Assembly: GCA_965197745.1 (NCBI GenBank)
Contig: CBDANS010000007.1
Span: 1,628,306-1,692,305 of the forward strand
Length of the DNA stretch: 64,000 nt
Source of the DNA: Opitutales bacterium
Lineage (GTDB): Bacteria; Verrucomicrobiota; Verrucomicrobiia; Opitutales; PNEW01
Direction of reading: 5' to 3'
Shown: piece after piece, positions 1 to 64,000 of the stretch
Position numbering within the stretch: position 1 is the stretch's first letter
Layout: every line of letters begins with the position of its first letter
The notes under the pieces: model-generated
What the model was told of the DNA's origin: nothing
Databases searched by the model: none
Seen by the model: only the letters and a program-made list of their open reading frames with translations
Made by a program: the position numbers and the translations under genes

Positions 1-1686
1 GTAGCATTTGCCACGATTTTATTCGTGGGAGTAGTTTTAGTTTCAACATTAATATTTATTGTCATCCCGCGATTTCGGCTTGATCAGGCCATTCCTTTTT
101 TGAATCTAAAGAGCCAGAAGAGCCGATCAGGATTCAGTGATACTATTCATTTCGGAGAGGTCGTAGAAATAATTGAAGATAATAGCGTGGCTCTTCGTGT
201 TGATTTGCCGGAGGGCACAAAAATCCCCCAAACTCCCTATTGGCGAATGGTAGTGCTCGATGAATATTTAAATGAGACATTTCGCATGTCCTCATCCGCT
301 CGGTTGAAGAACATTTACGATATTAATAATGTCATAAAATTAAAAAAAGATTACCTTGAGTCTCAGGGTTCGAGAGATGCGTCGAAATGGACCTTTTATT
401 TAGAAGGGGGAATCAGCAGATATTTACCTTCACTCGGGTTTTATGACATCTTGCGTTTTCAGACGCGTCAAAATGTTGAAATAAATCGGCATCTACGTAT
501 CAACAGCACCAAAGATATCAGCAGCAGTGTTCTATTTTACCAGGTGGAGAACATGCAACCGACGAATATATATCCGAGGACATGGTATGAGCGGAAATTA
601 GCTGACTTAAAACCACTGATCATAGAACCTTTCAGTCCCCAGTCGAAGCGCGCTATTTTGTACCCGCAGACGACTTTAGTATTACCTGGCGGTAATGATA
701 ATATTGAAATCCTGGAGAAGATCGTCGGCGAAATTACGGGAGGAGAAATGCTTTCGGCTCGCGATTTTACAAAACGCGCGCTCGATTATTTAAATCGAAA
801 GCATAGCTATGACCTGGGTTACGATCTATCTGAGAACCGTGACAAAGGCGATGTTATGGTTCGATGGCTTAAAACTGATGCGCCCGGGCACTGTGAACTT
901 TTTGCAGGGGCCTTTACTTTGCTCGCGCGCACGGCAGGTCATCCTACCCGAATTGTTACGGGGTTTAAAGGGGGCGCGTGGAACGGCTATGAAAACTATT
1001 ACATGGTCCGCAACAGTAACGCCCACGCCTGGTGTGAAATTTATGATGGAAAAGATTCCTGGTTACTCGTTGATCCTACACCTGGGGCTCAAGGTATTGA
1101 TGTATCCGGTGATCTGCTTGCCGCCAGCACCTTCTATATAGATGATACCTGGCGGGCTTATCTCGATAGCTTGCGCATTCTCTGGTATCGACGGATCGTT
1201 AATTTTGATAAAGCGACGCAGGAAGAATTAACAAACCAGATAAGACTGGTGGGTTCAGAATTTCTCAACTTCCTAAAGGATGAGATTAAACAATGGTTTA
1301 AGGAAATGGCAACCTGGTTCAATTTGCCATTAAACAGTGCGAAATTTCTGCGCCTCACAATGTTAATTGCTATTTTCATATCGGTATTGATCATTTTTCA
1401 CTATCGAGCCTATTTAATTTTCCGTCTCGGTGAAGAAGCGAGGTTTCTTGGGTTTGATTTCAAAAGTGATCCGGTGCGCAAGAAAGCGGGCAAATATGTT
1501 GTTAAATTCCGCGATAAACAGAGCGAGATTGCGTATGCTTATGGCAGCACGACTAAAGAATGGCAAAATGTATATCGCGACCTGCTCAATCTTCGATTCA
1601 GTGACGGTTACAATCGGCCGATTCCAAGGATCGTATTTCGCAATGCCCGCCGCCTGATTAAACAAAAACAGAAGGAATTAACTTAG
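1..1686 (+). CDS. Transglutaminase-like domain membrane protein (5' partial; the frame is open to the window edge)
   Basis: Cys-His-Asp core: GHCELFAGAF ... NAHAWCEIY ... LLVDPTP. C-terminal TM segment LTMLIAIFISVLIIF. No stop codon between nt 1 and the listed GTG at 25. Confidence 0.8.
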   Translation, partial: VAFATILFVGVVLVSTLIFIVIPRFRLDQAIPFLNLKSQKSRSGFSDTIHFGEVVEIIEDNSVALRVDLPEGTKIPQTPYWRMVVLDEYLNETFRMSSSARLKNIYDINNVIKLKKDYLESQGSRDASKWTFYLEGGISRYLPSLGFYDILRFQTRQNVEINRHLRINSTKDISSSVLFYQVENMQPTNIYPRTWYERKLADLKPLIIEPFSPQSKRAILYPQTTLVLPGGNDNIEILEKIVGEITGGEMLSARDFTKRALDYLNRKHSYDLGYDLSENRDKGDVMVRWLKTDAPGHCELFAGAFTLLARTAGHPTRIVTGFKGGAWNGYENYYMVRNSNAHAWCEIYDGKDSWLLVDPTPGAQGIDVSGDLLAASTFYIDDTWRAYLDSLRILWYRRIVNFDKATQEELTNQIRLVGSEFLNFLKDEIKQWFKEMATWFNLPLNSAKFLRLTMLIAIFISVLIIFHYRAYLIFRLGEEARFLGFDFKSDPVRKKAGKYVVKFRDKQSEIAYAYGSTTKEWQNVYRDLLNLRFSDGYNRPIPRIVFRNARRLIKQKQKELT

Positions 1687-1732
1687 AGCGTATGGCGAAA
1701 ATGACTGACCGTCATTTTCACTCTCAACCTCC

Positions 1733-2818
1733 TTACCTCGGGCGCCTGAAATCGGGATTAGGAAATGGCGGAAATGTTTTATGAGGTTCCTGCTGATACC
1801 AATAAGCAACTGAGGCAATATCGTCGGCAAGGGGCTGAAATTGACGGTTAGGCCACCAACCGAGGGCTTGAATAGTAACGCGTAAGTCTTTTTCGAAGCA
1901 GATAGGATCCATGATATGCCATCGGTAGAGGCTCCACTTCGGAGGACCATTTTCACCGGCATGTTTCAGGGTATTGCCAACATAAGCGGTATTGTAAAGC
2001 TCGGGAAATCCATAGCTGGCGCAAAAATAATCTTCAGTCCCAGTGCCGCAAATGGTCGGAAACTCACTATCCCCATCCATGAAAAATTTAATTTCACCTT
2101 CTCCGAACCAACCATCCGACAATTGAGTCCAGGCGAGAAAGGTGCCGACATAGCGCCCCCGGCCTTCAACCTCATCAAGGATCAGGTAATCGGGATTCGT
2201 TCGATCCGTAACGGCGCGCCGCCATTGAGCATGTAAATAACCTGCGTCATCGGGAATAGCGGATTCAGCATAGGTAATCTGATAGGCGAGAAGCTCCATA
2301 TCGTTATCTGATTCATTTGAAAATGTGACTCTCGCATGTTTACGAAATGGCATGGGCCAATAACAATTGAGAGCAGATGTGGGATTGACAATGACGGCTA
2401 AAGAATTCACCGGGGCGATCAAATCGTGACCGACAGAGAAGAAATCCGCGAGCGGAACTTCAATCGACGGCGTTTCTTCATGATCCCAGTAAAATCGCAA
2501 GACACAGGCTCTGCCTTGCCCTTTCCATTTTCTATCAGAGACAATCCAGATATGCTGAATAACACCGGGCCCATCTACATCCATGAGGGTTACCGTCTCA
2601 TGGGCTTTGGGATTTAAGAATGGTCTGACTTTCCAACCCTGCCCCAGATCGAGAGCATGGCTCGAGTGTGGGAGATCAGGATCGTTTGGATCGGGAATCG
2701 CCATCCCTCCGCTACTTTTAGCTCCCGTGGGGTTTTCAGCGGAGATAGACCGCGTCCTCATATCCGACAAAAGTGGCAATGCCCCCAAACCTGGTATTAA
2801 ACCCGAATAGTTATCCAT
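1733..2818 (-). CDS. DUF2961 / glycoside hydrolase family 172-like protein
   Basis: N-terminal RSISAENPTG and the DVDGPGVIQHIWIV motif are typical of DUF2961. Full-length 361 aa ORF. Confidence 0.65.
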   Translation of the reverse strand: MDNYSGLIPGLGALPLLSDMRTRSISAENPTGAKSSGGMAIPDPNDPDLPHSSHALDLGQGWKVRPFLNPKAHETVTLMDVDGPGVIQHIWIVSDRKWKGQGRACVLRFYWDHEETPSIEVPLADFFSVGHDLIAPVNSLAVIVNPTSALNCYWPMPFRKHARVTFSNESDNDMELLAYQITYAESAIPDDAGYLHAQWRRAVTDRTNPDYLILDEVEGRGRYVGTFLAWTQLSDGWFGEGEIKFFMDGDSEFPTICGTGTEDYFCASYGFPELYNTAYVGNTLKHAGENGPPKWSLYRWHIMDPICFEKDLRVTIQALGWWPNRQFQPLADDIASVAYWYQQEPHKTFPPFPNPDFRRPR

Positions 2819-2859
2819 ATTTAAATGTAGTTAAAGCTGCATGAGGAGGGTCGAGACTT

Positions 2860-4770
2860 TTAATTTTCGACGGCAGTCAACGCATAATTACGGATCATCT
2901 TTCTTTTTTGAAAAAAAGATTGCAAGATGCTTTTAGCCAGAGGTCCCGCTGTTTTTCCCCCGGTATAATTATCGTCGGTTTCGGAACCCTGGACGCAGAC
3001 GGCAACAGCGATTTGGGGATCGTCAACAGGGGCGAACCCGATAAACCAGGCAACCGAGAGGTTTCTGTTGTCAGCACGAAATTGCGCGGTTCCTGTTTTG
3101 CCCGCAATACGCATTCCGGGAATTCTCACTGATTTTGCTGTTCCTTTTTCTACCGCCAGTTCCATGCCATTAATTATCTTTTGGTATTGGTTATCATCGA
3201 TGACTATTGGCTGACCCGCATGACTGATATCATGACGTGAGCGGCTGGTTTGAAAGAGAAGGGTGGGGCGCGTGCGCGTTTCTTTTCGAGCGAACGATGC
3301 GGTAAATGCGGCCATCTGTAAAGGGGTGACGCGCAAGTAACCATGGCCGATGGCGACATTAGCGGTTTCACCCGCGGACCAACGACCCAATAGCCGGTTC
3401 TTTTTCCATGCGGGGTCGGGGACAATCATATGTTTTGTCTCGGTATTCAGCTCAATACCCGTAGAGACATCAAAACCAAAATTTTTAGCTTCTTTACTGA
3501 GGATGTCGATTCCCGCCAATAGACCGACTTTGTAAAAATAAACATTACAACTATATTGAATGGCCGACTCGAGGTTGACTTTGCCATGGCCGTTAAGTTT
3601 GTGACAATGGAATCTTCTATCACCGACAAGGAGTGATCCCGGGCAGATAAAAACCGTGTCAGTATTTATTTTTCCCGTTTTCAGTACAGCGAGAGCGGTG
3701 ATTAATTTAAAAGCTGATGCCGGCGGATAAAGTCCCTGTGTGGCCCGATTCATCCAGGCTCCTTTTTCACGAATCTCACGATCAATTTTATAGGAAATGA
3801 AAGGAGACAAATCATTCAAATTAAAGTTCGGTTTACTGGCCAATGCATAGACTTCACCCGTTCTTACATCAATCGCGACAATTGCGCCAATTTTAGAACC
3901 GAGCGCATTCTCAGCAATTACCTGTAAGTCGACATCAATGCTGGTATTTAGATCTTTGCCTCTGATCGGAAGTTTTTGAGAAACAAGTTCATATTGAAAA
4001 CCAAAAGGGTCGACGACCCAGATCTCGCTTCCACTGCTGCCCTGAAGTATATTATCAAAACTGTTTTCCAGTCCCGAACGGCCTATTTTTCCTTTAAAAG
4101 TGAAGGTTGTAAGGTCTTTGCCGGGGACGCCCTCTCGAGAAACTTCATAGGTTGAAACGACAAAACCAAGCGTATGCACCGCGGCTGAATTGTAAGGATA
4201 GTAGCGTGCACTGTCGGTATAAATTTGTATGAAGGATTCAACAGGGATATGCTCCGCTATCTTTGCGTATTCCTCGAAAGTGAGATCAGTCGCTAATTTA
4301 TATGGCAAAAGAAGCTTTTGATGGAAATGTCGTTCGATATCATTCCGCTCAATCTTACGCTCAATTTCAAGAATAACATTTATTATTTGCAGGTATTTCT
4401 CCACGACATTTTTTCTGGCGGTAACCTGAATCTCTAAACTGTCGACATGCTGTTCGGTCTTTCGGTATTGCCTTACGAGCTTTATATATTCTTTACGAAA
4501 TTCAGGGCGAAGCTCGTTCAAATATACAACCGCGGAAAATCTCGGGCGATTGCCTACCATCAGGCGTCCTTCCCGATCATAAATGTTTCCCCGTGGTCCA
4601 GGCAGAAGAATGCGGCGCAAACTCTGTTTTTCCTCCTGTTCTCGATACCTGTGACTCTGGAATAACTGTCGGATCAATAAACCCGAGCCCAGGACTAAAA
4701 ACAACAATACGAATACGATGTAAAACAATCGCAATCGCGGATTAAAATTTCTATGAAATTCAAATTCCAT
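2860..4770 (-). CDS. mrdA: Penicillin-binding protein 2 (elongasome transpeptidase)
   Basis: SxxK (SAFK), SxN (SCN) and KTG (KTGTAQ) motifs, an N-terminal TM anchor, and a position immediately downstream of mreBCD. Confidence 0.9.
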   Translation of the reverse strand: MEFEFHRNFNPRLRLFYIVFVLLFLVLGSGLLIRQLFQSHRYREQEEKQSLRRILLPGPRGNIYDREGRLMVGNRPRFSAVVYLNELRPEFRKEYIKLVRQYRKTEQHVDSLEIQVTARKNVVEKYLQIINVILEIERKIERNDIERHFHQKLLLPYKLATDLTFEEYAKIAEHIPVESFIQIYTDSARYYPYNSAAVHTLGFVVSTYEVSREGVPGKDLTTFTFKGKIGRSGLENSFDNILQGSSGSEIWVVDPFGFQYELVSQKLPIRGKDLNTSIDVDLQVIAENALGSKIGAIVAIDVRTGEVYALASKPNFNLNDLSPFISYKIDREIREKGAWMNRATQGLYPPASAFKLITALAVLKTGKINTDTVFICPGSLLVGDRRFHCHKLNGHGKVNLESAIQYSCNVYFYKVGLLAGIDILSKEAKNFGFDVSTGIELNTETKHMIVPDPAWKKNRLLGRWSAGETANVAIGHGYLRVTPLQMAAFTASFARKETRTRPTLLFQTSRSRHDISHAGQPIVIDDNQYQKIINGMELAVEKGTAKSVRIPGMRIAGKTGTAQFRADNRNLSVAWFIGFAPVDDPQIAVAVCVQGSETDDNYTGGKTAGPLAKSILQSFFQKRKMIRNYALTAVEN

Positions 4771-4786
4771 AATTAATTATATCCGA

Positions 4787-5314
4787 TTAATTATTTCCTG
4801 CGTCAACGACGAGGGGTTTACCGGATTTAAGCGCAAATAATTTCTGCATTTCAAGCGTTGCGGGAGCAATTATAAATAAAACCAGTCCGGAAAGAACGAG
4901 ATCTGTTAAGCATCTTGTCCAATAAGGATCTTCAAAAAAGACGCCTCTTCCCATAAGGAGAGTGACCACGAGCATATAAGCGCAGTTAAAATAGAGAGCG
5001 ATGAGAACAATATGGTTACGATTTGTGGTCCTCAACCGTGATTCGAACTTTCGTATAAGAATATAGCCAGTGATAAATAATAAGAGCGATGTGCCATAAG
5101 GTAAAGGGAGCAAGGCATCGAGAAGAAGAGCGATAAATGCGACGAGAAGTAATCCTGGCCAGAAAGCCATGTAAAGCGTGGGAAAAAGTAAATACAAACT
5201 GACGAGAGTAAGAGAAATAGAAAAACGAGCTAAGGTATTGTTGAGGGAAACGATTACCATATAAAGCAAAAGAGAAAGTAAAAGAATAATCAGAATTTGT
5301 CTTAACTGATTCAT
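4787..5314 (-). CDS. mreD: Rod shape-determining protein MreD
   Basis: Polytopic 175 aa membrane protein. It overlaps the mreC stop (ATGA-type overlap at 5311-5314), in the conserved mreC-mreD order. Confidence 0.7.
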   Translation of the reverse strand: MNQLRQILIILLLSLLLYMVIVSLNNTLARFSISLTLVSLYLLFPTLYMAFWPGLLLVAFIALLLDALLPLPYGTSLLLFITGYILIRKFESRLRTTNRNHIVLIALYFNCAYMLVVTLLMGRGVFFEDPYWTRCLTDLVLSGLVLFIIAPATLEMQKLFALKSGKPLVVDAGNN

Positions 5315-6156
5315 TGATCGATTATTCCCTCCTCGAAAATGGGATTTAAGACCGTAACTTCCTTTAAGCTGAGGAGGTCTTTGCTTAGGTCTACTTCACC
5401 GACTTGAAATAAACCGTTACTACTAGGCGCAAAGCTTTCTACCCAACCAATGGTAAGACCATCGGGAAAAACGCCACCGAGTCGAGAGGTCGCCAGACGA
5501 AGAGGTGTTGAGGGATTGATTGACACATCGACTTGCACATCTTTGATAATGCCGGAAGGTTCGGCCAATGTATTATTGAGATGGCCGTAAAAGGTAACCG
5601 GTCGCTCGTCCCCATCAAATTGCGCGGCGATACGGAAAGTGCGACTGCTCACTAATTCTACGACTGAGGTAAACTGCCGCACTTCTTTTATACGGCCGAC
5701 TACGCCCCCGGAGTAAACGACTGCTGCCCCTTGGATTATATTATAATTCTTCCCTTTGCGAATGAGAACCTGCTGCCACCAGCTGTTTATATCACGACGT
5801 ATAACCCGAGAAACTTCATATCGATATTGGGGCAGCGATGGAAGTTGAAGCAATTTTTCGAGACGCCTCACTTCGGATTCGAGTGAATCGAACTGTTGCA
5901 GTCGCAATTCGTAAGCGGCATTTAAGCGAGCGAGGTCCTGACCGGCTTCGATAAGGTCAATTTTAGAATGACTTCGATTCGACCAGAAATCCTGGAGGTT
6001 GGTAAGGTAGGAAACAGCAGTCCAGGCAGGTGCTTGAAATTCAAAGAAACTGACACGTAATGTGGACTTGATAACAGTGGGAATCAACCACCATAAAATC
6101 AATACGAAGATAAGTATGGCTAGGGGCTTCCCGAGGAAAGTTAGCTTATTAGCCAA
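5311..6156 (-). CDS. mreC: Rod shape-determining protein MreC
   Basis: N-terminal TM segment, coiled-coil (LRLQQFDSLESEVRRLEKLL), then a beta-rich domain. Sits between mreB and mreD. Confidence 0.85.
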   Translation of the reverse strand: MANKLTFLGKPLAILIFVLILWWLIPTVIKSTLRVSFFEFQAPAWTAVSYLTNLQDFWSNRSHSKIDLIEAGQDLARLNAAYELRLQQFDSLESEVRRLEKLLQLPSLPQYRYEVSRVIRRDINSWWQQVLIRKGKNYNIIQGAAVVYSGGVVGRIKEVRQFTSVVELVSSRTFRIAAQFDGDERPVTFYGHLNNTLAEPSGIIKDVQVDVSINPSTPLRLATSRLGGVFPDGLTIGWVESFAPSSNGLFQVGEVDLSKDLLSLKEVTVLNPIFEEGIIDQ

Positions 6157-6176
6157 GGGAAGGTTTCCTTTATTGA

Positions 6177-7214
6177 TTAACTGGTTCGGTGCTTAAGCAA
6201 CCAGCTTAAATCCTGAAGAACGATGCCCGTTCCGTTCGCCACTGCACTGAGGGGGTCTTCGGCTACAATTACAGGAACTCCGGTTCCATCGCTTAATAAA
6301 CGGTCCAGCCCGCGGATGAGTGAACCACCGCCTCCGAGGATAAAACCGCGATCAACGAGATCTGCGGATAGTTCCGGGGGACATCGTTCCAGAGCATTAC
6401 GCACCAGTTCAGTTATCGAGTTTAAGGTATCGGCCAGCGCTTCACGAATTTCCTGAGATGTAATATGAAGTGTTTTAGGTAAGCCGGCTACAGTGTCGCG
6501 CCCCTTCACTTCAAACGTTAACTCTTCATCCAGGGAGACGGCCGACCCGATACGTATTTTAATTTCTTCGGCGGTACTTTCTCCAATCATAAGGTTATAA
6601 GCTCGCCGCATATAATTAGTAATTGAAAGATCCATTTCGTCGCCACCAACACGAATACTTCGAGTAAAAACAACACCTGAAAGTGAGATTATCGCGACTT
6701 CGGTCGTGCCACCACCAATATCAACAATCATGTTAGCCGTCGGTTCATCGATAGGCAAACCGACACCGATAGCGGCGGCCATGGGTTCTTGTAAGAGAAC
6801 AACTCTACTTGCTCCAGCGTGAGTGGCTGATTCGCGAACCGCGCGTCGTTCCACTTCGGTAATACCACTGGGGACTGCTACGACAACTCTTGGCGGAACA
6901 AACTTAAAATTGACGTGCACCTTACTGATGAAGTAACGTAGCATGGCTTCAGTAATTTCAAAATTAGCGATGACACCATCTTTCATCGGGCGGACAACCA
7001 TGATATTTTCCGGAGTTCGCCCCAACATTCTTTTGGCATCGTTACCGACGGCAACAACCTCCCGTGTTTCGGTACGTATAGCAACGACGCTAGGTTCACG
7101 TAAGACGATACCTTTGTCTCTTACGTATACCAGCGTATTCGCTGTGCCTAGGTCTATCCCGATATCATTCGAAAAGAAACCTACAACATTCTTTAACGTG
7201 TGAGCGTTCAACAT
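6177..7214 (-). CDS. mreB: Rod shape-determining protein MreB (actin-like ATPase)
   Basis: DIGIDLGTANTLVY, DIGGGTTEVA and GGGSLIRGLD motifs. 345 aa. Confidence 0.95.
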   Translation of the reverse strand: MLNAHTLKNVVGFFSNDIGIDLGTANTLVYVRDKGIVLREPSVVAIRTETREVVAVGNDAKRMLGRTPENIMVVRPMKDGVIANFEITEAMLRYFISKVHVNFKFVPPRVVVAVPSGITEVERRAVRESATHAGASRVVLLQEPMAAAIGVGLPIDEPTANMIVDIGGGTTEVAIISLSGVVFTRSIRVGGDEMDLSITNYMRRAYNLMIGESTAEEIKIRIGSAVSLDEELTFEVKGRDTVAGLPKTLHITSQEIREALADTLNSITELVRNALERCPPELSADLVDRGFILGGGGSLIRGLDRLLSDGTGVPVIVAEDPLSAVANGTGIVLQDLSWLLKHRTS

Positions 7215-7448
7215 TGACGCTATGTTATTCAGAGGGGTTCTCTATAGGATAAGCAATAATGTCAAAGACATAATTTATTAATTGATAACTTTTTGTGAAC
7301 CTTGATTAAATTTATTTACATTATCTACGCTCTTGGCAAGTCGATTCTTTAATTGATGAATTATACAGATTTCTTTTTTATCTTAGAGTGGACATATTTT
7401 GGCGTTTTATGATTTTACTTAGTTAAAAAGTTAAGCTCAGAAATTATA

Positions 7449-9800
7449 ATGTCTTTAATTTCCGTAAACACGGTAGCGGCTGTAATATCTAACCAATACA
7501 GCATTATAAATGATTTGGGCGTGATCCTCGTTGGTATAGCGATCGCGGCTATCCTCTTTCATAAAATCCGGCAACCGGTTATTATTGGTTACGTTTTAGT
7601 CGGTCTGCTCCTGGGGCCGTATTTATTTTCGAATACGATTATTCATAGTTTTGATACGGTGCACGCTCTTGGTGAGCTGGGTATCGTTTTCCTTCTTTTT
7701 AATATTGGTTTAGAATTTGACCTGCGGCGTCTGCAACGTGTTTTAGGGCCGGCGACCCTTGCCATTATTTTACAGACAGCGGGCATGGTGATTCTCGGCA
7801 TGCTTATCGCGCCCGTTTTAGGATGGGACACAACGCATGCGGTTTTTTTGGGAAGCCTTCTTGCCATCAGTTCCTCGATGGTCACTTATAAAATATTACG
7901 CGATCAAGGTCGCATCAAACATCCGCATGCCCAACTGGCGATTGGAATCCTTATTCTCGAAGATCTCCTTGGTGTCGCCATTCTTGTTTTGCTGACCGGG
8001 GTGGCCGTGACCGGACATTTTGCCTGGGGATCAGTATGGCAAGTAACTTTTTTCGTGGGAGTTTTTGTCGTCGTCGTTTATTTTTCAGGCAAGTTGATCG
8101 CGCCCGCGATTTTAAATTTTATCTACCGTTTTGGCAGCATAGAATTGATTACCCTATTTGCGGTTGGAATGGTTTTTGGAATCAGCGTGCTCGCGCAGGT
8201 TTTTCATTTCTCTGTCGCGCTCGGCGCATTTCTTGCAGGTTCTATATTTTCCCATACTGAGCATGTTGAGGAAATTGAAAATGCGATGCGTCCGATGTAC
8301 GATGTATTTTGCGCGATATTTTTCGTGTCCGTGGGCATGTTAATTAATCCCGTTCTTCTCATTGAAAACGGGGTGTGGATCATTTTTCTTTCGCTCCTGG
8401 TAATCGCCGGTAAAATCATTACTTGCTGGACTGGTTTATTTCTCGCGGGACAGCCATCACGAAGCAGCTTTCGAGCAGCTGTGGCCAAGTGCCAGATTGC
8501 GGAATTCAGCTTCATCATCGCGGAATTAGGGCAGAGGCTTAATGTTACGGATCAAAACCTTACAACCGGTGCTATCGGTGTGGCTTTAATCACCATAACA
8601 TTAACGCCGCTCCTCAGTAATCACTCGGAGAAGATCTATAAAGCAATGGCCCGCAGATCGCCAGAACCGGTTCGAATTATCGGGCGATTTTATCACAATC
8701 TGTTGGAGACTATTTTTACGGTAATCGGCCGCAACACCTTACTGCGTCTTATCAAAAGACCTATTCTGCACATATTGGGATACTTTTTTTTATTTAATGG
8801 GGTCGTTTTTATAAGCTATTTCGCGGCACTCTTTGTCGAGAAGCAAGGGCTGGGAGGCTCTTACCATTATTTAATATACAGTGGAATATGGTTACTGGCA
8901 GCATTGGCGATGCTGCCTCCAATCGTAGCGATTATCCGCAATTCTGATGTTATTGTGATGTTGGTCTCGGAATCGGTTTTAGGATCCGGTGCCACGAGCC
9001 AAACGTTTAAAGGACGTATGCGTAATATTTTTAACAACCTAATCCTCCTTTTAGTGTTAGTCTACGTGGGGGGTATTTACTTGTCAGCAGCAGCCAGATA
9101 TTTCCCCAAGGGCCTGGCGTTGGTTCTTTTTTTTGGATTAATTTTCACGGTCGGATTTATTTTTTGGCGACATATGATTGCCCTTAATTCCCGAATTGAA
9201 ATTCTATTTATGAAAAGCCTTAACCAGCGCTCATACGATATGGATGAAAAACGGCGCTCAACGATAATGAGAGAGATCTCGAGTAAACACTCCTGGCCCG
9301 TTCATTTACAGGAGATGACCGTGAAAAGTGGGACCCTGGCCAATGGTAAACGGATACTTGATTTAAATCTGCGCAGACAAACAGGTTCGACCATTATCGC
9401 AATGGGTCGAGGCAGCACTCACATCTTTGATCCCAGTCCCGACGCTCCCATTTTTGCCGGTGATCATCTTCTTCTTTTGGGGAGCGAGACGCAAACTCAG
9501 AAAGCAGTCGATTTTCTTTCAGCAAAATCAAGGGATGAAAAGATTTCACCGCTAGCTTCATTTAAAACCGAACAGGTCTACTTAAATCCGGGATCAGAAC
9601 TCGATGGTAACACGCTTGCCGGGGCTGACTTACGCCGTCGCTATGGTATCAATGTTGTCGGTTTACAGAGGGGGACCAAACGCATGACTTCACCGCCCGC
9701 TGATGAAATACTTCGCGCCGGTGATATTCTCCTGGTGGTATGTGAACCTGAAGCTTTAGCAGATTTCCAAAATAAGAGCAACCCGAAGCCCTCCTCATAG
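7449..9800 (+). CDS. CPA2-family monovalent cation:proton antiporter with two C-terminal RCK_C/TrkA-C domains
   Basis: N-terminal 12-13 TM Na+/H+ exchanger-like region, then two repeats of the RCK_C pattern (LANGKRILDLNLR..GSTIIAMGRG and LAGADLRRRYGINVVGLQRG). Confidence 0.8.
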   Translation: MSLISVNTVAAVISNQYSIINDLGVILVGIAIAAILFHKIRQPVIIGYVLVGLLLGPYLFSNTIIHSFDTVHALGELGIVFLLFNIGLEFDLRRLQRVLGPATLAIILQTAGMVILGMLIAPVLGWDTTHAVFLGSLLAISSSMVTYKILRDQGRIKHPHAQLAIGILILEDLLGVAILVLLTGVAVTGHFAWGSVWQVTFFVGVFVVVVYFSGKLIAPAILNFIYRFGSIELITLFAVGMVFGISVLAQVFHFSVALGAFLAGSIFSHTEHVEEIENAMRPMYDVFCAIFFVSVGMLINPVLLIENGVWIIFLSLLVIAGKIITCWTGLFLAGQPSRSSFRAAVAKCQIAEFSFIIAELGQRLNVTDQNLTTGAIGVALITITLTPLLSNHSEKIYKAMARRSPEPVRIIGRFYHNLLETIFTVIGRNTLLRLIKRPILHILGYFFLFNGVVFISYFAALFVEKQGLGGSYHYLIYSGIWLLAALAMLPPIVAIIRNSDVIVMLVSESVLGSGATSQTFKGRMRNIFNNLILLLVLVYVGGIYLSAAARYFPKGLALVLFFGLIFTVGFIFWRHMIALNSRIEILFMKSLNQRSYDMDEKRRSTIMREISSKHSWPVHLQEMTVKSGTLANGKRILDLNLRRQTGSTIIAMGRGSTHIFDPSPDAPIFAGDHLLLLGSETQTQKAVDFLSAKSRDEKISPLASFKTEQVYLNPGSELDGNTLAGADLRRRYGINVVGLQRGTKRMTSPPADEILRAGDILLVVCEPEALADFQNKSNPKPSS

Positions 9801-9863
9801 ATTTCACATTGCTTATGAACCCAGTCTTTATTTATTTTTCTGAAGTAGAGTATCAAAAATAAT

Positions 9864-12071
9864 ATGGCCACAGAATCTATATGCGGTGTCTGGATAAGTC
9901 CAACTGGAGAAGCGCATCTATCCATAGGCGAGGGCAAGAACAAGCGTGAGGAAGTAGTAGAAAAATGGACACCCTTCCTTTGGGCTGATTCATTGCCGAT
10001 AGGTGGGAAAGTGAGCGAAGAAAGGTTGAACGGTGATGACCCTTTCAAACACCTCTTGTCTTTCGAGATGATGGAGGATTTGCGCGATGCGACGCAAAAA
10101 TCGCAAAGAAATTTCGCGATGGAAATGGTCCGGCCCTATGAGTGTCAATTTCTTCTATACTGTCAGAAACGCCTTTATGCTGAATTAAGTTTCAATGATC
10201 TTCATCGCTGTCAATGTGACATAGAAACGGCTTGTTCCGTGGAGGGAAGCTTCAGCGATGCAAAGAGGAAGGAGGATCGCGTATTGGCCATAGGGCTCCA
10301 TTTTAATGATGAGAGAAAAAGTCATTTATTGACCCTGGAAAATATAAGTGATGAAGCCGAGAGGGAGTTATTGCAGTCATTTAATTCCATCCTTCTCGAA
10401 GAGGACCCTGATGTAATTGAAGGTCATAATATTCACAGTTTTGATTTTCAATACCTTCGCCAGCGCGGGAAACGATTAAAGGTGCCCTGTGCCTGGGGGC
10501 GATTTGGAAAAGAAGCAAACTTTCGCAACAGTCGATTACGCGTAGCCGAACGCTGGGTGGATTTTGCACGTTGCGATATACCGGGGCGGGCGATCTTCGA
10601 TTCTTATTTAGCCATTCAATTATTTGATCTGACGACGCGCGATTTAATTTCATACGGGCTCAAGGATGTCGCCATCTATCTTGGAATTACTGGTGGTGAC
10701 CGTTCCAGTCGCACCTATATTGCCGGTGATAAAATTCAGCACGCATTTTCCGAAGATCGGGATACCTTTCTCGCGTATCTTGCCGATGATCTAAGAGAGA
10801 CAAAAGGGGTTGCTGATATTTTGTTACCTACGTATTTTGCGCAAGCTCGCATATTCCCCATGACTTTACAGGAGATTCTTCTTCGTGGCAGCGCATACAA
10901 AGTTGACCTCCTCTTGCTTGAAAAATATTACCATGCGCGTCGGAGCCTGCCCGCGATGCCTGAAGTGGGTAGTTTTGAAGGTGGGTATACGCGAAGTTTT
11001 AAAACCGGTATTTTTCATCATGTATTGCATTTTGACGTAGCTTCGCTTTATCCGAGTCTGCTCATAATTATGGAGCGCAATCCGTGTAATGACTCGCTTG
11101 GCATATTTGTTCCGTTGCTCAAAGAATTGAGAGAGTATCGATTGAAATACAAAGTATTGGCGAGAGAAGCTGAAAGTGAAGAACTTCGTAAAGAATATTC
11201 AGCACGACAAAATAGTTTTAAGATACTTATAAATTCTTTTTATGGTTATCTGGGATTTGGTAATGCGCGATTTGCGGACAGTGAACTCGCGGCCGAAGTG
11301 ACCCGTCGCGGTCGAGAGATATTGCAGTCCTTGATTGATGAATTCGGAAAATTGGGTTGTGGGGTATTGGAAGCTGATACGGACGGTATATATCTCACCT
11401 CCGAGGAATATCATAATCATCCGGATCGGTTACTAGAGAAGGTCTACCCTATATTACCGGAAGGACTCGAGTTGGAATATGATGGCCGCTATGAAGCAAT
11501 TTTCTGTTACAAATCGAAAAATTACGCATTATATGATGGGACTAAAGTGACAATTAGGGGCTCCGCGCTGCGATCGCGCGGGATTGAACCCTACCTTAAA
11601 TTACTCACTGACCAGCTTATTCGCTATCTCCTCGGTGTAGAAAAAGAATCGCCATTAATACGGGCTGAAGGATTACGCGGGGAGATTGAAAGCAGTCAAA
11701 TTGACATATCACTTATAGCTAAATCAGAATACCTGAGCCAGCAACCCGAAGCTTACAAAAAGGCGGTGACCCAAAGTAAAAAACCGCGACGGGCCTCCCT
11801 CGAAGTTGCCTTACAAACAGAACCCATTCCTAAAATGGGTGAGCGCGTAACTTATTACATACTTCCAAAAGAAAAGGGAAAGACATCTGATTGGCAGCGC
11901 GCTCGCAATATCGCTGATTTTGATCCCCGGCAATTTCCTTTCGACCCCAGCTATTACACTAAAAAAATTGATGCCTGGATAAAGCGTTATAGTGAATTTC
12001 TGGAAACAGAACAAGGAGACGATGCGGGAAAAAGCAATGAACAGATATCCTTGTTGCCCATCGATGAATGA
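9864..12071 (+). CDS. polB: Family B DNA polymerase (Pol II-like) with 3'-5' exonuclease domain
   Basis: Exo I CDIET, Exo II GHNIHSFDFQYL, Exo III YLADDLRET. Pol motif A DVASLYPS, motif B KILINSFYGYLG, motif C DTDGIY. Confidence 0.85.
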   Translation: MATESICGVWISPTGEAHLSIGEGKNKREEVVEKWTPFLWADSLPIGGKVSEERLNGDDPFKHLLSFEMMEDLRDATQKSQRNFAMEMVRPYECQFLLYCQKRLYAELSFNDLHRCQCDIETACSVEGSFSDAKRKEDRVLAIGLHFNDERKSHLLTLENISDEAERELLQSFNSILLEEDPDVIEGHNIHSFDFQYLRQRGKRLKVPCAWGRFGKEANFRNSRLRVAERWVDFARCDIPGRAIFDSYLAIQLFDLTTRDLISYGLKDVAIYLGITGGDRSSRTYIAGDKIQHAFSEDRDTFLAYLADDLRETKGVADILLPTYFAQARIFPMTLQEILLRGSAYKVDLLLLEKYYHARRSLPAMPEVGSFEGGYTRSFKTGIFHHVLHFDVASLYPSLLIIMERNPCNDSLGIFVPLLKELREYRLKYKVLAREAESEELRKEYSARQNSFKILINSFYGYLGFGNARFADSELAAEVTRRGREILQSLIDEFGKLGCGVLEADTDGIYLTSEEYHNHPDRLLEKVYPILPEGLELEYDGRYEAIFCYKSKNYALYDGTKVTIRGSALRSRGIEPYLKLLTDQLIRYLLGVEKESPLIRAEGLRGEIESSQIDISLIAKSEYLSQQPEAYKKAVTQSKKPRRASLEVALQTEPIPKMGERVTYYILPKEKGKTSDWQRARNIADFDPRQFPFDPSYYTKKIDAWIKRYSEFLETEQGDDAGKSNEQISLLPIDE

Positions 12072-13031
12072 TTAAAGACCGCGCATGAATTGAAAGACAT
12101 GATCGGAATTACCGGGAAAATTTTCATGTCTGAAGTCGGGATATAGAGTCATTTCTTTTGGAGATTTTATCTTATTGTAAACGGCAAACTGGGTCGACGG
12201 AGGGCAGATTTCATCCATGAGACCAGTTCCCATATGTACTTTGCCTTCTATGCGTGGAGCTAAGTGTTGAACGTCAATGTAACCGAGTCGAGTGAAGATT
12301 TCATCTTCACGCTTATGCATCGGATCAAAGAGGCGAAAATAAAGTCTTAATTCTTCGTAAGCTAAATTGGCTAAATCCATTTCCCAGACTCTTTTATAGT
12401 CAGATAAAAAAGGAGCATCTGGAGCAGCCAATTTTATCCTTGGCTCCAGGGCCGCGCAAGCAAGGGTAAGTCCGCCCCCTTGTGACCCTCCCATGGCACC
12501 GACACGATTCTCATCTACATCATCCATGTCCATGATAATGCCGGCAAGTTGTGCCGTATCTAAAAAAATGTTTCTGAATAACAAGGCGTCAGGGTGATCA
12601 TCAATGCCGCGAATGAAATGGCCACGATGGGTAGTCCCTTTTACTTTGCCACTGTCTTCCGAGCGTCCTCCCGGGCCGCGGCAATCCATAGCCGCGACGG
12701 TATAACCCAGGGCGACATAGCCGAGTTTATTATACCAATCACCGGCGTTACCTGAATAACCATGGAAGGTGACAAGAGCTGGGTGTTTGTCCTTTGCATG
12801 TGCGGGTCTAAGCAGTTGAACATGGATTCTAGCCCCACCAGTACCGTTAAAATAGAGATGGAAGCATTCAGCATAAGGAACTTCGAACGGGCTTTTTATA
12901 AGCTCAAAATCTCCTCTTAAAGCCTTCATTTCGGAAAGAGCTCGATCCCAATATTTATCAAAGTCATCCGGGCGGGGATTAGTTCCATGGTATTTTTTCA
13001 ATTCATCCAGCGGCATATCAATAAGCGGCAT
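12072..13031 (-). CDS. Acetylxylan esterase / cephalosporin-C deacetylase (CE7, AXE1 family)
   Basis: GGSQGGG nucleophile elbow and an N-terminal DFDKYW region typical of AXE1. Its stop abuts the polB stop with zero spacing. Confidence 0.8.
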   Translation of the reverse strand: MPLIDMPLDELKKYHGTNPRPDDFDKYWDRALSEMKALRGDFELIKSPFEVPYAECFHLYFNGTGGARIHVQLLRPAHAKDKHPALVTFHGYSGNAGDWYNKLGYVALGYTVAAMDCRGPGGRSEDSGKVKGTTHRGHFIRGIDDHPDALLFRNIFLDTAQLAGIIMDMDDVDENRVGAMGGSQGGGLTLACAALEPRIKLAAPDAPFLSDYKRVWEMDLANLAYEELRLYFRLFDPMHKREDEIFTRLGYIDVQHLAPRIEGKVHMGTGLMDEICPPSTQFAVYNKIKSPKEMTLYPDFRHENFPGNSDHVFQFMRGL

Positions 13032-13085
13032 CTTTACTTCTCCTTTACTGCTTTCAGGAAAAAAAAGAGGTGGCCTTAACCATTC

Positions 13086-14063
13086 CTAACCCTGATAGAG
13101 AGGCTCAAGGCCTTCGGCAAAGCGGTCAATATTTTCCTTCAAAGCACCGATACGTCTTCGACAGGTAGCTACCGTGACTCCCGCAATATGTGGCGTGGTA
13201 ATTACGTTGGGGAGTTGAAAAAGCGGGGATTCCGGGTCAGGGGGTTCAGGATCAAATACATCCAAACCCGCACCGGCAATGCGCTTATTTTTTAATGCTT
13301 CAATTAAGGCCGGCTCATCGACAAGCCCGCCGCGGGCCACGTTGATGAGGATTGCGCTTTTCTTCATAAGCTCGATCCTCCGGCTGTCGATCAGTTTTTC
13401 GGTCTCTGGAAGGAGCGGGACATGGAGTGATATAATGTCAGCTTGGGCAACAAGCTCATCGGTTTTTTCAGTTGTTCCAAAAGAATCAACTCCATATTCA
13501 TCGAGTAATGTTTGCTCCATGGGTAAGAGGTCAACAGCCATGATTCGCATGGCACAAGCTTTGGCGCGGCGAGCGAGTTCACGACCACTGGCGCCGAATC
13601 CTATTAAGCCGAGGGTCATCCCTCCTAAATCATCCCCAATCGGATCCCACATTTTCTGATTCCGCAATGCTATTTGGGTTTCCTCGAATCGGCGAGTGAT
13701 CAATAAAATCATCATGAGGGCGCATTCGGCTAGAGAGGCTCCACTAAAAATGCCGGGGGTGTGCGCCACTTTAAACCCGCGCCGGTGCATGTCGTCGAGA
13801 TCGATAGCGTCAAGACCGATAGAGGGGACAAGCCAAAGGCCGGCATTGCGGGCAGCGCTGTCTATAATTTCATCAGTGAGATTTTTGCCCAGGTTAATGA
13901 CCACTTCCTGCCCGGTAAATTGTTCTGGGACAGGTTTATTATAATCGAATATGGTTAATTCATGAGTCACACCAATAGTTGCCTCAATTTCTTTATGCAG
14001 ATTGATATCCCAATCTATGAATGGAGTATTTTTTTGTATTAAGATAACTTTTACACGTTTCAT
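13086..14063 (-). CDS. D-isomer-specific 2-hydroxyacid dehydrogenase (glyoxylate/hydroxypyruvate reductase-like)
   Basis: Rossmann GLIGFGASG and a catalytic-region NVARGGLVD ... TPHIAG. Confidence 0.8.
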   Translation of the reverse strand: MKRVKVILIQKNTPFIDWDINLHKEIEATIGVTHELTIFDYNKPVPEQFTGQEVVINLGKNLTDEIIDSAARNAGLWLVPSIGLDAIDLDDMHRRGFKVAHTPGIFSGASLAECALMMILLITRRFEETQIALRNQKMWDPIGDDLGGMTLGLIGFGASGRELARRAKACAMRIMAVDLLPMEQTLLDEYGVDSFGTTEKTDELVAQADIISLHVPLLPETEKLIDSRRIELMKKSAILINVARGGLVDEPALIEALKNKRIAGAGLDVFDPEPPDPESPLFQLPNVITTPHIAGVTVATCRRRIGALKENIDRFAEGLEPLYQG

Positions 14064-14174
14064 TTTATAATTTTTTATTTATATGTGATTATTAAAAATG
14101 AGGATCGCAAGAATATTTCCAGAGAGCCAGGATTTGGATTGATAATTATCCTGATTTTCAATTAAGGAAACATA

Positions 14175-15128
14175 GTGATGCCATACAAAGTTACATGGGG
14201 CGTGGAATTTATTACAAGTGAAGCCAGAGATCATTTTAGTAAAATTGATTGTGAGATAATAAAGAGCAACCTGAATAACCTGGGAGAGGAAGCGTTGGGC
14301 GAAATATTACACGACGCAGATGCGGTCATCGCCGGGGGTGAATACTATACGGAAAAGGTATTTAAAGCGGCAGAAAAATTAAAGATTGTGGCACGGGTTG
14401 GAGCCGGTTACGATCATGTTGACCTGGAATCAGCAACAAGGAATGGGGTGTGGGTAACAACTACTCCGGGGGCGAATAGTAATGCCGTTGCCGACTTTAC
14501 TCTCGGGCTCATTCTTATGATTACAAGAAATATCCATGGAATGGCTGGGGATATGAAGGATGGAAACTGGAATCAGTTCAGAGGATTGGAGTTGGCAGAA
14601 TCGACGTTGGGAATTATTGGAGCCGGTTTAATAGGCAAGGAAGTCATAAAAAGAGCGAGGGCTTTTGGCACTCACGTTCTCGCACACGATATAAATACGG
14701 ATAAAGCGTTTGCGGTAAAGTGGTCGATTAAATATGTGGATCTGGATGAATTAGTCACGAAATCGGATATCATCAGCATCCATACAGCGTATAATGAAGG
14801 GACGCGACACCTGATTGATGAAAAGAGATTACAATTCATGAAGCCTGGTGCTTACTTGATAAACACAAGCAGACCCGGAGTAGTGGATAAAGATGCCCTG
14901 ATTGAAGTTCTTAAATCAAAGAAAATCGCAGGTGCGGCCATCGATGTTCATGACTCATACCCTTGCCTTCCAGATGATCCATTGGTCCAACTTGAGAATG
15001 TCATTGCCACTCCCTGGTCAGCGTATAATACGAATGGATCGATTGAAAATATGTGCCTTGAAGCAACAAAAGACGCGGTATCCGTTTTACAAGGTAACAA
15101 ACCAAGGTACCCTGTTAATAAGCTCTAA
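14175..15128 (+). CDS. D-isomer-specific 2-hydroxyacid dehydrogenase (phosphoglycerate dehydrogenase-like)
   Basis: GIIGAGLIGKEV NAD-binding motif and INTSRPGVVD. Divergent paralog of the neighbouring gene. Confidence 0.8.
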   Translation: MMPYKVTWGVEFITSEARDHFSKIDCEIIKSNLNNLGEEALGEILHDADAVIAGGEYYTEKVFKAAEKLKIVARVGAGYDHVDLESATRNGVWVTTTPGANSNAVADFTLGLILMITRNIHGMAGDMKDGNWNQFRGLELAESTLGIIGAGLIGKEVIKRARAFGTHVLAHDINTDKAFAVKWSIKYVDLDELVTKSDIISIHTAYNEGTRHLIDEKRLQFMKPGAYLINTSRPGVVDKDALIEVLKSKKIAGAAIDVHDSYPCLPDDPLVQLENVIATPWSAYNTNGSIENMCLEATKDAVSVLQGNKPRYPVNKL

Positions 15129-15221
15129 GGAAAAACAATTTACGGCATGCACTCAATGGATGCCTTTATAAGAATAAAGGCCAGAATAAAGAATTCAAAA
15201 AAATATAAAAGAGAAAAGCTT

Positions 15222-15755
15222 TTAAGTCTTACTGGATCTGCTCCGTGAAGCTACCCAGTTTATTATAGCTTTTCTGTTATTATTGTATTTCCAAACGATT
15301 CTCAGGAATTCCGCTGGATGAACATCGTTGGCTTTAAAAAACCGTCGATCCCCTCCACAGTCATACATGGTATCGGGATCGAGTTCACCGCGTAATTTAG
15401 ATTTTGCCTTTTCGATGATACGCGGGAGCCAGACAATTCCTCTGATTTTCTTTTCTTTGGGGGGAAGCTTCTCGGGGACAAGTTGGCGGCTTGAGGGTTT
15501 TCCTTTTTGCACTTCCAGATAATAGGAGCGACGGACGTCATGAATCATGGCCATGGTCGTAAAATTGGGCGCTCCGTCAGAGCAATAATCCTCGGCAAAA
15601 TCATATATCTCCTGTGGGGTGGCACCAATTGAATCGAGAAAAGCGGCTTCTTTTTTGCTAAAGTAAGTACTAGCGTTACGTTTTTTCTTTTTGTAGAGCT
15701 TTACCGATTTTTCCCAGATTTTATATAGTTTCTCCTGATAGTCGTAATTGTTCAT
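15222..15755 (-). CDS. Conserved hypothetical protein, resembles DUF5069
   Basis: The segment GIVWLPRIIEKAKSKLRGELDPDTMYDCGGDRRFF resembles the DUF5069 core as recalled from memory. No catalytic motif recognised. Confidence 0.35.
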   Translation of the reverse strand: MNNYDYQEKLYKIWEKSVKLYKKKKRNASTYFSKKEAAFLDSIGATPQEIYDFAEDYCSDGAPNFTTMAMIHDVRRSYYLEVQKGKPSSRQLVPEKLPPKEKKIRGIVWLPRIIEKAKSKLRGELDPDTMYDCGGDRRFFKANDVHPAEFLRIVWKYNNNRKAIINWVASRSRSSKT

Positions 15756-15915
15756 GATTAGCCTTTCTCATTGTCCATTATTCTAATTTAGAGCAAAATA
15801 ATTAATTTCAAAGTTTCAAGTCAGAAACATGAATAGAAGAAGTGAACCATGAATTCGAGGCAGAATATGCGTCAAACACCTTCGCTCTAAATGTGTAGGA
15901 TAAAGTCGAAATGAT

Positions 15916-18189
15916 TCAAGCGATACGGAAATCAATCTGCCTTTTAAAGCGGTCAATACGGTCCACTACTACTTTAACTTTCTGGCCAAGTGTATATTTT
16001 TTCTTTTTCCGCCTGCCGATGAGGACGGTACTGTCCGAGTTCAGAGTATAGAGGTCGTCACGAAGGGTGGATATATGGACAAGACCGAATGCCATTGACG
16101 GGGTAAGTTCAATAAAAAACCCATGATTTTTAAGATCGACGATATACGCATCAAAAATAGTTTTTTTCTTTTTACTTAATTCCCGCTCGAAAAATTCCAT
16201 GAGTTTAACTTTGACGGAGGCGCGCTCGGCTTCGGTGCTGTTCTGTTCAGTAAGTGAAATATGCTGCGCTATTCCGATTAATCTACCCTTGGAATAATTA
16301 GCATTTCTGTTTTTCGGACTCTCAGAATTAATATCGGGAGCGATGTGAGAATCGAGAATCCGATGCACGACTAAGTCTGAATAGCGACGGATAGGCGATG
16401 TGAAATGAGTATAATCAACCAAGTTCAAACCAAAATGGCCGTGCGGTTCAGCACGATAGCAAGCCTGTTTGAGACTTCTCAGAAATTGAATACGCAATGT
16501 GTGTCCTTGTGGGTGATCTTTAAGTTTTGGTAGTAGGGATACAATTTCTTTTCTTTGATTCAAATTTCCTGTTTCCAGACCATAAGTAGCAAGCAATTCC
16601 CGAAATTCCTCCAATTTAACCGGATCGGGTTTATCATGGACACGATAAAGCAGAGGGACACCCGCGCGCCTTAAAGATTTTGCCACTTCACCATTGGCAG
16701 CGAGCATAAATTCTTCAATGAGTTGATGGCTTTCATCGTAGGCAATACTTTCAAGGCGATCAGCATAGCCCTTTTTATCTACAAATATTTTTATTTCCGG
16801 CATGTCAAAATCAAGACTCCCTTTGGCAAAACGCCTGGCACGCAAGGCCGCACCAATCTTCCATAGTTCTCTTATAGGGATCTGCAGATCCTTTAATTCG
16901 CTATCGGCAAGTTTAGCGAAGGAACGACCGGTTGAACCGGTGAGGTGGGTTGGGGGCAGTGGTATTTTTCGAATAGTATTAAAATTATTTTCTTTGAGAA
17001 GACCTAATGCCTGGTGGTAAGTCATCCTTTTGCGACTGCAGATAAGAGTATTGGCAAAGGATGTTTTTCGCAATTGGCTTTTATTTGAAAATGTGAAAAA
17101 AACAGTTTTTGTCAGACGATCTTCACCTTCGACCAAGCTGCAAACGCCGTTTGATAATGCGGCGGGAAGCATGGGCACAACCTGACCCACGAGATAGGTG
17201 GAATTGCCGCGTCTTTGTGCTTCTTTATCTAAAGCGCTGGAAGGCCTTACATAAGCGCTGACATCAGCAATGTGTACGCCTATACGCCTGTTTCCATTCG
17301 ACAACAGTTCAATAGATAAAGCATCATCAAAGTCTTTTGCGTCATCGGGATCAATGGTGAAGGTCAAAAGCTTGCGGAGATCGATCCTCCCTCTCCTTTG
17401 CGCGGGGGTGACTTTCTTAGGTATTTTATCAATTTCCCGCATAACTTCGTCTCTAAAATGTGGGTTGAGATCATAAAGACGGAGAATTGCTTTTTGTTCG
17501 GCCCAAGGTTCATGGGTTCTCCCGAGGATTTCGGTAATTTTACCTTCAGGGTTCAGGTGGCGCTGTTGCCATTCAGTTAATCGCACAACAACTTTATCGT
17601 TAATCTTAGGAACTGGTTTAATCCCAGAACGCTTAGGGTCGTGAACGAGAATATCTTGAATAATACGGGGGTCATCCGGGATTATAAAATAGTAGAGATG
17701 GCTGCGTTTTAATGTCCCTGTGATCGTCTCACGCCCTCGTTCAAGGATGCGAATTACACGACAATTTTCGGTTGCCGCTTCCGGTAATAGATGTGCTTTT
17801 CTCTTTCGGTGATTCCGATTATTTCGGGTACTTAAATTTGTCTTGCGGGCAAGAACATGGTCTCCGTGCATGGCAACCCAAGTGTCTTCCGCTTTAATAT
17901 TGATAGGGGATCTTTGTTCTTTCTCGGATTGGGAATCGGGGATGAGAAGCGCAGTGCCACTTTGTCTGAATTTGATAATACCGGATATCAGATCAGCATC
18001 AGCAGGCAGGCAGAGACGATCTTTTTTAAGTTTAACAATAATGCCATTTCGCAATAACGCTTTAATTTCTTCATAGAATTTAGTGCGTCGGCCGCCCTTG
18101 AGATTCAATTGATTAGCGATCTCGCTGGCTGTCTGGGGGACATAACCCCTCCGTTTCATCAAATTGGTAATTTTATTTATGTAAGTCAT
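15916..18189 (-). CDS. rnr: Ribonuclease R (3'-5' exoribonuclease)
   Basis: N-terminal HTH/cold-shock region, RNB domain (TIDPDDAKDFDDALS, HFGL..YTHFTSPIRRYSDLVVHR) and a C-terminal S1 domain. Confidence 0.9.
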   Translation of the reverse strand: MTYINKITNLMKRRGYVPQTASEIANQLNLKGGRRTKFYEEIKALLRNGIIVKLKKDRLCLPADADLISGIIKFRQSGTALLIPDSQSEKEQRSPINIKAEDTWVAMHGDHVLARKTNLSTRNNRNHRKRKAHLLPEAATENCRVIRILERGRETITGTLKRSHLYYFIIPDDPRIIQDILVHDPKRSGIKPVPKINDKVVVRLTEWQQRHLNPEGKITEILGRTHEPWAEQKAILRLYDLNPHFRDEVMREIDKIPKKVTPAQRRGRIDLRKLLTFTIDPDDAKDFDDALSIELLSNGNRRIGVHIADVSAYVRPSSALDKEAQRRGNSTYLVGQVVPMLPAALSNGVCSLVEGEDRLTKTVFFTFSNKSQLRKTSFANTLICSRKRMTYHQALGLLKENNFNTIRKIPLPPTHLTGSTGRSFAKLADSELKDLQIPIRELWKIGAALRARRFAKGSLDFDMPEIKIFVDKKGYADRLESIAYDESHQLIEEFMLAANGEVAKSLRRAGVPLLYRVHDKPDPVKLEEFRELLATYGLETGNLNQRKEIVSLLPKLKDHPQGHTLRIQFLRSLKQACYRAEPHGHFGLNLVDYTHFTSPIRRYSDLVVHRILDSHIAPDINSESPKNRNANYSKGRLIGIAQHISLTEQNSTEAERASVKVKLMEFFERELSKKKKTIFDAYIVDLKNHGFFIELTPSMAFGLVHISTLRDDLYTLNSDSTVLIGRRKKKKYTLGQKVKVVVDRIDRFKRQIDFRIA

Positions 18190-18392
18190 ATAAATGCTCC
18201 AGTGGTCGAAGCCGTAGAAGGTGATTTATGCCTTTGGGTAAACAGGTGCAAACACGAATACTTATCACTAAAATTTTCGCACATCTTGCCAGGATAAGGA
18301 AGGGGTTGTAGAGGTTTTACCCAGAATGCACAGATTTTATACTAATAGGGGTAGTCCTGAGCGCAATTGTATATTTTATCTAAAAATACTGA

Positions 18393-19121
18393 CTATTGGC
18401 CTGGATCCTGGCCGGCGTGGGTAATCTCAAGAATATCGGCACTGGGGTTAAGTGATTCTTTTATATTTCTGGTCGCTGATTTATCTAAATAACGGACAAG
18501 AAGGCCTTTCTCGTTTGGATCATCACCCACTAAATTGTGATACCATTCCACATGTCCATCGAGATAAGCAATATGCCCTCCTTTCCCCTCCCAAGGTGAA
18601 TCATGATTCCAATAACCTTCGCTATTAAGCCCCCGGGTCCAGGCGATCGGTGTCGTTGACACCGGTGAACGCGGGCTAATTCCGGCAGCGAATGACCAAC
18701 TTACGGGGGTCCCAATAAGGTGATTTTCAATAAGCCTGCCTTCTGCGTCGCAAGTGCCTACCGTTTTCGGTAAATTGCTGAATTGTGCAACTGCCGGATC
18801 TGATCCGATATAATAAAGAGCAGCATCATTGAGACCGACTTTTTCAGCGAGGACGGCAGCCCATTCATAGGGTTCCTGCACCTTATCAGGATCTATTGTC
18901 CGGGGCGTTGATTGATTATTGGCAAAGGCGGCATAGGCCAGGGCAATTTGACGGAGATTGTTAGCGGCTTGTGATTGATTTGCCCTATCGAGAACTGAAC
19001 CAACGGTAGGAATAAGTAATGCAGCCAATATGCCAATTATGGCGATAACCGTAAGTAATTCTATGAGGGTAAAAGCCGACGTGAATAAGGATAAGTCCTT
19101 TTTCACGAAACGCTCAGGCAT
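18393..19121 (-). CDS. Prepilin-type N-terminal cleavage/methylation domain protein (pseudopilin-like, PVC type)
   Basis: The FTLIELLTVIAIIGILAALLIP signature and C-terminal GGHIAYLDGHVEW, as in the abundant PVC DUF1559/H-X9-DG-type proteins. Confidence 0.8.
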   Translation of the reverse strand: MPERFVKKDLSLFTSAFTLIELLTVIAIIGILAALLIPTVGSVLDRANQSQAANNLRQIALAYAAFANNQSTPRTIDPDKVQEPYEWAAVLAEKVGLNDAALYYIGSDPAVAQFSNLPKTVGTCDAEGRLIENHLIGTPVSWSFAAGISPRSPVSTTPIAWTRGLNSEGYWNHDSPWEGKGGHIAYLDGHVEWYHNLVGDDPNEKGLLVRYLDKSATRNIKESLNPSADILEITHAGQDPGQ

Positions 19122-19150
19122 AAATCAATAACGACATGTTGCCCTGAAAA

Positions 19151-20419
19151 CTAATAGGGTAAGGGAAATTTTTGACAAAGTTCAATAGCTGCACTCCGGG
19201 CTTCAGCAATAACACTATCATTATCGGGGCTGGCGAGCACGCTATCGATAGCTCCGGCAATTGTCCTCATTTCTAATTCTCGCATACCGCGGCTGGTGAC
19301 CGCAGGTGTCCCCAGGCGAATCCCGCTGGCCTGGAAAGGGCTGCGAGTTTCACCAGGAACGGTGTTTTTGTTAGTTGTGATATGTGCCTTATCGAGAGCT
19401 TTCTCTGCCTGTTTACCCGTCATTTCAGGATATTTTGGACGCAAGTCCATCAAAGCCAGATGATTATCCGTCCCGCCACTTAAAAGAAAATGGCCTTTCT
19501 CAGTAATAGCTTCAGCAAGCGCTTTGGCGTTGGCGATAACTTGTGCCTGGTATTCTTTGAAATCGGGTTTCAAGGCTTCGCCAAGGCATACTGCTTTAGC
19601 CGCTATCACATGCATGAGCGGTCCACCCTGAGTTCCAGGAAAGATTGCAGAATTTATAGCTTTAGCGTATTTTTCTTTACAGAGGATAAGTCCTCCTCGA
19701 GGTCCACGCAGTGTTTTATGAGTTGTTGTCGTTACGAAATCTGCGTGGGGTAGCGGTGAAGGATGTAATCCCGTTGCCACTAACCCGGCGATATGAGCAA
19801 TGTCCGCGAAGAGGTAGGCTCCACAATCGCGAGCAATTTGTCCCATTCGCTCGAATTCTATAATCCGCGGGTAAGCAGAAGCACCGACGGTGATCATTTT
19901 TGGTTTTTCGCGAATGGCAATTTCAGCTAGCTGATCGTAATCGATGCGCCCGTCTTTCTCACTGACACCATAGTTAACAGTCTCATAAAGCTTTCCGCTG
20001 AAATTAGCGGGGTGGCCATGCGTGAGATGTCCCCCATCTGCCAAATTCATGGTCAGAATTTTGTCCCCGGGTTTCAAGACCGAGAAATAAACACCCATAT
20101 TAGCCTGGCTTCCGGAGTGTGGCTGAACGTTGGCAAATTCTGCTCCAAAAAGTTGAAGGGCACGATCAATAGCTAATTGTTCGACAATATCCACATGTTG
20201 ACACCCGCCATAATAGCGTTTTCCAGGATAACCTTCGGCATACTTATTGGTCATCACACAACCCACGGCTTCCATTACGGCGGGAAGGGTAAAATTTTCC
20301 GAGGCAATGAGTTCTAAATGATTCTGTTGCCGTTCTGTTTCCTGCGCGATGGCTCGAGATACTTCCGGATCAAGCAATTTCAAGGATTCGCTTTTTAAAG
20401 TAGGGGTATCGGTAATCAT
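19151..20419 (-). CDS. glyA: Serine hydroxymethyltransferase
   Basis: PLP site [14 protein letters not shown]. Full-length 422 aa. Confidence 0.95.
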
Positions 20420-20559
20420 AAGACGGTTATTTTATTTTTAAGGAGTTATTTTTTTGGAAGTTTGAATAACAATTCTTTTATTTGCTCCTGATTGTCAATT
20501 TTGCATTGGAAAGAATAATGAAAAATGAAGTTCAGGTATGATCTCGAATATTAATCCTG

Positions 20560-21054
20560 TTATAGTTTATAATACTCTTTAAGGTACTTGATAATAAAAG
20601 GAATAGCTTCGACGATACTGTCACGACAATTCTCATAAACGGCCAGGTTTGTCCCGAAGGGGTCGGGGATTTGCTGTTCAGCAGGATCTGGGATTTGTTC
20701 TCGAAAGAGACGTATAGGGGTTTTCAATGAAGGGAAATAATTCTGGAGTATGAGGCGATGCGATTCAGTCATACAGAAAATAACTAACGATTTTTCTATT
20801 AACTCTTTCGTAATTTGCTGACTGCGGTGATCAGAAAGATCAAGCCCCACTTTTTTCAGCGCTTTAACCGCGTTTAGAGAAGCTTTCTCTCCCCGCGCTG
20901 CTGATACTCCAGCAGAATTAACTTGCACAGAACGCCAGGGCTTATTTTCTGCCGATAAAGCGTGCTGGAGTAATTTTGCCGCCATGGGACTGCGACAGAT
21001 ATTGCCCGTGCAGACACAAGTGATGATTGGGGCATTCTCAGCCATGGCAAACAT
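20560..21054 (-). CDS. Low-molecular-weight protein-tyrosine phosphatase
   Basis: CTGNICRSPMA P-loop (CX5R) near the N-terminus and a downstream DP motif. The start could be the second or third Met. Confidence 0.85.
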   Translation of the reverse strand: MFAMAENAPIITCVCTGNICRSPMAAKLLQHALSAENKPWRSVQVNSAGVSAARGEKASLNAVKALKKVGLDLSDHRSQQITKELIEKSLVIFCMTESHRLILQNYFPSLKTPIRLFREQIPDPAEQQIPDPFGTNLAVYENCRDSIVEAIPFIIKYLKEYYKL

Positions 21055-21198
21055 AGGATTGTGACATCGCGCTAATTACATGTAAAGCTACAATGAATGC
21101 CGGGTTAGGTAACTGATTTTCGCTCAAAAAGATTAAGGTTTTCGGTTATAGAAAAAAAATTAAATCAGCTATTGTGAATGCGCTTTGTCCAAGCAATT

Positions 21199-22473
21199 TT
21201 AATTTGACCGCTGTAATTCCCTCGCACCGATATCGCGGCGAAAATAGATAGAAGGATAGCGCACTTGATCACAGTAGGCGTATGCATCTCGCGCCGCGGT
21301 CACTAAATCCTTACCCAGGGCGGTAATGCCCAACACGCGACCACCATTAGATTGGATTTTGCCATCACTCCCTAATTTTGTCCCGGCATGAATGACATGA
21401 ATATTATCAGGAGTATTTATTGGGAAATCTATAAATTCTCCTTTAGGGTAGTTTTCCGGATAGCCCTGGCTTGCCAGCACAACGGTTAATGCGCTTTGAT
21501 TTTTAAATTTAACTTCAGCGGGCTCCAATGAATCGGTCGCGCAAGCGTACATCATTTTCACCGGATCTGTATCGAGCAAGGGGAGTAAGACCTGTGTTTC
21601 GGGATCGCCAAAACGCACATTATATTCTATTACTTTAGGTCCATTGTTGGTGATCATAATATTGATATAAAGAACGCCATGATAGTCGATGGCTTCATTT
21701 ATCATGCCCGATAGGGTAGGTTCTATTATTTCCTTATCTATCTGTCGTTGAAGCTTGTCAGAAACAACAGGGGCAGGCGCATAAGCTCCCATACCTCCGG
21801 TATTGAGGCCGGTGTCATTTTCACCGATACGCTTGTGGTCCTGGCTGGGAGGAAGGGCAACATACCGGGACCCCGAGACGATAAGATGGATTGACGCTTC
21901 TTCTCCTTCCAGAAATTCCTCGATGACAATTTCATTTCCGCTGTCTCCAAATAAGTGACCCGAGAGCATATTCTGCACGGTGCTAGCGGCTTCCTCGTAA
22001 TTTTGTGCAATAATTACTCCTTTTCCCGCGGCCAAACCGCTCGCTTTAATGACGATTGGAAATGAACGCTTCCGAAGGTATTCAAGCGCTGAATTGACTT
22101 GGGTAAAGGTTGCAGAATCCGCGGTTGGAATACGGTACTTTGAAAGGAATTGTTTAGTAAATGACTTGCTTCCTTCGAGGTGTGCCGCTTTCTGGTTGGG
22201 GCCGAATACGGGGGTGTTTAATTTACTCAGTTCATCGACAACACCCGAACATAAAGGACCCTCGGGACCGACAATAGTGAAGTCGATTTTTTCTCTTTTC
22301 ACTAAATCTACAATGTTTTGAACGTCATTGACATCGATTGAATGGCAAGGTGCCTCTAAGGCCATGCCACCATTGCCCGGCGCTGCGATAACCCTATTCA
22401 CGAGAGGGCTTGCGAGGCATGCTTTGACAATTGTGTGCTCCCTCCCTCCTGATCCTATTACCAGAACTTTCAT
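21199..22473 (-). CDS. purD: Phosphoribosylamine-glycine ligase
   Basis: MKVLVIGSGGREH start and an ATP-grasp core. 424 aa. Confidence 0.95.
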   Translation of the reverse strand: MKVLVIGSGGREHTIVKACLASPLVNRVIAAPGNGGMALEAPCHSIDVNDVQNIVDLVKREKIDFTIVGPEGPLCSGVVDELSKLNTPVFGPNQKAAHLEGSKSFTKQFLSKYRIPTADSATFTQVNSALEYLRKRSFPIVIKASGLAAGKGVIIAQNYEEAASTVQNMLSGHLFGDSGNEIVIEEFLEGEEASIHLIVSGSRYVALPPSQDHKRIGENDTGLNTGGMGAYAPAPVVSDKLQRQIDKEIIEPTLSGMINEAIDYHGVLYINIMITNNGPKVIEYNVRFGDPETQVLLPLLDTDPVKMMYACATDSLEPAEVKFKNQSALTVVLASQGYPENYPKGEFIDFPINTPDNIHVIHAGTKLGSDGKIQSNGGRVLGITALGKDLVTAARDAYAYCDQVRYPSIYFRRDIGARELQRSN

Positions 22474-22647
22474 AGATTATAAAACGGTTCTCTATACGGA
22501 ATCATAGGTTGGCATTTTTTTGAACAGGGTAAAGATTTGAATTACTCTCATTCTTGGGATAATAGCAATTAAAGATATATTAAAATGTGATATTAAAGGG
22601 CATTATTGGTTTGTCTTAGTCACCTTATGAACTGATATCTAAGACTC

Positions 22648-24072
22648 ATGGTGATTTATTTTATGGGCATCTGTGGGACGGCGATGGGTAACACCGCTCT
22701 GATGTTAAAAAATCTTGGCCACGATGTTTGCGGAGCTGATTCCGGCATTTATCCTCCGATGTCAGATTTACTGGAAAATGCGGGGATATCGATCACCGAT
22801 GGTTTTAATCCCCACCATCTGGAAGCGCTGGATCCTGATTTAGTGGTGGTGGGAAATGCGATCTCCCGAGGTAATCCGGAAATAGAATGGTTACTCGACA
22901 GCAGGCGTTTCCCGTTTACCTCACTGCCCGCGCTTCTTCATGATTTTATCCTTAAGGATCACTTGAATATTGTTGTTACAGGGACCCACGGCAAAACGAC
23001 CACTAGCGCATTAACAGCATTTTTACTCAAGAAGGCCGGTTCCGAACCGGGATATCTAATAGGCGGAGTGCCGCGCGATTTGACCTATGGCGCACATGAA
23101 GGAAATAAAAATGGCCCTTTCGTAATTGAGGGAGATGAATACGACAGCGCTCTCTTTGATAAACGCAGTAAATTCATTCATTATTTGCCGACGATTCTTA
23201 TAATCAATAATATTGAATATGACCACAGTGATATTTTCAGAGATCTTTCCGATGTGCAGCGAAGTTTCAGCCATCTCTTGCGCACTGTTCCCTCACAGGG
23301 GCGCGTTCTGGTCAATGGTGATGACCGTAACATTGCCGCGCTCCTACCTGTCCCCTGGACACGCGTCATCAGGGTAGGTTCAGGCACGGGAAACGATTTA
23401 CGAATTGGAGATTTTCAGGAGACTTCCAAGGGAAGCCGATTTAAACTCTACTGGCATGAAGAACTTTGGGGTGAAATTAACTGGAATCATACAGGCCTGT
23501 TTAATGCACGCAATGCGGCGATGGCGGCATTAGCGGCAGGATTCACCTTATACCCCGAAAATCCCATGCAGTTCACGCTTGGTGAATTCGAAGACTTTAA
23601 GGGAGTGAAGCGCAGGCAGGAACTCCTCATCGCAAATAAATCAATAATAGTCTTAGAGGATTTTGCCCATCACCCAACGGCTATCGAGCAGACTATCGAG
23701 TCGCTTCGCCACCGCTATCCTCAGCATAAAATTACCGCTGGTTTTGAGCCTCGCAGTAATACCGCTCGCACCCCTGTTTTTCAGGAAAAATTCGCGCAAT
23801 CATTAAGTTTCGCGGATCAGGTAATGATTGGTCCTGTTCATCGGGCTGATAAATTACCCCCTGAAGGACGACTCGATACTGAGCAGCTCGCGCTCGCTCT
23901 GAGCAAAGCAAATGTAATGGCTAAATCGTTTGCCGACAATAAAGAGCTTCTGGAAGTGTTATGGCAAACAACGCTGGAAGGAAACGGACAGGACCATGTT
24001 ATAATATTTTTCACAAATGGCTCATTTGACGGTATCATTCAAACATTTGTTGAGCGGGTAAGCGCGATTTAA
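22648..24072 (+). CDS. mpl: UDP-N-acetylmuramate:L-alanyl-gamma-D-glutamyl-meso-DAP ligase (murein peptide ligase)
   Basis: GICGTAMG..LGH.V.G.D..IYPPMS N-terminus characteristic of Mpl, and a GTHGKTTT P-loop. Confidence 0.85.
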   Translation: MVIYFMGICGTAMGNTALMLKNLGHDVCGADSGIYPPMSDLLENAGISITDGFNPHHLEALDPDLVVVGNAISRGNPEIEWLLDSRRFPFTSLPALLHDFILKDHLNIVVTGTHGKTTTSALTAFLLKKAGSEPGYLIGGVPRDLTYGAHEGNKNGPFVIEGDEYDSALFDKRSKFIHYLPTILIINNIEYDHSDIFRDLSDVQRSFSHLLRTVPSQGRVLVNGDDRNIAALLPVPWTRVIRVGSGTGNDLRIGDFQETSKGSRFKLYWHEELWGEINWNHTGLFNARNAAMAALAAGFTLYPENPMQFTLGEFEDFKGVKRRQELLIANKSIIVLEDFAHHPTAIEQTIESLRHRYPQHKITAGFEPRSNTARTPVFQEKFAQSLSFADQVMIGPVHRADKLPPEGRLDTEQLALALSKANVMAKSFADNKELLEVLWQTTLEGNGQDHVIIFFTNGSFDGIIQTFVERVSAI

Positions 24073-24083
24073 TGGCGAGGTTA

Positions 24084-25388
24084 TTAAATGTTTTTAAAGA
24101 GAATTCTTGAATTGCGGTTGCTCTCGATCAGGGTTTTAAGACGATCCTCAGGCAAATCTTTTTTTGTCCCTTCGGTAAATCCGCAAACATCATGAAAGAA
24201 TGAAAAACTTTGTGTCGTAAGTGCAAAAATCTTATTACGACCTTGATTCGCGGCTTCGAGACATGCGAATTCCACTAACTTTTTACCTACCCCCTTTCCC
24301 TGGTAAAAAGGGAGGACATTGACCGCAGCAAGTTCCACTACATTATTCTCAGGATAATCATTTAAACAAGCGCAAGCTACGATGCTTCCATCAATTTCAT
24401 AGACATAGAAACAATCAATTTCGGCATTAATAGTTTCATAGGATCTTGATTTTAATAGCTCATCTTTGGTCGCAGATTTGGTGATGTTAAAAATGAACTG
24501 AACGTCCTCAGACCGAGCCTTTCTGATTTGCTGATACTCATTGCCATGAATCATGGTCCCGATTCCGACGCTTGAGAAAATTTCTGTGAGCAGGCCGTCG
24601 TATAAGCGTCCATCAATTAGATGCGCGCGAGGAACTCCTCCTTCTATAGCCTTCATCGATTGATAGGTTTTGCTTCGCACTTTTTCTTCGATAGAAGTCT
24701 TATTGGTATCAAATATATTTTGTATCTCCTTGAGGGTAATATTACGGATAAATTGGCTATTGATACTAAGCCCGGAATTTAAGCTTATATAAATGAGTTT
24801 TGATGCCTCAAGGCTGATTGCTAATTCAGAAGCCAGCAAATCTGAGTTTATTCGTAATGTTTCCCCAATACGGCTGAAAGCGAGGGGCGATATTACAGGC
24901 AGGACGCCTTTTTGCAGCTGATTTCTGATGAAATCCACGTCTATTCTGTCCACTTTTCCGCGGTTGATTTGATCAATACCTCCAATAATACCTACTTCAG
25001 TGGCGCGTACTGCATTGCTGAGTGAACATTTAATGCCATTTTTACTAAGCCCCTGCATTAAACTATGGCTGACCTGCGCCGCGGATTTAACCGCCAACGC
25101 GAGTGTCTTATCATCTATTATTCCCTCACCGTAAGCATCGGAAATAGCCACCTTTTCATTTTCCCCTGATTGCCTGAGCTGTTTGCCTATACCAAAGACG
25201 ATGGCAATCTGAATGTTAAGGCTGCGTAAAACAGCGATATCGAGCAGGAGATTTGAAAAATTGTTGTCGTCGATAACACTGCCATCTATGGCAATGACAA
25301 AAACATGATCACGGAAAAGCGGTACATATTTAAGTATACCTCTTAAATCGACCGGTTTAATTTCCGCGATTCTATCGTCTTTTTTCAT
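24084..25388 (-). CDS. argA: Amino-acid N-acetyltransferase (N-acetylglutamate synthase; AAK domain + GNAT)
   Basis: Amino-acid-kinase fold (FVIAIDGS...) followed by GNAT (FYQGKGVGKKLVE). I chose the Met at 25388 (MKKDDRIAEIK). The ORF-track start at 25517 adds 43 implausible residues. Confidence 0.75.
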   Translation of the reverse strand: MKKDDRIAEIKPVDLRGILKYVPLFRDHVFVIAIDGSVIDDNNFSNLLLDIAVLRSLNIQIAIVFGIGKQLRQSGENEKVAISDAYGEGIIDDKTLALAVKSAAQVSHSLMQGLSKNGIKCSLSNAVRATEVGIIGGIDQINRGKVDRIDVDFIRNQLQKGVLPVISPLAFSRIGETLRINSDLLASELAISLEASKLIYISLNSGLSINSQFIRNITLKEIQNIFDTNKTSIEEKVRSKTYQSMKAIEGGVPRAHLIDGRLYDGLLTEIFSSVGIGTMIHGNEYQQIRKARSEDVQFIFNITKSATKDELLKSRSYETINAEIDCFYVYEIDGSIVACACLNDYPENNVVELAAVNVLPFYQGKGVGKKLVEFACLEAANQGRNKIFALTTQSFSFFHDVCGFTEGTKKDLPEDRLKTLIESNRNSRILFKNI

Positions 25389-25545
25389 TGTTCCTCTTAA
25401 GTCACTCGCTAATGACTCTTTTCTATATCTACTCGTGGTGATAGATGCCTGAATGCGACGTGCTCTGGTAAATGTCGGGTTGTGCAAGTATGAGCCGGAA
25501 ATCCATGCCGCCACCACAACCTGCTGAATTTAAAAGTAAATCCGA

Positions 25546-25941
25546 TCAGTTCGGCTCTTCGTCTTCTCCGAGAGGCTCTTCGAAGCACCATAAAGGATTA
25601 GTCCCGGGACGTGAATATTTCTCGGTGATAAGCTCCAGTCGCTGTGCTAAATCACGCATAAGGCGCCATGTAAGGTGGGGGCGAGTGCGTATAATTTCTT
25701 CAATGCCCTGAGAGAGATGCACAACCTTACATTCTGTTTCAGCTTTGACATTGCAGCTTCGAGCTTTTCCCAGGATATCGCTCATTTCCCCAAAAATAGT
25801 GCCGGGCTTACTTATGCTTGCGACAATTTTATTACCCTTAAGGACATTGAGAGTCCCGGAGCGAAGGATAAAAAACCCTTTTCCGTCTTCACCCTCTTCA
25901 ATGATTAAATCTCCTGGATTATAGACAATTATATCACTCAT
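25546..25941 (-). CDS. Stand-alone cyclic-nucleotide-binding domain protein
   Basis: cNMP-binding beta-barrel pattern GDLIIEEGEDGKGFFILRSG...GTIFGEMS. No output domain. Confidence 0.7.
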   Translation of the reverse strand: MSDIIVYNPGDLIIEEGEDGKGFFILRSGTLNVLKGNKIVASISKPGTIFGEMSDILGKARSCNVKAETECKVVHLSQGIEEIIRTRPHLTWRLMRDLAQRLELITEKYSRPGTNPLWCFEEPLGEDEEPN

Positions 25942-26105
25942 GAGATCGTATTAAATTGCATTTTGCTTTTGCTTTCAAGCATTCTATTTAAAGACAGATT
26001 TTATGAATTTGATTTTGATAGTAAATATAAATTGAGAGAAAAAAAACTATTAATAACGCTTCGGGACTAGAAGATAAAATTCAGGCATTTCTCGCTTATC
26101 TCGAA

Positions 26106-26969
26106 TTGGAGAAAGGAATGTCTGCCCATACCGCAGAAGGTTATTTCCGCGACCTGCGGCAGTGCATGGATTTTCTTCTAAGCTTAAAAATTGAGAACTG
26201 GCTGGAAGTCCGAGGGGAGCATATTTCATTATGGATCAGTTCGCTTTCGCGAAAAAAGTATGCGGTTGCCAGCATAGCGCGTAAATTAACCTCGGTTCGC
26301 ATGATGGCGCGTTATCTGGTAAAAGAAGGTTATCGTCAGGATGATTTTACAGCGCTTATTTCAGGCCCCAAAATTACACGCAGACTCCCGGTGACGCTAA
26401 CTTTGGAAGAAATAAAAAAACTCTTTCAGGCGCCTGACACTAAAACACCTCAAGGGTTGAGAGATTGCGCAATATTGGAATTGCTTTACAGCAGTGGATT
26501 GCGTGTATCCGAGTTATCCGCATTGGCTTTACATGAAATAGATTTAGAAAATGATTTTCTAAGGGTAACCGCGGGAAAAGGTGATAAACAACGTGTCGTT
26601 CCCATTGGAAGCAAAGCAAAAGAAGCTGTCGATCGCTATATCAATTCAGCGCGGTCAAAATTGGTCAAAGCCAAAACCGGCAGCGCTCTTTTTCTAAGTA
26701 ATCGCGGTCAACCTATTTCACGCAAAACTGTCTGGTTGCTGCTGAAAAATTACGCGATAAAAGCGGGGATTGAAAAGCCGATGAAACCTCATATTCTACG
26801 CCACTCTTTTGCCACCCATTTACTCAGCGGGGGCGCTGACTTACGAGCGATACAGGAAATGCTCGGGCATGCTGACATCGCCACTACTCAAATATATACG
26901 GCGGTGGAAAAAGAGCGCCTTATAGAGGGGCATGGAAATTTTCATCCCCGCGAAGATCAAACACTCTAG
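26106..26969 (+). CDS. xerD: Tyrosine recombinase XerD-type (the real start is probably upstream of the listed TTG)
   Basis: R..HxxR..Y catalytic set (LRVSEL, LRHSFATHLL, GHADIATTQIYT). The conserved N-terminal helix (IQAFLAYLELEKGMS) begins before 26106. Confidence 0.85.
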   Translation: MEKGMSAHTAEGYFRDLRQCMDFLLSLKIENWLEVRGEHISLWISSLSRKKYAVASIARKLTSVRMMARYLVKEGYRQDDFTALISGPKITRRLPVTLTLEEIKKLFQAPDTKTPQGLRDCAILELLYSSGLRVSELSALALHEIDLENDFLRVTAGKGDKQRVVPIGSKAKEAVDRYINSARSKLVKAKTGSALFLSNRGQPISRKTVWLLLKNYAIKAGIEKPMKPHILRHSFATHLLSGGADLRAIQEMLGHADIATTQIYTAVEKERLIEGHGNFHPREDQTL

Positions 26970-27002
26970 GCGGTATGTTTTCCAGGGCCTGGCCTGGAAT
27001 TG

Positions 27003-27668
27003 CTAAAGATTGGCGTCATACTTTCTGCTGAGAAAGCTTATTACAAATACCACGCATACTGAAATACTCATTATTATTACCGATAAAAAGAATACCTGTT
27101 TAATATCACCTGATTCCACCGCGAAAAATATAGCAATGGGGATGGTCTGCGTTTTGCCGGGAATATTACCCGCAATCATAAGCGTTGCCCCGAACTCGCC
27201 GAGCGCTCGCATAAAACTCAGTATTATCGCGGCGGTAATACTCGCCCAGCATAATGGCACCATTACTTTCCAAATAATCCGCCATTCACTGTATCCGAAA
27301 ATCCGTGCGGCGTCGAGCAGACTGGGTTCGATTTGCAAGAAAGCGGCACGTATCGTTTGATACATTAAAGGAAATGTAACTACGGTGGCGGCAATCACCG
27401 CAGCAGGCCAGGAAAAGATTATAGATACCCCGATCGAAGAGAGGATCTCGCCAATGGGTGACTGTCTTCCAAAAATAATTAAAAGTAATAGCCCTATTAC
27501 GGTTGGAGGGAGGGCGAGGGGAAACATAAGGACACCATCGAGGATATCCAGACCCCGATGTTTATAACGCAAACGCCATCGAGCCGCAAGCACCCCTAAG
27601 ACAAAGGTTATAGCGGTGGCCGTCGTTGCCGTTTTTAAAGATAACCACAAAGGGGTGAGGTCTATCAT
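27003..27668 (-). CDS. modB: Molybdate ABC transporter permease
   Basis: MetI-like permease with an EAA loop (AARIFGYSEWRIIWKVMVP), adjacent to modA. Confidence 0.9.
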   Translation of the reverse strand: MIDLTPLWLSLKTATTATAITFVLGVLAARWRLRYKHRGLDILDGVLMFPLALPPTVIGLLLLIIFGRQSPIGEILSSIGVSIIFSWPAAVIAATVVTFPLMYQTIRAAFLQIEPSLLDAARIFGYSEWRIIWKVMVPLCWASITAAIILSFMRALGEFGATLMIAGNIPGKTQTIPIAIFFAVESGDIKQVFFLSVIIMSISVCVVFVISFLSRKYDANL

Positions 27669-27700
27669 GGTTGGGATGCTTACCCATTAAATGTTAGGGG

Positions 27701-28471
27701 TCAATCCTCCACCAGAAGGAAATCATAATGATGAAAGATCTCTTTCGCTTTATCACTTTCAAGGAAAAGCAAAAAAGCATTGGCTAACTCCGGGTGGGTG
27801 GTATTTCGGATGATCGCACCGGAGTATTTTATAGGGCGATGTGCAGATGCAGGAACTAAGGCTGCGATTCTTATATTCTTTGCCTGCTCTGCATCCGTTT
27901 TATAAACAATTCCTGCTTCGACATTTTCACTTTCCACATAGGCGACTGTCTGCAAAGCATTTTTGGCAAAGACCAGTTTGGGGTGGAGTTTTTCAAGCAA
28001 CCCCATGGAGTGGAGAATATCCTCCGCATAGCGGCCTATGGGAACGGTTTTAAATTCTCCAACGGCAATCCGTTTAACACCTGGTTTCAGCAAATCAGTG
28101 ATGTCATTTAAGCTTTCATTCCTTTTATGTGTAATAAGAACAACTTTATTTGAAAGAATGTATCTATGAGAATTTCTATCGATAATATTCTCATTCAGCA
28201 ATAGATCCATATGCTCACTGGCAGCTGAGAGAAAAATATCGACAGGAGCCCCATTTTGAATCTGATGACAGAGCGAACCTGAGCTTCCAAAGTTGAAGAA
28301 TAAGTCGATGGCAGGATGGGTATTTTTAAAATGAGAGGAAATTTCAAGGAGGGGAGGGCGAAGGCTAATCGCGGTTGAGACCGTAATCGCTTCTCTTTTA
28401 GCGCATGCAGTGAAACCTGCGACAACGACAAGCAAGGCCAGACAAACAATAAATCCTGAATCAGATTTCAA
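27701..28471 (-). CDS. modA: Molybdate ABC transporter substrate-binding protein
   Basis: Lipoprotein-like signal (VVAGFTAC) and the ModA pattern FNFGSSGSL..QI..GAPVDIF.SA. Confidence 0.85.
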   Translation of the reverse strand: MKSDSGFIVCLALLVVVAGFTACAKREAITVSTAISLRPPLLEISSHFKNTHPAIDLFFNFGSSGSLCHQIQNGAPVDIFLSAASEHMDLLLNENIIDRNSHRYILSNKVVLITHKRNESLNDITDLLKPGVKRIAVGEFKTVPIGRYAEDILHSMGLLEKLHPKLVFAKNALQTVAYVESENVEAGIVYKTDAEQAKNIRIAALVPASAHRPIKYSGAIIRNTTHPELANAFLLFLESDKAKEIFHHYDFLLVED

Positions 28472-28712
28472 TTTCTAATATTGTGGGAAGAAAGAGATAT
28501 TAATAAGGGGTGATCGTATGCCTCTATAGTTAATAAGGATAATGCATTAAAGACCAACTTAAATGAGCCAAGTCTAAAATCAAATAAATGAAGCCGGAAC
28601 AATTTTATTACTTGAAGGTGTGTTAGTTTAATATAAAGCCTTTTAAATCCAGAAGAAGTTTATAATCATTAAACGCTTAAGTTAAACTCAACCGTTGATC
28701 TGACAATTAGCA

Positions 28713-29492
28713 ATGGAAATCATTTTTATGGGAACGGGTACTTCCCAGGGAGTCCCCATGATCGCTCATGACCATGACGGAATTGATCTCGATAATCCAA
28801 AAAACTGGAGGTCGAGAAGCAGTATTCACGTTATTATGGATGGGTGTCATATTCAAATAGACGCTGCCCAGGAATTCAGAATGCAATGTATTAAAAACAA
28901 TATACGGGAGATTAACCTGTTCATCCTCACTCATAGCCATGCTGATCATATATTAGGGATGGATGATCTGCGACGCTTTTGCGATTTACTCGGTGGCAAT
29001 TCAATTCCGGTATACAGTACCTCAATGGGTCTCGAGCGAGTGCGGGAAATCTATCCTTATGCGATTCGGAGTAAACCTGAGTTTCGTGGTTATCCGGCCT
29101 TTAATTTAATGGAAATGCCATCTGTGTTGGAACTGGACGCGGGGCGAGTATATTCCACATCTCTACCTCACGGTCGGATGGAAGTTCTGGGACTGTTGTT
29201 TGAAGAACGCAGCAGTGGTAAAAAAGTCGCTTACTATACAGATTGCAAAGAAGTTGGCGTGGAGCAGCGCAATCTAGCTCGTGGAGCCGATGTTGTTATT
29301 CTGGATGCACTCCGACCCGATCCTCATCCCACCCATATGTCAATTGATGAAGCCCTGGAAACAGCTCAAGATATTGGCGCTCCACATACTTATTTTACAC
29401 ACATGACATTTATGGTGGACCACGAGACCTACAACAGCAAATTCCCCGACAAGATTTCTCTTGCCTACGACGGATTGAGGATAGCTTTATAA
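28713..29492 (+). CDS. MBL-fold metallo-hydrolase (PhnP-like)
   Basis: HSHADH metal-binding motif and an N-terminal GTGTSQGVP. Confidence 0.75.
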   Translation: MEIIFMGTGTSQGVPMIAHDHDGIDLDNPKNWRSRSSIHVIMDGCHIQIDAAQEFRMQCIKNNIREINLFILTHSHADHILGMDDLRRFCDLLGGNSIPVYSTSMGLERVREIYPYAIRSKPEFRGYPAFNLMEMPSVLELDAGRVYSTSLPHGRMEVLGLLFEERSSGKKVAYYTDCKEVGVEQRNLARGADVVILDALRPDPHPTHMSIDEALETAQDIGAPHTYFTHMTFMVDHETYNSKFPDKISLAYDGLRIAL

Positions 29493-29545
29493 ATCCAGTA
29501 TTTTAGAAAATGTAGCGACAGTCGGAAAGGAGTGATTCCCGCAAT

Positions 29546-30544
29546 TTACGCTTCTTTTCGATCGCTCTTTTTTGCGGGAATTAATTCCTCGAATTCTCCC
29601 ATTGCGCGATACTTTTGATAGCGGGATTCAAGCAAATCTTTAACAGATTTGGTTTTAAGTTCTTTAAGATGACGAAGCATCGCATTTTTCACATATTCAG
29701 CCGCTAATTCGTGATCGCAATGGGCTCCCCCATAGGGTTCTTCAATAATTTCGTCAGCAATACCGAGTTTTATCAGTTCCTTTGAGTTTAATTTAAGCGC
29801 TTCAGCGGCTTTAACCGTATGTTCTCGGTTGCGCCAGAGTATGGCCGCACAAGCCTCTGGAGGGCTTACTGAGTAATAGGCATATTGCATGATCAGAATA
29901 CGGTCCGATACTCCGATTCCCAACGCTCCTCCGGAGCTGCCTTCACCGAGAACAATGGAAATAAAAGGGACCGGCAATCGGCTCATTTCCCGTAAATTAA
30001 CGGCGATAGCCTCCGCGACATGGCGCTCTTCAGACCCCACGCCGGCATAGGCTGCCTTGGTATCAATGAAAGCGAAAATCGGCATTTTAAATTTTACGGC
30101 CATCTTCATTAAGCGTAATGCTTTGCGGTAACCTTCCGGTAGAGGCATTCCAAAATTACGCGCAATATTCTCTTTGGTATCACGCCCTTTTTGCTGGGCG
30201 ATAATCATTACCGGTTTACCTTCAAAAAAAGCAGTGCCACCAATTAATGCTTTATCATCACCAAAACGTCTATCGCCATGTAATTCCTGGAAATCAGTAA
30301 ATATGGTGTTTATATAATTAAGAGCATAAGGGCGTTTGGGGTGTCGCGCAAGTTGGATGATTTGCCAGGAGGTCAAGTTTGAATAAATCTCAAGCTTTGT
30401 GGCTTCGATCTTTTTTTCTATGGCTTCAGTTTCACCCGATAAATCAAGGTTGCTGGCCATTGAATTTCTTCTGAGTTCATCGAGTTGTTTCTCCAAGTCA
30501 CGGAGTGGCTTTTCGAATTCTAGCATAAATTGGGAGTTTTCCAT
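29546..30544 (-). CDS. accA: Acetyl-CoA carboxylase carboxyltransferase subunit alpha
   Basis: Typical AccA sequence throughout (ARHPKRPY, GEGSSGGALGIG). Confidence 0.95.
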   Translation of the reverse strand: MENSQFMLEFEKPLRDLEKQLDELRRNSMASNLDLSGETEAIEKKIEATKLEIYSNLTSWQIIQLARHPKRPYALNYINTIFTDFQELHGDRRFGDDKALIGGTAFFEGKPVMIIAQQKGRDTKENIARNFGMPLPEGYRKALRLMKMAVKFKMPIFAFIDTKAAYAGVGSEERHVAEAIAVNLREMSRLPVPFISIVLGEGSSGGALGIGVSDRILIMQYAYYSVSPPEACAAILWRNREHTVKAAEALKLNSKELIKLGIADEIIEEPYGGAHCDHELAAEYVKNAMLRHLKELKTKSVKDLLESRYQKYRAMGEFEELIPAKKSDRKEA

Positions 30545-30635
30545 AAAAGGGGATGATTGATACTTTAATTTGAAATAAATACCCGTAATTGCACGGGAAA
30601 ATTAAAGGATAAAAAATATAACTTTAATATTTAAA

Positions 30636-30983
30636 TTAATCTTTACGAGAAGATTTTAATTCGTCTTTCCAACTCAGCTGACGCGCCTGTGCCCCGAATT
30701 TCTCCGCCGTGGATTTATCACCACGCTCCATCCATATCCTTGAGAGACTGGTATTAATGTGAATATCGTCGGGACATAGAGCGTAAGCTTTTTCGGCGGC
30801 ATCCAGCGCCTGATCAAGATTTTTTTCCGAAAAATAAACTTCAGTTAAAGCGTGCCAGGCGGCAAAACAATCAGGCTCAGCTTGGATCGCTTCTTCAAGT
30901 TTTTTAATCGCTTTCTCATTTTCGCCCAAGGTGTAATCGAGGGTAGCGTCTTCTACGAGTATTTGCACATCATCGTGACTCAT
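30636..30983 (-). CDS. Small tetratricopeptide-repeat protein
   Basis: Three TPR-like helical hairpins (AIKKLEEAIQAEPD.., ALDAAEKAYALCPDD..). Confidence 0.6.
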   Translation of the reverse strand: MSHDDVQILVEDATLDYTLGENEKAIKKLEEAIQAEPDCFAAWHALTEVYFSEKNLDQALDAAEKAYALCPDDIHINTSLSRIWMERGDKSTAEKFGAQARQLSWKDELKSSRKD

Positions 30984-31254
30984 ACTGGATATTATATTTT
31001 ATAATGAGTTATTCGATAAGAGTTGACGAAAAAAATAATAAGATTGAACTTCGAATTTTAAAGGTGAATTTATTTAGACTTAAGACGAATCTTTCTTCAA
31101 TAGTTATCCTCAAGATCAGGTTAATAGCAACTAATACTGAGTATTTATTATGATACTTTTTATGAGCGTTATATCAATTATTTTATACATCTAAAATAGC
31201 TGAACACACATAAATGGAGGCAAATCATAACTTAAAATATTTAATATTCAATAT

Positions 31255-31767
31255 ATGGGAAAAAATAATACAAAGAAACAGTATATAATTCGCAAATCTT
31301 CTATTCACAATAAAGGGGCGTTTGCCATCGAAGAGATTGAAAAAGGGACGCGAATTATTGAATACGTAGGAGATAAGGTCACGAAGGCCGAATCTGAAAA
31401 GCGTAGCATTAAAATGATCAATAAAGCAGAACGAACGGGTGGAGGCGCGGTCTATATTTTTGAATTAACAAAACGCCACGATATAGATGGGAGTATCCCC
31501 CGGAATATCGCTCGTTTTGTTAACCATTCCTGCAAACCCAATTGCGAGACAGATATTATTCGGGGTCATATTTGGATTATAGCAAAGAGAAATATTAAGA
31601 AGGGAGAAGAGCTTTCCTATGACTACGGCTATGACATAGACAATTTTCGTGATCATCCATGCCATTGTGGCAACGACAACTGTGTCGGGTACATAGTGGA
31701 CAGAGAGCAGTGGCCAAAATTAAAACGTATTCTTAAGAAAGAATCGAAGAGTAAAAATAAAAAGTAA
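31255..31767 (+). CDS. SET-domain lysine methyltransferase-like protein
   Basis: NHSCKPNC, ELSYDY and the post-SET Cys cluster CHCGNDNCVGY. Confidence 0.8.
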   Translation: MGKNNTKKQYIIRKSSIHNKGAFAIEEIEKGTRIIEYVGDKVTKAESEKRSIKMINKAERTGGGAVYIFELTKRHDIDGSIPRNIARFVNHSCKPNCETDIIRGHIWIIAKRNIKKGEELSYDYGYDIDNFRDHPCHCGNDNCVGYIVDREQWPKLKRILKKESKSKNKK

Positions 31768-31848
31768 AGAGGTGAACCGAGCTTGGAACATCCGGTTTTT
31801 TGATGAACGATTTCTGGGAAAGTGCAATCCCGAGGCCTTGATGCATAG

Positions 31849-32604
31849 ATGAAAATTATTTCATGGAACGTAAACGGGATTCGTGCCGCTCTGAAAAAAG
31901 GGTTGCTCGATTTTTTTAAAAAATCGAATCCTGATATAATCTGTCTCCAGGAAATAAAAGCAGCGCCAGACCAGGTAGATATAAAATTAAAATCCGAATT
32001 TAAGCAATATTGGAACCCGGCAGAGAAAAAAGGTTACTCGGGAACAGCCGTTTTCAGTAAAATTATCCCCGAGGAGATTAGATACGGGATTGGTGTTAAA
32101 GAGGGTGATAGTGAGGGGCGAGTCACAACTTTAAGCTTTCAGGATTATTTTCTGGTGAACGTCTATACCCCTAATGCCAAGAATGATCTATCCCGATTGA
32201 AGTTCCGGGAAAAAACCTGGGACCCTTCATTTTTAAAATATCTCAAAAAGCTTGAGAAGAAAAAACCTGTGGTATTTTGCGGGGATTTGAATGTTGCCCA
32301 CCAGGAAATCGATCTCGCTAACCCAAAAAGCAACCGGCATAACGCTGGATTTACCGCGGAAGAACGGAAAGGGTTTGAGAATATAATCAAGGCAGGATTT
32401 ATAGATACTTTTCGTGAATTTGAGACTGGTCCAAACCATTACACCTGGTGGTCATATCGGACTAATGCGCGCGATCGCAATATCGGATGGCGGATTGATT
32501 ATTTTGGTATATCTCCCCATTTAAAACCTCGATTGAAAAAAGCTTATATTATGCCAGAGGTCCTGGGATCAGATCATTGCCCTGTTGGAATAATTCTGAA
32601 ATAA
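31849..32604 (+). CDS. xth: Exodeoxyribonuclease III (AP endonuclease)
   Basis: MKIISWNVNG..CLQE, GDLNVAH and SDHCPV motifs. Confidence 0.9.
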   Translation: MKIISWNVNGIRAALKKGLLDFFKKSNPDIICLQEIKAAPDQVDIKLKSEFKQYWNPAEKKGYSGTAVFSKIIPEEIRYGIGVKEGDSEGRVTTLSFQDYFLVNVYTPNAKNDLSRLKFREKTWDPSFLKYLKKLEKKKPVVFCGDLNVAHQEIDLANPKSNRHNAGFTAEERKGFENIIKAGFIDTFREFETGPNHYTWWSYRTNARDRNIGWRIDYFGISPHLKPRLKKAYIMPEVLGSDHCPVGIILK

Positions 32605-32776
32605 GGGCTATGGTGTGCAAAGGCTGAAATATAGGGGTATTCTCTATAATGCTGAGGGTAACTTTTAAGGTATAGAAAACCTTATAAGTGAAGATGGAAA
32701 TATGCTTCAACATTTATTAATCTTTATTTAATCATATATAATTGACCGCTCCCCCAATACTCCCCACTTTTCGGGT

Positions 32777-33925
32777 ATGAAAGCGTCTTTTACCCTGACT
32801 AAAAAGTTAAACCGAAGTGGCACTTATTCTTATCGTGTTCGCGGGCTTTTAAAGCGTAAGAGAATCGAAAAGAGTTTTAAGCATAAAGACCAGGCAAAAC
32901 GCTGGATGGAAGCCAAAGAGTTGGAAGCCAAGTCCGATTCTTTAAAAACACAGATTACCCCGTTGACTGAAAATGAGCTGCGTGAAGCCGAGGTCGCTTA
33001 CCATATGCTCAAAGGTAAATCGTTATTCAGCGCTGTGGATTATTATCTTAAAACCCATAGTGATACTTTAAACGTAAAAAACTTATACGATGCGTATATA
33101 GAATTTTTAGGATCAAAAGAACAGGCCAATGCCCGTCCCCTGACGATTATAGATTTACGGGTGAAGGTGGGGGCTTTTGTCAATGGTTATCGAGAGAGGC
33201 AAGTCAACGAGGTAACCGACCATGAACTACGAAGCTTTTTACACAAACCGGGCTTATCGGGAGTAAGTATTAATAATTACCGTCGAGCCCTCATGGGTTT
33301 TTTCAATTGGTGTAAAAAACAGGAGTATCGATTGGATAACCCGGTAGAGAAAATAGAGATCATTAAAGTTGATCGGAAGCTACCTGAAATCTTTTCGTTA
33401 AAAGAGGTAACGCAATTGATTAATGAAGCTTTAAAGATAGAGGACGGGGCCCTGATACCTTATATTAGTATCGGGTTGTTTGCGGGGCTTCGTCCCTTTG
33501 AAATGCAACGGATCAGCTGGGCAGAGATCGATCTTGATGAAAGGTTAATCACCCTCCAGGGCAAGCACACCAAAAACAGGAATCATACAAGACATGTCGA
33601 CATCTCAGAGAACCTGTTCGAGTGGTTATTACCGGCAAGAGCGAGGATTTCAGCCATTTATCCCTCCCATTGGCACAAGCTTTTTAAGGAACTTAAAGAT
33701 AAATGCAAAATAAAGAAGTGGCCCGTTGACATCATGCGCCACACCTATGGATCCATCCATTACCGTCATTATAATGATATCGGACTGACTGCCGCGCAGA
33801 TGGGCAATTCACCGGACATTATTTTCAAACACTACAGGAATCTTGTTAAACCCAAGGAGGCTGCACTCTACTGGGAAGTACGCCCGAACCCTAAGGAGGC
33901 AACCCGCTTTAAGCAGGTATCTTAA
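32777..33925 (+). CDS. Tyrosine-type site-specific integrase (island integrase)
   Basis: Catalytic RP..E..R (GLRPFEMQR), MRHTYGS (HxxR box) and KHYRN (Tyr). First gene after the backbone ends. Confidence 0.85.
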   Translation: MKASFTLTKKLNRSGTYSYRVRGLLKRKRIEKSFKHKDQAKRWMEAKELEAKSDSLKTQITPLTENELREAEVAYHMLKGKSLFSAVDYYLKTHSDTLNVKNLYDAYIEFLGSKEQANARPLTIIDLRVKVGAFVNGYRERQVNEVTDHELRSFLHKPGLSGVSINNYRRALMGFFNWCKKQEYRLDNPVEKIEIIKVDRKLPEIFSLKEVTQLINEALKIEDGALIPYISIGLFAGLRPFEMQRISWAEIDLDERLITLQGKHTKNRNHTRHVDISENLFEWLLPARARISAIYPSHWHKLFKELKDKCKIKKWPVDIMRHTYGSIHYRHYNDIGLTAAQMGNSPDIIFKHYRNLVKPKEAALYWEVRPNPKEATRFKQVS

Positions 33926-34175
33926 TCAGACTAACCGGTAAGCATTCCGACAAACTGAACTACTTTTTTGGGGATGTTTAATTGTACAGTGCCCCATAGT
34001 TTGTCACCACGTCCAGGTTGAAGATAATAAGCTCATCTAAAGTTCTGGCACTTAGTTTTATCGTTCAGTGTAGATTAATGATTATCGTGGGCTTCATCCT
34101 AATCTACATTTCAGGTCGATTATGTTTATACACCTCATTTCCCGTGGCTGGGGAATGGGATTTTATATTAGTTAA

Positions 34176-34265
34176 TTAGGTCTAATTAGGTCTATTTAGG
34201 TCTAGTTAGGTCTAGTTAGGTCTAATTAGATCTAGTTAGGTCTAGTTAGGTCTAGTTAGACCCAG
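34176..34265. repeat. Nine head-to-tail 10-bp repeats TTAGGTCTA[A/G/T] (iteron-like array)
   Basis: Read directly from the sequence: units start at 34176, 34186, ... 34256. The last two variants are TTAGATCTAG and TTAGACCCAG. Confidence 0.9.
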
Positions 34266-34386
34266 TCTGACATACACAGGCTTTACAGGTAGACACGGTG
34301 TAATATTTGTACGGGTAAACATGGGGTTTTTCTTTGCTTTTCGCTGCCCTTAAGCGGAGCGAAGGATTCCTCAAGTCAAGATATTA

Positions 34387-34599
34387 ATGCCCGAAAATAA
34401 ATACGTAGACATTCGTGGCCTAAGTGAGGCGTTATGGGAGCCAAAAGCAAGACCTCATCCGGTGACGATTAGGAATTGGTGCCGTCAGCGGAAAATTCCT
34501 TACTTCAAAGTAGGTTCGGGTAAAGGGGGGCGAGTCTATTTCGATGTTGATTTAGTGAGAGAACATTTAAAGCAACATCACTTAATTTCACCCTACTGA
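34387..34599 (+). CDS. Small helix-turn-helix DNA-binding protein (excisionase/AlpA-like)
   Basis: 70 aa with the pattern VTIRNWCRQRKIPYFKVG.....YFDVDLV, typical of MerR-superfamily excisionase HTH_17 proteins. Sits next to the integrase and the repeat array. Confidence 0.55.
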   Translation: MPENKYVDIRGLSEALWEPKARPHPVTIRNWCRQRKIPYFKVGSGKGGRVYFDVDLVREHLKQHHLISPY

Positions 34600-34703
34600 C
34601 TAAAAAATAAGGATGAACAGATTTATAAAATTTAGCATGTTCCAGTCGAATTCAAACTTGAAGATTCTGGATAAACGCTAAATCCAATCAACAGGAGTAG
34701 CTT

Positions 34704-35444
34704 ATGACAAAACCAAATATCGCCGGTGACCGTTGGGTAGCCATTTATCAATCGTTTTGTTCATCCAGTATTTGGACCGACACAACACCTATTGGAAAGA
34801 ACCTTGCTCTTTGGTTAATTATTCACGCCAACCACACGACAAAGAATTGGTGTGGCATAAAAATAAATAGAGGCCAGCAATTCAGATCGATTTGCAACCT
34901 TGCAGAGGATCTTTATTGCAGCAGAAAATCATTGGGTCAAAATTTGCGTGAACTCGAAAAACTTGGATTCATTTCATTATCTGAACCGCTTGGAAAGAAC
35001 CGGGGGTTTCTAATCACGATAAAAAATTACTGTACATATCAATTCGATAGCGAAACTGACCACGAAAGTGATGATGATGATGATGAATTAATAAAAGGTC
35101 CAGCTCCAGGTATATTTACGAATGGTGCTATAAATGTTAGCCCAAGAATTCTTCATCACTGGAAAAGAACTTTATTAGAAAATTACTTAAAAGCACTTTC
35201 ACACGAAAACAGTGGTCGAAATTCTAACAGAGCTCTTACGGGTCTTACAGCTTTATGGCTTCATTGTGGGATGCAACAAAAAGTTGAATTTGAGGATATG
35301 ACACCAGAGAAATTTAAGGCGATTGTCGAATCAGATCTTGATCCTAACGATGTGTGGAACGCTTATATCAAAGCCGAATTCATAAAAGAAACCGATAATG
35401 GAATTATCGTCTTAACGGAAGGATTTTTGGAATCCTTAGATTAG
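34704..35444 (+). CDS. Hypothetical winged-HTH protein (possible replication/regulatory protein of the integrative element)
   Basis: The segment LAEDLYCSRKSLGQNLRELEKLGFISL looks like a wHTH. There is an acidic linker (ESDDDDDE). No closer family recognised. Confidence 0.35.
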   Translation: MTKPNIAGDRWVAIYQSFCSSSIWTDTTPIGKNLALWLIIHANHTTKNWCGIKINRGQQFRSICNLAEDLYCSRKSLGQNLRELEKLGFISLSEPLGKNRGFLITIKNYCTYQFDSETDHESDDDDDELIKGPAPGIFTNGAINVSPRILHHWKRTLLENYLKALSHENSGRNSNRALTGLTALWLHCGMQQKVEFEDMTPEKFKAIVESDLDPNDVWNAYIKAEFIKETDNGIIVLTEGFLESLD

Positions 35445-35606
35445 ATCACTACTTAAAACGGAAAAAGTGGATGGGTAAAAATTACCCATTAAAGGTATCA
35501 ATAGATGACTCATCAATGTTCGCTTTGTTGTATTCAACCAAGGCGCATAAACAAGAAGGAAAAGAATTGTAAGAAGGAAAAGAAAGAAAAGAATTGTACC
35601 CCCATA

Positions 35607-35640
35607 ATCCCCCTAAAAAAGGGGGATATATATTTTAAAA
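35607..35640 (+). terminator. Candidate intrinsic terminator
   Basis: ATCCCCC-TAAAAAA-GGGGGAT hairpin followed by a T-rich tract (atatattttaaaatttattttt). Confidence 0.35.
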
Positions 35641-35782
35641 TTTATTTTTATAAGTGGGAGTGGCTTTACAATAGCTATTACACTCCAGAAATCTCTATCG
35701 TTAAGTATGAATTAAAGTTATCTGTTTTCTGAAATGCTATTCCCTATTAAAAAGCTAAGTAGTAAGTTTTTTTCTTTGAGAT

Positions 35783-35952
35783 GATTTTATGAAGCTTCGA
35801 AGCTTAATTTGATTTGCCCGTGAAGGTATCTGAGAGCCTCGAGAAAGGGCGTTTGCATCTTAAGGCAGGTAAGTTTCATAACGATGGGTGATCGTACATT
35901 TTAGAGCCAATAAAATGCGTTTCGTTTTAAATCATTGTTGCTGCCAATTCTT
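35783..35952 (+). repeat. Direct repeat DR-1 (about 170 bp), left copy
   Basis: Aligns by eye at about 80 percent with 37223-37393. Shared core: gcccgtgaagg..tctgag.gcctcgagaaaggg.gtttgcatcttaaggcagg ... gtgatcgtacattttagagccaa ... ttgctgccaa. Confidence 0.85.
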
Positions 35953-36146
35953 ACGATCACCAAGCCCATGTATTTATCGTACGCTTTCCCGATCACTGTC
36001 TATCTCAGGAGTTGTAGATTGCTTTACCCAAGCTTCCGGGGTACGTCTAAGTTTGAAACTTTTTTGGCCCCATTGACAGATTTTATCAAATCATACAATA
36101 TGATTTCCCGTTGTTTCCAAAAGCGAACTACCCCGAATATTTTTAA

Positions 36147-37118
36147 ATGATGAACCGAAGTGTCTTACCCTTTCTGATTGCGCTAATCTCAATGTGCGCG
36201 GTGTCGTCAACGTTCGGCACTGCTGAAGTTCTGTCTTGTGAAGACCACTCTATCAAAGCTCGTGCCGTACGCACACCGGAAGACATTCAGGCGTTCGTGC
36301 AATGTGCTTACGAGTTTGTCCAGGAAGTGGGATTTGATGAAGCCCGTCGGGCCTTTCACGAGGACGTTCGTTGGAAAAGCGGTCCAATCTATGTTTTTGT
36401 CGACGAAGTGACAGTGGTGAGCGATCAGCCTCGAAGCTTTGTCTTCCCGCCCGACCCTTCGAGAGAAGGGCAGCCTTTGGGCTTTTTCATCGACTCCTTC
36501 GGTAACAACATCGACCTGGAAGCCTATCGTATCGCGACCCACTTCGGTGAGGGTTGGCTCTACTACTCCTTCCGCAATCCGGACACCGGCTACGATGAGC
36601 CGAAGGCTTCCTACGTCAAGAGCATAGACTGGAACGGGACTCCCGCTGTAATTGGCGCGGGGATCTACCGGCGCGACATCCCGGGCACGTGCAACAGTGA
36701 AGAGGTCAACGCCATGTTGCTCGATAACGATCCATCCAACGAGAGACTCAAGGAGTTTGTTCGCTGCGCCGCGATGGAGCTTGAAATGAAAGGCTATTTT
36801 GCGATCAACACTTTGACCACGGATCCGCGATGGAAACACGAATCAATCTACTTATTTGCCATTGATACTTATGGCTACACGCTGTTTAGCGGAGATCCAT
36901 ACAGCCAGGGGTCGGGTGTATCTGAATTGAAAGGAACGGTCGAAGAGCATGATTTAGTGAGCGTTGCAGAGGCTTTCGGAGAAAGCTTCCTGTATTACAC
37001 GAAACGCAATCCGGCGAGTGCAATGGAGGAGCGCAAGGTGACTTTCGTTAAAAGGATCGTATCCTTTGGACTGCCGATTCTGATCGGGGCGGGCTATTAC
37101 CTGGATGAGGGTCCGTAA
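36147..37118 (+). CDS. Secreted protein with two tandem single-Cache (sCache_2-like) ligand-binding modules and no output domain
   Basis: Signal peptide (LPFLIALISMCAVSSTFG). Two modules each end in the Cache_2 signature (GEGWLYYSFRNPDTGYDEPKASYVKSIDWNGTPAVIGAGIY and GESFLYYTKRNPASAMEERKVTFVKRIVSFGLPILIGAGYY). Confidence 0.65.
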   Translation: MMNRSVLPFLIALISMCAVSSTFGTAEVLSCEDHSIKARAVRTPEDIQAFVQCAYEFVQEVGFDEARRAFHEDVRWKSGPIYVFVDEVTVVSDQPRSFVFPPDPSREGQPLGFFIDSFGNNIDLEAYRIATHFGEGWLYYSFRNPDTGYDEPKASYVKSIDWNGTPAVIGAGIYRRDIPGTCNSEEVNAMLLDNDPSNERLKEFVRCAAMELEMKGYFAINTLTTDPRWKHESIYLFAIDTYGYTLFSGDPYSQGSGVSELKGTVEEHDLVSVAEAFGESFLYYTKRNPASAMEERKVTFVKRIVSFGLPILIGAGYYLDEGP

Positions 37119-37222
37119 GAGGCCGGGCAAGCTTGCGCGATAACACCGGGAACTCATAAACTCTCCCTGAGAACAATTGAGAGCCCTGTCATGATGTTGA
37201 CGGGGTGGCTCTTTGCGGGGTG

Positions 37223-37393
37223 GATTTTTTGAAGCATCACCAATGATTTGAATTGCCCGTGAAGGGGTCTGAGCGCCTCGAGAAAGGGTGTTTGCATCTT
37301 AAGGCAGGGAATGGTTGTTTCTAACGAAGAGTGATCGTACATTTTAGAGCCAAATTAAGCAGGGTCTTTTAAAATTATTTTTGCTGCCAAACT
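37223..37393 (+). repeat. Direct repeat DR-1, right copy
   Basis: See 35783-35952. Together the two copies bracket the Cache gene. Confidence 0.85.
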
Positions 37394-38249
37394 TTGCCCT
37401 TTGCAAAAATATTTTCCGGTGAGTAAATCGATATATGGACTAGGGAGTTGGTCTTCTGATCGCACCCCCCCCGCCCCCTGTAACCTGATTTGCTCCCAGA
37501 TTGGTTTATTCCCAAATTAGCGGAAACCTGCGATGTCAGACGGCGAACGTTTTCTTGATAGGGATACTCTGAATTATGGGGCGCAGTGCGTGTCGCAATA
37601 GTATGTCAACCCCGGCTTAATCAGGGTTTTAAACTGGGGCTTACCCCTTAATTAGCGTCGTTCTAAGACCGTTAGGAATTTTATGTTTAAATTTAATATG
37701 TTGAATATCAATTATTTACAAATCAACTGGACATAATATCGATTGTGCGGTTCACCTTCTAAGACTTCCTTTTAGGGCCGTCCCTTTTTGTCCGCGCACA
37801 CTGCCGCCAATAACGGTCTGCTCAGGCAACCCAGCAACGACAAATCACCTTTTTTTATGTGTCCACAGGTTGGCCTTCATTGTGGACAACCTAAAACAAC
37901 CCTTAATCGATGGGCATATCGGTAAGAGAGGATCGTGTCGATTTCCCTTCTCTTTTTTAAGTGTGTCTACAGATAAGATTGAAGTCCTGTTTTTACCACT
38001 TGCGCGCGCAAACAACAAACAAAAGAAAAGTTATAAATTTATATATTGAAGGCATCATGATGGCGTCAACCTAACGCAAAAAAAACCGCCCCCTCTGTCC
38101 CGCTCTTAGATTCAGGAAGCTCGAGATCTCCCTGTCCATGTCTCGCAATAGAAATCTGTCATGAGAAACTGTAAAATACAGTTGCGAGGTAATGATTTGT
38201 CCAGGAGCCATCCTTATACTCGATAAATTTGTCTCGTCATACACGACAA

Positions 38250-38337
38250 GATTCTATTAAATGAAGACGAAAGTAAACTGCTTGCTTAATCTAGAAACGC
38301 ACTGCTGCCTAAACTCGTTTCAGGGAAAGTAAGGTGA
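38250..38337 (+). pseudogene. Remnant of the 3' end of a type I restriction-modification specificity subunit (hsdS)
   Basis: The frame ending at 38337 reads ...ALLPKLVSGKVR*, like the conserved HsdS C-terminus (..LL.GK[VI]RV). Upstream it is interrupted by stop codons. Confidence 0.3.
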
Positions 38338-38367
38338 AGGTAGTGGAGCGATGGGAGCTGTGAACCG

Positions 38368-38961
38368 ATGAATACACTTCAAGAGATATTGAATTCCGTT
38401 TTAGCAGATTCCGACCATGACGAGTACTCTGATGATCTGCAAGCAGCATCAACCGATATTATTCTTAGTTATGCCGACCCAATTGCCGACTCTATATTAG
38501 CCAGACTAAAGCAGAATTCACAATCTATGTTGAAACAAAAGTGGCGGGACCAACGACAATTTGAGAAGAGGTTGAAGAAGCGTTGGAGGAGGCCGCTAGA
38601 TCTCCTTAACCTGTTTATATCAATAGCTATAGAAGCCGGTGACGATTTTAACCGTGAGTTCCGCAACGCCGCCGCTCGGTCAAGTGATACTGTATTTGAG
38701 GCACTTACCAGGATGCACGCCAGAGCGTGCCAGGTATCATCTGCCATTCTCGTCCTACTGCGCTCCGGTTATGCAGACGACGCACACGCCCGGTGGCGAA
38801 CTCTGCATGAGATTTCGGTGATAAGCTCTTTCATTAGTGAGCATGGTCAGGAACTAGCAGAAAGATATCTGCTACACGATACCATACAGCGATATAAGAT
38901 GGCATGTCAGCACCAAAAATATAAAGAGCGTGGTCGTGACCACGAAAACTGGTCCACTTGA
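38368..38961 (+). pseudogene. DUF5677-like protein, 3'-truncated by IS insertion (the native part ends near 38936)
   Basis: All-alpha; the core ARACQVSSAILVLLRSGYADDAHARWRTLHEISV matches the DUF5677-type A....R...E pattern. The last 8 codons and the stop lie inside the IS-C left inverted repeat. Confidence 0.5.
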
Positions 38962-38997
38962 AAAGTTAGTCTGGTCCAACTAGAAAGGACACAGACA

Positions 38998-40240
38998 ATG
39001 AAAGGCAAAAGATACACGACCGAAGAGAAAATACGGATGCTGCGCCAGGCGGACAAAGGGAAAACGATCCTGGAAGCATGCCGCGAGAACAACATAAGCG
39101 AACAGACCTTCCACCGCTGGAAACGTGAGTTTGGGATGATTGATGTCAACCAGGCCAAGCGGATGAAGGAGCTCTTTGAAGGAGAACGCGCGGTTAAAAC
39201 GGATGCTGGCGGACAAGATGCTGGGGATAGAGATCCTGCAGGAGACCCTCGAAAAAAAACTGTAAGCCCTGGGCACAAGCGGCAAGTGGCAGAGAGACTT
39301 GTGACTCGGGGCCAGTGTTCGATGCGAGCGGGGTGCCGGTACTTTCGGCTGCACCGTTCCACCTATGCGTATAGGGCCAAGCATCCGGATGCCTGGCTAA
39401 CGAAACTAAAAGCGGCAGTAAGGCGGTTATCACGGCAATACGCGAGGTGGGGCTATCCCAAGATCACGAAGCTGTTGAAGGACGAAGGCTGGCAGGTGGG
39501 TAAACGTCTCGTGCAACGTCTGCGACGTGAACTGGGTCTGGCGATCCCCCCACGCAAGCCAAGACGCCGGCGCAGGGATGTCTGCACCGGGCTACCGACA
39601 AAGGCCGAACATCCCGACCATGTTTGGACCTGGGATTTTATCCACGATAAGACGGTTCGCGGCGGCAGTCTAAAAATGCTGACCGTGCTCGATGAGTACA
39701 CCCGCGAGTGCCGGGTGATCCATGTTGATCGCCATATCAATGCGGAAACGGTGCGCGGTATCATGCAAAAACTGCTCGACCGGCATGGGCCGCCAAAATA
39801 TATTCGTAGCGACAACGGTTCCGTTCCGAGGAGCGAAGCGACGACATGCAAAGCCATTCATTGAAAGCCAATTGAGAGCCTGGCTAACTGCGATGAAAAT
39901 CAAAACCCTCTATATCGAACCAGCAAGCCCTTGGCAGAACGGATACATTGAATCGTTCCATGCCCGTTTTCGCGAGGAGTGTTTAAACCGTGAACAGTTA
40001 TGGACTTTGACCGAAGCCCGCGTGGTCATCGAAGATTGGCGCTGGCTTTACAATCATGTCCGACCCCACCGCAGCCTCGGCAACATCACTCCACGGCACT
40101 TCACTGAAAACCTCAATACCGAAGGCTCGGGCTCCATTCGGGCTACGCCCTCATTGCGCCCAAGCCTTGACTTCCTCTACCAACTTAACTTCAACATTAA
40201 CCTCTCCAGACTAACTCTCCCGGTGGACCAGTTTGTGTAA
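38998..40240 (+). pseudogene. IS-C transposase (orfAB) pseudogene
   Basis: The HTH N-terminus MKGKRYTTEEK.. is out of frame with the leucine zipper (ENARLKRMLADKMLGIEILQETLEKKL is readable only in the +1 frame). The rve core is DEYTRE...SDNGS[34-nt insert]FIESQLRAWL...SPWQNGYIESFH. Confidence 0.8.
39823..39856 (+). repeat. Short intragenic insert, type T2 (34 nt)
   Basis: gttccgaggagcgaagcgacgacatgcaaagcca lies between SDNGS and FIES. It matches the T2 copy in IS-A at 33 of 34 positions. Confidence 0.8.
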
Positions 40241-40242
40241 CC

Positions 40243-41612
40243 CGACCAGCCTGCTGACCCCAATCGGTATAGCGACAGACAAAACATCGGCCCCTTTCTT
40301 CGCGGAACGGATTCGTGCTTGTTCTGTGAAGGCATTCCTTGCGTTCGAAAACCGGCGGGGATGGCTTTTCCCTGATATTCATCATGAAGAACAGCCGTCC
40401 ATAATTGTGTTCACACTGTCCCAGCATCAATTTACTGACTTCGAATTCTGTGTCCGTATCTCGTCATGGGAACAGTTCAACGACTCCAATCGACGCTTCC
40501 GGGTATCCGCGAACCTCTTGAGTGAGGTTAATCGGAATACTGTAACCGTACCGTTGTTCCGTACCATGCGCGACGCTGAACTGACCACAGCGATTTACAG
40601 CCGCCTGCCGGTGTTGGTCGATCGATCATCGGGCGAGGAAGTTAAGGCATGGCCGGTGAAATACTCGACAATGTTCCATATGACCAACGACTCCGGCCTG
40701 TTCCGCACGCGCGAGGAGCTTGAGGAAAAGGAAGGTGCATATCACGTCGGTAGTAACCGCTTTGCCAGTCCGTCCGGAGACTGGGTGCCGCTCTATGAAG
40801 GCAAGATGATACAGATTTACAATCACCGCTACGCGAGTGTTCGTGTCAATCCCAAAAACATCAGTGGGCAAGGGGTGTCCGAAAAAACGGGGGCTGCGAC
40901 ACTTCAAGACCCCACATTCGTACCTGATCCGAGGTATTGGGTCAACACGATGCATATTTCAGAAGACGATCGTGAAAGATGGCGAATCGGTTTCAATGAC
41001 GTCTGTAATACGAACAACGCGCGAAGTGTTATTGCGTGCGTTGTTCCACATGCTGGATTCGGTAATACGCTACCGATCCTTTCTCTTGAGGAGAAGGCAC
41101 CTGATTTAGATCTTGTTCTGTTGGTTGCGAACCTCTGTGCACTTGTTTTCGATTATGTCGCCAGACAAAAAATCCAATCACGGCACCTGAACAAGTACAT
41201 CCTGGAGCAACTCCCGGTCGTCCAGTCCACCCGCTACAAAGCTGTCCACTTTGGAAAGAAGACCACCGCCGAAATTGTCCAAGAGGCCGTTCTTGAATTG
41301 ACCTACACCTCTGATGATATGGTCCAATTCGCTCACGATATGGGCTATGTCGATGAGGCGGGTGCAGTAAAACAGCCATTTTCCTGGAATAAAGATCGCC
41401 GTCTTCACCTACGCGCCAAGCTAGACGCCGTGTTCTTCCATCTTTACGGTGTCACAGACCGCGATGACATCCGCTATATCTATTCAACCTTCCCGATCGT
41501 TGAACGCAAAGAGAAGGCAACTTATCGTGGCGTGTACCGTTCCTGCGAACTTTGCCTTGCCTATATGAACGCTCTTGCCCATGGAAAACCGGACGCGGAG
41601 GTAAAGCTTTGA
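40243..41612 (+). pseudogene. C-terminal part of a large N6-adenine DNA methyltransferase / type IIG-like restriction-modification enzyme (5' truncated by IS-C)
   Basis: Motifs RDAELTTAIYSRLPVL, MFHMTNDSGLF and PLYEGKMIQIYNHRYA are recalled from the C-terminal halves of Eco57I/Alw26I-type methylase proteins. No methyltransferase domain is present. The ORF opens inside the IS-C right end, and its TGA is the first triplet of the next IS-like sequence. Confidence 0.45.
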
Positions 41613-42241
41613 CGTAGGACAGGAATATCCGGCTCTGCACTCTCTAATCGGAACTGATGTGTAGTTGGCGTGAGCTCCGAGGATAGGACCGTTGTCCGTG
41701 AGAGTCTTTCCGTAAATAAGAACGGAAAGACAAATGAAACAGAAGAGATGCACCACCGAGGAGATGCTCAACAATCGTGTATGGAGGAAGAGAATAGAAA
41801 TACCGAGTCGCATAACGACGACATCTTCCAATAGTAAGCTCGTGGCATAAGAAAGAAGCGGTAAAGCAAGTGGTAGCACAAGGGGGTTTCTCGCTGGATC
41901 GAGCGTGCTGGTATCTTCGAGCTGCATCGCTGAACTCATCTCTATGAGCACAGGCAGGAATCTTGTTATACTTAGCCCATGGTGAGCGGGTCATAAGACT
42001 TTCAAAGGCACATTTGCATTACGGTTATCGTCGTATTCATGCGCTGTTGAATAAAGAAAAGTGGAAGGCAAGGCGCAAAATCATGCAAAAAGGGTAAGAG
42101 CGTTGAAGGACTTGAGTGTTAAACCCTTTCGTCGCCTTCAGAGACGCCGAGGGCACTTTACTGGGCTTTCTACTAAAGCAGTAAGGCTGAACCATGTATG
42201 GAGTTGAGATTTAGTTGCGAGCGCAATACATCCGCTCCGAT

Positions 42242-42373
42242 TACGTTTACAAATCGGTATATGATATTACGGACAGTGTCAGATTCAAGAGCAGCTTGTA
42301 CGTATGTTTCTTCCCTAGCAGAGTTTCGATTTGATCCAGCAGTGTCAATTAGATCAAGTCGCAGCACGTATCA
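42242..42373 (+). repeat. MITE-like element, short (internally deleted) copy
   Basis: Inserted between IRSD and NG. Homologous to 61390-61582 at both ends (..tacaaatcggtatatgatattacggacagtgtcagattcaagagc.. and ..cgatttgatccagcagtgtc..agatcaagtcgcagcacgta). Confidence 0.55.
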
Positions 42374-42407
42374 AACGGTTTGTAGCACAAACAGTGAGAG
42401 AAGTACT

Positions 42408-42434
42408 CCTCAACAAGCGATAGCGAGAATAACA
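42408..42434 (+). repeat. Short intragenic insert, type T3, 3' half only
   Basis: cctcaacaagcgatagcgagaataaca compares with cctcaacgagccaaagcgagaataaca in IS-A. The 5' half was removed by a deletion whose junction lies in a shared CTCAA microhomology. Confidence 0.6.
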
Positions 42435-42473
42435 AATGTCCATGGTGCGTCTTTTTATCTTCCACTGCGTAAC

Positions 42474-42511
42474 GTACCAAGGAGCGCAGTGACGACATAG
42501 CAAAACACTCA
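42474..42511 (+). repeat. Short intragenic insert, type T1 (38 nt, diverged copy)
   Basis: gtaccaaggagcgcagtgacgacatagcaaaacactca lies between ..PLRN and (C)LNQEWF. Confidence 0.7.
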
Positions 42512-42778
42512 TGCTTAAATCAAGAATGGTTCCTAAGCGTTACCGAAGGGCGTGTTGTTATTGAAGCGTGGAAGCAAAACTAAAATGCCCAATATCCTCA
42601 TAGTCGTTTAGGCTTCCTCTCTGCCAATGCTTTTGCCAAACTCTGGCACCAACTCGATCCTACAAGTGCTGGCTCCACGAGCCCTACGGCCTATCTTCGC
42701 CAGCATCTCTTAAACCAATTATAGATAACCCATCGAATGGCTCTCACTCAACTTGGGTGTAATTATGAAGTCCAATCA

Positions 42779-42985
42779 TTGGTACAAAGGATATGCGGAA
42801 AGCTTCAATAATCATTTAAGAACTGAGTGCCTTGAGCACAAGTTACTATACACCCTGACTGAATCCCACGTGGTAATCGAACAATGGCGTCATACCTACA
42901 ATCATGAACATTCCCACCGTCGTTTAGGCTTTAAAAGCCCACTAACGTTTGTCAGTTTCTTTTCCGATCCTGAAATTAGGTAATG
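42779..42985 (+). pseudogene. IS3-family transposase C-terminal fragment (third variant, uninterrupted at the T1 site)
   Basis: W YKGYAESFNNHLRTECLEHKLLYTLTESHVVIEQWRHTYNHEHSHRRLGFKSPLTF. It starts exactly at the SPW|QNG codon position, directly after the preceding IS end. Confidence 0.7.
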
Positions 42986-43837
42986 AAAGATGAATCAAGA
43001 ATACTTACTATTGATGTCGCAGACTCAATCTGTGATGCGTCGATTGCATTATCGAACCAGACAACAGATGTTAAAACAGATTCTTGGCATCATATTAAAG
43101 GTTCGGTTATATATGAAAAAATAGTAATCAGTTATCTGCGTGTTCTGCGATTTATACCCAATAGTAAATACTATAGTCCAATTGGTAAATTCAAAGTCTG
43201 GGACTTTTCATCAACAGCATCGATTACAAGAAGTATTATTGAAGCATACTTCTGTTTGTTTTACATATGCATTGAAAATGTAAGTAATAAAGAAAAAGAG
43301 AAGAGAAAGCTTCTTTGGCTATACCATGAGAAAAATGAGAGACACAAAATGCTTAAGATAGCTTTGCCCAATTCGAAATATGTTGGTAAATTATATGATA
43401 AAAAAGAACGTCTTAGAAAAAAATTAGTAACCCACACTTGGTTCCTGAAACTTAAACCAGGACGACAAGAAGAACTATTAAAAAAAGATGTAAGCAAATT
43501 GGATGGAAATATAGAGATATGCAAAAAAGCAGGAATCAATCAAAATTATTACCAACCAACCTTTAAGTTTCTATCAAATTTTGCACACACTTCACCATTT
43601 TCAATTTATCATATAGACTCAAAGTACATTACTGAAAAGAAAGCGAAGTTATTATTCGGCCACATTGCTAACATTGCATCTGGCTTCTCTGTGATTGCTC
43701 TAGAAGATTACGCTAAGCTCTTTCCAGAGCAATCCCTTGATAACTCAGAGATTAATGAATATATTAATATTTGGAGAGAAATAATGCAGTGGGAGAAGTC
43801 TGAATATTTTGATAAATCTGAGGTTGACTCTAATTGA
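42983..43837 (+). CDS. Hypothetical protein, DUF5677-like (AT-rich cargo gene)
   Basis: 284 aa, helical. Contains SITRSIIEAYFCLFYI (R-x3-E pattern shared with 38368 and 47679) and a downstream FLSNFAHTSPFS. Its ATG overlaps the stop of the preceding fragment (TAATG). Confidence 0.4.
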   Translation: MKDESRILTIDVADSICDASIALSNQTTDVKTDSWHHIKGSVIYEKIVISYLRVLRFIPNSKYYSPIGKFKVWDFSSTASITRSIIEAYFCLFYICIENVSNKEKEKRKLLWLYHEKNERHKMLKIALPNSKYVGKLYDKKERLRKKLVTHTWFLKLKPGRQEELLKKDVSKLDGNIEICKKAGINQNYYQPTFKFLSNFAHTSPFSIYHIDSKYITEKKAKLLFGHIANIASGFSVIALEDYAKLFPEQSLDNSEINEYINIWREIMQWEKSEYFDKSEVDSN

Positions 43838-44047
43838 TGAGCATGCTTGTCAATGCCTGGCCATAAAGGTATCGTGTTCGCTAAAAGCGAAGACGTGGTA
43901 CAAGTCCTAGTCGAAGCTATTGAAGAGTATGGCAGAGCCCAATGCATCCGCTCCGATAATGGTTCGCAGTTCGTAGCACAAAAAGTCACAGAAGCATTCC
44001 TCAAGAGCCAGATCGACATTATCTCCATCACCCTTGGTAGTCCTCGG
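43836..44047 (+). pseudogene. IS-B-lineage transposase internal fragment (from the DE-YTR position to GSP)
   Basis: DEHACQCLAIKV..SEDVVQVLVEAIEEYGRAQCIRSDNGSQFVAQKVTEAFLKSQIDIISITLGSP. Nucleotide homology to 48790-48990 (reverse strand). Confidence 0.7.
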
Positions 44048-44063
44048 TGGTTATGCCACTTAA

Positions 44064-44912
44064 TTATGCTACTTTAATAAATGTGAGATTCGGACCCATA
44101 TCGTAGTCACACAGTTCGAGGCACCACCCTTCAGAGCTCTGATTATATGGTTCCCTTGCTTTCATTCTTCTCTGAATAAAGGAAATATTATCCTCAGGTA
44201 TTTCGTCACAAAAGTAAACGGAGTTGATGCAATTTTCAATCTCGTAAATGTTGATGGTATGTGAATCTTCCATTGAACCTATTTGTATATTTAGTTTGTA
44301 GTAATCTCTATGTACACCAATAAAACAATATTTTGGAGTTATCGGTAGTAATACACCCTTCAGTTCGTTCTTGTTATGCTTTGACCCGAGCCAGATTGAT
44401 GGACAATCTGATGTAAGTAGTAATCCGTCTTCTGAAAATGGAATAATGGCAAAATCCCAATTTTCTTCTATATAGGCTCTAATTTCGCTGTCACTCGAAT
44501 TCGATAGTTCACTGCTGATAAGAGATTCCTTGAAGATTTGAATACGTTTAAGGTAGAATTGAAATTCCTCTTCTATCGTATTGAACTTAAATTTGAAATT
44601 TCTTGCATAGAAATCTACAGCACAGAGGAAAAAATGAAACATAGACTTCTTTGATACTACATTACCCCTCAATAAAGATGTCATACATGATCTATATTTA
44701 CTCTCTGTTACACCAAAATATTTTTCACATAGTTCAGCTCGCTTCTGAGAGTAGAAATAGTCTTTCTGGCATTGATTCCGCACTGGAACGTATTCAGCAG
44801 AATTTAAACCAACTCTCCAGATTCGGCACTTTTTTAGGTCTACACCTGGCGGTATTGCGAACTGCCTTAGGTATATAATTGGCAGGTAATGTTGTTTCTT
44901 GTATTTCGGCAA
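44064..44912 (-). CDS. DUF4238 domain protein
   Basis: The N-terminal KKQHYLPIIYLRQF matches the DUF4238 signature (HY.P..YL..F). AT-rich, 282 aa. Confidence 0.6.
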   Translation of the reverse strand: MPKYKKQHYLPIIYLRQFAIPPGVDLKKCRIWRVGLNSAEYVPVRNQCQKDYFYSQKRAELCEKYFGVTESKYRSCMTSLLRGNVVSKKSMFHFFLCAVDFYARNFKFKFNTIEEEFQFYLKRIQIFKESLISSELSNSSDSEIRAYIEENWDFAIIPFSEDGLLLTSDCPSIWLGSKHNKNELKGVLLPITPKYCFIGVHRDYYKLNIQIGSMEDSHTINIYEIENCINSVYFCDEIPEDNISFIQRRMKAREPYNQSSEGWCLELCDYDMGPNLTFIKVA

Positions 44913-45237
44913 ATGTATTTGATGTTATACTCCTAATGCGGACTCGCATGTATTAGGTGTGAGATTGATCGGACTGGTTGGACCCCGTATTTCGTACCAA
45001 TTTTTAAGTGAGAGAACTACCGGGTGTTAATGGTATTAGGATTGATGTATATGAGAGATCTTGGCGCAGTGAGGGCGTAGCCCGAACGCGGCCAGGATCT
45101 GAAAGGAATCAGACAAACTCTTGTGGGCTTTGAAAGCCTAATCGACTGTGAGGATGTTCATTGTTATAGGTCTGACGCCATTGTTCGATTAGAACTTGCG
45201 CTTCAGCCACGCTGAGCAACACTTCAGGGTTCAAACA

Positions 45238-45275
45238 TGAGCGCTTCGCTATGTCGTCACTACGTTCCTCGGTAC
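45238..45275 (-). repeat. Short intragenic insert, type T1 (38 nt)
   Basis: The gene strand reads gtaccgaggaacgtagtgacgacatagcgaagcgctca. It carries an in-frame TAG and shifts the frame. Confidence 0.85.
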
Positions 45276-45314
45276 ATCGCGTAAGCGGTTGTGAAACGAC
45301 TCGATGAAACCGTT

Positions 45315-45359
45315 TGTTATTCTCGCTTTGGCTCGTTGAGGTGTCGCTTCGCTCGGTAG
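45315..45359 (-). repeat. Short intragenic insert, type T3 (45 nt)
   Basis: The gene strand reads ctaccgagcgaagcgacacctcaacgagccaaagcgagaataaca, replacing the Gln codon of SPWQNG. It stays in frame and has no stop. Confidence 0.85.
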
Positions 45360-45437
45360 CCAGGGACTGCCTGGTTGGATATAGAGGGTTTTGATTTTCA
45401 TCGCTGTTAGCCAGGCTCTCAATTCCTTTTCAATGAA

Positions 45438-45471
45438 TGGCTTCGCATGTCGTCGCTTCGCTCCTCGGAAC
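45438..45471 (-). repeat. Short intragenic insert, type T2 (34 nt)
   Basis: The gene strand reads gttccgaggagcgaagcgacgacatgcgaagcca, between SDNGS and FIEK. Confidence 0.85.
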
Positions 45472-45597
45472 ACTGCCATTATCACTGTGGATATAGCTGG
45501 GAGCTCCCTCCTTTTCAATGGCCTCGCTAAGCACAGAGAGGACATCGGTTGAGGTGAGCTGTCGAGCTACCCGGATGCGTAAACATTTACGCGTATA

Positions 45598-45642
45598 TGT
45601 CTTCGCTTCGCTTGAGTGTCGTCGCTTTCAGCTCCTCGGTAC
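45598..45642 (-). repeat. Short intragenic insert, type T4 (45 nt)
   Basis: The gene strand reads gtaccgaggagctgaaagcgacgacactcaagcgaagcgaagaca, replacing the Glu codon of LIDEYTR. It contains an in-frame TGA. Confidence 0.85.
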
Positions 45643-46070
45643 ATCGATCAAGGTCATCATCTTTAGCATACCGCCATTGTCTGTACGATCATGGACAAAG
45701 TCCCAGGACCAGACGTGATTGCGACCGGTTGCTTTAGTAGGGAGCCCAGTAGAGATCCCCTGACGGTGTCTACGCTTTTTCGGGGGCTTTACCTGTAAGC
45801 CCGAAGAACGTCGCACTGCCTGTACAAATTTCCTGCTTGCCGCCCAACCTTCCTTCACCAGCAGGGCACGAATGCGCCGGTAACCGTAACGGGGATGTTC
45901 CCAGGACAAGGTCAAAATCCGCTCGGCCAATTGCTGAGCCTTCTTACTGGCCTGCTTGGGTCGGTAGCTGTACGTTGACCAACTGAGGCTGAGATAAGCA
46001 CAAGCCCTCCGAAACGAGCACAGCCCCTTCTCAGCCGCATCTTTTACTGCTCGCTTCTTCTGCTTTGGGC

Positions 46071-46337
46071 TCACCATTTTTTTGAGAGCGTTTCCTCCAA
46101 CACCCGAAGCTTGAGCATTTGATCAGCGAGCATCTTCTTCAGCTCCGTGTTCTCCTTTTCCAGTTCTTTAAATCGCTTCGCATCAGCCAGCTCCAAGTTG
46201 CCATACTTTTTGCGCCAGCGATAGAAGGTCTGTTCACTTAGGTTGTTGCCGTGGCAGACTTCCTGCACGGTTTTGCCCGTATCGGGCTGCCGGAGTATTG
46301 CTATGATCTGTTCTGTTGTATATCTTTTTCTTTTCAT
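46071..46337 (-). CDS. IS-A copy A orfA (HTH + leucine zipper)
   Basis: MKRKRYTTEQIIAILRQ...LSEQTFYRWRKKYG...KRFKELEKENTELKKMLADQMLKLRVLEETLSKKW. Start taken at the Met at 46337. Confidence 0.8.
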   Translation of the reverse strand: MKRKRYTTEQIIAILRQPDTGKTVQEVCHGNNLSEQTFYRWRKKYGNLELADAKRFKELEKENTELKKMLADQMLKLRVLEETLSKKW

Positions 46338-46402
46338 TGAGGTTATCTGTTTATCCCGATAACCTCTCTCTGTTAATGATACCATTTTTTGGGGTCACTC
46401 CA

Positions 46403-46991
46403 CAACCATTTCCCACCTTATTGACGTAGCCCATATGCGGGGCAAAGGGGGCCACGTCATGAGACGTGTAGGTCAACTCAAGAACGGACACTAGGACAAT
46501 CTCCCGAGCTCACTTCGAGCCGAAGCGGACAGCCGCGCAGAGTTTCGGCGACAAAACGTGGAGTTGCTCGACGATGAACCAGTTGAGGTGTTGGCCTTCT
46601 TAAGTCTTCCCACAAGGGATCACTGTGGAGGGAGCACCAGCACCCCTTTTGTGCGGCGCGCCGCCGCGCCGGGCGAGGAGGGGACACGCGAGCCGCAGCC
46701 TCGCTTCGATTTGTCGCAGCGGACGCGGGCAACTCCTTTTGTCCTGCGTCTTATGTGGCGTTTCGGCGAAGTCCCACACCACAACGGCGGGGGCTCTGCC
46801 CTCTGAGGGAAAAGCGTTGTGGTTGTCGAAATCATGTCCACCCCTCCCCGTCTGAAAGGGGACACCCATCTGACGGCATATGCGTGACCCCCGAAGACGG
46901 AAATCGTCGATCATTCCTGCCCCGGACAAGGCAGCCATGGCGTTCAACAGCGGTCCGGTGACTTCCGTTTTCCTACCCGCTGGGGGCACGT
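46403..46991. other. G+C-rich stretch without a credible ORF; possibly a decayed IS256/Mutator-type transposase 3' end
   Basis: All six frames give Arg/Pro/Gly-rich junk. The plus-frame peptide VELLDDEPVEVLAFLSLPTRDH resembles the ..ELLEE..EDVLAY..FP.EHW region of IS256-family transposases. Several long GC stems are present (for example ACCACAACG...CGTTGTGGT). Confidence 0.25.
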
Positions 46992-47516
46992 TTAGCCTCC
47001 TTGATCTTCTTGGTAATTTGCGAGGGAATCTTCGTACGCTTCGCGCCTCGTGTCCCACGGCACATCTGTGAACCCGTCGATGATGTTGAGGGAAAGTTGG
47101 GCTTCCGCCATGTACCCGCGACGTTCATTCTGGTTCGTCAGGATCAACTGAACCAAGCGAACGCGGTCTGGATAGCGAATCCACCCCTCAACCTCCCGGC
47201 GCAGCCAGTCAAGCCAGAGCCTTGGGGTCTCGTCAAGCGGTTCCTTTCGCATGAACGGCAGCGCCAACTGCCGATAGTCATGCCGGAAGCGCCAGACTGC
47301 AGCCAAAAGGTCGTGAGCATGCTGCAGTGTTCTGTGATCGAAACTATCAATCCTGCCCCATTCTCGGTGATCGGTATCGTCCAGAACAATTCGGGCAAAC
47401 TCCGCGTACAGGTTACATCGCGAAACAATGATCCCTTGTGCTTGTGGATACACGTCGTGTTGTTTCCCGGCCACTTCCATGTCCACGTCACCTTCAAAAA
47501 AGGACCCGACAATCAC
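46992..47516 (-). CDS. Hypothetical protein (174 aa), G+C-rich
   Basis: Balanced amino-acid composition, unlike the overlapping 290-aa plus-strand ORF. No family recognised. Contains RTLQHAH (weak R-x(4-6)-H resemblance only). Confidence 0.45.
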   Translation of the reverse strand: MIVGSFFEGDVDMEVAGKQHDVYPQAQGIIVSRCNLYAEFARIVLDDTDHREWGRIDSFDHRTLQHAHDLLAAVWRFRHDYRQLALPFMRKEPLDETPRLWLDWLRREVEGWIRYPDRVRLVQLILTNQNERRGYMAEAQLSLNIIDGFTDVPWDTRREAYEDSLANYQEDQGG

Positions 47517-47678
47517 TTGGTCTCTCCAGCAAATTTCGGCCGGTGGGTGCTATACCGCAAGCACTGCGACCGCCAATTGCGTTCCGCAATCGCCTCACCG
47601 GCGCGGAAGTGTCGGTCGATTACCATCTCTGCACACCCATATTACACAGTTGTTCGCGCGGCAGCTCTCTGTATAGGC

Positions 47679-48398
47679 TTATCGGAGCCCAACCTCCACC
47701 AACGTCCTCAGTCGTTGCTTCTCCTTGTGAATACGCTGTTCCTTTTCGCTTTCTCGACGGCCTTCGTTAAGTGTATGAACATGGCCAGCGCATTGCGCAC
47801 CAATTTCCAGCAATGCAATCAGATCGTTTCTTATCTGTTCATTATTGTGAATAACTGCTCCATATTCGTTTGACCATCCCATCCACACACTTCTTGCAGC
47901 CATATGAACCGAATCATTCCACCAATCCTTCTTTCCTCTCATCCAGCTCACGGTTGTTCTCATGATATTTTGCTTGTTCAGATCATTCCACATTCTATCT
48001 AGGCTTGGAGACTTCCTCTTACTTAACAGGGTCTTCCATGCCCTTGCCGCATCTCCAGAACTTCTAAACAAGAAATTTTCCGCATATTCTTCTTTCGCGA
48101 CGAATTCGAGCCAAATCCCTCTAGTGTAACTCTCAAACATCGGCCTCTTAGTCAATCCGAATAACAGTCCATCTTGCCGATTCTTCAAACTGGATCCTAG
48201 TAATTGTGCACCCAGGCTAGCTATTCTTATCGCTGCGTTGTATTGCAATATGGCTCCCATACCTTTCCAACCAATTGTTTCGACATATACTGATGGACGC
48301 TTCTTCGTACGCTCAACCCCGGCCTCCCAAGCCGAAAGATTACGAGAAACTTCACCTACTAATTCTTCCAGTCCCGGCTTAAGAGATTTTTCTTGCAT
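47679..48398 (-). CDS. Hypothetical protein, DUF5677-like
   Basis: 239 aa, helical. Contains LTKRPMFESYTRGIWLEFV (R-x3-E pattern) and a downstream WWNDSVHMAARS. Its start lies 24 bp from the IS-B right end. Confidence 0.45.
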   Translation of the reverse strand: MQEKSLKPGLEELVGEVSRNLSAWEAGVERTKKRPSVYVETIGWKGMGAILQYNAAIRIASLGAQLLGSSLKNRQDGLLFGLTKRPMFESYTRGIWLEFVAKEEYAENFLFRSSGDAARAWKTLLSKRKSPSLDRMWNDLNKQNIMRTTVSWMRGKKDWWNDSVHMAARSVWMGWSNEYGAVIHNNEQIRNDLIALLEIGAQCAGHVHTLNEGRRESEKEQRIHKEKQRLRTLVEVGLR

Positions 48399-48687
48399 GC
48401 TTGCTCTTCTCCAATCGAGTATGATTAGACCCCATAATTACTACCAAGTTAAGTGAGAGCCATTCCGTGGGTTATCTGTTGTTGGTTTAGCAGATGCTGG
48501 CGGAGGGAGGCCGGAGGCCGAGTGGAGCCAGCACCTGTTGGATTGAGTTGCTGCCAGAGTTTGGCAAAAGCGTTGGAGAGAGAAAGCCTAAACGACTATG
48601 AGGGTGATGGGTATTGTATTTTTGCTTCCCCGCATGGATGACAACACGCGCTTCGGTAACGCTTAGAAACCACTCTTGGTTTAAGCA

Positions 48688-48725
48688 TGAGTGCTTCGCT
48701 ATGTCGTCACTACGTTCCTCGGTAC
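48688..48725 (-). repeat. Short intragenic insert, type T1 (38 nt), in the IS-B lineage
   Basis: The gene strand reads gtaccgaggaacgtagtgacgacatagcgaagcactca, between HNRLRD and CLNQEWF. It matches the IS-A copies at 37 of 38 positions. Confidence 0.85.
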
Positions 48726-49653
48726 GTCACGCAGTCGATTGTGAAAGGATTCAACATGGCCGTTCTGCCAAGGACTGCCAGGGTCGATGTAGATAATGTC
48801 GATCTGGCGCTTGAGGAGTGCTTCTCTGACTTTTTGTGCTACGAACTCCGAACCGTTATCGGAGCGGATGCATTGGGGTCTGCCATACTCTTCAATAGCT
48901 TCGACTAAGACCTTGCACCACGTCTTCGCTTTTGAGCGAACGAGATACCTTTATGGCCAGGCATTGACGGGTATACTGATCGACACGGTGAGAATGCGGA
49001 AAGGGCGGCCGTTGACCAGCCGATCGCTCATAAAGTCCATCGACCAGCGTTCCTGGGCAGCTGAAGCCGCGGGCAGTGAGACCCGCCTTTGCGCGGCACG
49101 CTTCTTACGTTTCTTCGTGCGCACTTCCAGCCCTTCGGCCTTGTAGATCCGATAGACGCGTTTCTTTCCTACCGACCAGCCCTCCCGCTTTAATAACACC
49201 GTGATTCGCCTATACCCGTAGCGCACACGCGCGGCGGCGAGGTCTCGTATGCGCACAATCAGCGCGCGTTCGTCCCTCATCACCGGCTGATAGTTATAAC
49301 TCGACCAATACAACTGCATCAGCCTGTACGCCCGGCGTTTGCTAACTTCATAAGCTTCCACTAACCACTCAGCAATCACCTTCTTGCCCACTGGCTTTAC
49401 AACTTTTTTGAGATAACTTCCTGCACCATGTGCTTGTCCAGGCTCAGATCAGCGACCAGCTTCTTCAAACTGGCGTTCTCTTCGTCGAGTTGCTTCAGCC
49501 GTCTTAATTCACTGATTCCCATGCCCGTGTATTTACCCTTCCAACGGTGGTAGGTCTGTTCGCTCACCCCTAACTCCCGGCACCCTTCGGCGATCCTTCG
49601 ACCACCTTCTACCTGCCTTAGGGCATAGATGATTTGTTCTTTATTATAGCGTT

Positions 49654-49681
49654 TGTCAGGCCTTCTCGGCTGCGCCTCGTT
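49654..49681 (-). repeat. Possible additional short insert (T5, about 28 nt) in the orfA 5' end
   Basis: Absent from the homologous position of copy 2 (53550-53583). The gene strand reads aaacgaggcgcagccgagaaggcctgac. It shares only CGAGG/CCGAG/GAC elements with T1-T4. Confidence 0.4.
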
Positions 49682-49784
49682 TTCCTTTGCTTTTCATGGA
49701 TCGTTCTTTCTCCTATTTTTATTAGCTTTTCTACCCACGCCAGACTAAATCTTTCCTGGTCCAGTTTTACGGGGACAGGTCAAT

Positions 49785-52358
49785 ATGAGTTCGCACCTAT
49801 TTTTTACCAAAATATTTAGATTAAACTGCTTGAAGTACTTTCTGGTGCTGAGTTTTGTGTTTTCGCTGTTCGCCTACCCGCGTGTCTTGGCTCAGGATGA
49901 GGAGATTGTGGAACTTGAAGAATTGGCAGTGGTCGGTTCGCGCAGTCCGTTCCGCACGGTTGCTGATTCTCCAGTGCCGGTAGATGTGATCGAAGCCGAG
50001 ATTTTCATCAACCTGCCCGATACGGATATGGACGATATGCTAAGAGCGATCATTCCCTCTTACAACGTCAACCAGCAACCCATCAGTGATGCCGCCACAC
50101 TGATGCGTCCGGCCAATCTTCGAGGGCTGCCCCCGGACGACACCCTGGTCTTAATCAATGGCAAACGGCGTCATCGAGGCAGCGTGATTACTTTTGGAGG
50201 AAGAGGTATTTCGGATGGGGCACAGGGACCTGATCTTTCTGTTATCCCCGCCATTGCTCTTGATCGTGTGGAAGTCTTACACGACGGGGCATCAGCTCAG
50301 TACGGCTCTGACGCCATCGCCGGAGTGATTAATTTCGTGCTCAAGGACAATCCCGATGGAGGGATGCTTAAAGCCCAATGGGGAGAGACCTACGTGGGCG
50401 ACGGTGATACTTTCACCATGGCCACGAACATGGGCCTGCCCTTGACCGACACAGGTTTTGCGAACTTCAGTCTCGAATACAAAGAAGCCCAACCGACCAG
50501 CCGCAGCGTTCAGCGTGCCGACGCCCAGGTGCTGATCGACGCGGGCAACACTGCGGTGCGCACCCCTGCAGCCCAGATCTGGGGAGCTCCGGAGATTAAA
50601 TACGACTTTAAATTCTTTGCCAATATGGGCCTCGACCTGGGCAACAGCGAAGTCTACTCCTTTGCCAACTGGGCAAAACGGGAGATCGAAGGAGGCTTCT
50701 TTTTCCGTAATCCCAACACCCGCGACGGGGTGTTCAGAGGGCCGGTGGTAGAGGGCTCCCCCACCATCTTAGTGGCTGATTTTACAGGTAACAACTCTCC
50801 TCCCATGGTCAAAGTTATCGACAACGTGCCCGATGCGGCCGCTCTAGACGCAGTCGCTGCCAACCCCAACTACTTTGCCTTTAACGAGCGCTTTCCCGGT
50901 GGGTTTACCCCTCAGTTTGGCGGCACCATCACCGACGTGAGTCTCGCTTTCGGACTCCGCGGGGAGTCGGACAGCAACTGGTTCTATGACTTGAGCGCTG
51001 TTTTCGGCCGAAACAATGTGGAATTTTACATGGAAAACACGATCAATCCACAACTGGCCACCCAAAAAAACAACATCCCCACCCAATACAAACCCGGCGC
51101 CTACACCGAGACCGATCGCGTTGTCAATTTAGACCTCTCCAGGCAATTCGACAATGATATTTTCCATTCCCCTCTCAATGTCGCTTTTGGATTGGAGTAT
51201 CGCGGCGAAAATTTCAAGATCGAAAACGGGGATCTTAATTCTTTCTTTATCGACCCCATCCTCGCCGCCCAGGGTTTCGGGATTGGCTCCAACGGCTTTC
51301 CGGGGTTCAAGCCGGAGGATGCGGGGGAGGCTGACAGGGTCAGTTACGCCGCCTACCTCGACTTCGAAGCCGACGTGGTCAAGAATCTTTTAGTCGGTGC
51401 AGCGGTTCGCTATGAGGACTATGAAGACTTCGGCAACGCCTTAAACGGCAAGATAACCGCTCGCAGACAGCTGACCGATAACTTTGCCCTGCGCGGCTCG
51501 TTGAGCACCGGGTTCCGCGCCCCGACGGTAGGTCAATCGAGCGTTCGCAATGTGAACACTTCCTTCACCAATGGAAGGTTGGCAGATCAGGCGACCCTGC
51601 CGCCCACCAATCCCATTTCGGTGCAAAAGGGTGGCAGGTTGCTGGAGCCGGAAACCTCCACTAATGTTGCCCTCGGCACAGTGTTCAACCTTGGGGAACT
51701 CGACTTGAGCGTCGACTATTACAACATCACGTTGGAAGACCGGATCGCGCTCACCAGTGTCCAGATTTTAACCCAGGAAGATATTGACGCGCTGCTGGCT
51801 CAGGGAGTCGCCGATGCCTCCAGTTTCACCGGAATAAGATTCTTTACCAACGATTTTGATACCACCACCCAGGGAATTGACATCGTGGCCTCTTACTCCA
51901 CAGATCGATTTGGCGGCGACAATACGCTCTTCAGCTTCGCGGCGAACTGGACGGAGACCAAGGTTGACAGGTTCAATCCGGAGATCATCGATCCGCTGGT
52001 GCGGGTAGGACAACTGGAAAAATCCCTGCCGGAAGTCCGCTTCTCCATGACCGCTAACCACTACCAAGGGCCTTGGCGCTTCCTCGGACGCGTCCAATAC
52101 TATGACGACTTCCTGGAGTTCCATGGGAATCAGGCTTCCCTGCCCATCAACGCCACTGCCAAGTGGCTTTTTGACGCGGAGGTGGCATACACTTTCAACG
52201 AGAGGGTAACCTTTGTGGCGGGCGCGCAGAACCTTTTTGACAATTATCCGACCGAGAATCCCCATGCGGAGATTCTGGGGGCGAAATATCCTAGGGTTTC
52301 GCCCTATGGATTTAACGGCGGATTCTATTACTTCAAGGCCATTTGGAAATTCCGTTAA
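49785..52358 (+). CDS. TonB-dependent outer-membrane receptor
   Basis: Signal peptide, plug (ELAVVGSR..., NGKRRH, DRVEVLHDGASAQYGSDAIAGVINF) and a long beta-barrel with a terminal aromatic region (YYFKAIWKFR). G+C-rich. Confidence 0.9.
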   Translation: MSSHLFFTKIFRLNCLKYFLVLSFVFSLFAYPRVLAQDEEIVELEELAVVGSRSPFRTVADSPVPVDVIEAEIFINLPDTDMDDMLRAIIPSYNVNQQPISDAATLMRPANLRGLPPDDTLVLINGKRRHRGSVITFGGRGISDGAQGPDLSVIPAIALDRVEVLHDGASAQYGSDAIAGVINFVLKDNPDGGMLKAQWGETYVGDGDTFTMATNMGLPLTDTGFANFSLEYKEAQPTSRSVQRADAQVLIDAGNTAVRTPAAQIWGAPEIKYDFKFFANMGLDLGNSEVYSFANWAKREIEGGFFFRNPNTRDGVFRGPVVEGSPTILVADFTGNNSPPMVKVIDNVPDAAALDAVAANPNYFAFNERFPGGFTPQFGGTITDVSLAFGLRGESDSNWFYDLSAVFGRNNVEFYMENTINPQLATQKNNIPTQYKPGAYTETDRVVNLDLSRQFDNDIFHSPLNVAFGLEYRGENFKIENGDLNSFFIDPILAAQGFGIGSNGFPGFKPEDAGEADRVSYAAYLDFEADVVKNLLVGAAVRYEDYEDFGNALNGKITARRQLTDNFALRGSLSTGFRAPTVGQSSVRNVNTSFTNGRLADQATLPPTNPISVQKGGRLLEPETSTNVALGTVFNLGELDLSVDYYNITLEDRIALTSVQILTQEDIDALLAQGVADASSFTGIRFFTNDFDTTTQGIDIVASYSTDRFGGDNTLFSFAANWTETKVDRFNPEIIDPLVRVGQLEKSLPEVRFSMTANHYQGPWRFLGRVQYYDDFLEFHGNQASLPINATAKWLFDAEVAYTFNERVTFVAGAQNLFDNYPTENPHAEILGAKYPRVSPYGFNGGFYYFKAIWKFR

Positions 52359-52456
52359 CTTTTCCCCCTATTGTTCCCACTCTCCATCGATATCTCAACG
52401 CCCTAAAAAGGCGCCAGAGGAACGCACGGTTCAAAGATGGTACCTTTTGCAGGGTG

Positions 52457-53639
52457 TGATATGCTCCCATTTACTAGACCAAGCTCAGTGTTAGGATTTG
52501 CTGGTTGGAGGGGGGCGGTTATCAGTTTGCATATGGCTTGCTGGGCGTATTCGGCCGGAGGTCGCCGGAGGCCGATAGCCCAGCGAGCTGCGTAGTCTTT
52601 GAGTATTATAATCGAGGCGGTATGGTGTAAGCTTTTCCCGTGCCTCAGTCAGGGAAAAGAAGATCTCTGGGTTAAGGAGTTCGTCGCGTAGCTTGCCATT
52701 GAAGAACTCAATGTAAGCGTTCTCTGGTCGGTCTACCTGAGAACTCGGGCCCGCTATCGACGGTGATGGCCTTGGGTAAACCACCGGTGTTTACCGATGC
52801 TCTCTCCAGCACCTCGATGACTTTGCCGGCGTCGATGGACTGATCGGCGTAGAGCACCGGGCAGAGCGGTCATAGCGATCCACTACTGTAAGCACCCGGA
52901 AACACCGCCCATCCGCCAACTTACCCTCCATGAAGTCCATGCTCCTGTGTTGGCGTGAGGCTCGGGCTTGAGCCAACTGCACCTGTGGCAGGGAAGCCCA
53001 CTTCTTACGTTTTTGGATGCGCACTTCCAGCCCCCTCGGCCTTGTAGGTGACGTAGACACGCTTTGTGGCCCACCCGGCCAGCATCTCGCTTTAGCAAAC
53101 ACTGTCGGACGCCGATAACCGTAACGCATGCGCAATGCTGCCAGATCGCCGATACGCACGGACAGAGCTCGATCGTCCGGTTTTGGCTTGGGCCAACACA
53201 TAAAGCTTGACCCGTTAAGTTGCAGCAGCCTGAACCCGCAACGGTAGCTGATCTCGAAGACCTCAGCGGCCTTACCCACCAGCTGCACCTTGCGTACAGG
53301 CTTCAGAGCTATATTGAGACGATCTCCTGCAGGATATGTTTGTCCAGGTTCAGGTCGACCACCAGCTTACGTAAGCTGTTGTTCTCGTCTTCCGGCTTCT
53401 TCAACCGGGGTAGCTCGCTTACGCCTATGCCGCATACTGCTTCTTCCAGCGGTAGTAGGTCTGCTCCGAGACTCCTGGCTCGCGACACACATCGGCGATC
53501 CTGCGACCGCTGTCTGCTTGCCGCAAAGCGTAGATGATTTGTTCTTCTTTATAGTCTTTATAGCGTTTACCTTTGCTTTTCATAATGGACCGGGTTCCAT
53601 TCTATGAACCCCGATCCAACCCAATGGGATCAACCTGCA
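52457..53639 (-). mobile_element. IS-B lineage, copy 2 (degenerate)
   Basis: The right end TGATATGCTCCCATTTACTAGACCAAGCTCAGTG is homologous to the copy 1 right end. Transposase pieces: MKSKGKRYKDYKEEQIIYALR, MRYGYRRPTV, FRVLTVVDRYDR, AYIEFFNGKLRDELLNPEIFFSLTEAREKL. Confidence 0.7.
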
Positions 53640-53640
53640 T

Positions 53641-53950
53641 ACCCGGCGTTTGCTTACCTCATAAGCTTCCATTATCCACTTAGCTATCGACTTTTTGCGC
53701 AAAGGATTAATTTGCTGATTCCTAAACCTGTATATTTACACTTCCAACGGGGGTAAAGGCCTTGTTCGCACAACTCGGACCTTCGGTATCCCTTCGTCCG
53801 CCTTCTGCCTGCTTTATGAAATAGATCATTTGCTCTTTATGATAACGCATGCCTTTTCTACTGATGGGTGGTTTTTATCCTGTCTTTTATCAGGTTTTCC
53901 TCCCATGAAAGACTAAATCTTTGCTCGTCCAGTTTAATGGGGTCAGGTCA
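53641..53950 (-). mobile_element. IS-B lineage, 5' fragment with internal deletion (copy 3)
   Basis: Ends in GACTAAATCTTTGCTCGTCCAGTTTAATGGGGTCAGGTCA (left inverted repeat, homologous to 49741-49782). Contains orfA-5' and orfB-5' pieces only. Confidence 0.6.
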
Positions 53951-53986
53951 CAGTCCCTCTATTTTATTAAGCTTACTTAACTGATT

Positions 53987-54470
53987 CATCCCCGAGGGAC
54001 TATTCGCCAGAAACGATCTGCTTCCTCAGTAGTTACCAGGTCGAGATAGTAATTACGGATCACGGATTCAGAGTTGCTTGCCTGAGGTGCAGCGTCTCCT
54101 ACCGAGCGGAAGGACCCCACCGTCATCGAAATATAGGTATGCCGTAGGGCATTAGGTGGAGTTTGCGCTATTTACGGACATTAGCCTACATGTCGCGGAA
54201 TCTCCTTGTTGGTATGGTGAGGTAGCTGCCAGGAGGATACTTCTCCAACCAGAGGCTACGGGTGGGCTGGATTTTAACGGATCGCTTATCCTTTACTTTG
54301 GAGACATCCGGTTCGATAAGGATAACCCCGCTATCCCTATGGATGTGTTTAGGTTTGAGTTTGCTCATTTTACCGTGTTTCCAGTCAAGTCTGTAAACAA
54401 AGTTTTTCTTAATCTACTTCATAGGGAAATCTGGAGGTGCCATTACAGGTTCTGGTGCGATTAAACTTGT
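53987..54470 (-). pseudogene. Second tyrosine integrase, C-terminal half only, with in-frame stops and a frameshift
   Basis: The minus strand reads ..RLDWKHGKMSKLKPKHIHRDSGVILIEPDVSKVKDKRSVKI.. then *, then ..PPNALRHTYISMTVGSFRSVGDAAPQASNSESVIRNYYLDLVTTEEADRFWRIVPRG*. It is collinear with the 33.5-33.9 kb part of the first integrase. Confidence 0.65.
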
Positions 54471-54533
54471 CTCCACCGGGCGCATAAATTTATTGTTTTG
54501 CCTCACAAGGGTCTGTTAATCGAGATTATTAAA

Positions 54534-55052
54534 TTCACTCAAAAATTATTGACCGATTCCTGGCTGAACCTTACCAAAAAAGTATTCCTGCCCATTCCTG
54601 CCAAACATTTTGAGGCAAGGTCAGGAAATTAGAGGAAAATATAAATTATTATTGTGCCGTTATTTAAGTATAACTAATTGTTAATAAGCAGTTTATAAGG
54701 CATTATTGAGTCCCGTTCATAGTCGGTTTCATCGAGTCGTTTCACAACCGCTTACGCGATGTACCGAGGAACGTAGTGACGACATAGCGAAGCGCTCATG
54801 TTTGAACCCTGAAGTGTTGCTCAGCGTGGCTGAAGCGCAAGTTCTAATCGAACAATGGCGTCAGACCTATAACAATGAACATCCCCACCGTCGATCAGGC
54901 TTTCAAAGCCCACAAGAGTTTGTCACATTCCTTTCAGATCTTGGCCGCGTTCGGGCTACGCCCTCACTTCGCCAAGATCTCTCATATACATCAATCCTAA
55001 AACCATTAACACCCGGTAGCTCTCTCACTTAATAATTGGTACGAAAAACGGG
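54534..55052 (+). repeat. Duplicated composite segment S1 (about 200 bp AT-rich sequence fused to the last ~320 bp of IS-A)
   Basis: Homologous to 61098-61814. The junction ...cccgttcatagtc|ggtttcatcgag falls one codon after the T3 position. It ends in the IS-A right inverted repeat ...cggggtccaatca. Confidence 0.8.
54761..54798 (+). repeat. Short intragenic insert, type T1 (38 nt)
   Basis: gtaccgaggaacgtagtgacgacatagcgaagcgctca lies between NRLRD and CLNPEVLL. Confidence 0.85.
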
Positions 55053-55254
55053 GTCCAATCAGTTTTTTAGAATATAAATTTAAAAAAGCGGTAAGGATCA
55101 GCTGAAGCTCAGCCACTGCTGAGCTATTGCGATTAAGCACCGTGTTTCACCTAACTTATATCCTATGTATACTCTGCGCTCTCTGCGTCTCCGCGGGAAA
55201 ACATTTGCTGAACTGAATGTTGTATATTTAGATGTAACCCTATTAATCTAAGGC

Positions 55255-56853
55255 ATGATGGATCAACCGTTTCGACTGATATGGGAGGCTGAATGGAACG
55301 ACATCGCGTGCGTGGATTACCCGCTAACGCCGGAGCAATGGCTGGGCGAATGCATACGCCCGCTAGAGGGGACGCAGGTAGACTGCCTGCTCTACAACCT
55401 GTGCTCGTCGGACGCATACTGCTGTGACCTGGAGAGCGGCGAGATCCTGGGCGATGAGTTCGAGCAATTCCCGGATGCATGGGTTTGGCGCTATCGAGAG
55501 AATACCAAGAAGCTGATCGAGGCGAACGCGAACCCGCCAAAGCTTGCGTGTGAGTACGGGCGCCGCATGGGATTGAAGCTGATACCGGTCGTTCGCATGA
55601 ATGATCCACACGACCAGGCTTACAAGTACGAGGTCAGCCGGTTCAAAATGGCCAACCTGCATCTGCTCTTGGGTTACACCGGACCGGATTGGCAGCCGCC
55701 TTGGGGGACTTGGTGGCGAGCGCACCCCAATCCCGAGAGTATGGACGCCACCAATTGGGGACTGTTTGATTTTGCGCACAAAGAGGTCCGCGACCACAAA
55801 ATGGCCATCATCGAGGAGTTCATCACCCGATGGGACAACGACGGCATCGCGCTTGATTTCGAACGCGATCCTCGCTACTTCAAAGAGTTCGGCAAGGCGG
55901 AAAACGCCGTGCTTATCACGGACATAGTGCGGCAAACGCGCGAGCTTCTGGACCGCGTGAGCTGCGAACGTAGTCGACCCATGTACCTGCATGTGCGTGT
56001 CGTGGCGGATATCGACACGTGCTGGCAACGAGGACTGGACGTGCACACGTGGGTGAAAGAGGGATTGGTCGACGTCGTTGTGCCTGGCGCCGGATACATG
56101 TTATTCGATATGGACCTTGGTCCGTGGTTGGAACTGGTCGAAGGGCATGACTGCTGGATATTCCCCTGCGTGAACCACTGGAGAAAGACGGAAGTGACCC
56201 GCGCCTGGGCCAAGTTGATGTATCAACGGGGAGCGCATGGGCTGCAACTGTTCAACTTCGGGCACTTGCTCTACGGACACGGTATAGATACGCCACCGCA
56301 ATCCGAACGGACAGGGACGGTCTGGTACGACGATCTGCACCCGGAGTATTACCGTGTGCTGCACGAGATCCACGATCCGGGCGTGATTGCCTTTCTCAAC
56401 TGCGATTACGATCTCGATTCACATCCGCGCGCACCAAACCAGGGAGCTCATTCGGGACAGAACCACAGGACCTACCGGGGTATCGACGCGATCGTGCTCC
56501 CTGTGGAGCTGTCGGTTGGGTCACACGTCATCCCGTTCGGGATTGCCGATGATCTGGAAGCGGCGCGGCAACGGGCGCTGTCGCCGAGAGTCACCTTGCA
56601 CTTGCAGGTACACAACTTCACGCGGCCCGATGAGTATAAGGTCTCAGTTAACGGAAGCTTATTGCCGGGAGATGCTCGGAGCACTCGGGCGCAGTTTATC
56701 ATGGACAATTTTACCCGAATGACTTATCTCCTGCCGCCCGATGTCTTGAGGCTCGGTCAGAATGAATTGAAGATCGAAGTGGAACGCCTCAACCCGGCAA
56801 TTTGCGTGACTCCGCGGCTGGATCACGTCGAGATTCTCGTGCAATATGCCTGA
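55255..56853 (+). CDS. Hypothetical protein, possibly a glycoside-hydrolase-like TIM-barrel protein
   Basis: 532-aa G+C-rich ORF. The antisense ORFs look like shadows. Weak resemblance to GHL10-type proteins (alternating strand/helix pattern, GIALDFERD); function not established. Confidence 0.35.
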   Translation: MMDQPFRLIWEAEWNDIACVDYPLTPEQWLGECIRPLEGTQVDCLLYNLCSSDAYCCDLESGEILGDEFEQFPDAWVWRYRENTKKLIEANANPPKLACEYGRRMGLKLIPVVRMNDPHDQAYKYEVSRFKMANLHLLLGYTGPDWQPPWGTWWRAHPNPESMDATNWGLFDFAHKEVRDHKMAIIEEFITRWDNDGIALDFERDPRYFKEFGKAENAVLITDIVRQTRELLDRVSCERSRPMYLHVRVVADIDTCWQRGLDVHTWVKEGLVDVVVPGAGYMLFDMDLGPWLELVEGHDCWIFPCVNHWRKTEVTRAWAKLMYQRGAHGLQLFNFGHLLYGHGIDTPPQSERTGTVWYDDLHPEYYRVLHEIHDPGVIAFLNCDYDLDSHPRAPNQGAHSGQNHRTYRGIDAIVLPVELSVGSHVIPFGIADDLEAARQRALSPRVTLHLQVHNFTRPDEYKVSVNGSLLPGDARSTRAQFIMDNFTRMTYLLPPDVLRLGQNELKIEVERLNPAICVTPRLDHVEILVQYA

Positions 56854-56960
56854 GCGCACCCGTTTAGTGTGCTACATGCACAATTCAGAACAGATCAGAA
56901 TATTACTTCCGCGCTCTGGGTGTCAATCAGGCCGTCTCAATTGCGGATTGATTCCATTTG

Positions 56961-57240
56961 TCATCGCGAAGGAAGCGTAGCTGACTGTGGCTACCGAGCG
57001 TGAAACGCGACATCTTCTATTCCAGGGGGCTGTCAATACGTGACCGACATCCTCCTGGAGTGGAAGATGTCGCTGAGCTCGGTAGCTTCGTCGCATTGCT
57101 CCTCGCAATGACAAGAGGATAATTACGAAGATAAGGATTATATTCGATAACCGTTAGACACAATCCGTAATCCGTACCGAGAGCTAAGCGCGACATCCCT
57201 CATTCCGCATTCCGTACCGAGGGCGAAGACCGACATCCAT
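56961..57240. repeat. Intergenic cluster of at least 6 copies (both orientations) of the [G/C]TACCGAG...GCGACAT short-repeat family
   Basis: Units: 56991-57017 ctaccgagcgtgaaacgcgacatcttc (+); 57061-57085 (-), which reads ctaccgagctcagcgacatcttcca; 57086-57113 (-); 57174-57198 gtaccgagagctaagcgcgacatcc (+); 57214-57238 gtaccgagggcgaagaccgacatcc (+). Partial units occur at 56961-56985 and 57034-57055. The cluster lies between two convergent genes. Confidence 0.75.
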
Positions 57241-57247
57241 AATCGTC

Positions 57248-57940
57248 TCACTCGATCGTTACCTCATCGACAGCAATGGTGATCTCATCACCCTCTTCAT
57301 TAACGAAGGTTGCATTGATATTTTGAGTCGGTTGAGGAGTGTTGTCAGATTTAAAATTGTTCTGCGTAATCAAGGTATCAAATTCTCGCGTCGTCGATCC
57401 GCTCTCCGCGACTACGATCGAAGCTCCATTTGTCTGTGCCAGGTCTCCTCCAGTGATCCGCAACCCGGGGTTGCTGGCCGGCACCGTGAAGGAACCTTCT
57501 CCAAACAGCAAATGTGGTACTGCATCGTCACTGGCATCGATGTCACCTACGGTTAAGCGTACTGCTATCGGTACTCCGCGTGCATCGACGCCTACTTTGC
57601 CGGTGTCTCCACTGAAGACAGTATTCGACAACTGAATCCCTCCCATCCCCGTGGAGTTGATCACTTCCACCAAGGTGACGTCGGCTTGCGCGTCATAAAC
57701 CTGTCCCTCGGGGAAGAGCGCCTGGTTCACCGCGTTGATCGATCCCACCGTAAAGATACTGAAGAAGGTACTGGAGTCAGCTCCATCGATGACTACGCTC
57801 GGCTTACCGGTCACGTACTCGACGGCCTGGTTGTAGCGTAGGGGTGGAGCCGGAGGCAGGAAGGTGGCCGGGTCCAAGATTACAGTAAAGGTCCCTGCGC
57901 CCGAGAACTCTACCTGCACAATGTCCTCATTTTCGTCCAT
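57248..57940 (-). CDS. Hypothetical beta-rich protein, probably the C-terminal part of a larger surface protein (5' end cut by IS-A copy B)
   Basis: The reading frame stays open upstream of the first Met into the IS terminus 15 bp away. Thr/Gly/Val-rich and G+C-rich. Confidence 0.5.
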   Translation of the reverse strand: MDENEDIVQVEFSGAGTFTVILDPATFLPPAPPLRYNQAVEYVTGKPSVVIDGADSSTFFSIFTVGSINAVNQALFPEGQVYDAQADVTLVEVINSTGMGGIQLSNTVFSGDTGKVGVDARGVPIAVRLTVGDIDASDDAVPHLLFGEGSFTVPASNPGLRITGGDLAQTNGASIVVAESGSTTREFDTLITQNNFKSDNTPQPTQNINATFVNEEGDEITIAVDEVTIE

Positions 57941-58217
57941 GAAGGAGACCCGTGTGATCGGACCCCGTTATTCGTACCAATTATTAAGTGAGAGAGTTAC
58001 CGGGTGTTAATGGTTTTAGGATTGATGTATATGAGAGATCCTGGCGCAGTGAGGGCGTAGCCCGAACGCGGCCAGGATCGGAAAGGAATCTGACAAACTC
58101 TTGTGGGCTTTTAAAGCCTAAACGACTGTGGGGATGTTCATTGTTATAGGTCTGACGCCATTGTTCGATTAGAACTTGCGCTTCAGCCACGCTGAGCAAC
58201 ACATCAGGGTTCAAACA

Positions 58218-58255
58218 TGAGCGCTTCGCTATGTCGTCACTACGTTCCTCGGTAC
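58218..58255 (-). repeat. Short intragenic insert, type T1
   Basis: Identical to the copy at 45238-45275. Confidence 0.85.
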
Positions 58256-58294
58256 ATCGCGTAAGCGGTTGTGAAACGACTCGATGAAACCGTT

Positions 58295-58339
58295 TGTTAT
58301 TCTCGCTTTGGCTCGTTGAGGTGTCGCTTCGCTCGGTAG
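58295..58339 (-). repeat. Short intragenic insert, type T3
   Basis: Same sequence and position as 45315-45359. Confidence 0.85.
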
Positions 58340-58417
58340 CCAGGGACTACCCGGATCGATATATATCGCCTTGATGTTTTTTTCACGCAACCACCGCTGT
58401 ACTTGATGAGCGATAAA

Positions 58418-58451
58418 TGGCTTCGCATGTCGTCGCTTTGCTCCTCGGAAC
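58418..58451 (-). repeat. Short intragenic insert, type T2
   Basis: The gene strand reads gttccgaggagcaaagcgacgacatgcgaagcca. Confidence 0.85.
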
Positions 58452-58577
58452 ACTGCCATTATCACTGCGGATATAGCTGGGAGCTCCCTCCTTTTCAATG
58501 GCCTCGCTAAGCACAGAGAGGACATCCGATGAGGTGAGTTGACGAGCTACCCGGATATCCAGACATTCACGCGTATA

Positions 58578-58622
58578 TGGCTTCGCTTCGCTTGAGTGTC
58601 GTCGCTTTCAGCTCCTCGGTAC
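58578..58622 (-). repeat. Short intragenic insert, type T4
   Basis: Same as 45598-45642 except for one base at its 3' end (..gaagcca versus ..gaagaca). Confidence 0.85.
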
Positions 58623-59050
58623 ATCGATCAGAGTCATCATCTTTAATGGACCGCCATTGTCTGTGCGATCATGGACAAAGTCCCAGGACCAAAGGTGATT
58701 GCGACCGGTTGCTTTAGGAGGCGACCCTGTAGAGACTCCTTGACGGTGTCTGCGCTTTTTTGGTGGCTTTACCTGTAAGCCCGAAGAACGTCGCACTGCC
58801 TGTACAAATTTCCTGCTCGCCGCCCAGCCTTCCTTCACCAGCAAGGCACGGATGCGCCGGTAACCGTAGCGGGGATGTTCCCAGGACAGGGTTACAATCC
58901 GCTCGGCCAACCGCTGAGCTTTCTTACTGGTCTGCCTGGGCCGGTAGCTGTACGTTGACCAACTGAGGCTGAGATAAGCACAAGCCCTCTAAAACGAGCA
59001 CAGCCCTCTCTCAGCCGCATCTTTTACTGCTCGCTTCTTCTGCTTGGGGC

Positions 59051-59317
59051 TCACCATTTTTTTGAGAGCGTTTCCTCCAACACCCGAAGCTTGAGCATTT
59101 GATCAGCGAGCATCTTCTTCAGCTCCGTATTCTCCTTTTCCAGCTCTTTAAATCGCTTCGCATCAGCCAGCTCCAAGGTGCCATACTTTTTGCCCCAGCG
59201 ATAGAAGGTCTGTTCACTTAGGTTGTTGCCGCGGCAGACTTCCTGCACGGTTTTGCCCGTATCGGGCTGCCGGAGTATTGCTATGATCTGTTCTGTTGTA
59301 TATCCTTTTCTTTTCAT
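59051..59317 (-). CDS. IS-A copy B orfA
   Basis: MKRKGYTTEQIIAILRQ.. with the leucine zipper intact. Confidence 0.8.
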   Translation of the reverse strand: MKRKGYTTEQIIAILRQPDTGKTVQEVCRGNNLSEQTFYRWGKKYGTLELADAKRFKELEKENTELKKMLADQMLKLRVLEETLSKKW

Positions 59318-59384
59318 TGAGGTTATCGGGTTATCCCCATAACCTCTCTCTGTTAATGATACCATTTTTGGGGGTCACTCCATT

Positions 59385-59924
59385 TTGCCTCGGGAGTTCA
59401 TCGAAACGTTTATCGAGGCCTCCTCAAAGTATGCGGAAGTCACCGACGAATTAAACAACTTCATCGATCGGCTCAACCAGGTAAAATCAGCTGAGACCGA
59501 TAACCTGACTGAGGTCGAGATTGATTCCATGTTTTATTTTGACCCGAAATTTGTGGACGAGGTGGACGAGGCAGGACTCGAACTGAAAAAGCTATATCTA
59601 AAAGAATTTGCAGTAGATATGCACTACCAATCGACCAATGTTTTCTGGATTGGAGAAGGGACTGAAAAAGAACTTTATCCTGAAGGAGATGATACAAAAC
59701 CTGTCTTTGGGGGAAACGCGATCTATTACAGAAGTAAGGACAATTTACCTTCATGGATTCCAGACGATAAAGTAAATCTTGAGTTGCCTCCCCCATCGAA
59801 TTTTAATCCCCGTTTGCATACCGACCCGGATACAGAACCCTTTATCTGGGTTCCTGCTGGAACATGGGGATTCTTTTGTATTGATCGACAATGGAAGATA
59901 GCGATCATCCGTTCTGGAACATAA
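59385..59924 (+). CDS. Hypothetical protein; the listed TTG start is 3 bp from the IS end, so it is probably a 5'-truncated gene
   Basis: 179-aa ORF with acidic composition. No family recognised. Confidence 0.35.
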   Translation: MPREFIETFIEASSKYAEVTDELNNFIDRLNQVKSAETDNLTEVEIDSMFYFDPKFVDEVDEAGLELKKLYLKEFAVDMHYQSTNVFWIGEGTEKELYPEGDDTKPVFGGNAIYYRSKDNLPSWIPDDKVNLELPPPSNFNPRLHTDPDTEPFIWVPAGTWGFFCIDRQWKIAIIRSGT

Positions 59925-60132
59925 TTCGATCGACTGGGATGAAACAGTTTAGCCGAGTAAACGAGCGAAGACAGCCATTGGCAAAGGAAGAGAAGTCAAA
60001 GGATGATGGGATTAATCATGCCTAATCCTCGTGCTTCAGTATTGAGTCGGCATTCCCCAACCTTACAAAGTACATCCGTCATTTTGAATGGTTGACACTG
60101 TCGCAATTTCCAGTCACCTCGACACTTGAATA

Positions 60133-60172
60133 GTGATCGGACCCCATTATTCGCACCAGTTTAAGTAAGGGA
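60133..60172 (+). mobile_element. Solo IS-A-type terminal inverted repeat
   Basis: TGATCGGACCCCATTATTCGCACCAGTTTAAGTAAGGGAG matches the right ends at 57955 and 44966. No transposase sequence follows it. Confidence 0.6.
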
Positions 60173-60368
60173 GCAAGGGAAATCAAAGATGGCCTAAGCA
60201 CATTGTCGACCTGTTACCGGATTCGTTCGAGGAGTCGGAGTAATGACTGAGCTGAACTAAGTGAAGCACCAACCCATAACCCTCAAAGTCATTACGATTT
60301 ACGAACTGCCTTTCGACTGCGCCAGCCAGAGACAACGAATAACTCCATGGTGATGTACCCACGAGCCG

Positions 60369-60833
60369 TTACCGGGCGGGGGCATCCACAGCCAAATCGG
60401 TGGTGATGAGGGCGAAAATGCCCTCTATATCGCGCGCCGGGACAGAGCGGGTGATCATCCAAATCTCACCGCCACCCGCATCAAAGTAAGGGGCTGTCCA
60501 GACGCCCGTATTCGCTGCCAATGGCGCTGTAACCCAGACCTGAGTCTCAATGTTGTAGGTGGGTGTGGCGAGGTCGTGGGTGGCGTAGCCGTCGGCGGTG
60601 CGATAGACATAGGGGCAAGTGGTGACCACACCAGCATGATCGAGCAGCGCAGCGGCACTGCCGTGGAACGCGGGGTTGGCCTCCAAGTAGGCCCGTAAGC
60701 GCTCCGTATACGCGGCTGGATTGGCTGGTCGTTCCACCTCCAACTCTGCCACCAAGGTGTCGAGGGCGGCAACCACCGCAGTCTTCAAGCCCTCCTGAGT
60801 GGGCGCGCTAGGACTACAGCCTTGGGCAGTCAA
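60369..60833 (-). CDS. Small Cache/PDC-type sensor-domain protein, lipoprotein-like; the N-terminus is unclear (possible frameshift)
   Basis: VWTAPYFDAGGGEIWMITRSVPA....GIFALITTDL is a Cache_1-like signature. Upstream in frame it reads RAAALSLLLLTFLTAQGC, but the only ATG is in another frame. G+C-rich. Confidence 0.5.
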   Translation of the reverse strand: MTAQGCSPSAPTQEGLKTAVVAALDTLVAELEVERPANPAAYTERLRAYLEANPAFHGSAAALLDHAGVVTTCPYVYRTADGYATHDLATPTYNIETQVWVTAPLAANTGVWTAPYFDAGGGEIWMITRSVPARDIEGIFALITTDLAVDAPAR

Positions 60834-60959
60834 GAAGGTAAGCAGCAGCAGAGACAGGGCCGCTGCTCGAACATGAGGTGATGGGTTTGGAACCTAGGGG
60901 CGATGTATTGCCATGGAGCGTAAACGAGACGGGTTGGTTTAGGGACTGATATACACAAC

Positions 60960-61081
60960 TGTACTTGTTGCCTTGTTGCAACTTGATCTAACAGACACTG
61001 TTTTATCAAATCGCAACTCTTCCAGAGAATAACATTGATTGTTTTCTTCTCAACTTCCAATCAAATAATAAGTTATCGTCG
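60960..61081 (-). repeat. MITE-like element, right-half copy in inverted orientation
   Basis: tgtacttgttgccttgttgcaacttgatctaacagacactgttttatcaaatcgcaactcttccagagaataacattgattgttttcttctcaacttcc... is the reverse complement of 61468-61580 with a few substitutions. Confidence 0.7.
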
Positions 61082-61315
61082 TGGAGTGCCCCAAAAATCC
61101 ACTCGAAAATTCTTGGCCGATTCCTGGTCGAATATCATCAAAAAATATGATTCCTGCCAAACATTTAGAGGCAAGGTCAGGAAGTTAGAGGAAAATATAA
61201 ATTATTATTGAATCGTTATTTACGTGTAACTAATTGTTATTAAGCAGCTTAAAAATCATTATTGAGTCCCGTTCATAGTCGGTACATCGAGTCGTTCCAC
61301 AACCTCTCACCCGAT

Positions 61316-61353
61316 GTACCTAGGAACGTAGTGACGACATAGCGAAGCGCTCA
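61316..61353 (+). repeat. Short intragenic insert, type T1
   Basis: gtacctaggaacgtagtgacgacatagcgaagcgctca. Confidence 0.85.
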
Positions 61354-61389
61354 TGTTTGAACCGTGAAGTGTGCTCAGTGTGGCTGAAG

Positions 61390-61582
61390 TGTACAAAACG
61401 GTATTTGATATTAGGGACAGTGTCAGATTCAAGAGCCGCTTGTACGAATATTTTCTTCTCAACTTCTGACGATAACTTTTTGGTTGATCGGAAGTTGAGA
61501 AGAAAACAATCAATGTTATTCTCTGGAAGAGTTGCGATTTGATCAAGCAGTGTCTGATAGATCTAGTCGTAACAAGTACAGC
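61390..61582 (+). repeat. MITE-like element, full copy (about 191-193 bp)
   Basis: Interrupts ..SVAEA|QVLIE... Flanked by the duplicated CTGAAG (61384-61389 and 61583-61588). Ends TGTACAAAAC... and ...AACAAGTACA. Internal near-perfect hairpin TTCTTCTCAACTTC-N23-GGAAGTTGAGAAGAA. Confidence 0.7.
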
Positions 61583-61825
61583 CTGAAGCTCAAGGGGTAA
61601 TCGAACCATGCCGTCATACCTACAACCATGAACATTCCCACAGTCGTTTAGTCTTTAAAAGCTCGCAAGAGTTTGTCAGTTTCCTCTCCGACCTTGGCCA
61701 CGTTCGGGCTGCGCCCTCACTTCGCCAGGATCTCTCATATACATCACTCCTTAAACCATTAACACCCCGTAACTCTCTCTCTTAATAATTGATTCGAATA
61801 ACGGGGTCCAATCAGGTTAATTAGG

Positions 61826-63901
61826 TCAAAAACTTAAACGTATACCGGTAGTAATATTCCACCCCGGCAGCGGAGCAACATCTTTCAAAACTGAGGAGTG
61901 TACGCGGCCTTCTGCATCTGTTAAATTTTTGCCGATGACGAAGACTTCCCATTCGACACTTCTGAATTGCAAGCGGTAGGCAAAGTCGGCATTGAGGAAA
62001 GTGTAACTGTCGGTGAGAAATTCTCCGGGTGCCACACGGTCCTGCTCTCCGTGGTGGCTAACGGCAATACCTGCTGTCCAGGTTGGCGTTTCCTGCTCCA
62101 GTCGCGTGCCGAAACGCCAGGGCGGTATACGCGGAAGCGGAGTATCAATAGACTCATTCGTCGCGCGCACAAAATCAGAGGTCATGATGAGGTGAAGGCG
62201 TTTGCTTTCGGTATCGATAAAATGGAGCGTCGCTTCCGCTTCCAGACCGTAAAACGTGGCTTCGCTTTCCGTGTATTCGAATATCCCGAAACCTTCTGCC
62301 TCTAGCTCTCCGAAGCGGGTTTCTGCTTCCTCAAGTTCGAGTTCGTTTAGATAGATGAAGTTGTCGAAAGCGTTGTAATAAAAATTGACTGATCCAGTTA
62401 TAAATCCCGTCATTTTCCTTAGAGAGAGATCAAGACCGAATGCTTCCTCAAGGTTCAACGTCATATTCCCTATCTCAAAAGACTGTGTCGCGACGTGGGG
62501 TCCAAAAGCCAGCAATTCCGTGGCGCTCGGGGCGCGTTGGGAGAAGGTGATTGAGGACGCCGCTGCCCATTCGTCGGCGGGATTATAAACCAGTCCAGTT
62601 GAAACGTTAAGCGTGGATTCATCGCCCTTACGAAAAACAGTCTCGCCAGGGTCGATTTCCTGATTCTCATAGCGAAAACCGAACTCCCAAGATCCCCAGT
62701 CAAACTCCGCACGCTCAACAATGAATAGTGCCCAATTCAAAGTCTCATTTGAGGGGATGAAAGCCTCATCACCGATGGCAGCGAAGTCATCATGCTTGAA
62801 GTTAAATCCTAGAACACCATTAAATCCCACCATGGGCTGGTGCACTGCGAGAATACGCGCTTCGACTCCATCTCGATCAAACTGGGTGCCGACTGCGTCG
62901 CCTTCCAGCTCGGTATGCATGTAATCCACTACCCCGAGACGAAATTCAGTGCTTTCCAAAAAAAGGACCGGTTCACGGATTTCTGCTCTCAGGTCAAAAC
63001 GATATTGCTCGAGGTCGATGGAAACCAATTCCTCTTCACCCTCTTCTTCATGTCCATGGCTTCGGGGCACACCATACAGGCTGTTATAGGTGGAGACCGA
63101 GGCGCCGAAGGTTCCTTTGTCCCAAAACCAGGCAAAACCCGCAGTTCCGCTCTCAGTTTCAACTGCGCTGTTTTCCAGCACACCAGAAACTTCATCTTCT
63201 ACTTCCCTTTCAGCTTCTTCCAACGCGCGAAACCGGGCCGACTCGGCAAAACCGGGTATCTCCACATCTTCAGACTCTCGGATAGCGCCGCCGACATGCC
63301 AGGCGAAATTACCTGCCGCTCCTTCAATCGAGACAACGCCACTGACCTCATCCGCCGCCGTGCCAAAGCGAAATTCTCCATTCCCACTTAAGGGTGCTTC
63401 GGGCTTCTCGCGGGGAATATCCTTACCTATCACATTGACGATTCCCCCGATGGCTGAATTGCCGTAAAGCAAAGTAGCTGCCCCGCGCACGATTTCCACC
63501 CGTTCGGTCAACAGGGGTTCAATACCCACAGCGTGGTCGGGACTGGTGTTGGAGACGTCGAAACTGTCGATATCACTGGTCAATACGCGCACGCGTTCGC
63601 CATCGAAACCGCGGATAATGGGTCGACTCGCACCCGGCCCAAAGTAACTCGAATTGATCCCTGGCTGGTTGCTTAATGTCTCTCCCAGGGTGGACTGAGC
63701 ACTACGCTTTAGGTTACTTTTATCAAGGACGGTTGCCGGAAGGGCTATATCTTTTAAATCATCTACGAGTGGACCTGCTGAAACGATATACTGTTTGAGT
63801 TCAACGACACTTTCATCGCTGTCTTCAGCTTGAACGTAAAGCTGAGAAATTACTAAGGCAGGTATTAAACCTGTGAGTATAACTCTTTTTAGCACGTTCA
63901 T
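61826..63901 (-). CDS. TonB-dependent outer-membrane receptor with a His/Glu-rich loop (possible metal uptake)
   Basis: Signal peptide, plug (ERVEIVRGAATLLYGNSAIGGIVNVI), loop PRSHGHEEEGEEE and a terminal ..TTGIRLSF. Confidence 0.9.
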   Translation of the reverse strand: MNVLKRVILTGLIPALVISQLYVQAEDSDESVVELKQYIVSAGPLVDDLKDIALPATVLDKSNLKRSAQSTLGETLSNQPGINSSYFGPGASRPIIRGFDGERVRVLTSDIDSFDVSNTSPDHAVGIEPLLTERVEIVRGAATLLYGNSAIGGIVNVIGKDIPREKPEAPLSGNGEFRFGTAADEVSGVVSIEGAAGNFAWHVGGAIRESEDVEIPGFAESARFRALEEAEREVEDEVSGVLENSAVETESGTAGFAWFWDKGTFGASVSTYNSLYGVPRSHGHEEEGEEELVSIDLEQYRFDLRAEIREPVLFLESTEFRLGVVDYMHTELEGDAVGTQFDRDGVEARILAVHQPMVGFNGVLGFNFKHDDFAAIGDEAFIPSNETLNWALFIVERAEFDWGSWEFGFRYENQEIDPGETVFRKGDESTLNVSTGLVYNPADEWAAASSITFSQRAPSATELLAFGPHVATQSFEIGNMTLNLEEAFGLDLSLRKMTGFITGSVNFYYNAFDNFIYLNELELEEAETRFGELEAEGFGIFEYTESEATFYGLEAEATLHFIDTESKRLHLIMTSDFVRATNESIDTPLPRIPPWRFGTRLEQETPTWTAGIAVSHHGEQDRVAPGEFLTDSYTFLNADFAYRLQFRSVEWEVFVIGKNLTDAEGRVHSSVLKDVAPLPGWNITTGIRLSF

Positions 63902-63969
63902 AGGAAAAAATTAACCCTCTAAATCGTTCTTGAGAATCGAAGCAAGCTATGTATGTAAAGTCAACCTGA

Positions 63970-63990
63970 TAATGCAAGTTACTTGCATTA
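63970..63990. promoter_or_regulatory. Perfect 21-bp palindrome, a candidate operator upstream of the TonB-dependent receptor
   Basis: TAATGCAAGT-T-ACTTGCATTA, located 69-89 bp upstream of the ATG at 63901 (minus strand). Confidence 0.4.
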
Positions 63991-64000
63991 GTGTATTTAT

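Follow-up and report, generated by a model that had tools for sequence, protein, structure and literature searches.

The IS3-family transposase genes of an Opitutales bacterium carry related short sequences within their reading frames, seemingly at four fixed codon positions. This raises the question of whether these sequences are true insertions, and how they could have reached the same positions in different gene copies. We analyzed a stretch of 64,000 nucleotides (GCA_965197745.1 CBDANS010000007.1:1628306-1692305; hereafter the window) and followed the sequences into other genomes.

Results

The insert-bearing genes of the window are IS3-family orfA/orfB genes with HTH_Tnp_1 and rve domains. 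IS-A (44980–46402, minus strand) carries the inserts T4, T2, T3, and T1; IS-B (57960–59382, minus strand), 92.6% identical to IS-A, carries all four as well, and the divergent copy IS-C (38996–40240, plus strand) carries T2 only. The original prediction counted 15 copies or partial copies, and every interval that it listed contained the described sequence at the correct coordinates, giving an overall count of 14 copies and one partial (by site: T1, six; T2, three; T3, two plus one partial; T4, two), while its “weak T5 candidate” could not be located in the window.

The 38-nt T1 element lies in IS-A orfB at RLRD^CLN (45238–45275, minus strand) and in IS-B (58218–58255, minus strand). It also occurs in a 3′ IS fragment that shares 96% identity with IS-A (54761–54798, plus strand), with its head mutated to CCTAGG in another IS fragment (61316–61353, plus strand), in decayed form in a pseudogene fragment (42474–42511, plus strand), and in a divergent IS lineage (48688–48725, minus strand), where 37 of the 38 element bases match and the flanks are approximately 73% identical to IS-A. 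The 34-nt T2 element is found at SDNGS^F in IS-A (45438–45471, minus strand), in IS-B (58418–58451, minus strand), and as the sole insert of IS-C (39823–39856, plus strand). The 45-nt T3 element, in frame and without a stop, lies at GSPW^NG in IS-A (45315–45359, minus strand) and in IS-B (58295–58339, minus strand), and an IS fragment opens with the 3′ part of this element (42408–42434, plus strand). The T4 element, 45 nt with an in-frame TGA, lies at LID^YTR in IS-A (45598–45642, minus strand) and in IS-B (58578–58622, minus strand).

Searching with a profile based on elements from many different contexts recovered the same window copies, with E = 7e-9 to 7e-3 for T1, T2, and T4 and E = 0.018 for the T3 copies. 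The profile found nothing credible in bases 1–39000, and the 39 kb of housekeeping DNA is free of copies. The heptamer GCGAAGC occurs 24 times in the window against 8.75 expected, a number reached in no shuffle.

Four further related short modules, none of them within an IS and none in the original list, were observed in the window. Two short-form modules lie in tandem in an intergenic region (57174–57239, plus strand; modules at 57174–57202 and 57214–57239). The short-form module is also held by the arms (56991–57019, plus strand; 57061–57085, minus strand) of a palindromic, MITE/REPIN-like intergenic unit of approximately 160 nt (56958–57118), which folds at −50.4 kcal/mol (z = −8.0) and has homologous units in loci L020 and L047.

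The uninterrupted homologs of the window have a single Glu or Gln codon at each site, as originally described: in IS-C, GAG at T4 (39694–39696), CAG at T3 (39935–39937), and GAG at T1 (39977–39979), and in the fragment at 42753–42985, the uninterrupted ACT GAG TGC. Uninterrupted relatives of the same IS, with a nucleotide backbone approximately 94–95% identical to the filled copies (protein, 91–94%), supplied the empty alleles ATCGAT GAA TATACG (T4), GGCAGT GAG TTCATT (T2), CCCTGG CAA AAYGG (T3), and CGCGAT GAG TGTTTG (T1). The inserts are thus true presence/absence insertions.

At every site with an empty allele, the trinucleotide [G/C]A[A/G] becomes [G/C]-T(A/T)CCGAG...C-A: the first target base is kept and the element takes the place of the following two, with a net gain of 27–42 nt. 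The absence of a target-site duplication, reported earlier, holds at all junctions and is explained by this replacement. Removal of the S...A segment leaves a net change of −3 nt against the empty allele and so always restores the frame; the 3-nt deletion expected after excision was found in no allele. The same rule was observed at no fewer than nine independent sites, among them sites out of codon phase (L002 and L053, TGG CA-GAA-T GGT, with the target set off by hyphens; L030), a site on the antisense strand (L004), and non-coding sites in a tRNA T-loop (GGTTC-GAA-TCC) and D-loop (GGTC-GAA-TGG), each compared with an adjacent intact tRNA gene.

The target is 5′-[G/C]A[A/G]-3′, usually followed by T, and three of the four IS sites have TGART. 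The left flanks do vary, as had been stated (GAT, AGT, TCC, TGG, TTC, ACA, and others), but the sites are not featureless, since T1, T2, and T4 lie in TGART. On the sense strand of the insert-free IS (1276 nt), TGART occurs only four times (positions 758, 887, 983, and 1010), three of which are T4, T2, and T1, and all of which lie in protein-conserved codons (D-E-Y, S-E-F, I-E-S, and D-E-C). The positions therefore look fixed because TGART is so scarce and falls in conserved codons; the four codon positions originally described follow from a nucleotide target (T)GAR-T that is rare in the IS and located in conserved Asp/Ser-Glu codons, without any logic at the codon level. TGART is not sufficient for insertion: none of its 181 sites in window bases 1–38900, 44 of them outside large ORFs, is occupied.

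The elements are asymmetric, non-coding, and 26–49 nt long. At the 5′ end stands the block T(A/T)CCGAG(G), followed by a short stretch of variable sequence, in many cases a GNA-type mini-hairpin; GCGAC(GAC)A comes next, then usually GCGAAGC, and the 3′ end is ...CA. Eight element types folded as single-stranded DNA gave minimum free energies of −0.6 to −6 kcal/mol (z = −0.7 to +1.8 against shuffles); since this folding is weak and no better than that of shuffles, the elements are not REP-type palindromes. Complementarity between element and flank was no greater than chance over 24 sites with two flanks each. No Rfam family covers the elements, and a search of 15 loci returned only tRNA, tmRNA, and group II introns. 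A MITE derived from a DDE transposon was rejected, as the head TWCCGAG and the tail ...CA are unrelated and no junction shows a duplication.

The pattern scan of 185,579 species genomes yielded at least 80 loci, a sample in which two MAGs and well-conserved elements are over-represented; approximately 64 of the 80 listed belong to Opitutales/Puniceicoccaceae, including the cultured genera Pelagicoccus, Cerasicoccus, and Thalassobacterium. This occurrence across many genomes and cultured genera excludes an assembly artefact. Besides further IS3 lineages, the hosts include IS5 and IS66 transposase genes, a group II intron with the element in the terminal loop of a hairpin, and partial tRNA copies with elements in the T- and D-loops. 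One subtype (...GACGACAAAGCGAAGCGCCCA) occupies at least six unrelated sites in several genera. The proposal of a dispersed family rather than one inherited mutation set is thereby borne out. Among IS copies that share 84–98% identity, many of the combinations that T4, T2, T3, and T1 could form are present, without regard to IS phylogeny, and elements are 93–100% identical where their flanks are 58–67% identical. Mosaic joints fall exactly at elements: between T2 and T3, IS-A has sequence of the IS-C type, and in L077 the lineage changes at T1.

The reported effects on the reading frame were correct. T1 and T2 are frameshifting inserts, in-frame stops occur in T1 and T4, and T3 and T4 are 45 nt long; only T3 and the IS5 copy are both open and in frame, and several insert-bearing copies contain further stops. 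A fifth insert, T5, lies in orfA and also contains stops; it was seen only in IS copies of other genomes, and its site is empty in IS-A and IS-B. The variant IS-D bears T4 and T5, both in frame with one TGA each, and at least 18 full copies differing by 0–2 nt are present at different sites. This variant with two stop-containing inserts has thus multiplied recently.

Discussion

Our analysis leads us to favor, with moderate confidence, the view that the inserts belong to a family of very short, non-autonomous insertion elements made of DNA, found in Opitutales/Puniceicoccaceae (Verrucomicrobiota), which insert at a short target and spread with their host IS. The insertion polymorphism, junction rule, target motif, host range, and mosaic IS with breakpoints at elements were observed directly. 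Insertion would occur at the DNA level into [G/C]A[A/G], with two bases swapped for the element, and de novo insertion would probably be a copy-and-paste process driven by an enzyme supplied in trans. This enzyme may be an HUH-type, rolling-circle-like transposase acting on single-stranded DNA, a guess suggested by the asymmetric ends, the hairpin just inside the 3′ end, and the lack of a duplication or excision footprint. Later spread would follow when the host IS transposes and when IS paralogues recombine, the identical 34–45 nt inserts then acting as cross-over points. PATE, IS91, and Helitron elements, also of the HUH type, share the asymmetric ends, the hairpin, a short target, and the lack of a duplication and of terminal inverted repeats; the present elements differ in being ten-fold below their typical size and in having an inconstant left flank, and no HUH gene was identified. 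Elements of those groups enter at or next to a fixed target and lose none of its bases.

Several observations count against micro-insertion. To our knowledge, replacement of two target bases is part of no known transposition chemistry. Copies sharing the same disabling inserts have dN/dS values of 0.17–0.23, similar to the 0.13–0.15 of insert-free controls, IS-D multiplied despite its two stop-containing inserts, and the TGART sites in window bases 1–38900 are unoccupied. No mobilizing enzyme was identified, with no TnpA match in 736 kb, and the genes beside tRNA-linked arrays are mutually unrelated. In addition, each IS site keeps its own subtype, even in lineages 67–73% identical with flanks diverged up to the junction. 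Free transposition from a common pool would not predict this strict link between site and subtype, and no base pairing between element and flank was found to explain it.

The link between site and subtype is what would be expected if each of T1–T4 arose once as an accidental templated insertion and then spread by gene conversion or copy-choice during replicative IS transposition, with no element-specific enzyme. This homing by repair, which we regard as rather unlikely, also fits the mosaic tracts bounded by elements, the enrichment in multi-copy sequences with the 181 single-copy TGART sites empty, and single-base variants that track IS lineages across genomes, such as the GCACTCA tail of the 48688 lineage. 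However, the family, and even the same subtype, occurs in several genera at many sites that share no homology, namely in IS5, IS66, group II introns, and the D- and T-loops of tRNAs and at L001, L007, and L039, all under one junction rule, and the conservation of sequence blocks from genus to genus argues that a protein recognizes them. In L053, T4 sits in a 67%-identical lineage with recipient-type flanks up to the junction, and therefore at most 6 nt of homology was left for conversion. Homing introns and inteins likewise settle repeatedly at the same conserved sites of homologous genes, although elements of 26–49 nt have no ribozyme or endonuclease capacity.

It is improbable that the elements are ordinary REP/REPIN members moved by a RAYT (Y1 HUH) transposase. 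The size range is compatible, the head GTAC/CTAC recalls the GTAG tag of REPs, and the inverted doublet of the short module at 56958–57118 forms a strong hairpin, while T1–T4 are singlets. REPs are likewise short (20–40 nt), high-copy, and non-autonomous, lack target duplications, and can sit in ORFs of the same order; those of Opitutus terrae are abundant, carry GTAG, and often lie inside genes (Di Nocera et al. 2013, PMC3733652). However, the intragenic REPs of O. terrae are palindromes of approximately 21–24 nt (7–8 encoded residues) whose peptides are unlike those of the present elements. REPs have a GTAG-type tag at the 5′ end and then an imperfect palindrome whose stem is 5–13 bp long. 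The single elements lack a stem and the GTAG-plus-stem architecture, replace two bases at (T)GAR-T, and are mostly intragenic and in mobile elements; the suggested precedent of REP/PATE hairpins is thus not supported. A tblastn search with the IS200 and IS608 TnpA sequences gave no match for a Y1 gene at E < 0.6 in 736 kb, a weak negative, as RAYTs are single-copy.

Other known short elements fit no better. IS200/IS605-type elements insert 3′ of a constant tetra- or pentanucleotide with all target bases retained, and a mini-element of this type (PATE) was rejected, as the left flanks vary and two target bases are lost at every site with an empty allele. Rickettsia palindromic elements are also short repeats within protein-coding genes, but they are palindromic, approximately 100–150 bp long, in frame, and retained in functional proteins; they were rejected because the present elements are 26–49 nt, mostly frameshifting or stop-bearing, and host-disabling. 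In Nostoc and its relatives, the small dispersed repeats SDR4-6 are reportedly 21–27 nt repeats of defined sequence families. They are said to resemble the present elements in being below 50 nt, apparently mobile without their own transposase or a duplication, variable in presence, and often nested in repeats; the present elements differ in phylum and sequence, in their defined target and junction rule, and in their strong bias toward transposase genes.

We consider it quite improbable that the inserts are intron-like and are removed or skipped during expression, whether excised from the RNA, bypassed by the ribosome, or read through at their stop codons, leaving a working transposase. The 18 full copies of IS-D with two TGA codons, the absence of an intact orfB from the two contigs of the IS-D MAG among the listed members of the ten top clusters, the low dN/dS between copies with the same disabling inserts, elements far more conserved than their flanks, and the restoration of the frame by S...A removal are consistent with such a process. 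Removal would, however, delete a Glu/Gln that is invariant in 15 intact homologues and adjoins the catalytic D and E, and several insert-bearing copies contain the additional stops. Gene conversion from live copies can account for a low dN/dS among dead ones. Related genomes contain intact IS copies, available as helpers, and one genome has an intact copy alongside a T3-bearing one; rescue at the RNA level is therefore not needed, in agreement with the original ranking of this reading as less likely. A self-splicing or BHB-type intron was rejected, with neither a stable or conserved fold nor exon–intron or flank pairing at the junctions. Byps of Magnusiomyces mitochondria are inserts of 27–55 nt within ORFs. 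Programmed bypass of this kind, or that of T4 gene 60, was also rejected: by sequence reading, T1 allows GAU to match a GAC of the downstream frame, but T2 and T4 have no in-frame match, and there is no sign of removal.

The reading of one ancestral mutation set inherited by IS duplication with immobile inserts, to which we assign almost no probability, would explain why IS-A and IS-B share all four inserts but is already contradicted by the many insert combinations, including none, among close relatives and by the presence of the family in unrelated hosts and genera.

The micro-insertion elements favored here apparently represent an undescribed family, as we found no published description. 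They disrupt transposase genes, and other mobile DNA carries them as parasites or passengers.

Results

The 39–62 kb region of the window is a graveyard of IS3-family copies, as revealed by self-BLAST and by the HTH_Tnp_1 and rve domains. Two full copies on the minus strand, IS-A (44980–46402) and IS-B (57960–59382), share 92.6% identity, and each comprises an orfA, a slippery site of the A7 type, and an orfB that four short inserts interrupt: T4 (LID^YTR), T2 (SDNGS^F), T3 (GSPW^NG), and T1 (RLRD^CLN). The original prediction had located inserts in this region, and its sequences are present in all the intervals that it listed. Its account of the reading frames was also accurate: T1 (38 nt) and T2 (34 nt) are frameshifts, T1 and T4 carry in-frame stops, and T3 and T4 are 45 nt. 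The divergent copy IS-C (38996–40240) contains T2 as its sole insert and, as predicted, is uninterrupted at the remaining three sites (GAT GAG TAC, TGG CAG AAC, and GAG GAG TGT). A multi-context profile of the elements recovered exactly the noted copies but gave no match in the first 39 kb, which holds housekeeping genes such as those for PBP2, RNase R, SHMT, PurD, and Mpl. The heptamer GCGAAGC was enriched in the window (24 seen, 8.75 expected).

A gene for a tyrosine recombinase at 32.8 kb (32777–33925 onward) marks the transition from housekeeping genes to an island of approximately 33–64 kb, which contains IS fragments, two TonB-dependent receptors, genes for DUF4238, DUF5677, and DUF6988 proteins, and several ORFs without a Pfam match (40233–41612, 47001–47873, 55255–56853, and 57248–57940). 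The orfB of IS-B has an in-frame TAG at 58982–58997 (…GLCSF*RAC…, TTT TAG AGG versus TTT/TTG CGG AGG). The same TAG recurs in orfB at L042:284–1584, L031, and L093, loci from other genomes; it is a further “lesion” shared by several otherwise conserved IS lineages and does not track lineage.

Using the repaired orfB as a protein query, we identified full-length uninterrupted homologues (306–307 aa, 91–94% identical) on large contigs of related genomes. The empty alleles were read from a DNA alignment of three intact copies (L081–L083) with IS-A, IS-B, and IS-D, a variant from the MAG CBDCNV01. They were ATCGAT GAA TATACG at T4, GGCAGT GAG TTCATT at T2, CCCTGG CAA AAYGG at T3, and CGCGAT GAG TGTTTG at T1. 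At all four sites, the trinucleotide [G/C]A[A/G] becomes [G/C]-T(A/T)CCGAG...C-A. The apparent first base of the element is G at GAR targets and C at CAA/CAG targets, indicating that this base belongs to the target. Insertion costs two target bases, and duplication is absent. The same rule was valid out of codon phase (L002/L053, TGG CA|GAA|T GGT; L030), in antisense at a frameshift site of another IS lineage (L004), and in non-coding DNA, namely in a T-loop (GGTTC|GAA|TCC) and a D-loop (GGTC|GAA|TGG) for which the adjacent intact tRNA-Ser gene served as the empty reference. The junction rule is independent of codons. No excision footprints, i.e., 3-nt deletion alleles, were found.

The insert-free IS (1276 nt) has four TGART pentamers (R = A/G) on its sense strand, at 758, 887, 983, and 1010. 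Three of them are the T4, T2, and T1 sites, a match that is circular because TGART was derived from these sites themselves, and the fourth coincides with the codon for the catalytic Glu in IESF. The T located 3′ of the target trinucleotide recurs at most independent sites elsewhere. Since the pentamers encode D-E-Y, S-E-F, and D-E-C, TGART is kept in diverged IS lineages, which present the same few targets. The “fixed codon positions” originally proposed are thus real as recurrent sites, but what defines them is a nucleotide motif rather than codons. Window bases 1–38900 contain 181 TGART sites, including 44 that lie outside large ORFs, yet not one carries an element; TGART alone is therefore insufficient for insertion.

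We scanned one genome for each species with an exact pattern and obtained at least 80 loci. Among the matches listed, approximately 64 loci belong to Opitutales/Puniceicoccaceae, including the cultured genera Pelagicoccus, Cerasicoccus, and Thalassobacterium, and approximately 16 are chance matches in GC-rich genomes, with the head absent. Two long-read MAGs hold dozens of element copies. This recurrence across Opitutales/Puniceicoccaceae, in cultured genera as well as long-read MAGs, rules out an assembly artefact. It also suggests that the DNA of the window itself comes from Opitutales. A scan of JGI metagenomes yielded 9 loci only, the plasmid collection queried with the IS gave just distant IS3 matches in Proteobacteria, and the viral contigs searched contained no element.

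The elements occupy diverse hosts. They were found within a transposase gene of the IS5 family, where the insert is open and keeps the frame (L013/L041), antisense in an IS66 gene (L028), in other IS3 lineages both at the T2 site and at novel positions (L065, L030), and in the loop of a 7-bp hairpin (L001). In group II introns, the Rfam alignment shows the element as a 49-nt insertion in the terminal loop of a domain-I hairpin. Partial tRNA copies carry elements in their T- or D-loops, as 110–123 nt tandem units beside intact tRNA-Ser genes. A subtype with the tail AAAGCGAAGCGCCCA occurs at no fewer than six unrelated sites that are spread over several genera. We did not retain hairpin-loop targeting as a rule for the whole family: it fits the T-loop, the D-loop, the group II loop, and L001, and is unclear at the IS sites.

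The same domain-I loop is filled in group II introns of several Opitutales (L072:2622–2832, L010:4184–4300, L037:1511–1709, L086, and L092), and the L010 intron has a second, different element approximately 25 nt downstream of the first. The tRNA-linked arrays (L003:6650–7060, L005:3950–4370, L015:150–570, L085/L087/L088, L014, L019, L022, L025, and L089) consist of 1–3 tandem units before or after intact tRNA-Ser, with Asn- and Phe-derived fragments as well. Each unit is a partial tRNA copy, comprising either a minihelix that resembles the acceptor and T arms or the 5′ portion as far as the D-loop. An integrase beside these arrays was rejected: the neighbours (Fic, SDR, T5orf172, aldo-keto reductase, and ribosomal protein L25) are mutually unrelated and include no integrase. 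Element-like sequences with altered heads (GCACCGAGG, AACCGAGG) were observed in T-loop-like contexts outside Opitutales, in Woeseiaceae MAGs (L033, L006) and metagenome contigs of 56–58% GC (L084/L089); these may extend the host range of the family.

Among IS copies that are 84–98% identical, the insert combinations were none, T4, T1, T3, T2, T4+T2, T3+T1, T2+T3+T1, T4+T2+T3, and all four, indicating that insert presence does not follow the IS phylogeny. A single mutation set inherited with the IS and found nowhere else, the alternative named in the original prediction, does not fit such mixed combinations among close copies. The elements are 93–100% identical, versus 58–67% for the 120-nt flanks, a comparison in which collection by regular expression biases the element figure upward. 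The T2–T3 interval of IS-A (approximately 79 nt, 45360–45437) is 91% identical to IS-C (39857–39934), and the rest of IS-A is IS-B-like; this interval is a recombination patch with its bounds exactly at the two elements. The copy L077 switches lineage at T1. Because the mosaic joints coincide with elements, the elements appear to serve as identity islands for recombination between diverged IS.

The subtype is constant at each site, even in L053, a lineage that is 67% identical and has recipient-type flanks up to the junction. This constancy favours homology-guided copying between paralogues in addition to true insertion. Guide-like pairing of element and flank (cf. IS608, group II introns) was at chance level over 24 sites and two flanks (p < 0.05 in 3 of 48) and is not supported as the cause of the match between subtype and site; a 7-nt element–flank match occurs at T1 in one lineage.

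The inserts usually kill the transposase gene, by frameshift or by stop. Additional lesions were seen in several of the copies that bear inserts, and intact IS copies exist as possible helpers. IS-D carries T4 and T5, a 27-nt net insert in orfA, both in frame and with one TGA each, and is present in at least 18 full copies that differ by 0–2 nt and lie at different sites, some with 4-bp duplications. Its loci in CBDCNV01 include L008 (e.g., L008:1236–2580), L011, and L016, with ORFs and slippery site otherwise intact. No intact orfB was found on the contigs of this MAG among the listed members of the ten top clusters. Either IS-D is mobilised in trans, or it is expressed despite its stops. In the latter case, a bacterial system of the mini-intron, bypass, or read-through type would remove the inserts from the transposase message or read past them. 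Both the multiplication of IS-D with its two TGA codons and the dN/dS of 0.17–0.23 between copies sharing the same disabling inserts, similar to that of insert-free controls (0.13–0.15), speak for such a rescue. However, removal at the RNA level would lose Glu/Gln residues that are invariant in 15 intact homologues and adjoin the catalytic ones, and no excision-type alleles were found. Ribosomal hopping or frameshifting is feasible on paper for T1 only. We regard expression-level rescue as very improbable; if it did occur, IS-D and other IS whose genes look “broken” would remain able to produce their own transposase. The multiplication of IS-D and the low dN/dS are both accounted for by repeated acquisition in the recent past or by conversion from live copies.

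Single elements folded no better than shuffled sequence; the analogy to REP-type hairpins that was initially drawn was therefore abandoned. Conserved blocks flank a variable segment of 11–16 nt, often a GNA-type mini-hairpin, and GCGAAGC is a classic stable DNA mini-hairpin (PMC13037366). A coding constraint was considered because the frame TEERSDD has only synonymous changes among T1, T2, and L003, and was rejected since the segment varies in length (11–16 nt) and the variable positions are positions 1, 4, and 7 of the mini-hairpin. A shorter form of approximately 26 nt, GTACCGAG-CGTTAGCG-ACATCTTCCA, makes up both arms of a palindrome in the window that is approximately 160 nt long and folds strongly (56958–57118). 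This intergenic, MITE/REPIN-like unit has a short module in each arm, a single-stranded DNA fold of −50.4 kcal/mol (z = −8.0), and TTGTCAT(C/T)GCGA(A)GGA at the start of both ends; homologous units are present in L020, where an IS-D insertion splits it, and in L047.

Opitutus terrae has the most intragenic GTAG REPs (PMC3733652). Those REPs are palindromes of approximately 21–24 nt that encode 7–8 residues, whereas the present elements are non-palindromic, and the encoded peptides differ. The original prediction proposed looking for a RAYT or TnpA-Y1 gene; the 736 kb of fetched DNA contained no IS200/IS605-like ORF, which is a weak negative. A RAYT-like gene flanked by inverted elements was likewise rejected, also as a weak negative, as the opposite-strand head pairs inspected were chance 8-mers or IS-internal sites.

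Discussion

Our analysis reveals a real family of ultra-short insertion elements in Verrucomicrobiota that are target-specific and infest other mobile DNA; as far as we can find, this family is undescribed. As a class, they belong with the small non-autonomous dispersed repeats. In our preferred reading, insertion takes place at the DNA level by copy-and-paste, with the enzyme supplied in trans, and the elements later spread through recombination and as hitch-hikers when the IS transposes. Their architecture most resembles that of minimal HUH cis-signals (rolling-circle or Y1 systems), given the asymmetric ends, the hairpin just inside the 3′ ...CA, the short target that often lies in hairpin loops, and the lack of duplications and footprints. 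We only infer an HUH-type step, because two bases are replaced and no enzyme was found. To our knowledge, a two-base replacement without duplication matches no described transposition chemistry; thus, if our reading is true, a novel enzyme or mechanism is implied.

Because of the elements, transposase genes in these genomes are annotated as fragments or pseudogenes, and the short target motif predicts where. If our reading is true, they would rank with the smallest bacterial insertion elements of known site specificity. They preferentially disable genes of other mobile elements, namely the transposases of IS3, IS5, and IS66 as well as group II introns, as parasites on parasites, and appear to provide portable identity islands that enable recombination of diverged IS lineages. 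Such elements may also act as a brake on IS expansion in Verrucomicrobiota.

Follow-up and report, generated by a model that had tools for sequence, protein, structure and literature searches.

Short structured inserts and rearrangement endpoints recur at four conserved transposase codons of insertion sequences in an Opitutales bacterium

The window analysed here, a 64,000-nt stretch of an Opitutales bacterium genome (GCA_965197745.1, CBDANS010000007.1:1628306-1692305), contains several insertion sequences (IS) whose transposase genes carry very short inserts. Three of the lineages, IS-A, IS-B and IS-C, belong to the IS3 family, with an orfA (HTH) followed by an orfB bearing a DDE rve domain (PF00665/PF13276/PF13683, with PF01527, on the intact relatives, and a tblastn map of the window). 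Terminal inverted repeats of the form 5'-TG...CA-3' are present in IS-A (TGGAGTGACCCC...GGGGTCCAATCA) and in IS-B (TGACCTGTCCCC...GGGGTCTAATCA). Inserts were called by aligning the window copies to intact IS-A relatives (P0002, L001-L005), which places them at four points. In IS-A, 44 nt stand in place of 2 at T4 (LID|E|YTR, net +42), 33 nt are inserted at T2 (SDNGS|E|F, net +31), 44 nt at T3 (SPW|Q|NG, net +42) and 37 nt at T1 (RLRD|E|CLN, net +35), the flanking codons being GAT..TAT, AGT..TTT, TGG..AAC and GAT..TGT, respectively. These codons fall within the most conserved transposase motifs, and the T3 point sits before the catalytic glutamate codon. The inserts are 17-44 nt long and take the place of the AR that follows the G or C of a GAG, CAG or CAA codon; long forms replace 2 nt without a target duplication, and short forms (L006, L127) are 17 nt with a 4- or 6-nt target duplication and retain the constant end.

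All four inserts occur together in two minus-strand IS-A copies, identified by alignment, pattern scan and covariance model (CM). In wA1 (44973-46402) they lie at 45598-45641 (T4), 45438-45470 (T2), 45315-45358 (T3) and 45238-45274 (T1), and in wA2 (57955-59382) at 58578-58621, 58418-58450, 58295-58338 and 58218-58254 in the same order. The IS-C copy (38931-40248, plus strand) shares 94% amino acid identity with intact, insert-free IS-C in L002 and L004, and its only T-site disruption is a T2 insert at 39824-39856 (TTCCGAGGAGCGAAGCGACGACATGCAAAGCCA; 39.2 bits by CM), one mismatch from the IS-A T2 insert. In the minus-strand IS-B copy (48421-49782) the only T-site insert, found by the same three approaches as in IS-A, is T1 (48688-48724); its orfA also holds a separate insertion of 23 nt, accompanied by a 5-nt duplication, at about 49628-49655. 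The disrupted copies carry additional stops and deletions, and active relatives free of inserts coexist with them.

Each T site has its own insert subtype, and a given subtype is found at its codon in different IS lineages, which share 42-52% identity, even as intact relatives of IS-A and IS-C have no inserts. The T1 insert is common to IS-A and IS-B (36/37 identity), the T2 insert to IS-A and IS-C (in the window, L208 and L209b), and the T3 insert to IS-A, the IS-B part of a chimeric copy and IS-C (twice in L209). Outside these lineages, an unrelated ISNCY/IS5-like transposase has a T2-like element at one of its E|F positions. Among IS-A copies the insert sets comprise none, T1 only, T2 only, T3 only, T4, T2+T3, T3+T1, T4+T2+T1 and all four. 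A single generic donor does not predict site-specific subtypes, which could instead have spread by conversion.

The inserts are members of a structured dispersed repeat with the architecture GT(T/A)CCGAGG-[C-GNA-G mini-hairpin]-GACGACAT, beyond which lies another, variable segment; the other end is of variable length and finishes in CA. The 5' box is invariant, the mini-hairpin is 100% paired with GC<->AU covariation, and a second hairpin is also present. Across the covarying hairpins, 80% of cells are paired, against at most 32% in slid controls, and none of 500 shuffles attained the observed value; in the short IS inserts taken alone, structure is limited to the mini-hairpins, and more becomes evident only in the long forms. 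All 11 CM hits of the window (11/11) are inside IS3 copies; a borderline hit, together with pattern scans, marks an intergenic cluster outside any IS (56980-57250), where 22-25-nt members of the repeat family lie in both orientations. Copies outside IS elements were also found on Opitutales, Pelagicoccus and Coraliomargaritaceae contigs, and in metagenomes repeat copies adjoin tRNA T-loop fragments. Cultured relatives carry the repeat too, among them Pelagicoccus mobilis KCTC 13126. The matches listed in a loose core-pattern scan of genome contigs are mostly chance ones in high-GC genomes, with about 12 informative loci. An integrase att site or a retroviral-type primer-binding site was considered for the adjacent tRNA 3' fragments and seems unlikely, since the L088 fragment has no CCA end and the unit is only ~100-170 nt. 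Rfam gave 0 hits in the window and tRNAs only in 19 related loci, so the inserts match no curated RNA family or intron. Among the 20 window ORFs screened with Pfam, none was a Y1 transposase or a candidate for a nuclease, reverse transcriptase or HUH/RAYT protein, and our literature searches turned up neither the repeat nor inserts at specific codons of transposase genes.

Several known systems resemble these inserts in part. The small dispersed repeats (SDR) of heterocystous cyanobacteria are reportedly mobile repeats of 21-27 nt with small hairpins that enter mobile elements and genes. Our inserts are likewise very small, hairpin-bearing and placed in mobile elements, but their sequence is unrelated and they occur in a different phylum (Verrucomicrobiota, Opitutales-like); we know of no description for SDRs of same-codon recurrence across IS families or of a link to rearrangement endpoints. 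REP/REPIN sequences, high-copy repeats that RAYT transposases move (Bertels & Rainey 2011, PMC3116915), are similar in being ~20-40 nt and hairpin-bearing with a conserved head. Between genes they occur as single units, tandems and inverted pairs, an arrangement also seen at 56980-57250. They differ in being extragenic, whereas the window copies lie inside coding sequence at defined transposase codons and are not palindromic as a whole, and in having a RAYT, which was not seen among the screened ORFs. IS elements that target REPs, such as IS1397 and ISKpn1 (Tobes & Pareja 2006, PMC1525189), share a specific relationship between an IS3-family element and a short structured repeat, but in the opposite direction: there the IS enters the repeat, and here the repeat enters the IS. 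A MITE identity was rejected: the inserts have no TIR, and the long forms show no duplication while the short forms have duplications of 4 or 6 nt, not a fixed length. The insert lengths, which are not multiples of 3, and the stops within them also recall translational bypass. Sequences of that kind, the gap of T4 gene 60 and the 'byp' elements of Magnusiomyces mitochondria, are 27-55 nt inserts inside ORFs. Programmed bypass was nevertheless rejected: the codons flanking the gap do not match as take-off and landing sites would, active relatives free of inserts occur alongside the disrupted copies, and the latter show further decay.

Simple rules for target choice fared poorly. The plus strand of IS-A has four TGAGT sequences, three of which are T4, T2 and T1, but a TGAGT target is at odds with the IS-C and IS-B sites (GGAGT and CGAGT) and with T3, and GAGT is too frequent, occurring 10 times on that strand with only 3 used. 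The G^AGT motif is far too common to account for the site specificity. Folding the DNA 20 and 30 nt either side of T1-T4 placed the insertion points outside predicted loops, so hairpin-loop targeting was rejected, and the left flanks (CGAT, CAGT, CTGG, TGAC, ATCG) are inconsistent with an IS91-like GTTC/CTTG or an IS200/IS605-like tetranucleotide target. Two candidates for excision footprints were considered, frameshifts in L208 (at or near T4) and a 1-nt loss in P0024 (T3). Both are homopolymer indels in 2-3x long-read assemblies and were therefore treated as probable sequencing errors.

The same codons recur where IS copies have been rearranged. A degenerate plus-strand copy at 41735-42779 joins an IS-F 5' part to an IS-B 3' part at ~42216|42219, away from every T site (tblastn, sequence and repeat comparison); the first-pass annotation had described it as a degenerate IS-B. 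Its orfA has an internal deletion with insert-like filler (TACCGAGTCGCATAACGACGACATC, 41801-41825), and a T1 insert lies in the IS-B part (42475-42511; pattern scan and CM). A MITE copy at 42242-42373 separates D from N in IRSD|NG, as had been claimed, and is followed by a 7-nt deletion spanning the T2 codon; its distance from the T2 point, previously given as two codons, is 10 nt on the 5' side. Further along, the 3' part of a T3 insert (42405-42436) begins at a deletion junction (42405-42413, ACTCCTCAA) at which IS-B GCACTCCTCAA is joined to ACACCTCAA with an 8/9 match, bearing out the annotation's proposal of a deletion ending inside a T3 insert. The IS-B right end, ...AATCA (84% to 48421-48576), directly meets TTGGTACAAAGG, so that the adjoining IS-D transposase fragment (42780-42972, plus strand) begins at the W codon of SPW, as had been proposed, and runs to about codon 278; the join is at 42779|42780, one nucleotide from the position first given and 4 nt 5' of the T3 point. 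An IS-B fragment (43836-44047, plus strand) had been described as bounded by T4 and T3. Its right edge is indeed at T3 (44044-44047), where 91% identity to IS-B extends up to AGTCCTCGG and vanishes beyond, but the left edge is fuzzy: nucleotide identity is high from ~43849 and amino acid similarity (TLIDE) reaches back to 43824, which places the edge near T4 (point 43839|43840), within ~4 codons, rather than at that codon. The segment 42780-44047 thus has T3 at both its start and its end.

Further junctions lie at or next to T3. IS-E, an IS-B-related minus-strand copy (52491-53585; tblastn and sequence), has lost an internal segment that began ~20 nt 3' of T2 and reached the T3 Q codon, the ends being joined over a CAG microhomology at ~52723|52724. 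In S1 (54724-55063, plus strand; T1 insert 54762-54798) a 3' fragment of IS-A is fused through a 5-nt CGGTT microhomology (54724-54728), 2-7 nt 3' of the T3 insert, to native AT-rich intergenic DNA, a counterpart of which is present in a second assembly (L127 1630-1845). S2 (61279-61815, plus strand; T1 insert 61317-61353) has the identical junction and contains a 218-nt MITE at 61373-61590 with a 9-bp duplication. Since S1 and S2 share ~190 nt of the upstream AT-rich DNA, the fusions next to T3 reported earlier are real but represent a single event, S2 being a diverged duplicate. Around T3 the junction positions spread over ~8 nt, as expected for processed breaks, and several other junctions in the same copies lie far from any T site.

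Alleles from other assemblies show deletion or mosaic endpoints at the same T points in independent alleles (L126, L127, L128). In L126 the deleted interval is bounded exactly by the T2 and T1 points, and the sequence across the join is wild-type, with the AG kept; this allele and L128 are microhomology deletions, and L127 has a truncated T3 insert at a switch between IS-A and IS-C. On a small, hand-compiled list of every rearrangement end findable in the window IS3 copies and in four independent alleles of other assemblies, two of its entries being ambiguous, 8 of the 21 endpoints outside inserts are no more than 7 nt from a T point (binomial p=3e-5), and 3 further endpoints fall inside inserts. 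The window alone contributes 5/14 (p=1.4e-3) and the external alleles 3/7 (p=0.008); T3 dominates, with 4/21 endpoints on its own (p=3e-4). A very improbable account, in our assessment, is that a few real events were duplicated and coincide with detection bias, similarity searches starting and stopping at the most conserved motifs. The T sites do lie in such motifs, the list is hand-made, the left edge of 43836-44047 is fuzzy, and S1 and S2 are a single event. The key junctions, however, are set at the nucleotide level, where identity falls from 84-96% to none, the pattern is repeated in independent alleles of other samples, and the binomial test is significant even with the external set alone. 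Duplication of one or two ancestral junctions, the outcome that the first-pass annotation named as refuting its claim, applies to S1/S2 only. Both the endpoint tests and the recurrent independent inserts place independent events at the same positions beyond chance, and the four codons, T3 above all, seem to be genuine hotspots of breakage or insertion and not a coincidence. Individual joins (CGGTT, ATCGAT, CAG, TGAGT, CTCAA) are plain microhomology, as in ordinary IS decay, but such decay does not predict a concentration of endpoints at four codons.

Of the two readings offered earlier, the hotspot or fragile site is supported by the independent gain of the same subtype at the same codon in IS-A, IS-B and IS-C, by the many insert combinations among IS-A copies and by the endpoints that independent alleles of other assemblies have at the T points. 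The other holds that near-identical inserts act as portable homology, recombining with each other or with similar coding sequence in diverged IS families to give deletions and mosaics. The 42405-42413 deletion and the truncated insert of L127 fit this, as does the left edge of an IS-C-like patch in wA1 (45359-45437, minus strand; 85% between 39799-39935 and 45359-45495), which lies in the T2 insert common to IS-A and IS-C. The patch's right edge, ~12 nt before the T3 point, does not, since no insert occupies that site in the examined IS-C copies (window, L002, L004). Moreover, insert-to-insert recombination must leave a hybrid insert, and no remnant is present at 42779|42780, 44044-44047, S1, the IS-E deletion or L126; it therefore cannot have produced those junctions, which are the majority. 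Portable homology consequently covers a minority of junctions and is unlikely as the general explanation; the best fit is a hotspot of recurrent breakage or insertion.

We also consider it unlikely, to a similar degree, that breaks came first from an unrelated cause, such as a host nuclease, slippage among the three TGAGT direct repeats (T4, T2 and T1) or mis-cleavage by transposase at a pseudo-end close to T3 (..GTCCCTGGCA), with the short repeats captured as repair filler. The coincidence of three of four TGAGT sequences with T sites, the microhomology deletions of L126 and L128, the filler at 41801-41825 and the CA at which T3 ends, as IS3 ends do, are consistent with this sequence of events. 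Filler capture, on the other hand, gives no reason for one subtype to recur at a given codon in different families or for boundaries so clean that exactly AR is replaced each time. In addition, the T3 junctions are not located at the CA, and the IS-C and IS-B sites are not TGAGT.

The data establish that the sites recur, that the events are independent, that endpoints are enriched and how the repeat is structured; as the common cause we infer a nick or double-strand break at the T site. The reading we prefer, at a probability of roughly 0.5, is a break-and-insert process that acts at the four codons and also seeds nearby deletion, patch and fragment ends. Such a process would install members of the structured repeat at an N-G^AR-T motif, a GAG, CAG or CAA codon in the most conserved transposase motifs. 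Repeated breakage at T points would then yield microhomology deletion ends, gene-conversion patches between IS families and truncated fragments even where no insert is left, and an insert, where present, may contribute slight extra homology as a secondary effect. More tentatively, the inserts may constitute a hyperparasitic micro-element of 17 to ~70 nt, with a constant structured end and a variably truncated other end. The putative nicking enzyme mobilising it would have as its targets G^AR sites within a handful of highly conserved, multicopy sequences. In IS3 and ISNCY/IS5-like transposases these would be Glu/Gln codons of the catalytic-core motifs, and in tRNAs the TTCG^AA at the centre of the T-loop. 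Insertion of this putative micro-element would inactivate insertion sequences and make the T codons chromosomal fragile sites. A constant end, combined with truncation of varying extent and with target duplications or deletions that also vary, would suit target-primed copying or one-ended rolling-circle transfer, neither of which, to our knowledge, has been described for a bacterial element this small.

If these codons are indeed the cut sites of a tiny repeat, a natural process would be specifically disabling the transposase genes of several IS families and accelerating IS decay through deletions, inter-family chimeras and solo fragments. This would bear on how IS-rich genomes restrain their IS elements and on the movement of the smallest bacterial repeats, an open issue for REP- and SDR-like elements. 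For annotators there is a practical rule: in Opitutales-like Verrucomicrobiota, many IS3 transposases labelled 'frameshifted' harbour one recurring set of 33-44-nt inserts, at four codons that can be predicted. The existence of cultured relatives bearing the repeat, such as P. mobilis, opens the idea to testing.

Short inserts at four codons of IS3-family transposase genes recur across elements, and the breakpoints of decayed copies cluster at the same codons. Decayed IS3-family elements crowd the right-hand 25 kb of the window: IS-C (38931-40248, + strand), a chimera with its 5' part from IS-F and its 3' part from IS-B (41735-42779, +; the 'degenerate IS-B' of the first-pass annotation), a transposase fragment of IS-D (42780-42972), an IS-B fragment (43836-44047), the IS-A copies wA1 (44973-46402, − strand) and wA2 (57955-59382, −), an almost complete IS-B (48421-49782, −), IS-E (about 52491-53585, −), the IS-A 3' fragment S1 (54724-55063) and its diverged duplicate S2 (61279-61815). 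A protein search with a repaired IS-A orfB returned intact relatives that are 306-307 aa long and 86-89% identical, and local protein identity to IS-A is 44-52% for IS-C and about 42% for IS-B.

The inserts were placed to the nucleotide by aligning wA1 and wA2 to intact IS-A DNA from other assemblies (L001/L003), together with two alleles hit at only some of the sites (L006, L007). At T4 (LID|E|YTR), GATG|AG|TAT becomes GATG, 44 nt and TAT; at T2 (SDNGS|E|F), AGTG|AG|TTT becomes AGTG, 33 nt and TTT; at T3 (SPW|Q|NG), TGGC|AA|AAC becomes TGGC, 44 nt and AAC; and at T1 (RLRD|E|CLN), GATG|AG|TGT becomes GATG, 37 nt and TGT. Every insert has T(A/T)CCGAG at its start and CA at its end, and takes the place of the second and third positions of a GAG, CAG or CAA codon. 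They are one sequence in four variants, TACCGAGG-(GCGAAGC / ACGTAGT / GCTGAAAGC)-GACGACA-...GCGAAGC...-CA, with each T site carrying its own subtype. Short forms of 17 nt occur with a 4-nt AGTG duplication at T2 of L006, where the reading frame is kept (P0014, 313 aa), and with a CCTGGC duplication at T3 of L127.

In the window the insert core pattern has 9 matches against 0.01 expected, and a covariance model of the repeat gives 11 significant hits, all of them, like the pattern matches, in IS3 copies. Scans of public genomes and metagenomes also found the sequence outside IS elements, among the matches listed, on contigs of Opitutales, Puniceicoccaceae, Coraliomargaritaceae and Pelagicoccus. 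OZ252288 (4.54 Mb) is another sequence in which the family lies outside IS elements, and Pelagicoccus mobilis KCTC 13126 and a Coraliomargarita strain are examples of cultured carriers. The long form reads GT(T/A)CCGAGGAGCGAAGCGACGACAT followed by GACCGR-hairpin-YCGGACCA. Both the C-GNA-G mini-hairpin (GC to AU and the reverse) and the second hairpin covary across 18 sequences, in which 80% of hairpin cells are paired against at most 32% in slid controls, double changes occupy 24 cells and 0 of 500 shuffles attained the observed value. GCGNAGC mini-hairpins are exceptionally stable DNA structures (PMC13037366). An intergenic cluster at 56980-57250, between two genes with no Pfam match, holds at least four units of the family (22-25 nt, STACCGAG-minihairpin-CGACAT) in direct and inverted orientation, and thus the family in this genome is not restricted to IS elements. 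Further insertions in orfA extend its target sites beyond the four in orfB: a 23-nt insertion, AGGCGCAGCCGAGAAGGCCTGAC, with a 5-nt AAACG duplication in IS-B (about 49628-49655), a reverse-oriented unit, ATGTCGCTTATGCTCAGTA, at an A-run frameshift site at the end of the IS-C-like orfA of L209b (about 2700), and insert-like filler at the IS-F orfA deletion (41801-41825). The repeat is also present at an E|F position in a transposase resembling those of ISNCY/IS5 (L157/L205; NCBIfam E=6e-42, short of the curated cutoff). Elsewhere its long form lies about 100 nt 3' of tRNA genes, adjoining a duplicated tRNA 3' fragment (L088, L095, L169, L144) that starts mid T-loop at the TTCG^AA centre and so obeys the same G^AR rule as the transposase-gene sites; tandem units of 110-170 nt occur in some of these loci (L202, L083, L179), and in L083 and L149 the repeat lies within the T-loop of pseudo-tRNA-Ser ends. 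These tRNA-linked repeats may have arisen either by integrating at T-loops or by inserting into remnants of att sites. Rfam holds no family for the repeat. Of known kinds, REP/REPIN elements and cyanobacterial SDRs come nearest to it; it is a REP/SDR-like micro-repeat, unusual in targeting transposase genes at the level of codons.

Occupancy of the four codons varies between families and alleles. T2 is absent from the intact IS-C copies L002 and L004 and present in L208, L209b and the IS-C of the window, where it differs from its IS-A counterpart by one or two mismatches. IS-B (48421-49782) is filled at T1 only, with an insert 36/37 identical to that of IS-A between far more diverged flanks, and one T3 subtype is common to IS-A, the IS-B part of the chimera and two IS-C-like copies on L209. 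In other samples, IS-A alleles carry no insert, T1 only (P0141), T2 only, T3 only (P0015, in frame at 321 aa, and P0021), T2 and T3, T3 and T1 (P0035) or T4, T2 and T1 (L006b), and in P0138 T4 is the first disruption of the ORF; all four occur together in the IS-A of the window. Insert-bearing IS-A copies also lie on complete-genome contigs of 4.49 Mb (P0066, P0127, P0133, P0152), 4.98 Mb (P0142) and 5.05 Mb (P0141). So many combinations indicate that the four codons were struck repeatedly; the inserts there are recurrent and independent.

The first-pass annotation had proposed that rearrangement breakpoints fall on these same codons, and endpoint counts bear this out largely and beyond chance, above all at T3. 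Among 21 endpoints outside inserts (14 in the window, 7 external), 8 lie within ±7 nt of the four sites (binomial p 3e-5) and 6 within ±4 nt (p 1e-4); at ±7 nt, T3 alone accounts for 4 of the 21 (p 3e-4), the window for 5/14 (p 1.4e-3) and external loci for 3/7 (p 0.008), although with a list so small and compiled by hand these values are a guide to magnitude rather than exact. A further three endpoints fall within inserts.

The five junctions originally cited stand unevenly. The IS-B end ...AATCA at 42779 does abut TTGGTACAAAGG, so the IS-D fragment begins at the W codon, 4 nt 5' of the T3 point, and IS-B GCACTCCTCAA is indeed fused to ACACCTCAA within a T3 insert. The fragment at 43836-44047, said to run from T4 to T3, has its right edge at the T3 point, but its left edge is not placeable: identity to IS-B at the nucleotide level sets in near 43849, TLIDE similarity reaches back to 43824, and the T4 point (43839|40) falls between. 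The join in S1 and S2 is real, at a CGGTT microhomology 2-7 nt 3' of the T3 insert, but counts as a single event, since about 190 nt of upstream DNA is common to both; this DNA is native intergenic sequence with an uninterrupted counterpart in L127. The MITE at 42242-42373 (132 nt, internally deleted, within the IS-B part of the chimera) does lie between D and N, but 10 nt 5' of the T2 point, and a 7-nt deletion after it takes out the T2 codon. Its family also has a 218-nt copy in S2 (61373-61590) with a 9-bp duplication, GGCTGAAGC, and a partial, inverted 109-nt copy upstream of S2 (60972-61080).

Other junctions at or near the sites include an IS-C-like patch in wA1, which starts in the T2 insert and stops about 12 nt 5' of T3, and the IS-E deletion, whose right end is at the Q codon of T3. 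In other assemblies, L127 (P0041) changes to IS-C-like sequence about 25 nt 3' of its truncated T3 insert, and an ATCGAT deletion in L128 (P0022) ends 1-7 nt 5' of T4. Segment 42780-44047 comprises T3 to codon 278, a DUF5677 gene and near-T4 to T3; with T3 at both ends, it appears as if freed by two cuts. Away from the T sites lie the IS-F|IS-B join, the left ends of three deletions, the right end of IS-D, the S2 MITE (14 codons after T1) and both P0017 deletion ends.

A 31-nt block, GGCyCCrTTCGGGCTaCGCCCTCAyTkCGCC, with a GGGC-TAC-GCCC hairpin, was observed towards the 3' end in both IS-A and IS-C (40130-40160, 45063-45093, 54943-54973, 61696-61726 and L209 about 3600-3640; a weaker 68% match at 42671-42701). 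It is 81-87% identical between families, with much more diverged flanks, and is inverted in L209b, an IS-C/IS-A chimera. Breaks or frameshifts at the block, codons about 278-285, affect the IS-D end (42972), the L001 solo fragment, P0016, P0017, P0021 and P0149-152; the block may represent a fifth small element or hotspot.

Several neighbouring genes look like horizontally acquired cargo caught among IS copies: an AT-rich (35-37% GC) DUF5677 and DUF4238 pair flanked by IS fragments (42983-43837, +; 44064-44912, −), a second DUF5677 gene abutting IS-C (38368-38961, +) and a DUF6988-like gene adjoining IS-B (47679-48398, −). The 459-aa ORF directly after IS-C (40233-41612) has no Pfam match. A separate AT-rich island (31255-35500) carries a SET-domain gene (31255-31767), an endonuclease/exonuclease/phosphatase-family gene (31849-32604), an integrase-like gene (32777-33925) and a tandem array of about 12 copies of the 10-nt unit TAGGTCTAGT (34153-34276). 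On L001 of a related assembly (1451-5877), an intact IS-A is flanked by genes with N6_Mtase domains in a type I/IIG-like restriction-modification locus, with MmeI_Mtase/N6_Mtase upstream and N6_Mtase/Eco57I downstream.

Two readings had been offered for the coincidence of inserts and breakpoints. Were the inserts portable homology, recombination between them would make the junctions and must leave a hybrid insert; most T-site junctions lack one, and L126 (P0112), whose deletion has the T2 and T1 points as its exact ends (GGCAGTG|AGTGTTTG), has no remaining insert and keeps the wild-type AG. Portable homology is thus a minor contributor, accounting only for the three junctions within inserts. 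The recurrent inserts and endpoint enrichment instead support the alternative of an insertion hotspot or fragile site. A G^AGT motif is too common to be the specificity determinant, the T sites are not located in hairpin loops, and a screen of 20 window ORFs yielded no candidate enzyme gene. Target-primed copying or one-ended rolling-circle transfer would yield the pattern seen, in which one end is constant, the other is truncated to varying degrees and the target is variably duplicated or deleted. The junction scatter of roughly 8 nt around T3 is more in keeping with processed breaks than with a precise recombinase. The account to be preferred is that whatever installs the repeat breaks or targets the T points again and again, the consequences of which would be repair through microhomology, loss of fragments and conversion from one IS family to another.

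Follow-up and report, generated by a model that had tools for sequence, protein, structure and literature searches.

An IS-rich island with interrupted IS3-family elements

The window (the whole 64,000-nt stretch of DNA that was analysed) is part of a long-read metagenome contig (ENA ERZ25072076), and among the genomes of the collection, its nearest relatives are MAGs of Opitutales (Verrucomicrobiota). Ordinary genes occupy 1–36 kb, and 36–64 kb form an IS-rich island with four near-complete IS3-family elements (IS-C, IS-A1, IS-B, and IS-A2) and several fragments. Short inserts, designated T1 to T4, interrupt these elements. The elements, inserts, and their remnants are listed here by position (hyphens in the protein motifs enclose the residue at which the insert lies):

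38931..40248, plus strand: IS-C, carrying T2 only
39823..39856, plus strand: T2 insert in IS-C, at DNGS-E-F
42408..42434, plus strand: T3 remnant in a dead IS-B-like 3' fragment (42378-42778)
42474..42511, plus strand: decayed T1 with 6 changes, in the same dead fragment
44975..46402, minus strand: IS-A1, carrying T4, T2, T3, and T1; OrfA and OrfB otherwise fully open
45238..45275, minus strand: T1 insert in IS-A1
45315..45359, minus strand: T3 insert in IS-A1, at GSPW-Q-NG; net +42 nt, reading frame stays open
45360..45437, minus strand: recombinant patch of IS-C type within IS-A1, lying between T3 and T2
45438..45471, minus strand: T2 insert in IS-A1
45598..45642, minus strand: T4 insert in IS-A1, at LID-E-YTR; net +42 nt, in-frame TGA
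48422..49782, minus strand: IS-B, an IS3-family copy with T1 as its sole insert, plus other frameshifts
48688..48725, minus strand: T1 insert in IS-B, between FHNRLRD and CLN
54761..54798, plus strand: T1 insert in an IS-A 3' fragment (about 54594-55061)
57955..59382, minus strand: IS-A2, with the same four inserts as IS-A1 and one nonsense codon
58218..58255, minus strand: T1 insert in IS-A2
58295..58339, minus strand: T3 insert in IS-A2
58418..58451, minus strand: T2 insert in IS-A2, one change (GCAAAGC)
58578..58622, minus strand: T4 insert in IS-A2
61316..61353, plus strand: T1 insert with one change (CCTAGG), in an IS-A-like fragment (about 61150-61814)

On the coding strand, the T1 insert of IS-B (48688-48725) reads GTACCGAGGAACGTAGTGACGACATAGCGAAGCACTCA. 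Position 48725 is the kept target G, and the 37 nt at 48688-48724 take the place of the AG of a Glu codon. Searching the window with a T1/T2/T4 profile returned 11 copies (six T1, three T2, and two T4), all within IS3 copies. The T1 copies named in the preliminary description, those of IS-B, IS-A1, and IS-A2, were an incomplete list, with further copies at 54761-54798 and 61316-61353 and a decayed one at 42474-42511, in which decay is about equal to that of the flanks (83%).

Sequence and structure of the inserts

Judged by their shared sequence, T1, T2, and T4 are variants of one family of 33- to 45-nt inserts. On the coding strand they consist of 5' T(A/T)CCGAGGA, a mini-hairpin, GACGACA, a short spacer, GCGAAGC, a short tail, and CA 3'. 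T3 belongs to a related second family: its 5' part, TACCGAGCGAAGCGAC, is common to T1, T2, and T4, and its 3' half resembles T5, a further insert found in related genomes. The only structural signal in the inserts is a mini-hairpin of 2 to 3 bp, mostly with a GNA loop (GC-GNA-GC), examples of which are GCGAAGC, GCGCAGC, GCGTAGC, ACGTAGT, GCTGAAAGC, and ATGCAAT. The outer pair of hairpin 1 covaries (GC 13, AT 6, GT 1, and unpaired 0), a pattern that was equalled in 0/500 shuffles. GCGNAGC has been described as an exceptionally stable DNA mini-hairpin (PMC13037366).

Beyond this signal, the inserts contain no palindrome, and their DNA and RNA folds, with and without flanks, were no better than those of shuffled sequences (z -0.8 to +1.5). 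Rfam models run on the window and 15 related loci matched only tRNAs and yielded no family for the inserts. Terminal inverted repeats are absent, as the ends TWCCGAGG and GCNCCA are not complementary, and by eye the resemblance to the ends of the host IS (TGGAGTGACCCC and GGGGTCCGATCA) is limited to a 3' CCA. No parent element for the insert ends was found among the loci examined, three-frame translations of the insert gave no usable matches in a protein-level search, and no guide-like complementarity between variant-specific bases and target flanks was seen by eye. Literature searches, which included the sequence strings themselves and comparable elements, found no description of such an element, and the family is apparently previously undescribed. 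An origin as sequencing adaptor or assembly artefact was dropped because the family also occurs in isolate genome records of other genera; common adaptor sequences are not known to match the inserts either.

The inserts are far better conserved than the DNA around them

The preliminary description had put the T1 of IS-B at 1 difference in 38 positions from the IS-A copies, with flanks only about 60% identical between the two lineages, and the T2 of IS-C at 33 matches in 34 to IS-A. We compared the inserts with the rest of the elements by pairwise MAFFT alignment and sliding windows, and all of these figures were borne out. Between IS-A1 and IS-B, T1 is identical at 37/38 positions, compared with 680/1268 (54%) elsewhere; the best other 38-nt window reaches 29/38 and the window mean is 17.5 (binomial P = 1.8e-9). 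The single difference, which separates IS-B from both 45238-45275 and 58218-58255, is a G to A change (GCGCTC in IS-A, GCACTC in IS-B). In the immediate flanks of T1, 25/39 positions match upstream (the T3-T1 interval) and 38/60 downstream. The T2 of IS-C (39823-39856) matches IS-A1 at 33/34 and IS-A2 at 32/34 positions, compared with 54% elsewhere (P = 3e-7). The contrast between insert and surrounding transposase DNA is real and statistically strong, for T1 and T2 alike. Raised identity does not run past the insert for T1 between A and B, nor for T2 between IS-C and either IS-A2 or the other A-lineage copies, whose T2 flanks are about 50% identical to those of IS-C on both sides. It does run on downstream of T2 between IS-A1 and IS-C, where 56/61 positions are identical up to the T3 site.

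Inserts replace two bases of a Glu codon

For the analysis of the junctions, we aligned 16 IS copies (from the window and related loci) and read the empty sites from copies 85% to 95% identical to the filled ones. The empty T1 site is CGCGATG-AG-TGTTTG (hyphens enclose the replaced bases), which becomes G[TACC...GCTCA]T with a net gain of 35 nt. The empty T2 site is GGCAGTG-AG-TTCATT (net +31) and the empty T4 site is ATCGATG-AA-TATACG (net +42, with TGA in frame). The junction rule is 5'-YG-AR-T to G[TWCC...CA]T, the AR of the Glu codon being lost to the insert. Comparison of empty with filled sites revealed no target-site duplication at T1, T2, T4, or the tRNA D-loop described below. In DDE transposases, the target motif corresponds to a Glu codon with T as the next base, and it lies in conserved blocks (LID-E-Y, DNGS-E-F, and RLRD-E-C). 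In sense orientation, TGART occurs just four times in the intact 1278-nt IS: at T4, T2, and T1 and at the catalytic IES codon. IS-B has GGAGT at its T2 site and no GAR at its T4 site, both of which are empty, and IS-C has GGAGT at its T1 site, which is also empty. IS-B and IS-C are thus empty exactly where YGART is missing, which fits a (Y)GART rule; the exception to Y consists of two sites in other genera that carry A or G at position -1. All gene-borne copies examined lie in sense orientation. This sense-strand bias is weak evidence because TGART occurs four times on the sense strand of the IS and just once on the antisense strand.

Inserts were acquired after the IS lineages diverged

Among copies of the IS that are 85% to 95% identical, the inserts are patchily distributed, and all four combinations of T4 and T2 occur. 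Presence and absence at the five sites are as follows:

A1 and A2: T4, T2, T3, and T1 present; T5 absent
L011: T5 and T4 present; T2, T3, and T1 absent
L023: T2, T3, and T1 present; T5 and T4 absent
L043: T3 and T1 present; T5, T4, and T2 absent
L051a and L057: T2 present; T5, T4, T3, and T1 absent
L058: T4, T2, and T3 present; T5 and T1 absent
L066: T4 and T2 present; T5, T3, and T1 absent
L041: T5 and T1 present; T4, T2, and T3 absent
IS-B: T1 present; T5, T4, T2, and T3 absent
IS-C: T2 present; T5, T4, T3, and T1 absent

The earlier statement that IS-C has T2 and lacks T1, T3, and T4 holds in this multi-copy alignment. Filled and empty copies with identical flanks exist, for example L058 and L041 at T4. 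The inserts are 97% to 100% identical to one another, and their ±60-nt flanks are 85% to 90% identical within lineage A and 45% to 65% between lineages; A1 and A2 differ at 2/154 insert positions, with a pS of 0.205. Over the 16 copies, the flank genealogy falls strictly into A, B, and C groups, in which filled A copies join empty A copies and not filled B copies, and identical inserts occur in more than one lineage. Because GAG or GAA cannot be regenerated from G[...]CAT, the empty state is ancestral and the filled state derived. These comparisons support the view that the inserts were gained after the IS lineages had diverged, with the flanks left behind. The alternative of ancient inserts, present in the common ancestor of IS-A, IS-B, and IS-C, inherited vertically, and lost from some copies, would account for the same variant at the homologous site in different lineages and for the lineage signatures of T1 (GCACTC in all B-lineage copies and GCGCTC in A). 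We consider it extremely unlikely, since the flank genealogy runs against it, the GAG/GAA of empty sites is not recoverable by deletion of an insert, intact copies have all five sites empty, and a neutral 38-nt insert could not have held 97% identity while the flanks dropped to 54%. The argument made earlier against vertical inheritance from one interrupted ancestor is upheld. Three findings go beyond the preliminary description: the recombinant tract beside T2 in IS-A1, the membership of T1, T2, and T4 in a single family with a defined target, and the presence of this family outside IS3 elements in other genera.

Crossovers between IS lineages coincide with the inserts. Between T2 and T3, IS-A1 carries a patch of about 79 nt with 88% identity to IS-C and 63% identity to the other A copies, the rest of the element being A-type, and this C-type patch is not shared by A2 or other A-lineage copies. 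In L051b, A-type sequence gives way to C-type at T2, and L084 changes between A and C at T3, so that each of the four chimera junctions coincides with T2 or T3. Along the IS, dS is strongly uneven. Crossovers at these points are expected because lineages otherwise about 53% identical have no stretch of identity in common except the 33 to 45 nt of the inserts. In this way, the inserts provide portable homology for recombination between IS lineages.

Given such recombination, the inserts might each have arisen once by accident and then spread only by homologous copying (concerted evolution through gene conversion). Frequent IS recombination, seen in the C-type patch of IS-A1, the A/C chimeras L051b and L084, and the uneven dS, agrees with this explanation, as does the fact that each site has its own variant. 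In lineage A, moreover, the nearest 10 to 30 nt beside T4, T2, and T1 are invariant, so that short conversion tracts would be traceless, and the T2 site of L098 holds a 21-nt in-frame remnant (GGCAGTG-TTCCGAGGAGCGAAGCG-AGTG-AGTTC) that resembles the product of template switching between one filled and one empty copy. Pure gene conversion is nevertheless unlikely. The A and B flanks near T1 differ at -2, -5, +3, and +6, which leaves no homology stretch for RecA-type conversion; with differences within 2 to 3 nt of both T1 junctions, the A-B transfer is not homologous conversion and site-specific insertion is needed. The A-C flanks of T2 are about 50% identical on both sides in all copies but A1, and conversion would homogenise the flanks too, yet these stay at 85% to 90%. 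Finally, the same junction rule holds at unrelated sites in other genera, so de novo insertion must occur. Of the two routes offered in the preliminary description, site-specific acquisition is thus needed for the transfer between A and B, and short-patch conversion fails there and is possible only within lineage A, where short-patch copying between IS copies probably also spreads inserts. Each site keeps its own variant whichever lineage carries it: lineages A and B share their T1 and T3 variants, A and C share their T2 and T4 variants, and the same is seen in an IS5-like pair described below. One variant per site is not what random insertion from a common pool predicts.

Most inserts disrupt the transposase gene

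T1 (+35) and T2 (+31) shift the reading frame, and T4 and T5 contain an in-frame TGA. In this DNA, TGA is an ordinary stop that ends 5/31 genes, and UGA reassignment was dropped on this ground. Once the four inserts are taken out, the OrfB of IS-A1 is open from end to end. Among A-lineage copies, dN/dS is 0.12 to 0.25, including A1 versus A2 (dS 0.24), and it is 0.15 to 0.25 even downstream of the stop-bearing T4 in pairs that share T4. The low dN/dS past T4 is compatible with recent acquisition and fits function-sparing inserts equally. A truncated transposase acting as a repressor was dropped as the cause of the low dN/dS because the region past T4 is constrained equally. There are also fully intact copies, in which none of the five sites is filled; their OrfB is identical at three loci. 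Frame restoration recurs: a 21-nt in-frame T2 remnant is found in P0014 (42 member sequences), T3 is translated in frame in P0015, and a 39-nt variant lies in frame in IS5-like genes. IS3-family transposases prefer acting in cis; the IS that carries T4 and T5 is present in at least 15 copies, mutually 99.9% to 100% identical, and such a burst would depend on the copies being mobilised efficiently in trans. Most simply, the inserts can be read as recent arrivals that disable the gene, with selection acting on the insert-free copies.

A different explanation of the same data is that the inserts are removable intervening sequences, taken out of mRNA or DNA or read through, and kept constant by selection for removal. 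It would account for insert conservation far above that of synonymous sites (2/154 versus pS 0.2), for a dN/dS of 0.15 to 0.25 over the whole of OrfB and also past T4 in T4-sharing pairs, and for an IS-A1 that is fully open but for its four inserts. Also in line with it, the most prolific IS seen (at least 15 copies) has T4 and T5, both in frame and with a single UGA, inserts in dead fragments decay like their flanks, and the site-specific variants and flank-free transfer resemble retrohoming. We nevertheless regard removal as quite unlikely. There is no Rfam family and no significant RNA fold (z -0.8 to +1.5), 33 to 45 nt are too small for any known self-splicing RNA, and the target AR is gone, so removal cannot bring back the Glu codon. 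On direct reading, no take-off/landing codon pair is kept between A and B. T1 and T2 put the gene out of frame, TGA acts as an ordinary stop, selected in-frame derivatives (P0014, T3, and the IS5-like variant) would be needless, and intact insert-free copies have transposed and can account for the purifying selection.

Copies beyond the IS3 elements of the window

We scanned one genome per species with the pattern CCGAGGA-N7-9-GACGACA-N1-6-GCGAAGC, which itself sets the three invariant boxes, so that their constancy across genomes carries no weight. Among the matches listed, most are from Opitutales (two IS-rich MAGs, Pelagicoccus, Lentimonas, Ruficoccus, Cerasicoccus, Puniceicoccaceae, and Opitutaceae) and a few from Woeseiaceae, and scattered ones in GC-rich genomes look like chance. 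Other transposase sites are DNGP-E-F in Cerasicoccus, EDWRW-K-YNN in an IS3 of Ruficoccus, and LSDEET-E-F in an IS5-like gene. In the IS5-like pair, taken from two genomes, the insert is 39/39 identical and the upstream flank 64/90. Copies also lie in tRNA pseudo-copies. Next to an intact tRNA-Ser gene (GGTCGAATGG), an adjoining partial copy is interrupted in the D-loop as GGTC[GTACC...GCGCCCA]TGG, and in partial tRNA 3'-end copies (tRNA-Ser and tRNA-Asn, and tRNA-Phe in Woeseiaceae-like contigs) the element sits in the T-loop at TTCG-AA-T. Intergenic hairpins of other genera hold copies as well. A metagenome scan with the consensus 3' end found six loci, four of which are tRNA 3'-end copies, and a viral scan gave one match, apparently by chance. 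In the two IS-rich genomes, no free copy outside IS genes was found among the matches listed.

The preference for transposase genes raises the possibility of a dedicated system acting on them, either a host anti-IS cassette that writes into Glu codons or a set of recombination sites that shuffle modules. Such a system would explain why the hits in IS genes are confined to conserved blocks of the catalytic domain, in DDE transposases from at least two IS families, why the IS-rich genomes have no copy outside IS genes among the matches listed, why all four chimera junctions fall at inserts, and why inserts occupy three of the four TGART sites that the IS has in sense orientation. We judge it very unlikely, as no associated gene was found in the places searched. 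The neighbours of the tRNA-linked copies at L006, L019, and L092 are housekeeping or unknown proteins with no integrase among them, and Pfam and NCBIfam models run on the IS-island ORFs of unknown function identified no nuclease or recombinase, their sole match being a weak methyltransferase-like one at 40233-41612. Crossovers at inserts are expected anyway, as the inserts are the sole identity between 53% identical lineages, and copies in tRNA-loop pseudo-copies and in intergenic hairpins of other genera misfit an IS-specific defence.

A proposed family of very small site-specific insertion elements

The explanation that we favour, with a probability of about 0.6, is that T1, T2, and T4 are very small, non-coding, non-palindromic insertion elements that are site-specific and younger than the IS lineages that carry them. 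An element of this kind would enter 5'-(Y)G-AR-T-3' in a single orientation, replacing AR without a duplication, and would fill homologous sites of different lineages without taking flanking DNA along. The inserts would look better conserved than the transposase DNA because they were acquired after lineage divergence, without their flanks. A putative enzyme would mobilise the elements in trans, and the GNA mini-hairpins suggest that it may act on single-stranded DNA; interrupted IS copies would keep transposing with transposase from intact copies. To our knowledge, none of the described transposition chemistries would replace AR without a duplication. YGART sites are far too frequent genome-wide to account for filling restricted to IS; such filling would need survivorship together with IS amplification, or a link to IS intermediates.

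A further-reaching proposal, which we put forward tentatively and think doubtful, is that the inserts are the cis part of a new system, in which a cassette of about 35 nt settles in (Y)G-AR-T of transposase genes and tRNA-like loops and moves in a homing-like manner through a putative trans enzyme. Such a cassette could live as a hyperparasite on insertion sequences or serve the host as a means of disabling them. In a stronger version, cassettes may be removed again from RNA or DNA and thereby gate transposase expression.

If the favoured explanation is true, the family would be among the smallest insertion elements seen in bacteria, and standard repeat and MITE finders would miss it because it has no palindromes, terminal repeats, or target duplications. 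Transposase genes of at least two IS families would be disabled at conserved Glu codons, so that autonomous IS copies would lose their autonomy and yet proliferate, and many Opitutales transposases annotated as split pseudogenes would be accounted for. The inserts would also provide a concrete mechanism for IS mosaicism between diverged lineages, and the two-base replacement together with flank-free transfer would point to an insertion chemistry not yet described.

Comparison with known systems

MITEs and other miniature elements (e.g., Correia) are likewise short, non-coding repeats that lie within genes and mobile elements and presumably depend on mobilisation in trans, and as with MITEs the insert copies are far more alike than the host DNA. 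Unlike MITEs, the inserts have neither terminal inverted repeats nor a target duplication, their 33 to 45 nt are far below the typical MITE size, and they take a fixed orientation to an asymmetric target of which two bases are replaced. REPs are palindromes with 5- to 13-bp stems and a GTAG or CGTC tag that are mostly extragenic and paired, and repeats tagged with GTAG or CGTC have been reported to be intragenic in Opitutus terrae (PMC3733652). With the REP/REPIN (RAYT) systems, the inserts share the 20- to 40-nt scale, the bacterial order, occasional insertion in coding sequence, and small hairpins that are perhaps recognised as single-stranded DNA. They differ in having only two GNA mini-hairpins of 2 to 3 bp and no overall palindrome, GTAG appears only in the loop of the T1 variant, and the window contains no RAYT (IS200-like Y1) gene.

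Two further classes were considered. For an integrative element of tRNA genes, which would use a tyrosine integrase, no integrase lies beside the inserts in the three tRNA-linked loci whose neighbours were examined. For an archaeal-type bulge-helix-bulge intron, MFE folds pair the junctions differently in T1, T2, and T4, and no common pairing was seen by eye for these three and the consensus variant.

Tiny repeats that enter genes are known from other bacteria. Very small dispersed repeats of cyanobacteria reportedly insert into genes and mobile elements (Elhai et al. in 2008), and the palindromic elements of Rickettsia are tiny and insert into genes, some repeats of this kind being tolerated as in-frame peptides. 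In-frame tolerance is shared by T3 and the IS5-like variant described here. The sequences, however, are different, those of cyanobacteria and Rickettsia being palindromic or hairpin-based, and we know of no defined G-AR-T replacement target for them. Translational bypass elements (T4 gene 60 and the 'byps' of Magnusiomyces mitochondria) are inserts of 27 to 55 nt in coding sequence that form mobile families. The inserts differ from these in that, on direct reading, the sole take-off/landing candidate, CGC...CGC in lineage A, is missing in B (CGU...CAC), and in that no consistent stop follows the take-off codon and in-frame derivatives are selected instead.

Mobile group II introns, six-domain ribozymes with a catalytic domain V, differ from the inserts, which are about ten times too small for a ribozyme, give no Rfam match or significant fold, destroy two exon bases, and show no sign of splicing. 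The resemblance is behavioural only: each variant is faithful to its homing site in a conserved block, the gene-borne copies examined are all in sense orientation, and transfer to homologous sites proceeds without co-conversion of the flanks (45% to 65% identical). Group II introns often live in IS elements, and the insert is likewise a parasite of a mobile element.

A second family of inserts

T3 and T5 form a second family of small inserts, related to T1, T2 and T4, the near-identical 33-45-nt inserts of IS3-family transposase genes. The 5' motif TWC(A)CGAG-CG.AAGCG is common to all five, and the 3' half of T3 and T5 (ACGAGC..AAGCGAGAA) is unlike that of the other three. The inserts of this second family are located as follows:

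Window 45315-45359: T3 insert
Window 58295-58339: T3 insert
Window 42408-42434: T3 remnant
L011, L054 and L041 (related genomes): T5 insert, in orfA

At its site (GSPW|Q|NG), T3 adds a net 42 nt and leaves the frame open, and it is translated in the transposase protein P0015. T5 adds a net 27 nt to its host gene, orfA, and brings a TGA in frame. T3 is also present in the B-lineage copies L047 and L056, and a T3-like insert occupies the same site in Ruficoccus (L040).

T4 and T5 occur together, each in frame and with one TGA apiece, in an IS of MAG CBDCNV01 (loci L011, L015, L022, L026, L035, L038, L047, L054, L061, L063, L067, L070, L071 and L078). Because at least 15 full-length copies, with a mutual identity of 99.9-100%, lie at different loci, this doubly interrupted IS has transposed many times recently.

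Chimeric copies and the surrounding window

The junctions of IS chimeras coincide exactly with inserts in IS-A1, copy b of L051 and L084. In IS-A1 the stretch from T2 to T3 (window 45360-45437) is a patch of IS-C type. Copy b of L051 is A-type up to T2 and C-type beyond it, and the type switch of L084 lies at T3.

The window also holds nested debris (42378-42972 and 43836-44047), the pieces of which flank ORFs with DUF5677 and DUF4238:

Within 42378-42972: dead IS-B-like 3' fragment with a decayed T1 and a T3 remnant
42851-42972: IS-A-like 3' fragment, adjoining the dead IS-B-like fragment
43836-44047: further IS-B-like piece

A 109-nt inverted repeat (60972-61080 and 61468-61576; 91% complementary, spacing 387 nt) adjoins an IS-A-like fragment bearing T1 at 61316, and a 65-nt direct repeat is common to 42245-42309 and 61389-61453. 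The 5' part of another IS3 lineage, approximately 67% identical to IS-B, spans 53001-53950, with its left end at 53950. Immediately downstream of IS-C is a 459-aa ORF (40233-41612), for which a Pfam search returned no match; adenine methyltransferases of the Alw26I type gave its sole match, a weak and sub-threshold one (33 bits versus a cut-off of 353; E = 2.5e-8).

Frame-restoring derivatives

In L098 (2053-2100; protein P0014, whose cluster has 42 member sequences), the T2 site holds a 21-nt in-frame remnant, made of 17 nt of T2 and a repeated AGTG, which restores the transposase frame. An identical 39-nt T1-like variant was found in IS5-like (LSDEET motif) transposase genes of Lentimonas and another Verrucomicrobiota MAG, where one added base abolishes the stop, resulting in an in-frame 13-residue insertion (VPRNVVTTTAKRS):

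L017 5780-6682: IS5-like gene with the 39-nt variant
L050 about 6118: IS5-like gene with the 39-nt variant

Partial tRNA copies

Members of the T1/T2/T4 family were also found linked to tRNA genes:

L006 6770-6990
L019 1040-1330
L020 360-570
L028 270-440
L008, L088 and L092

Here, intact tRNA-Ser or tRNA-Asn genes are adjoined by partial tRNA copies whose T-loop or D-loop contains the element; equivalent partial copies in Woeseiaceae-like contigs involve tRNA-Phe. Integrase was absent among the neighbours examined at L006, L019 and L092. L006 shows a tandem duplication of a 110-nt unit consisting of the tRNA 3' end, a palindrome-bearing spacer and the element. The element begins with 9 nt, GTACCGAGG, that are identical to the junction of variable arm and T-stem in tRNA-Ser(GGA).
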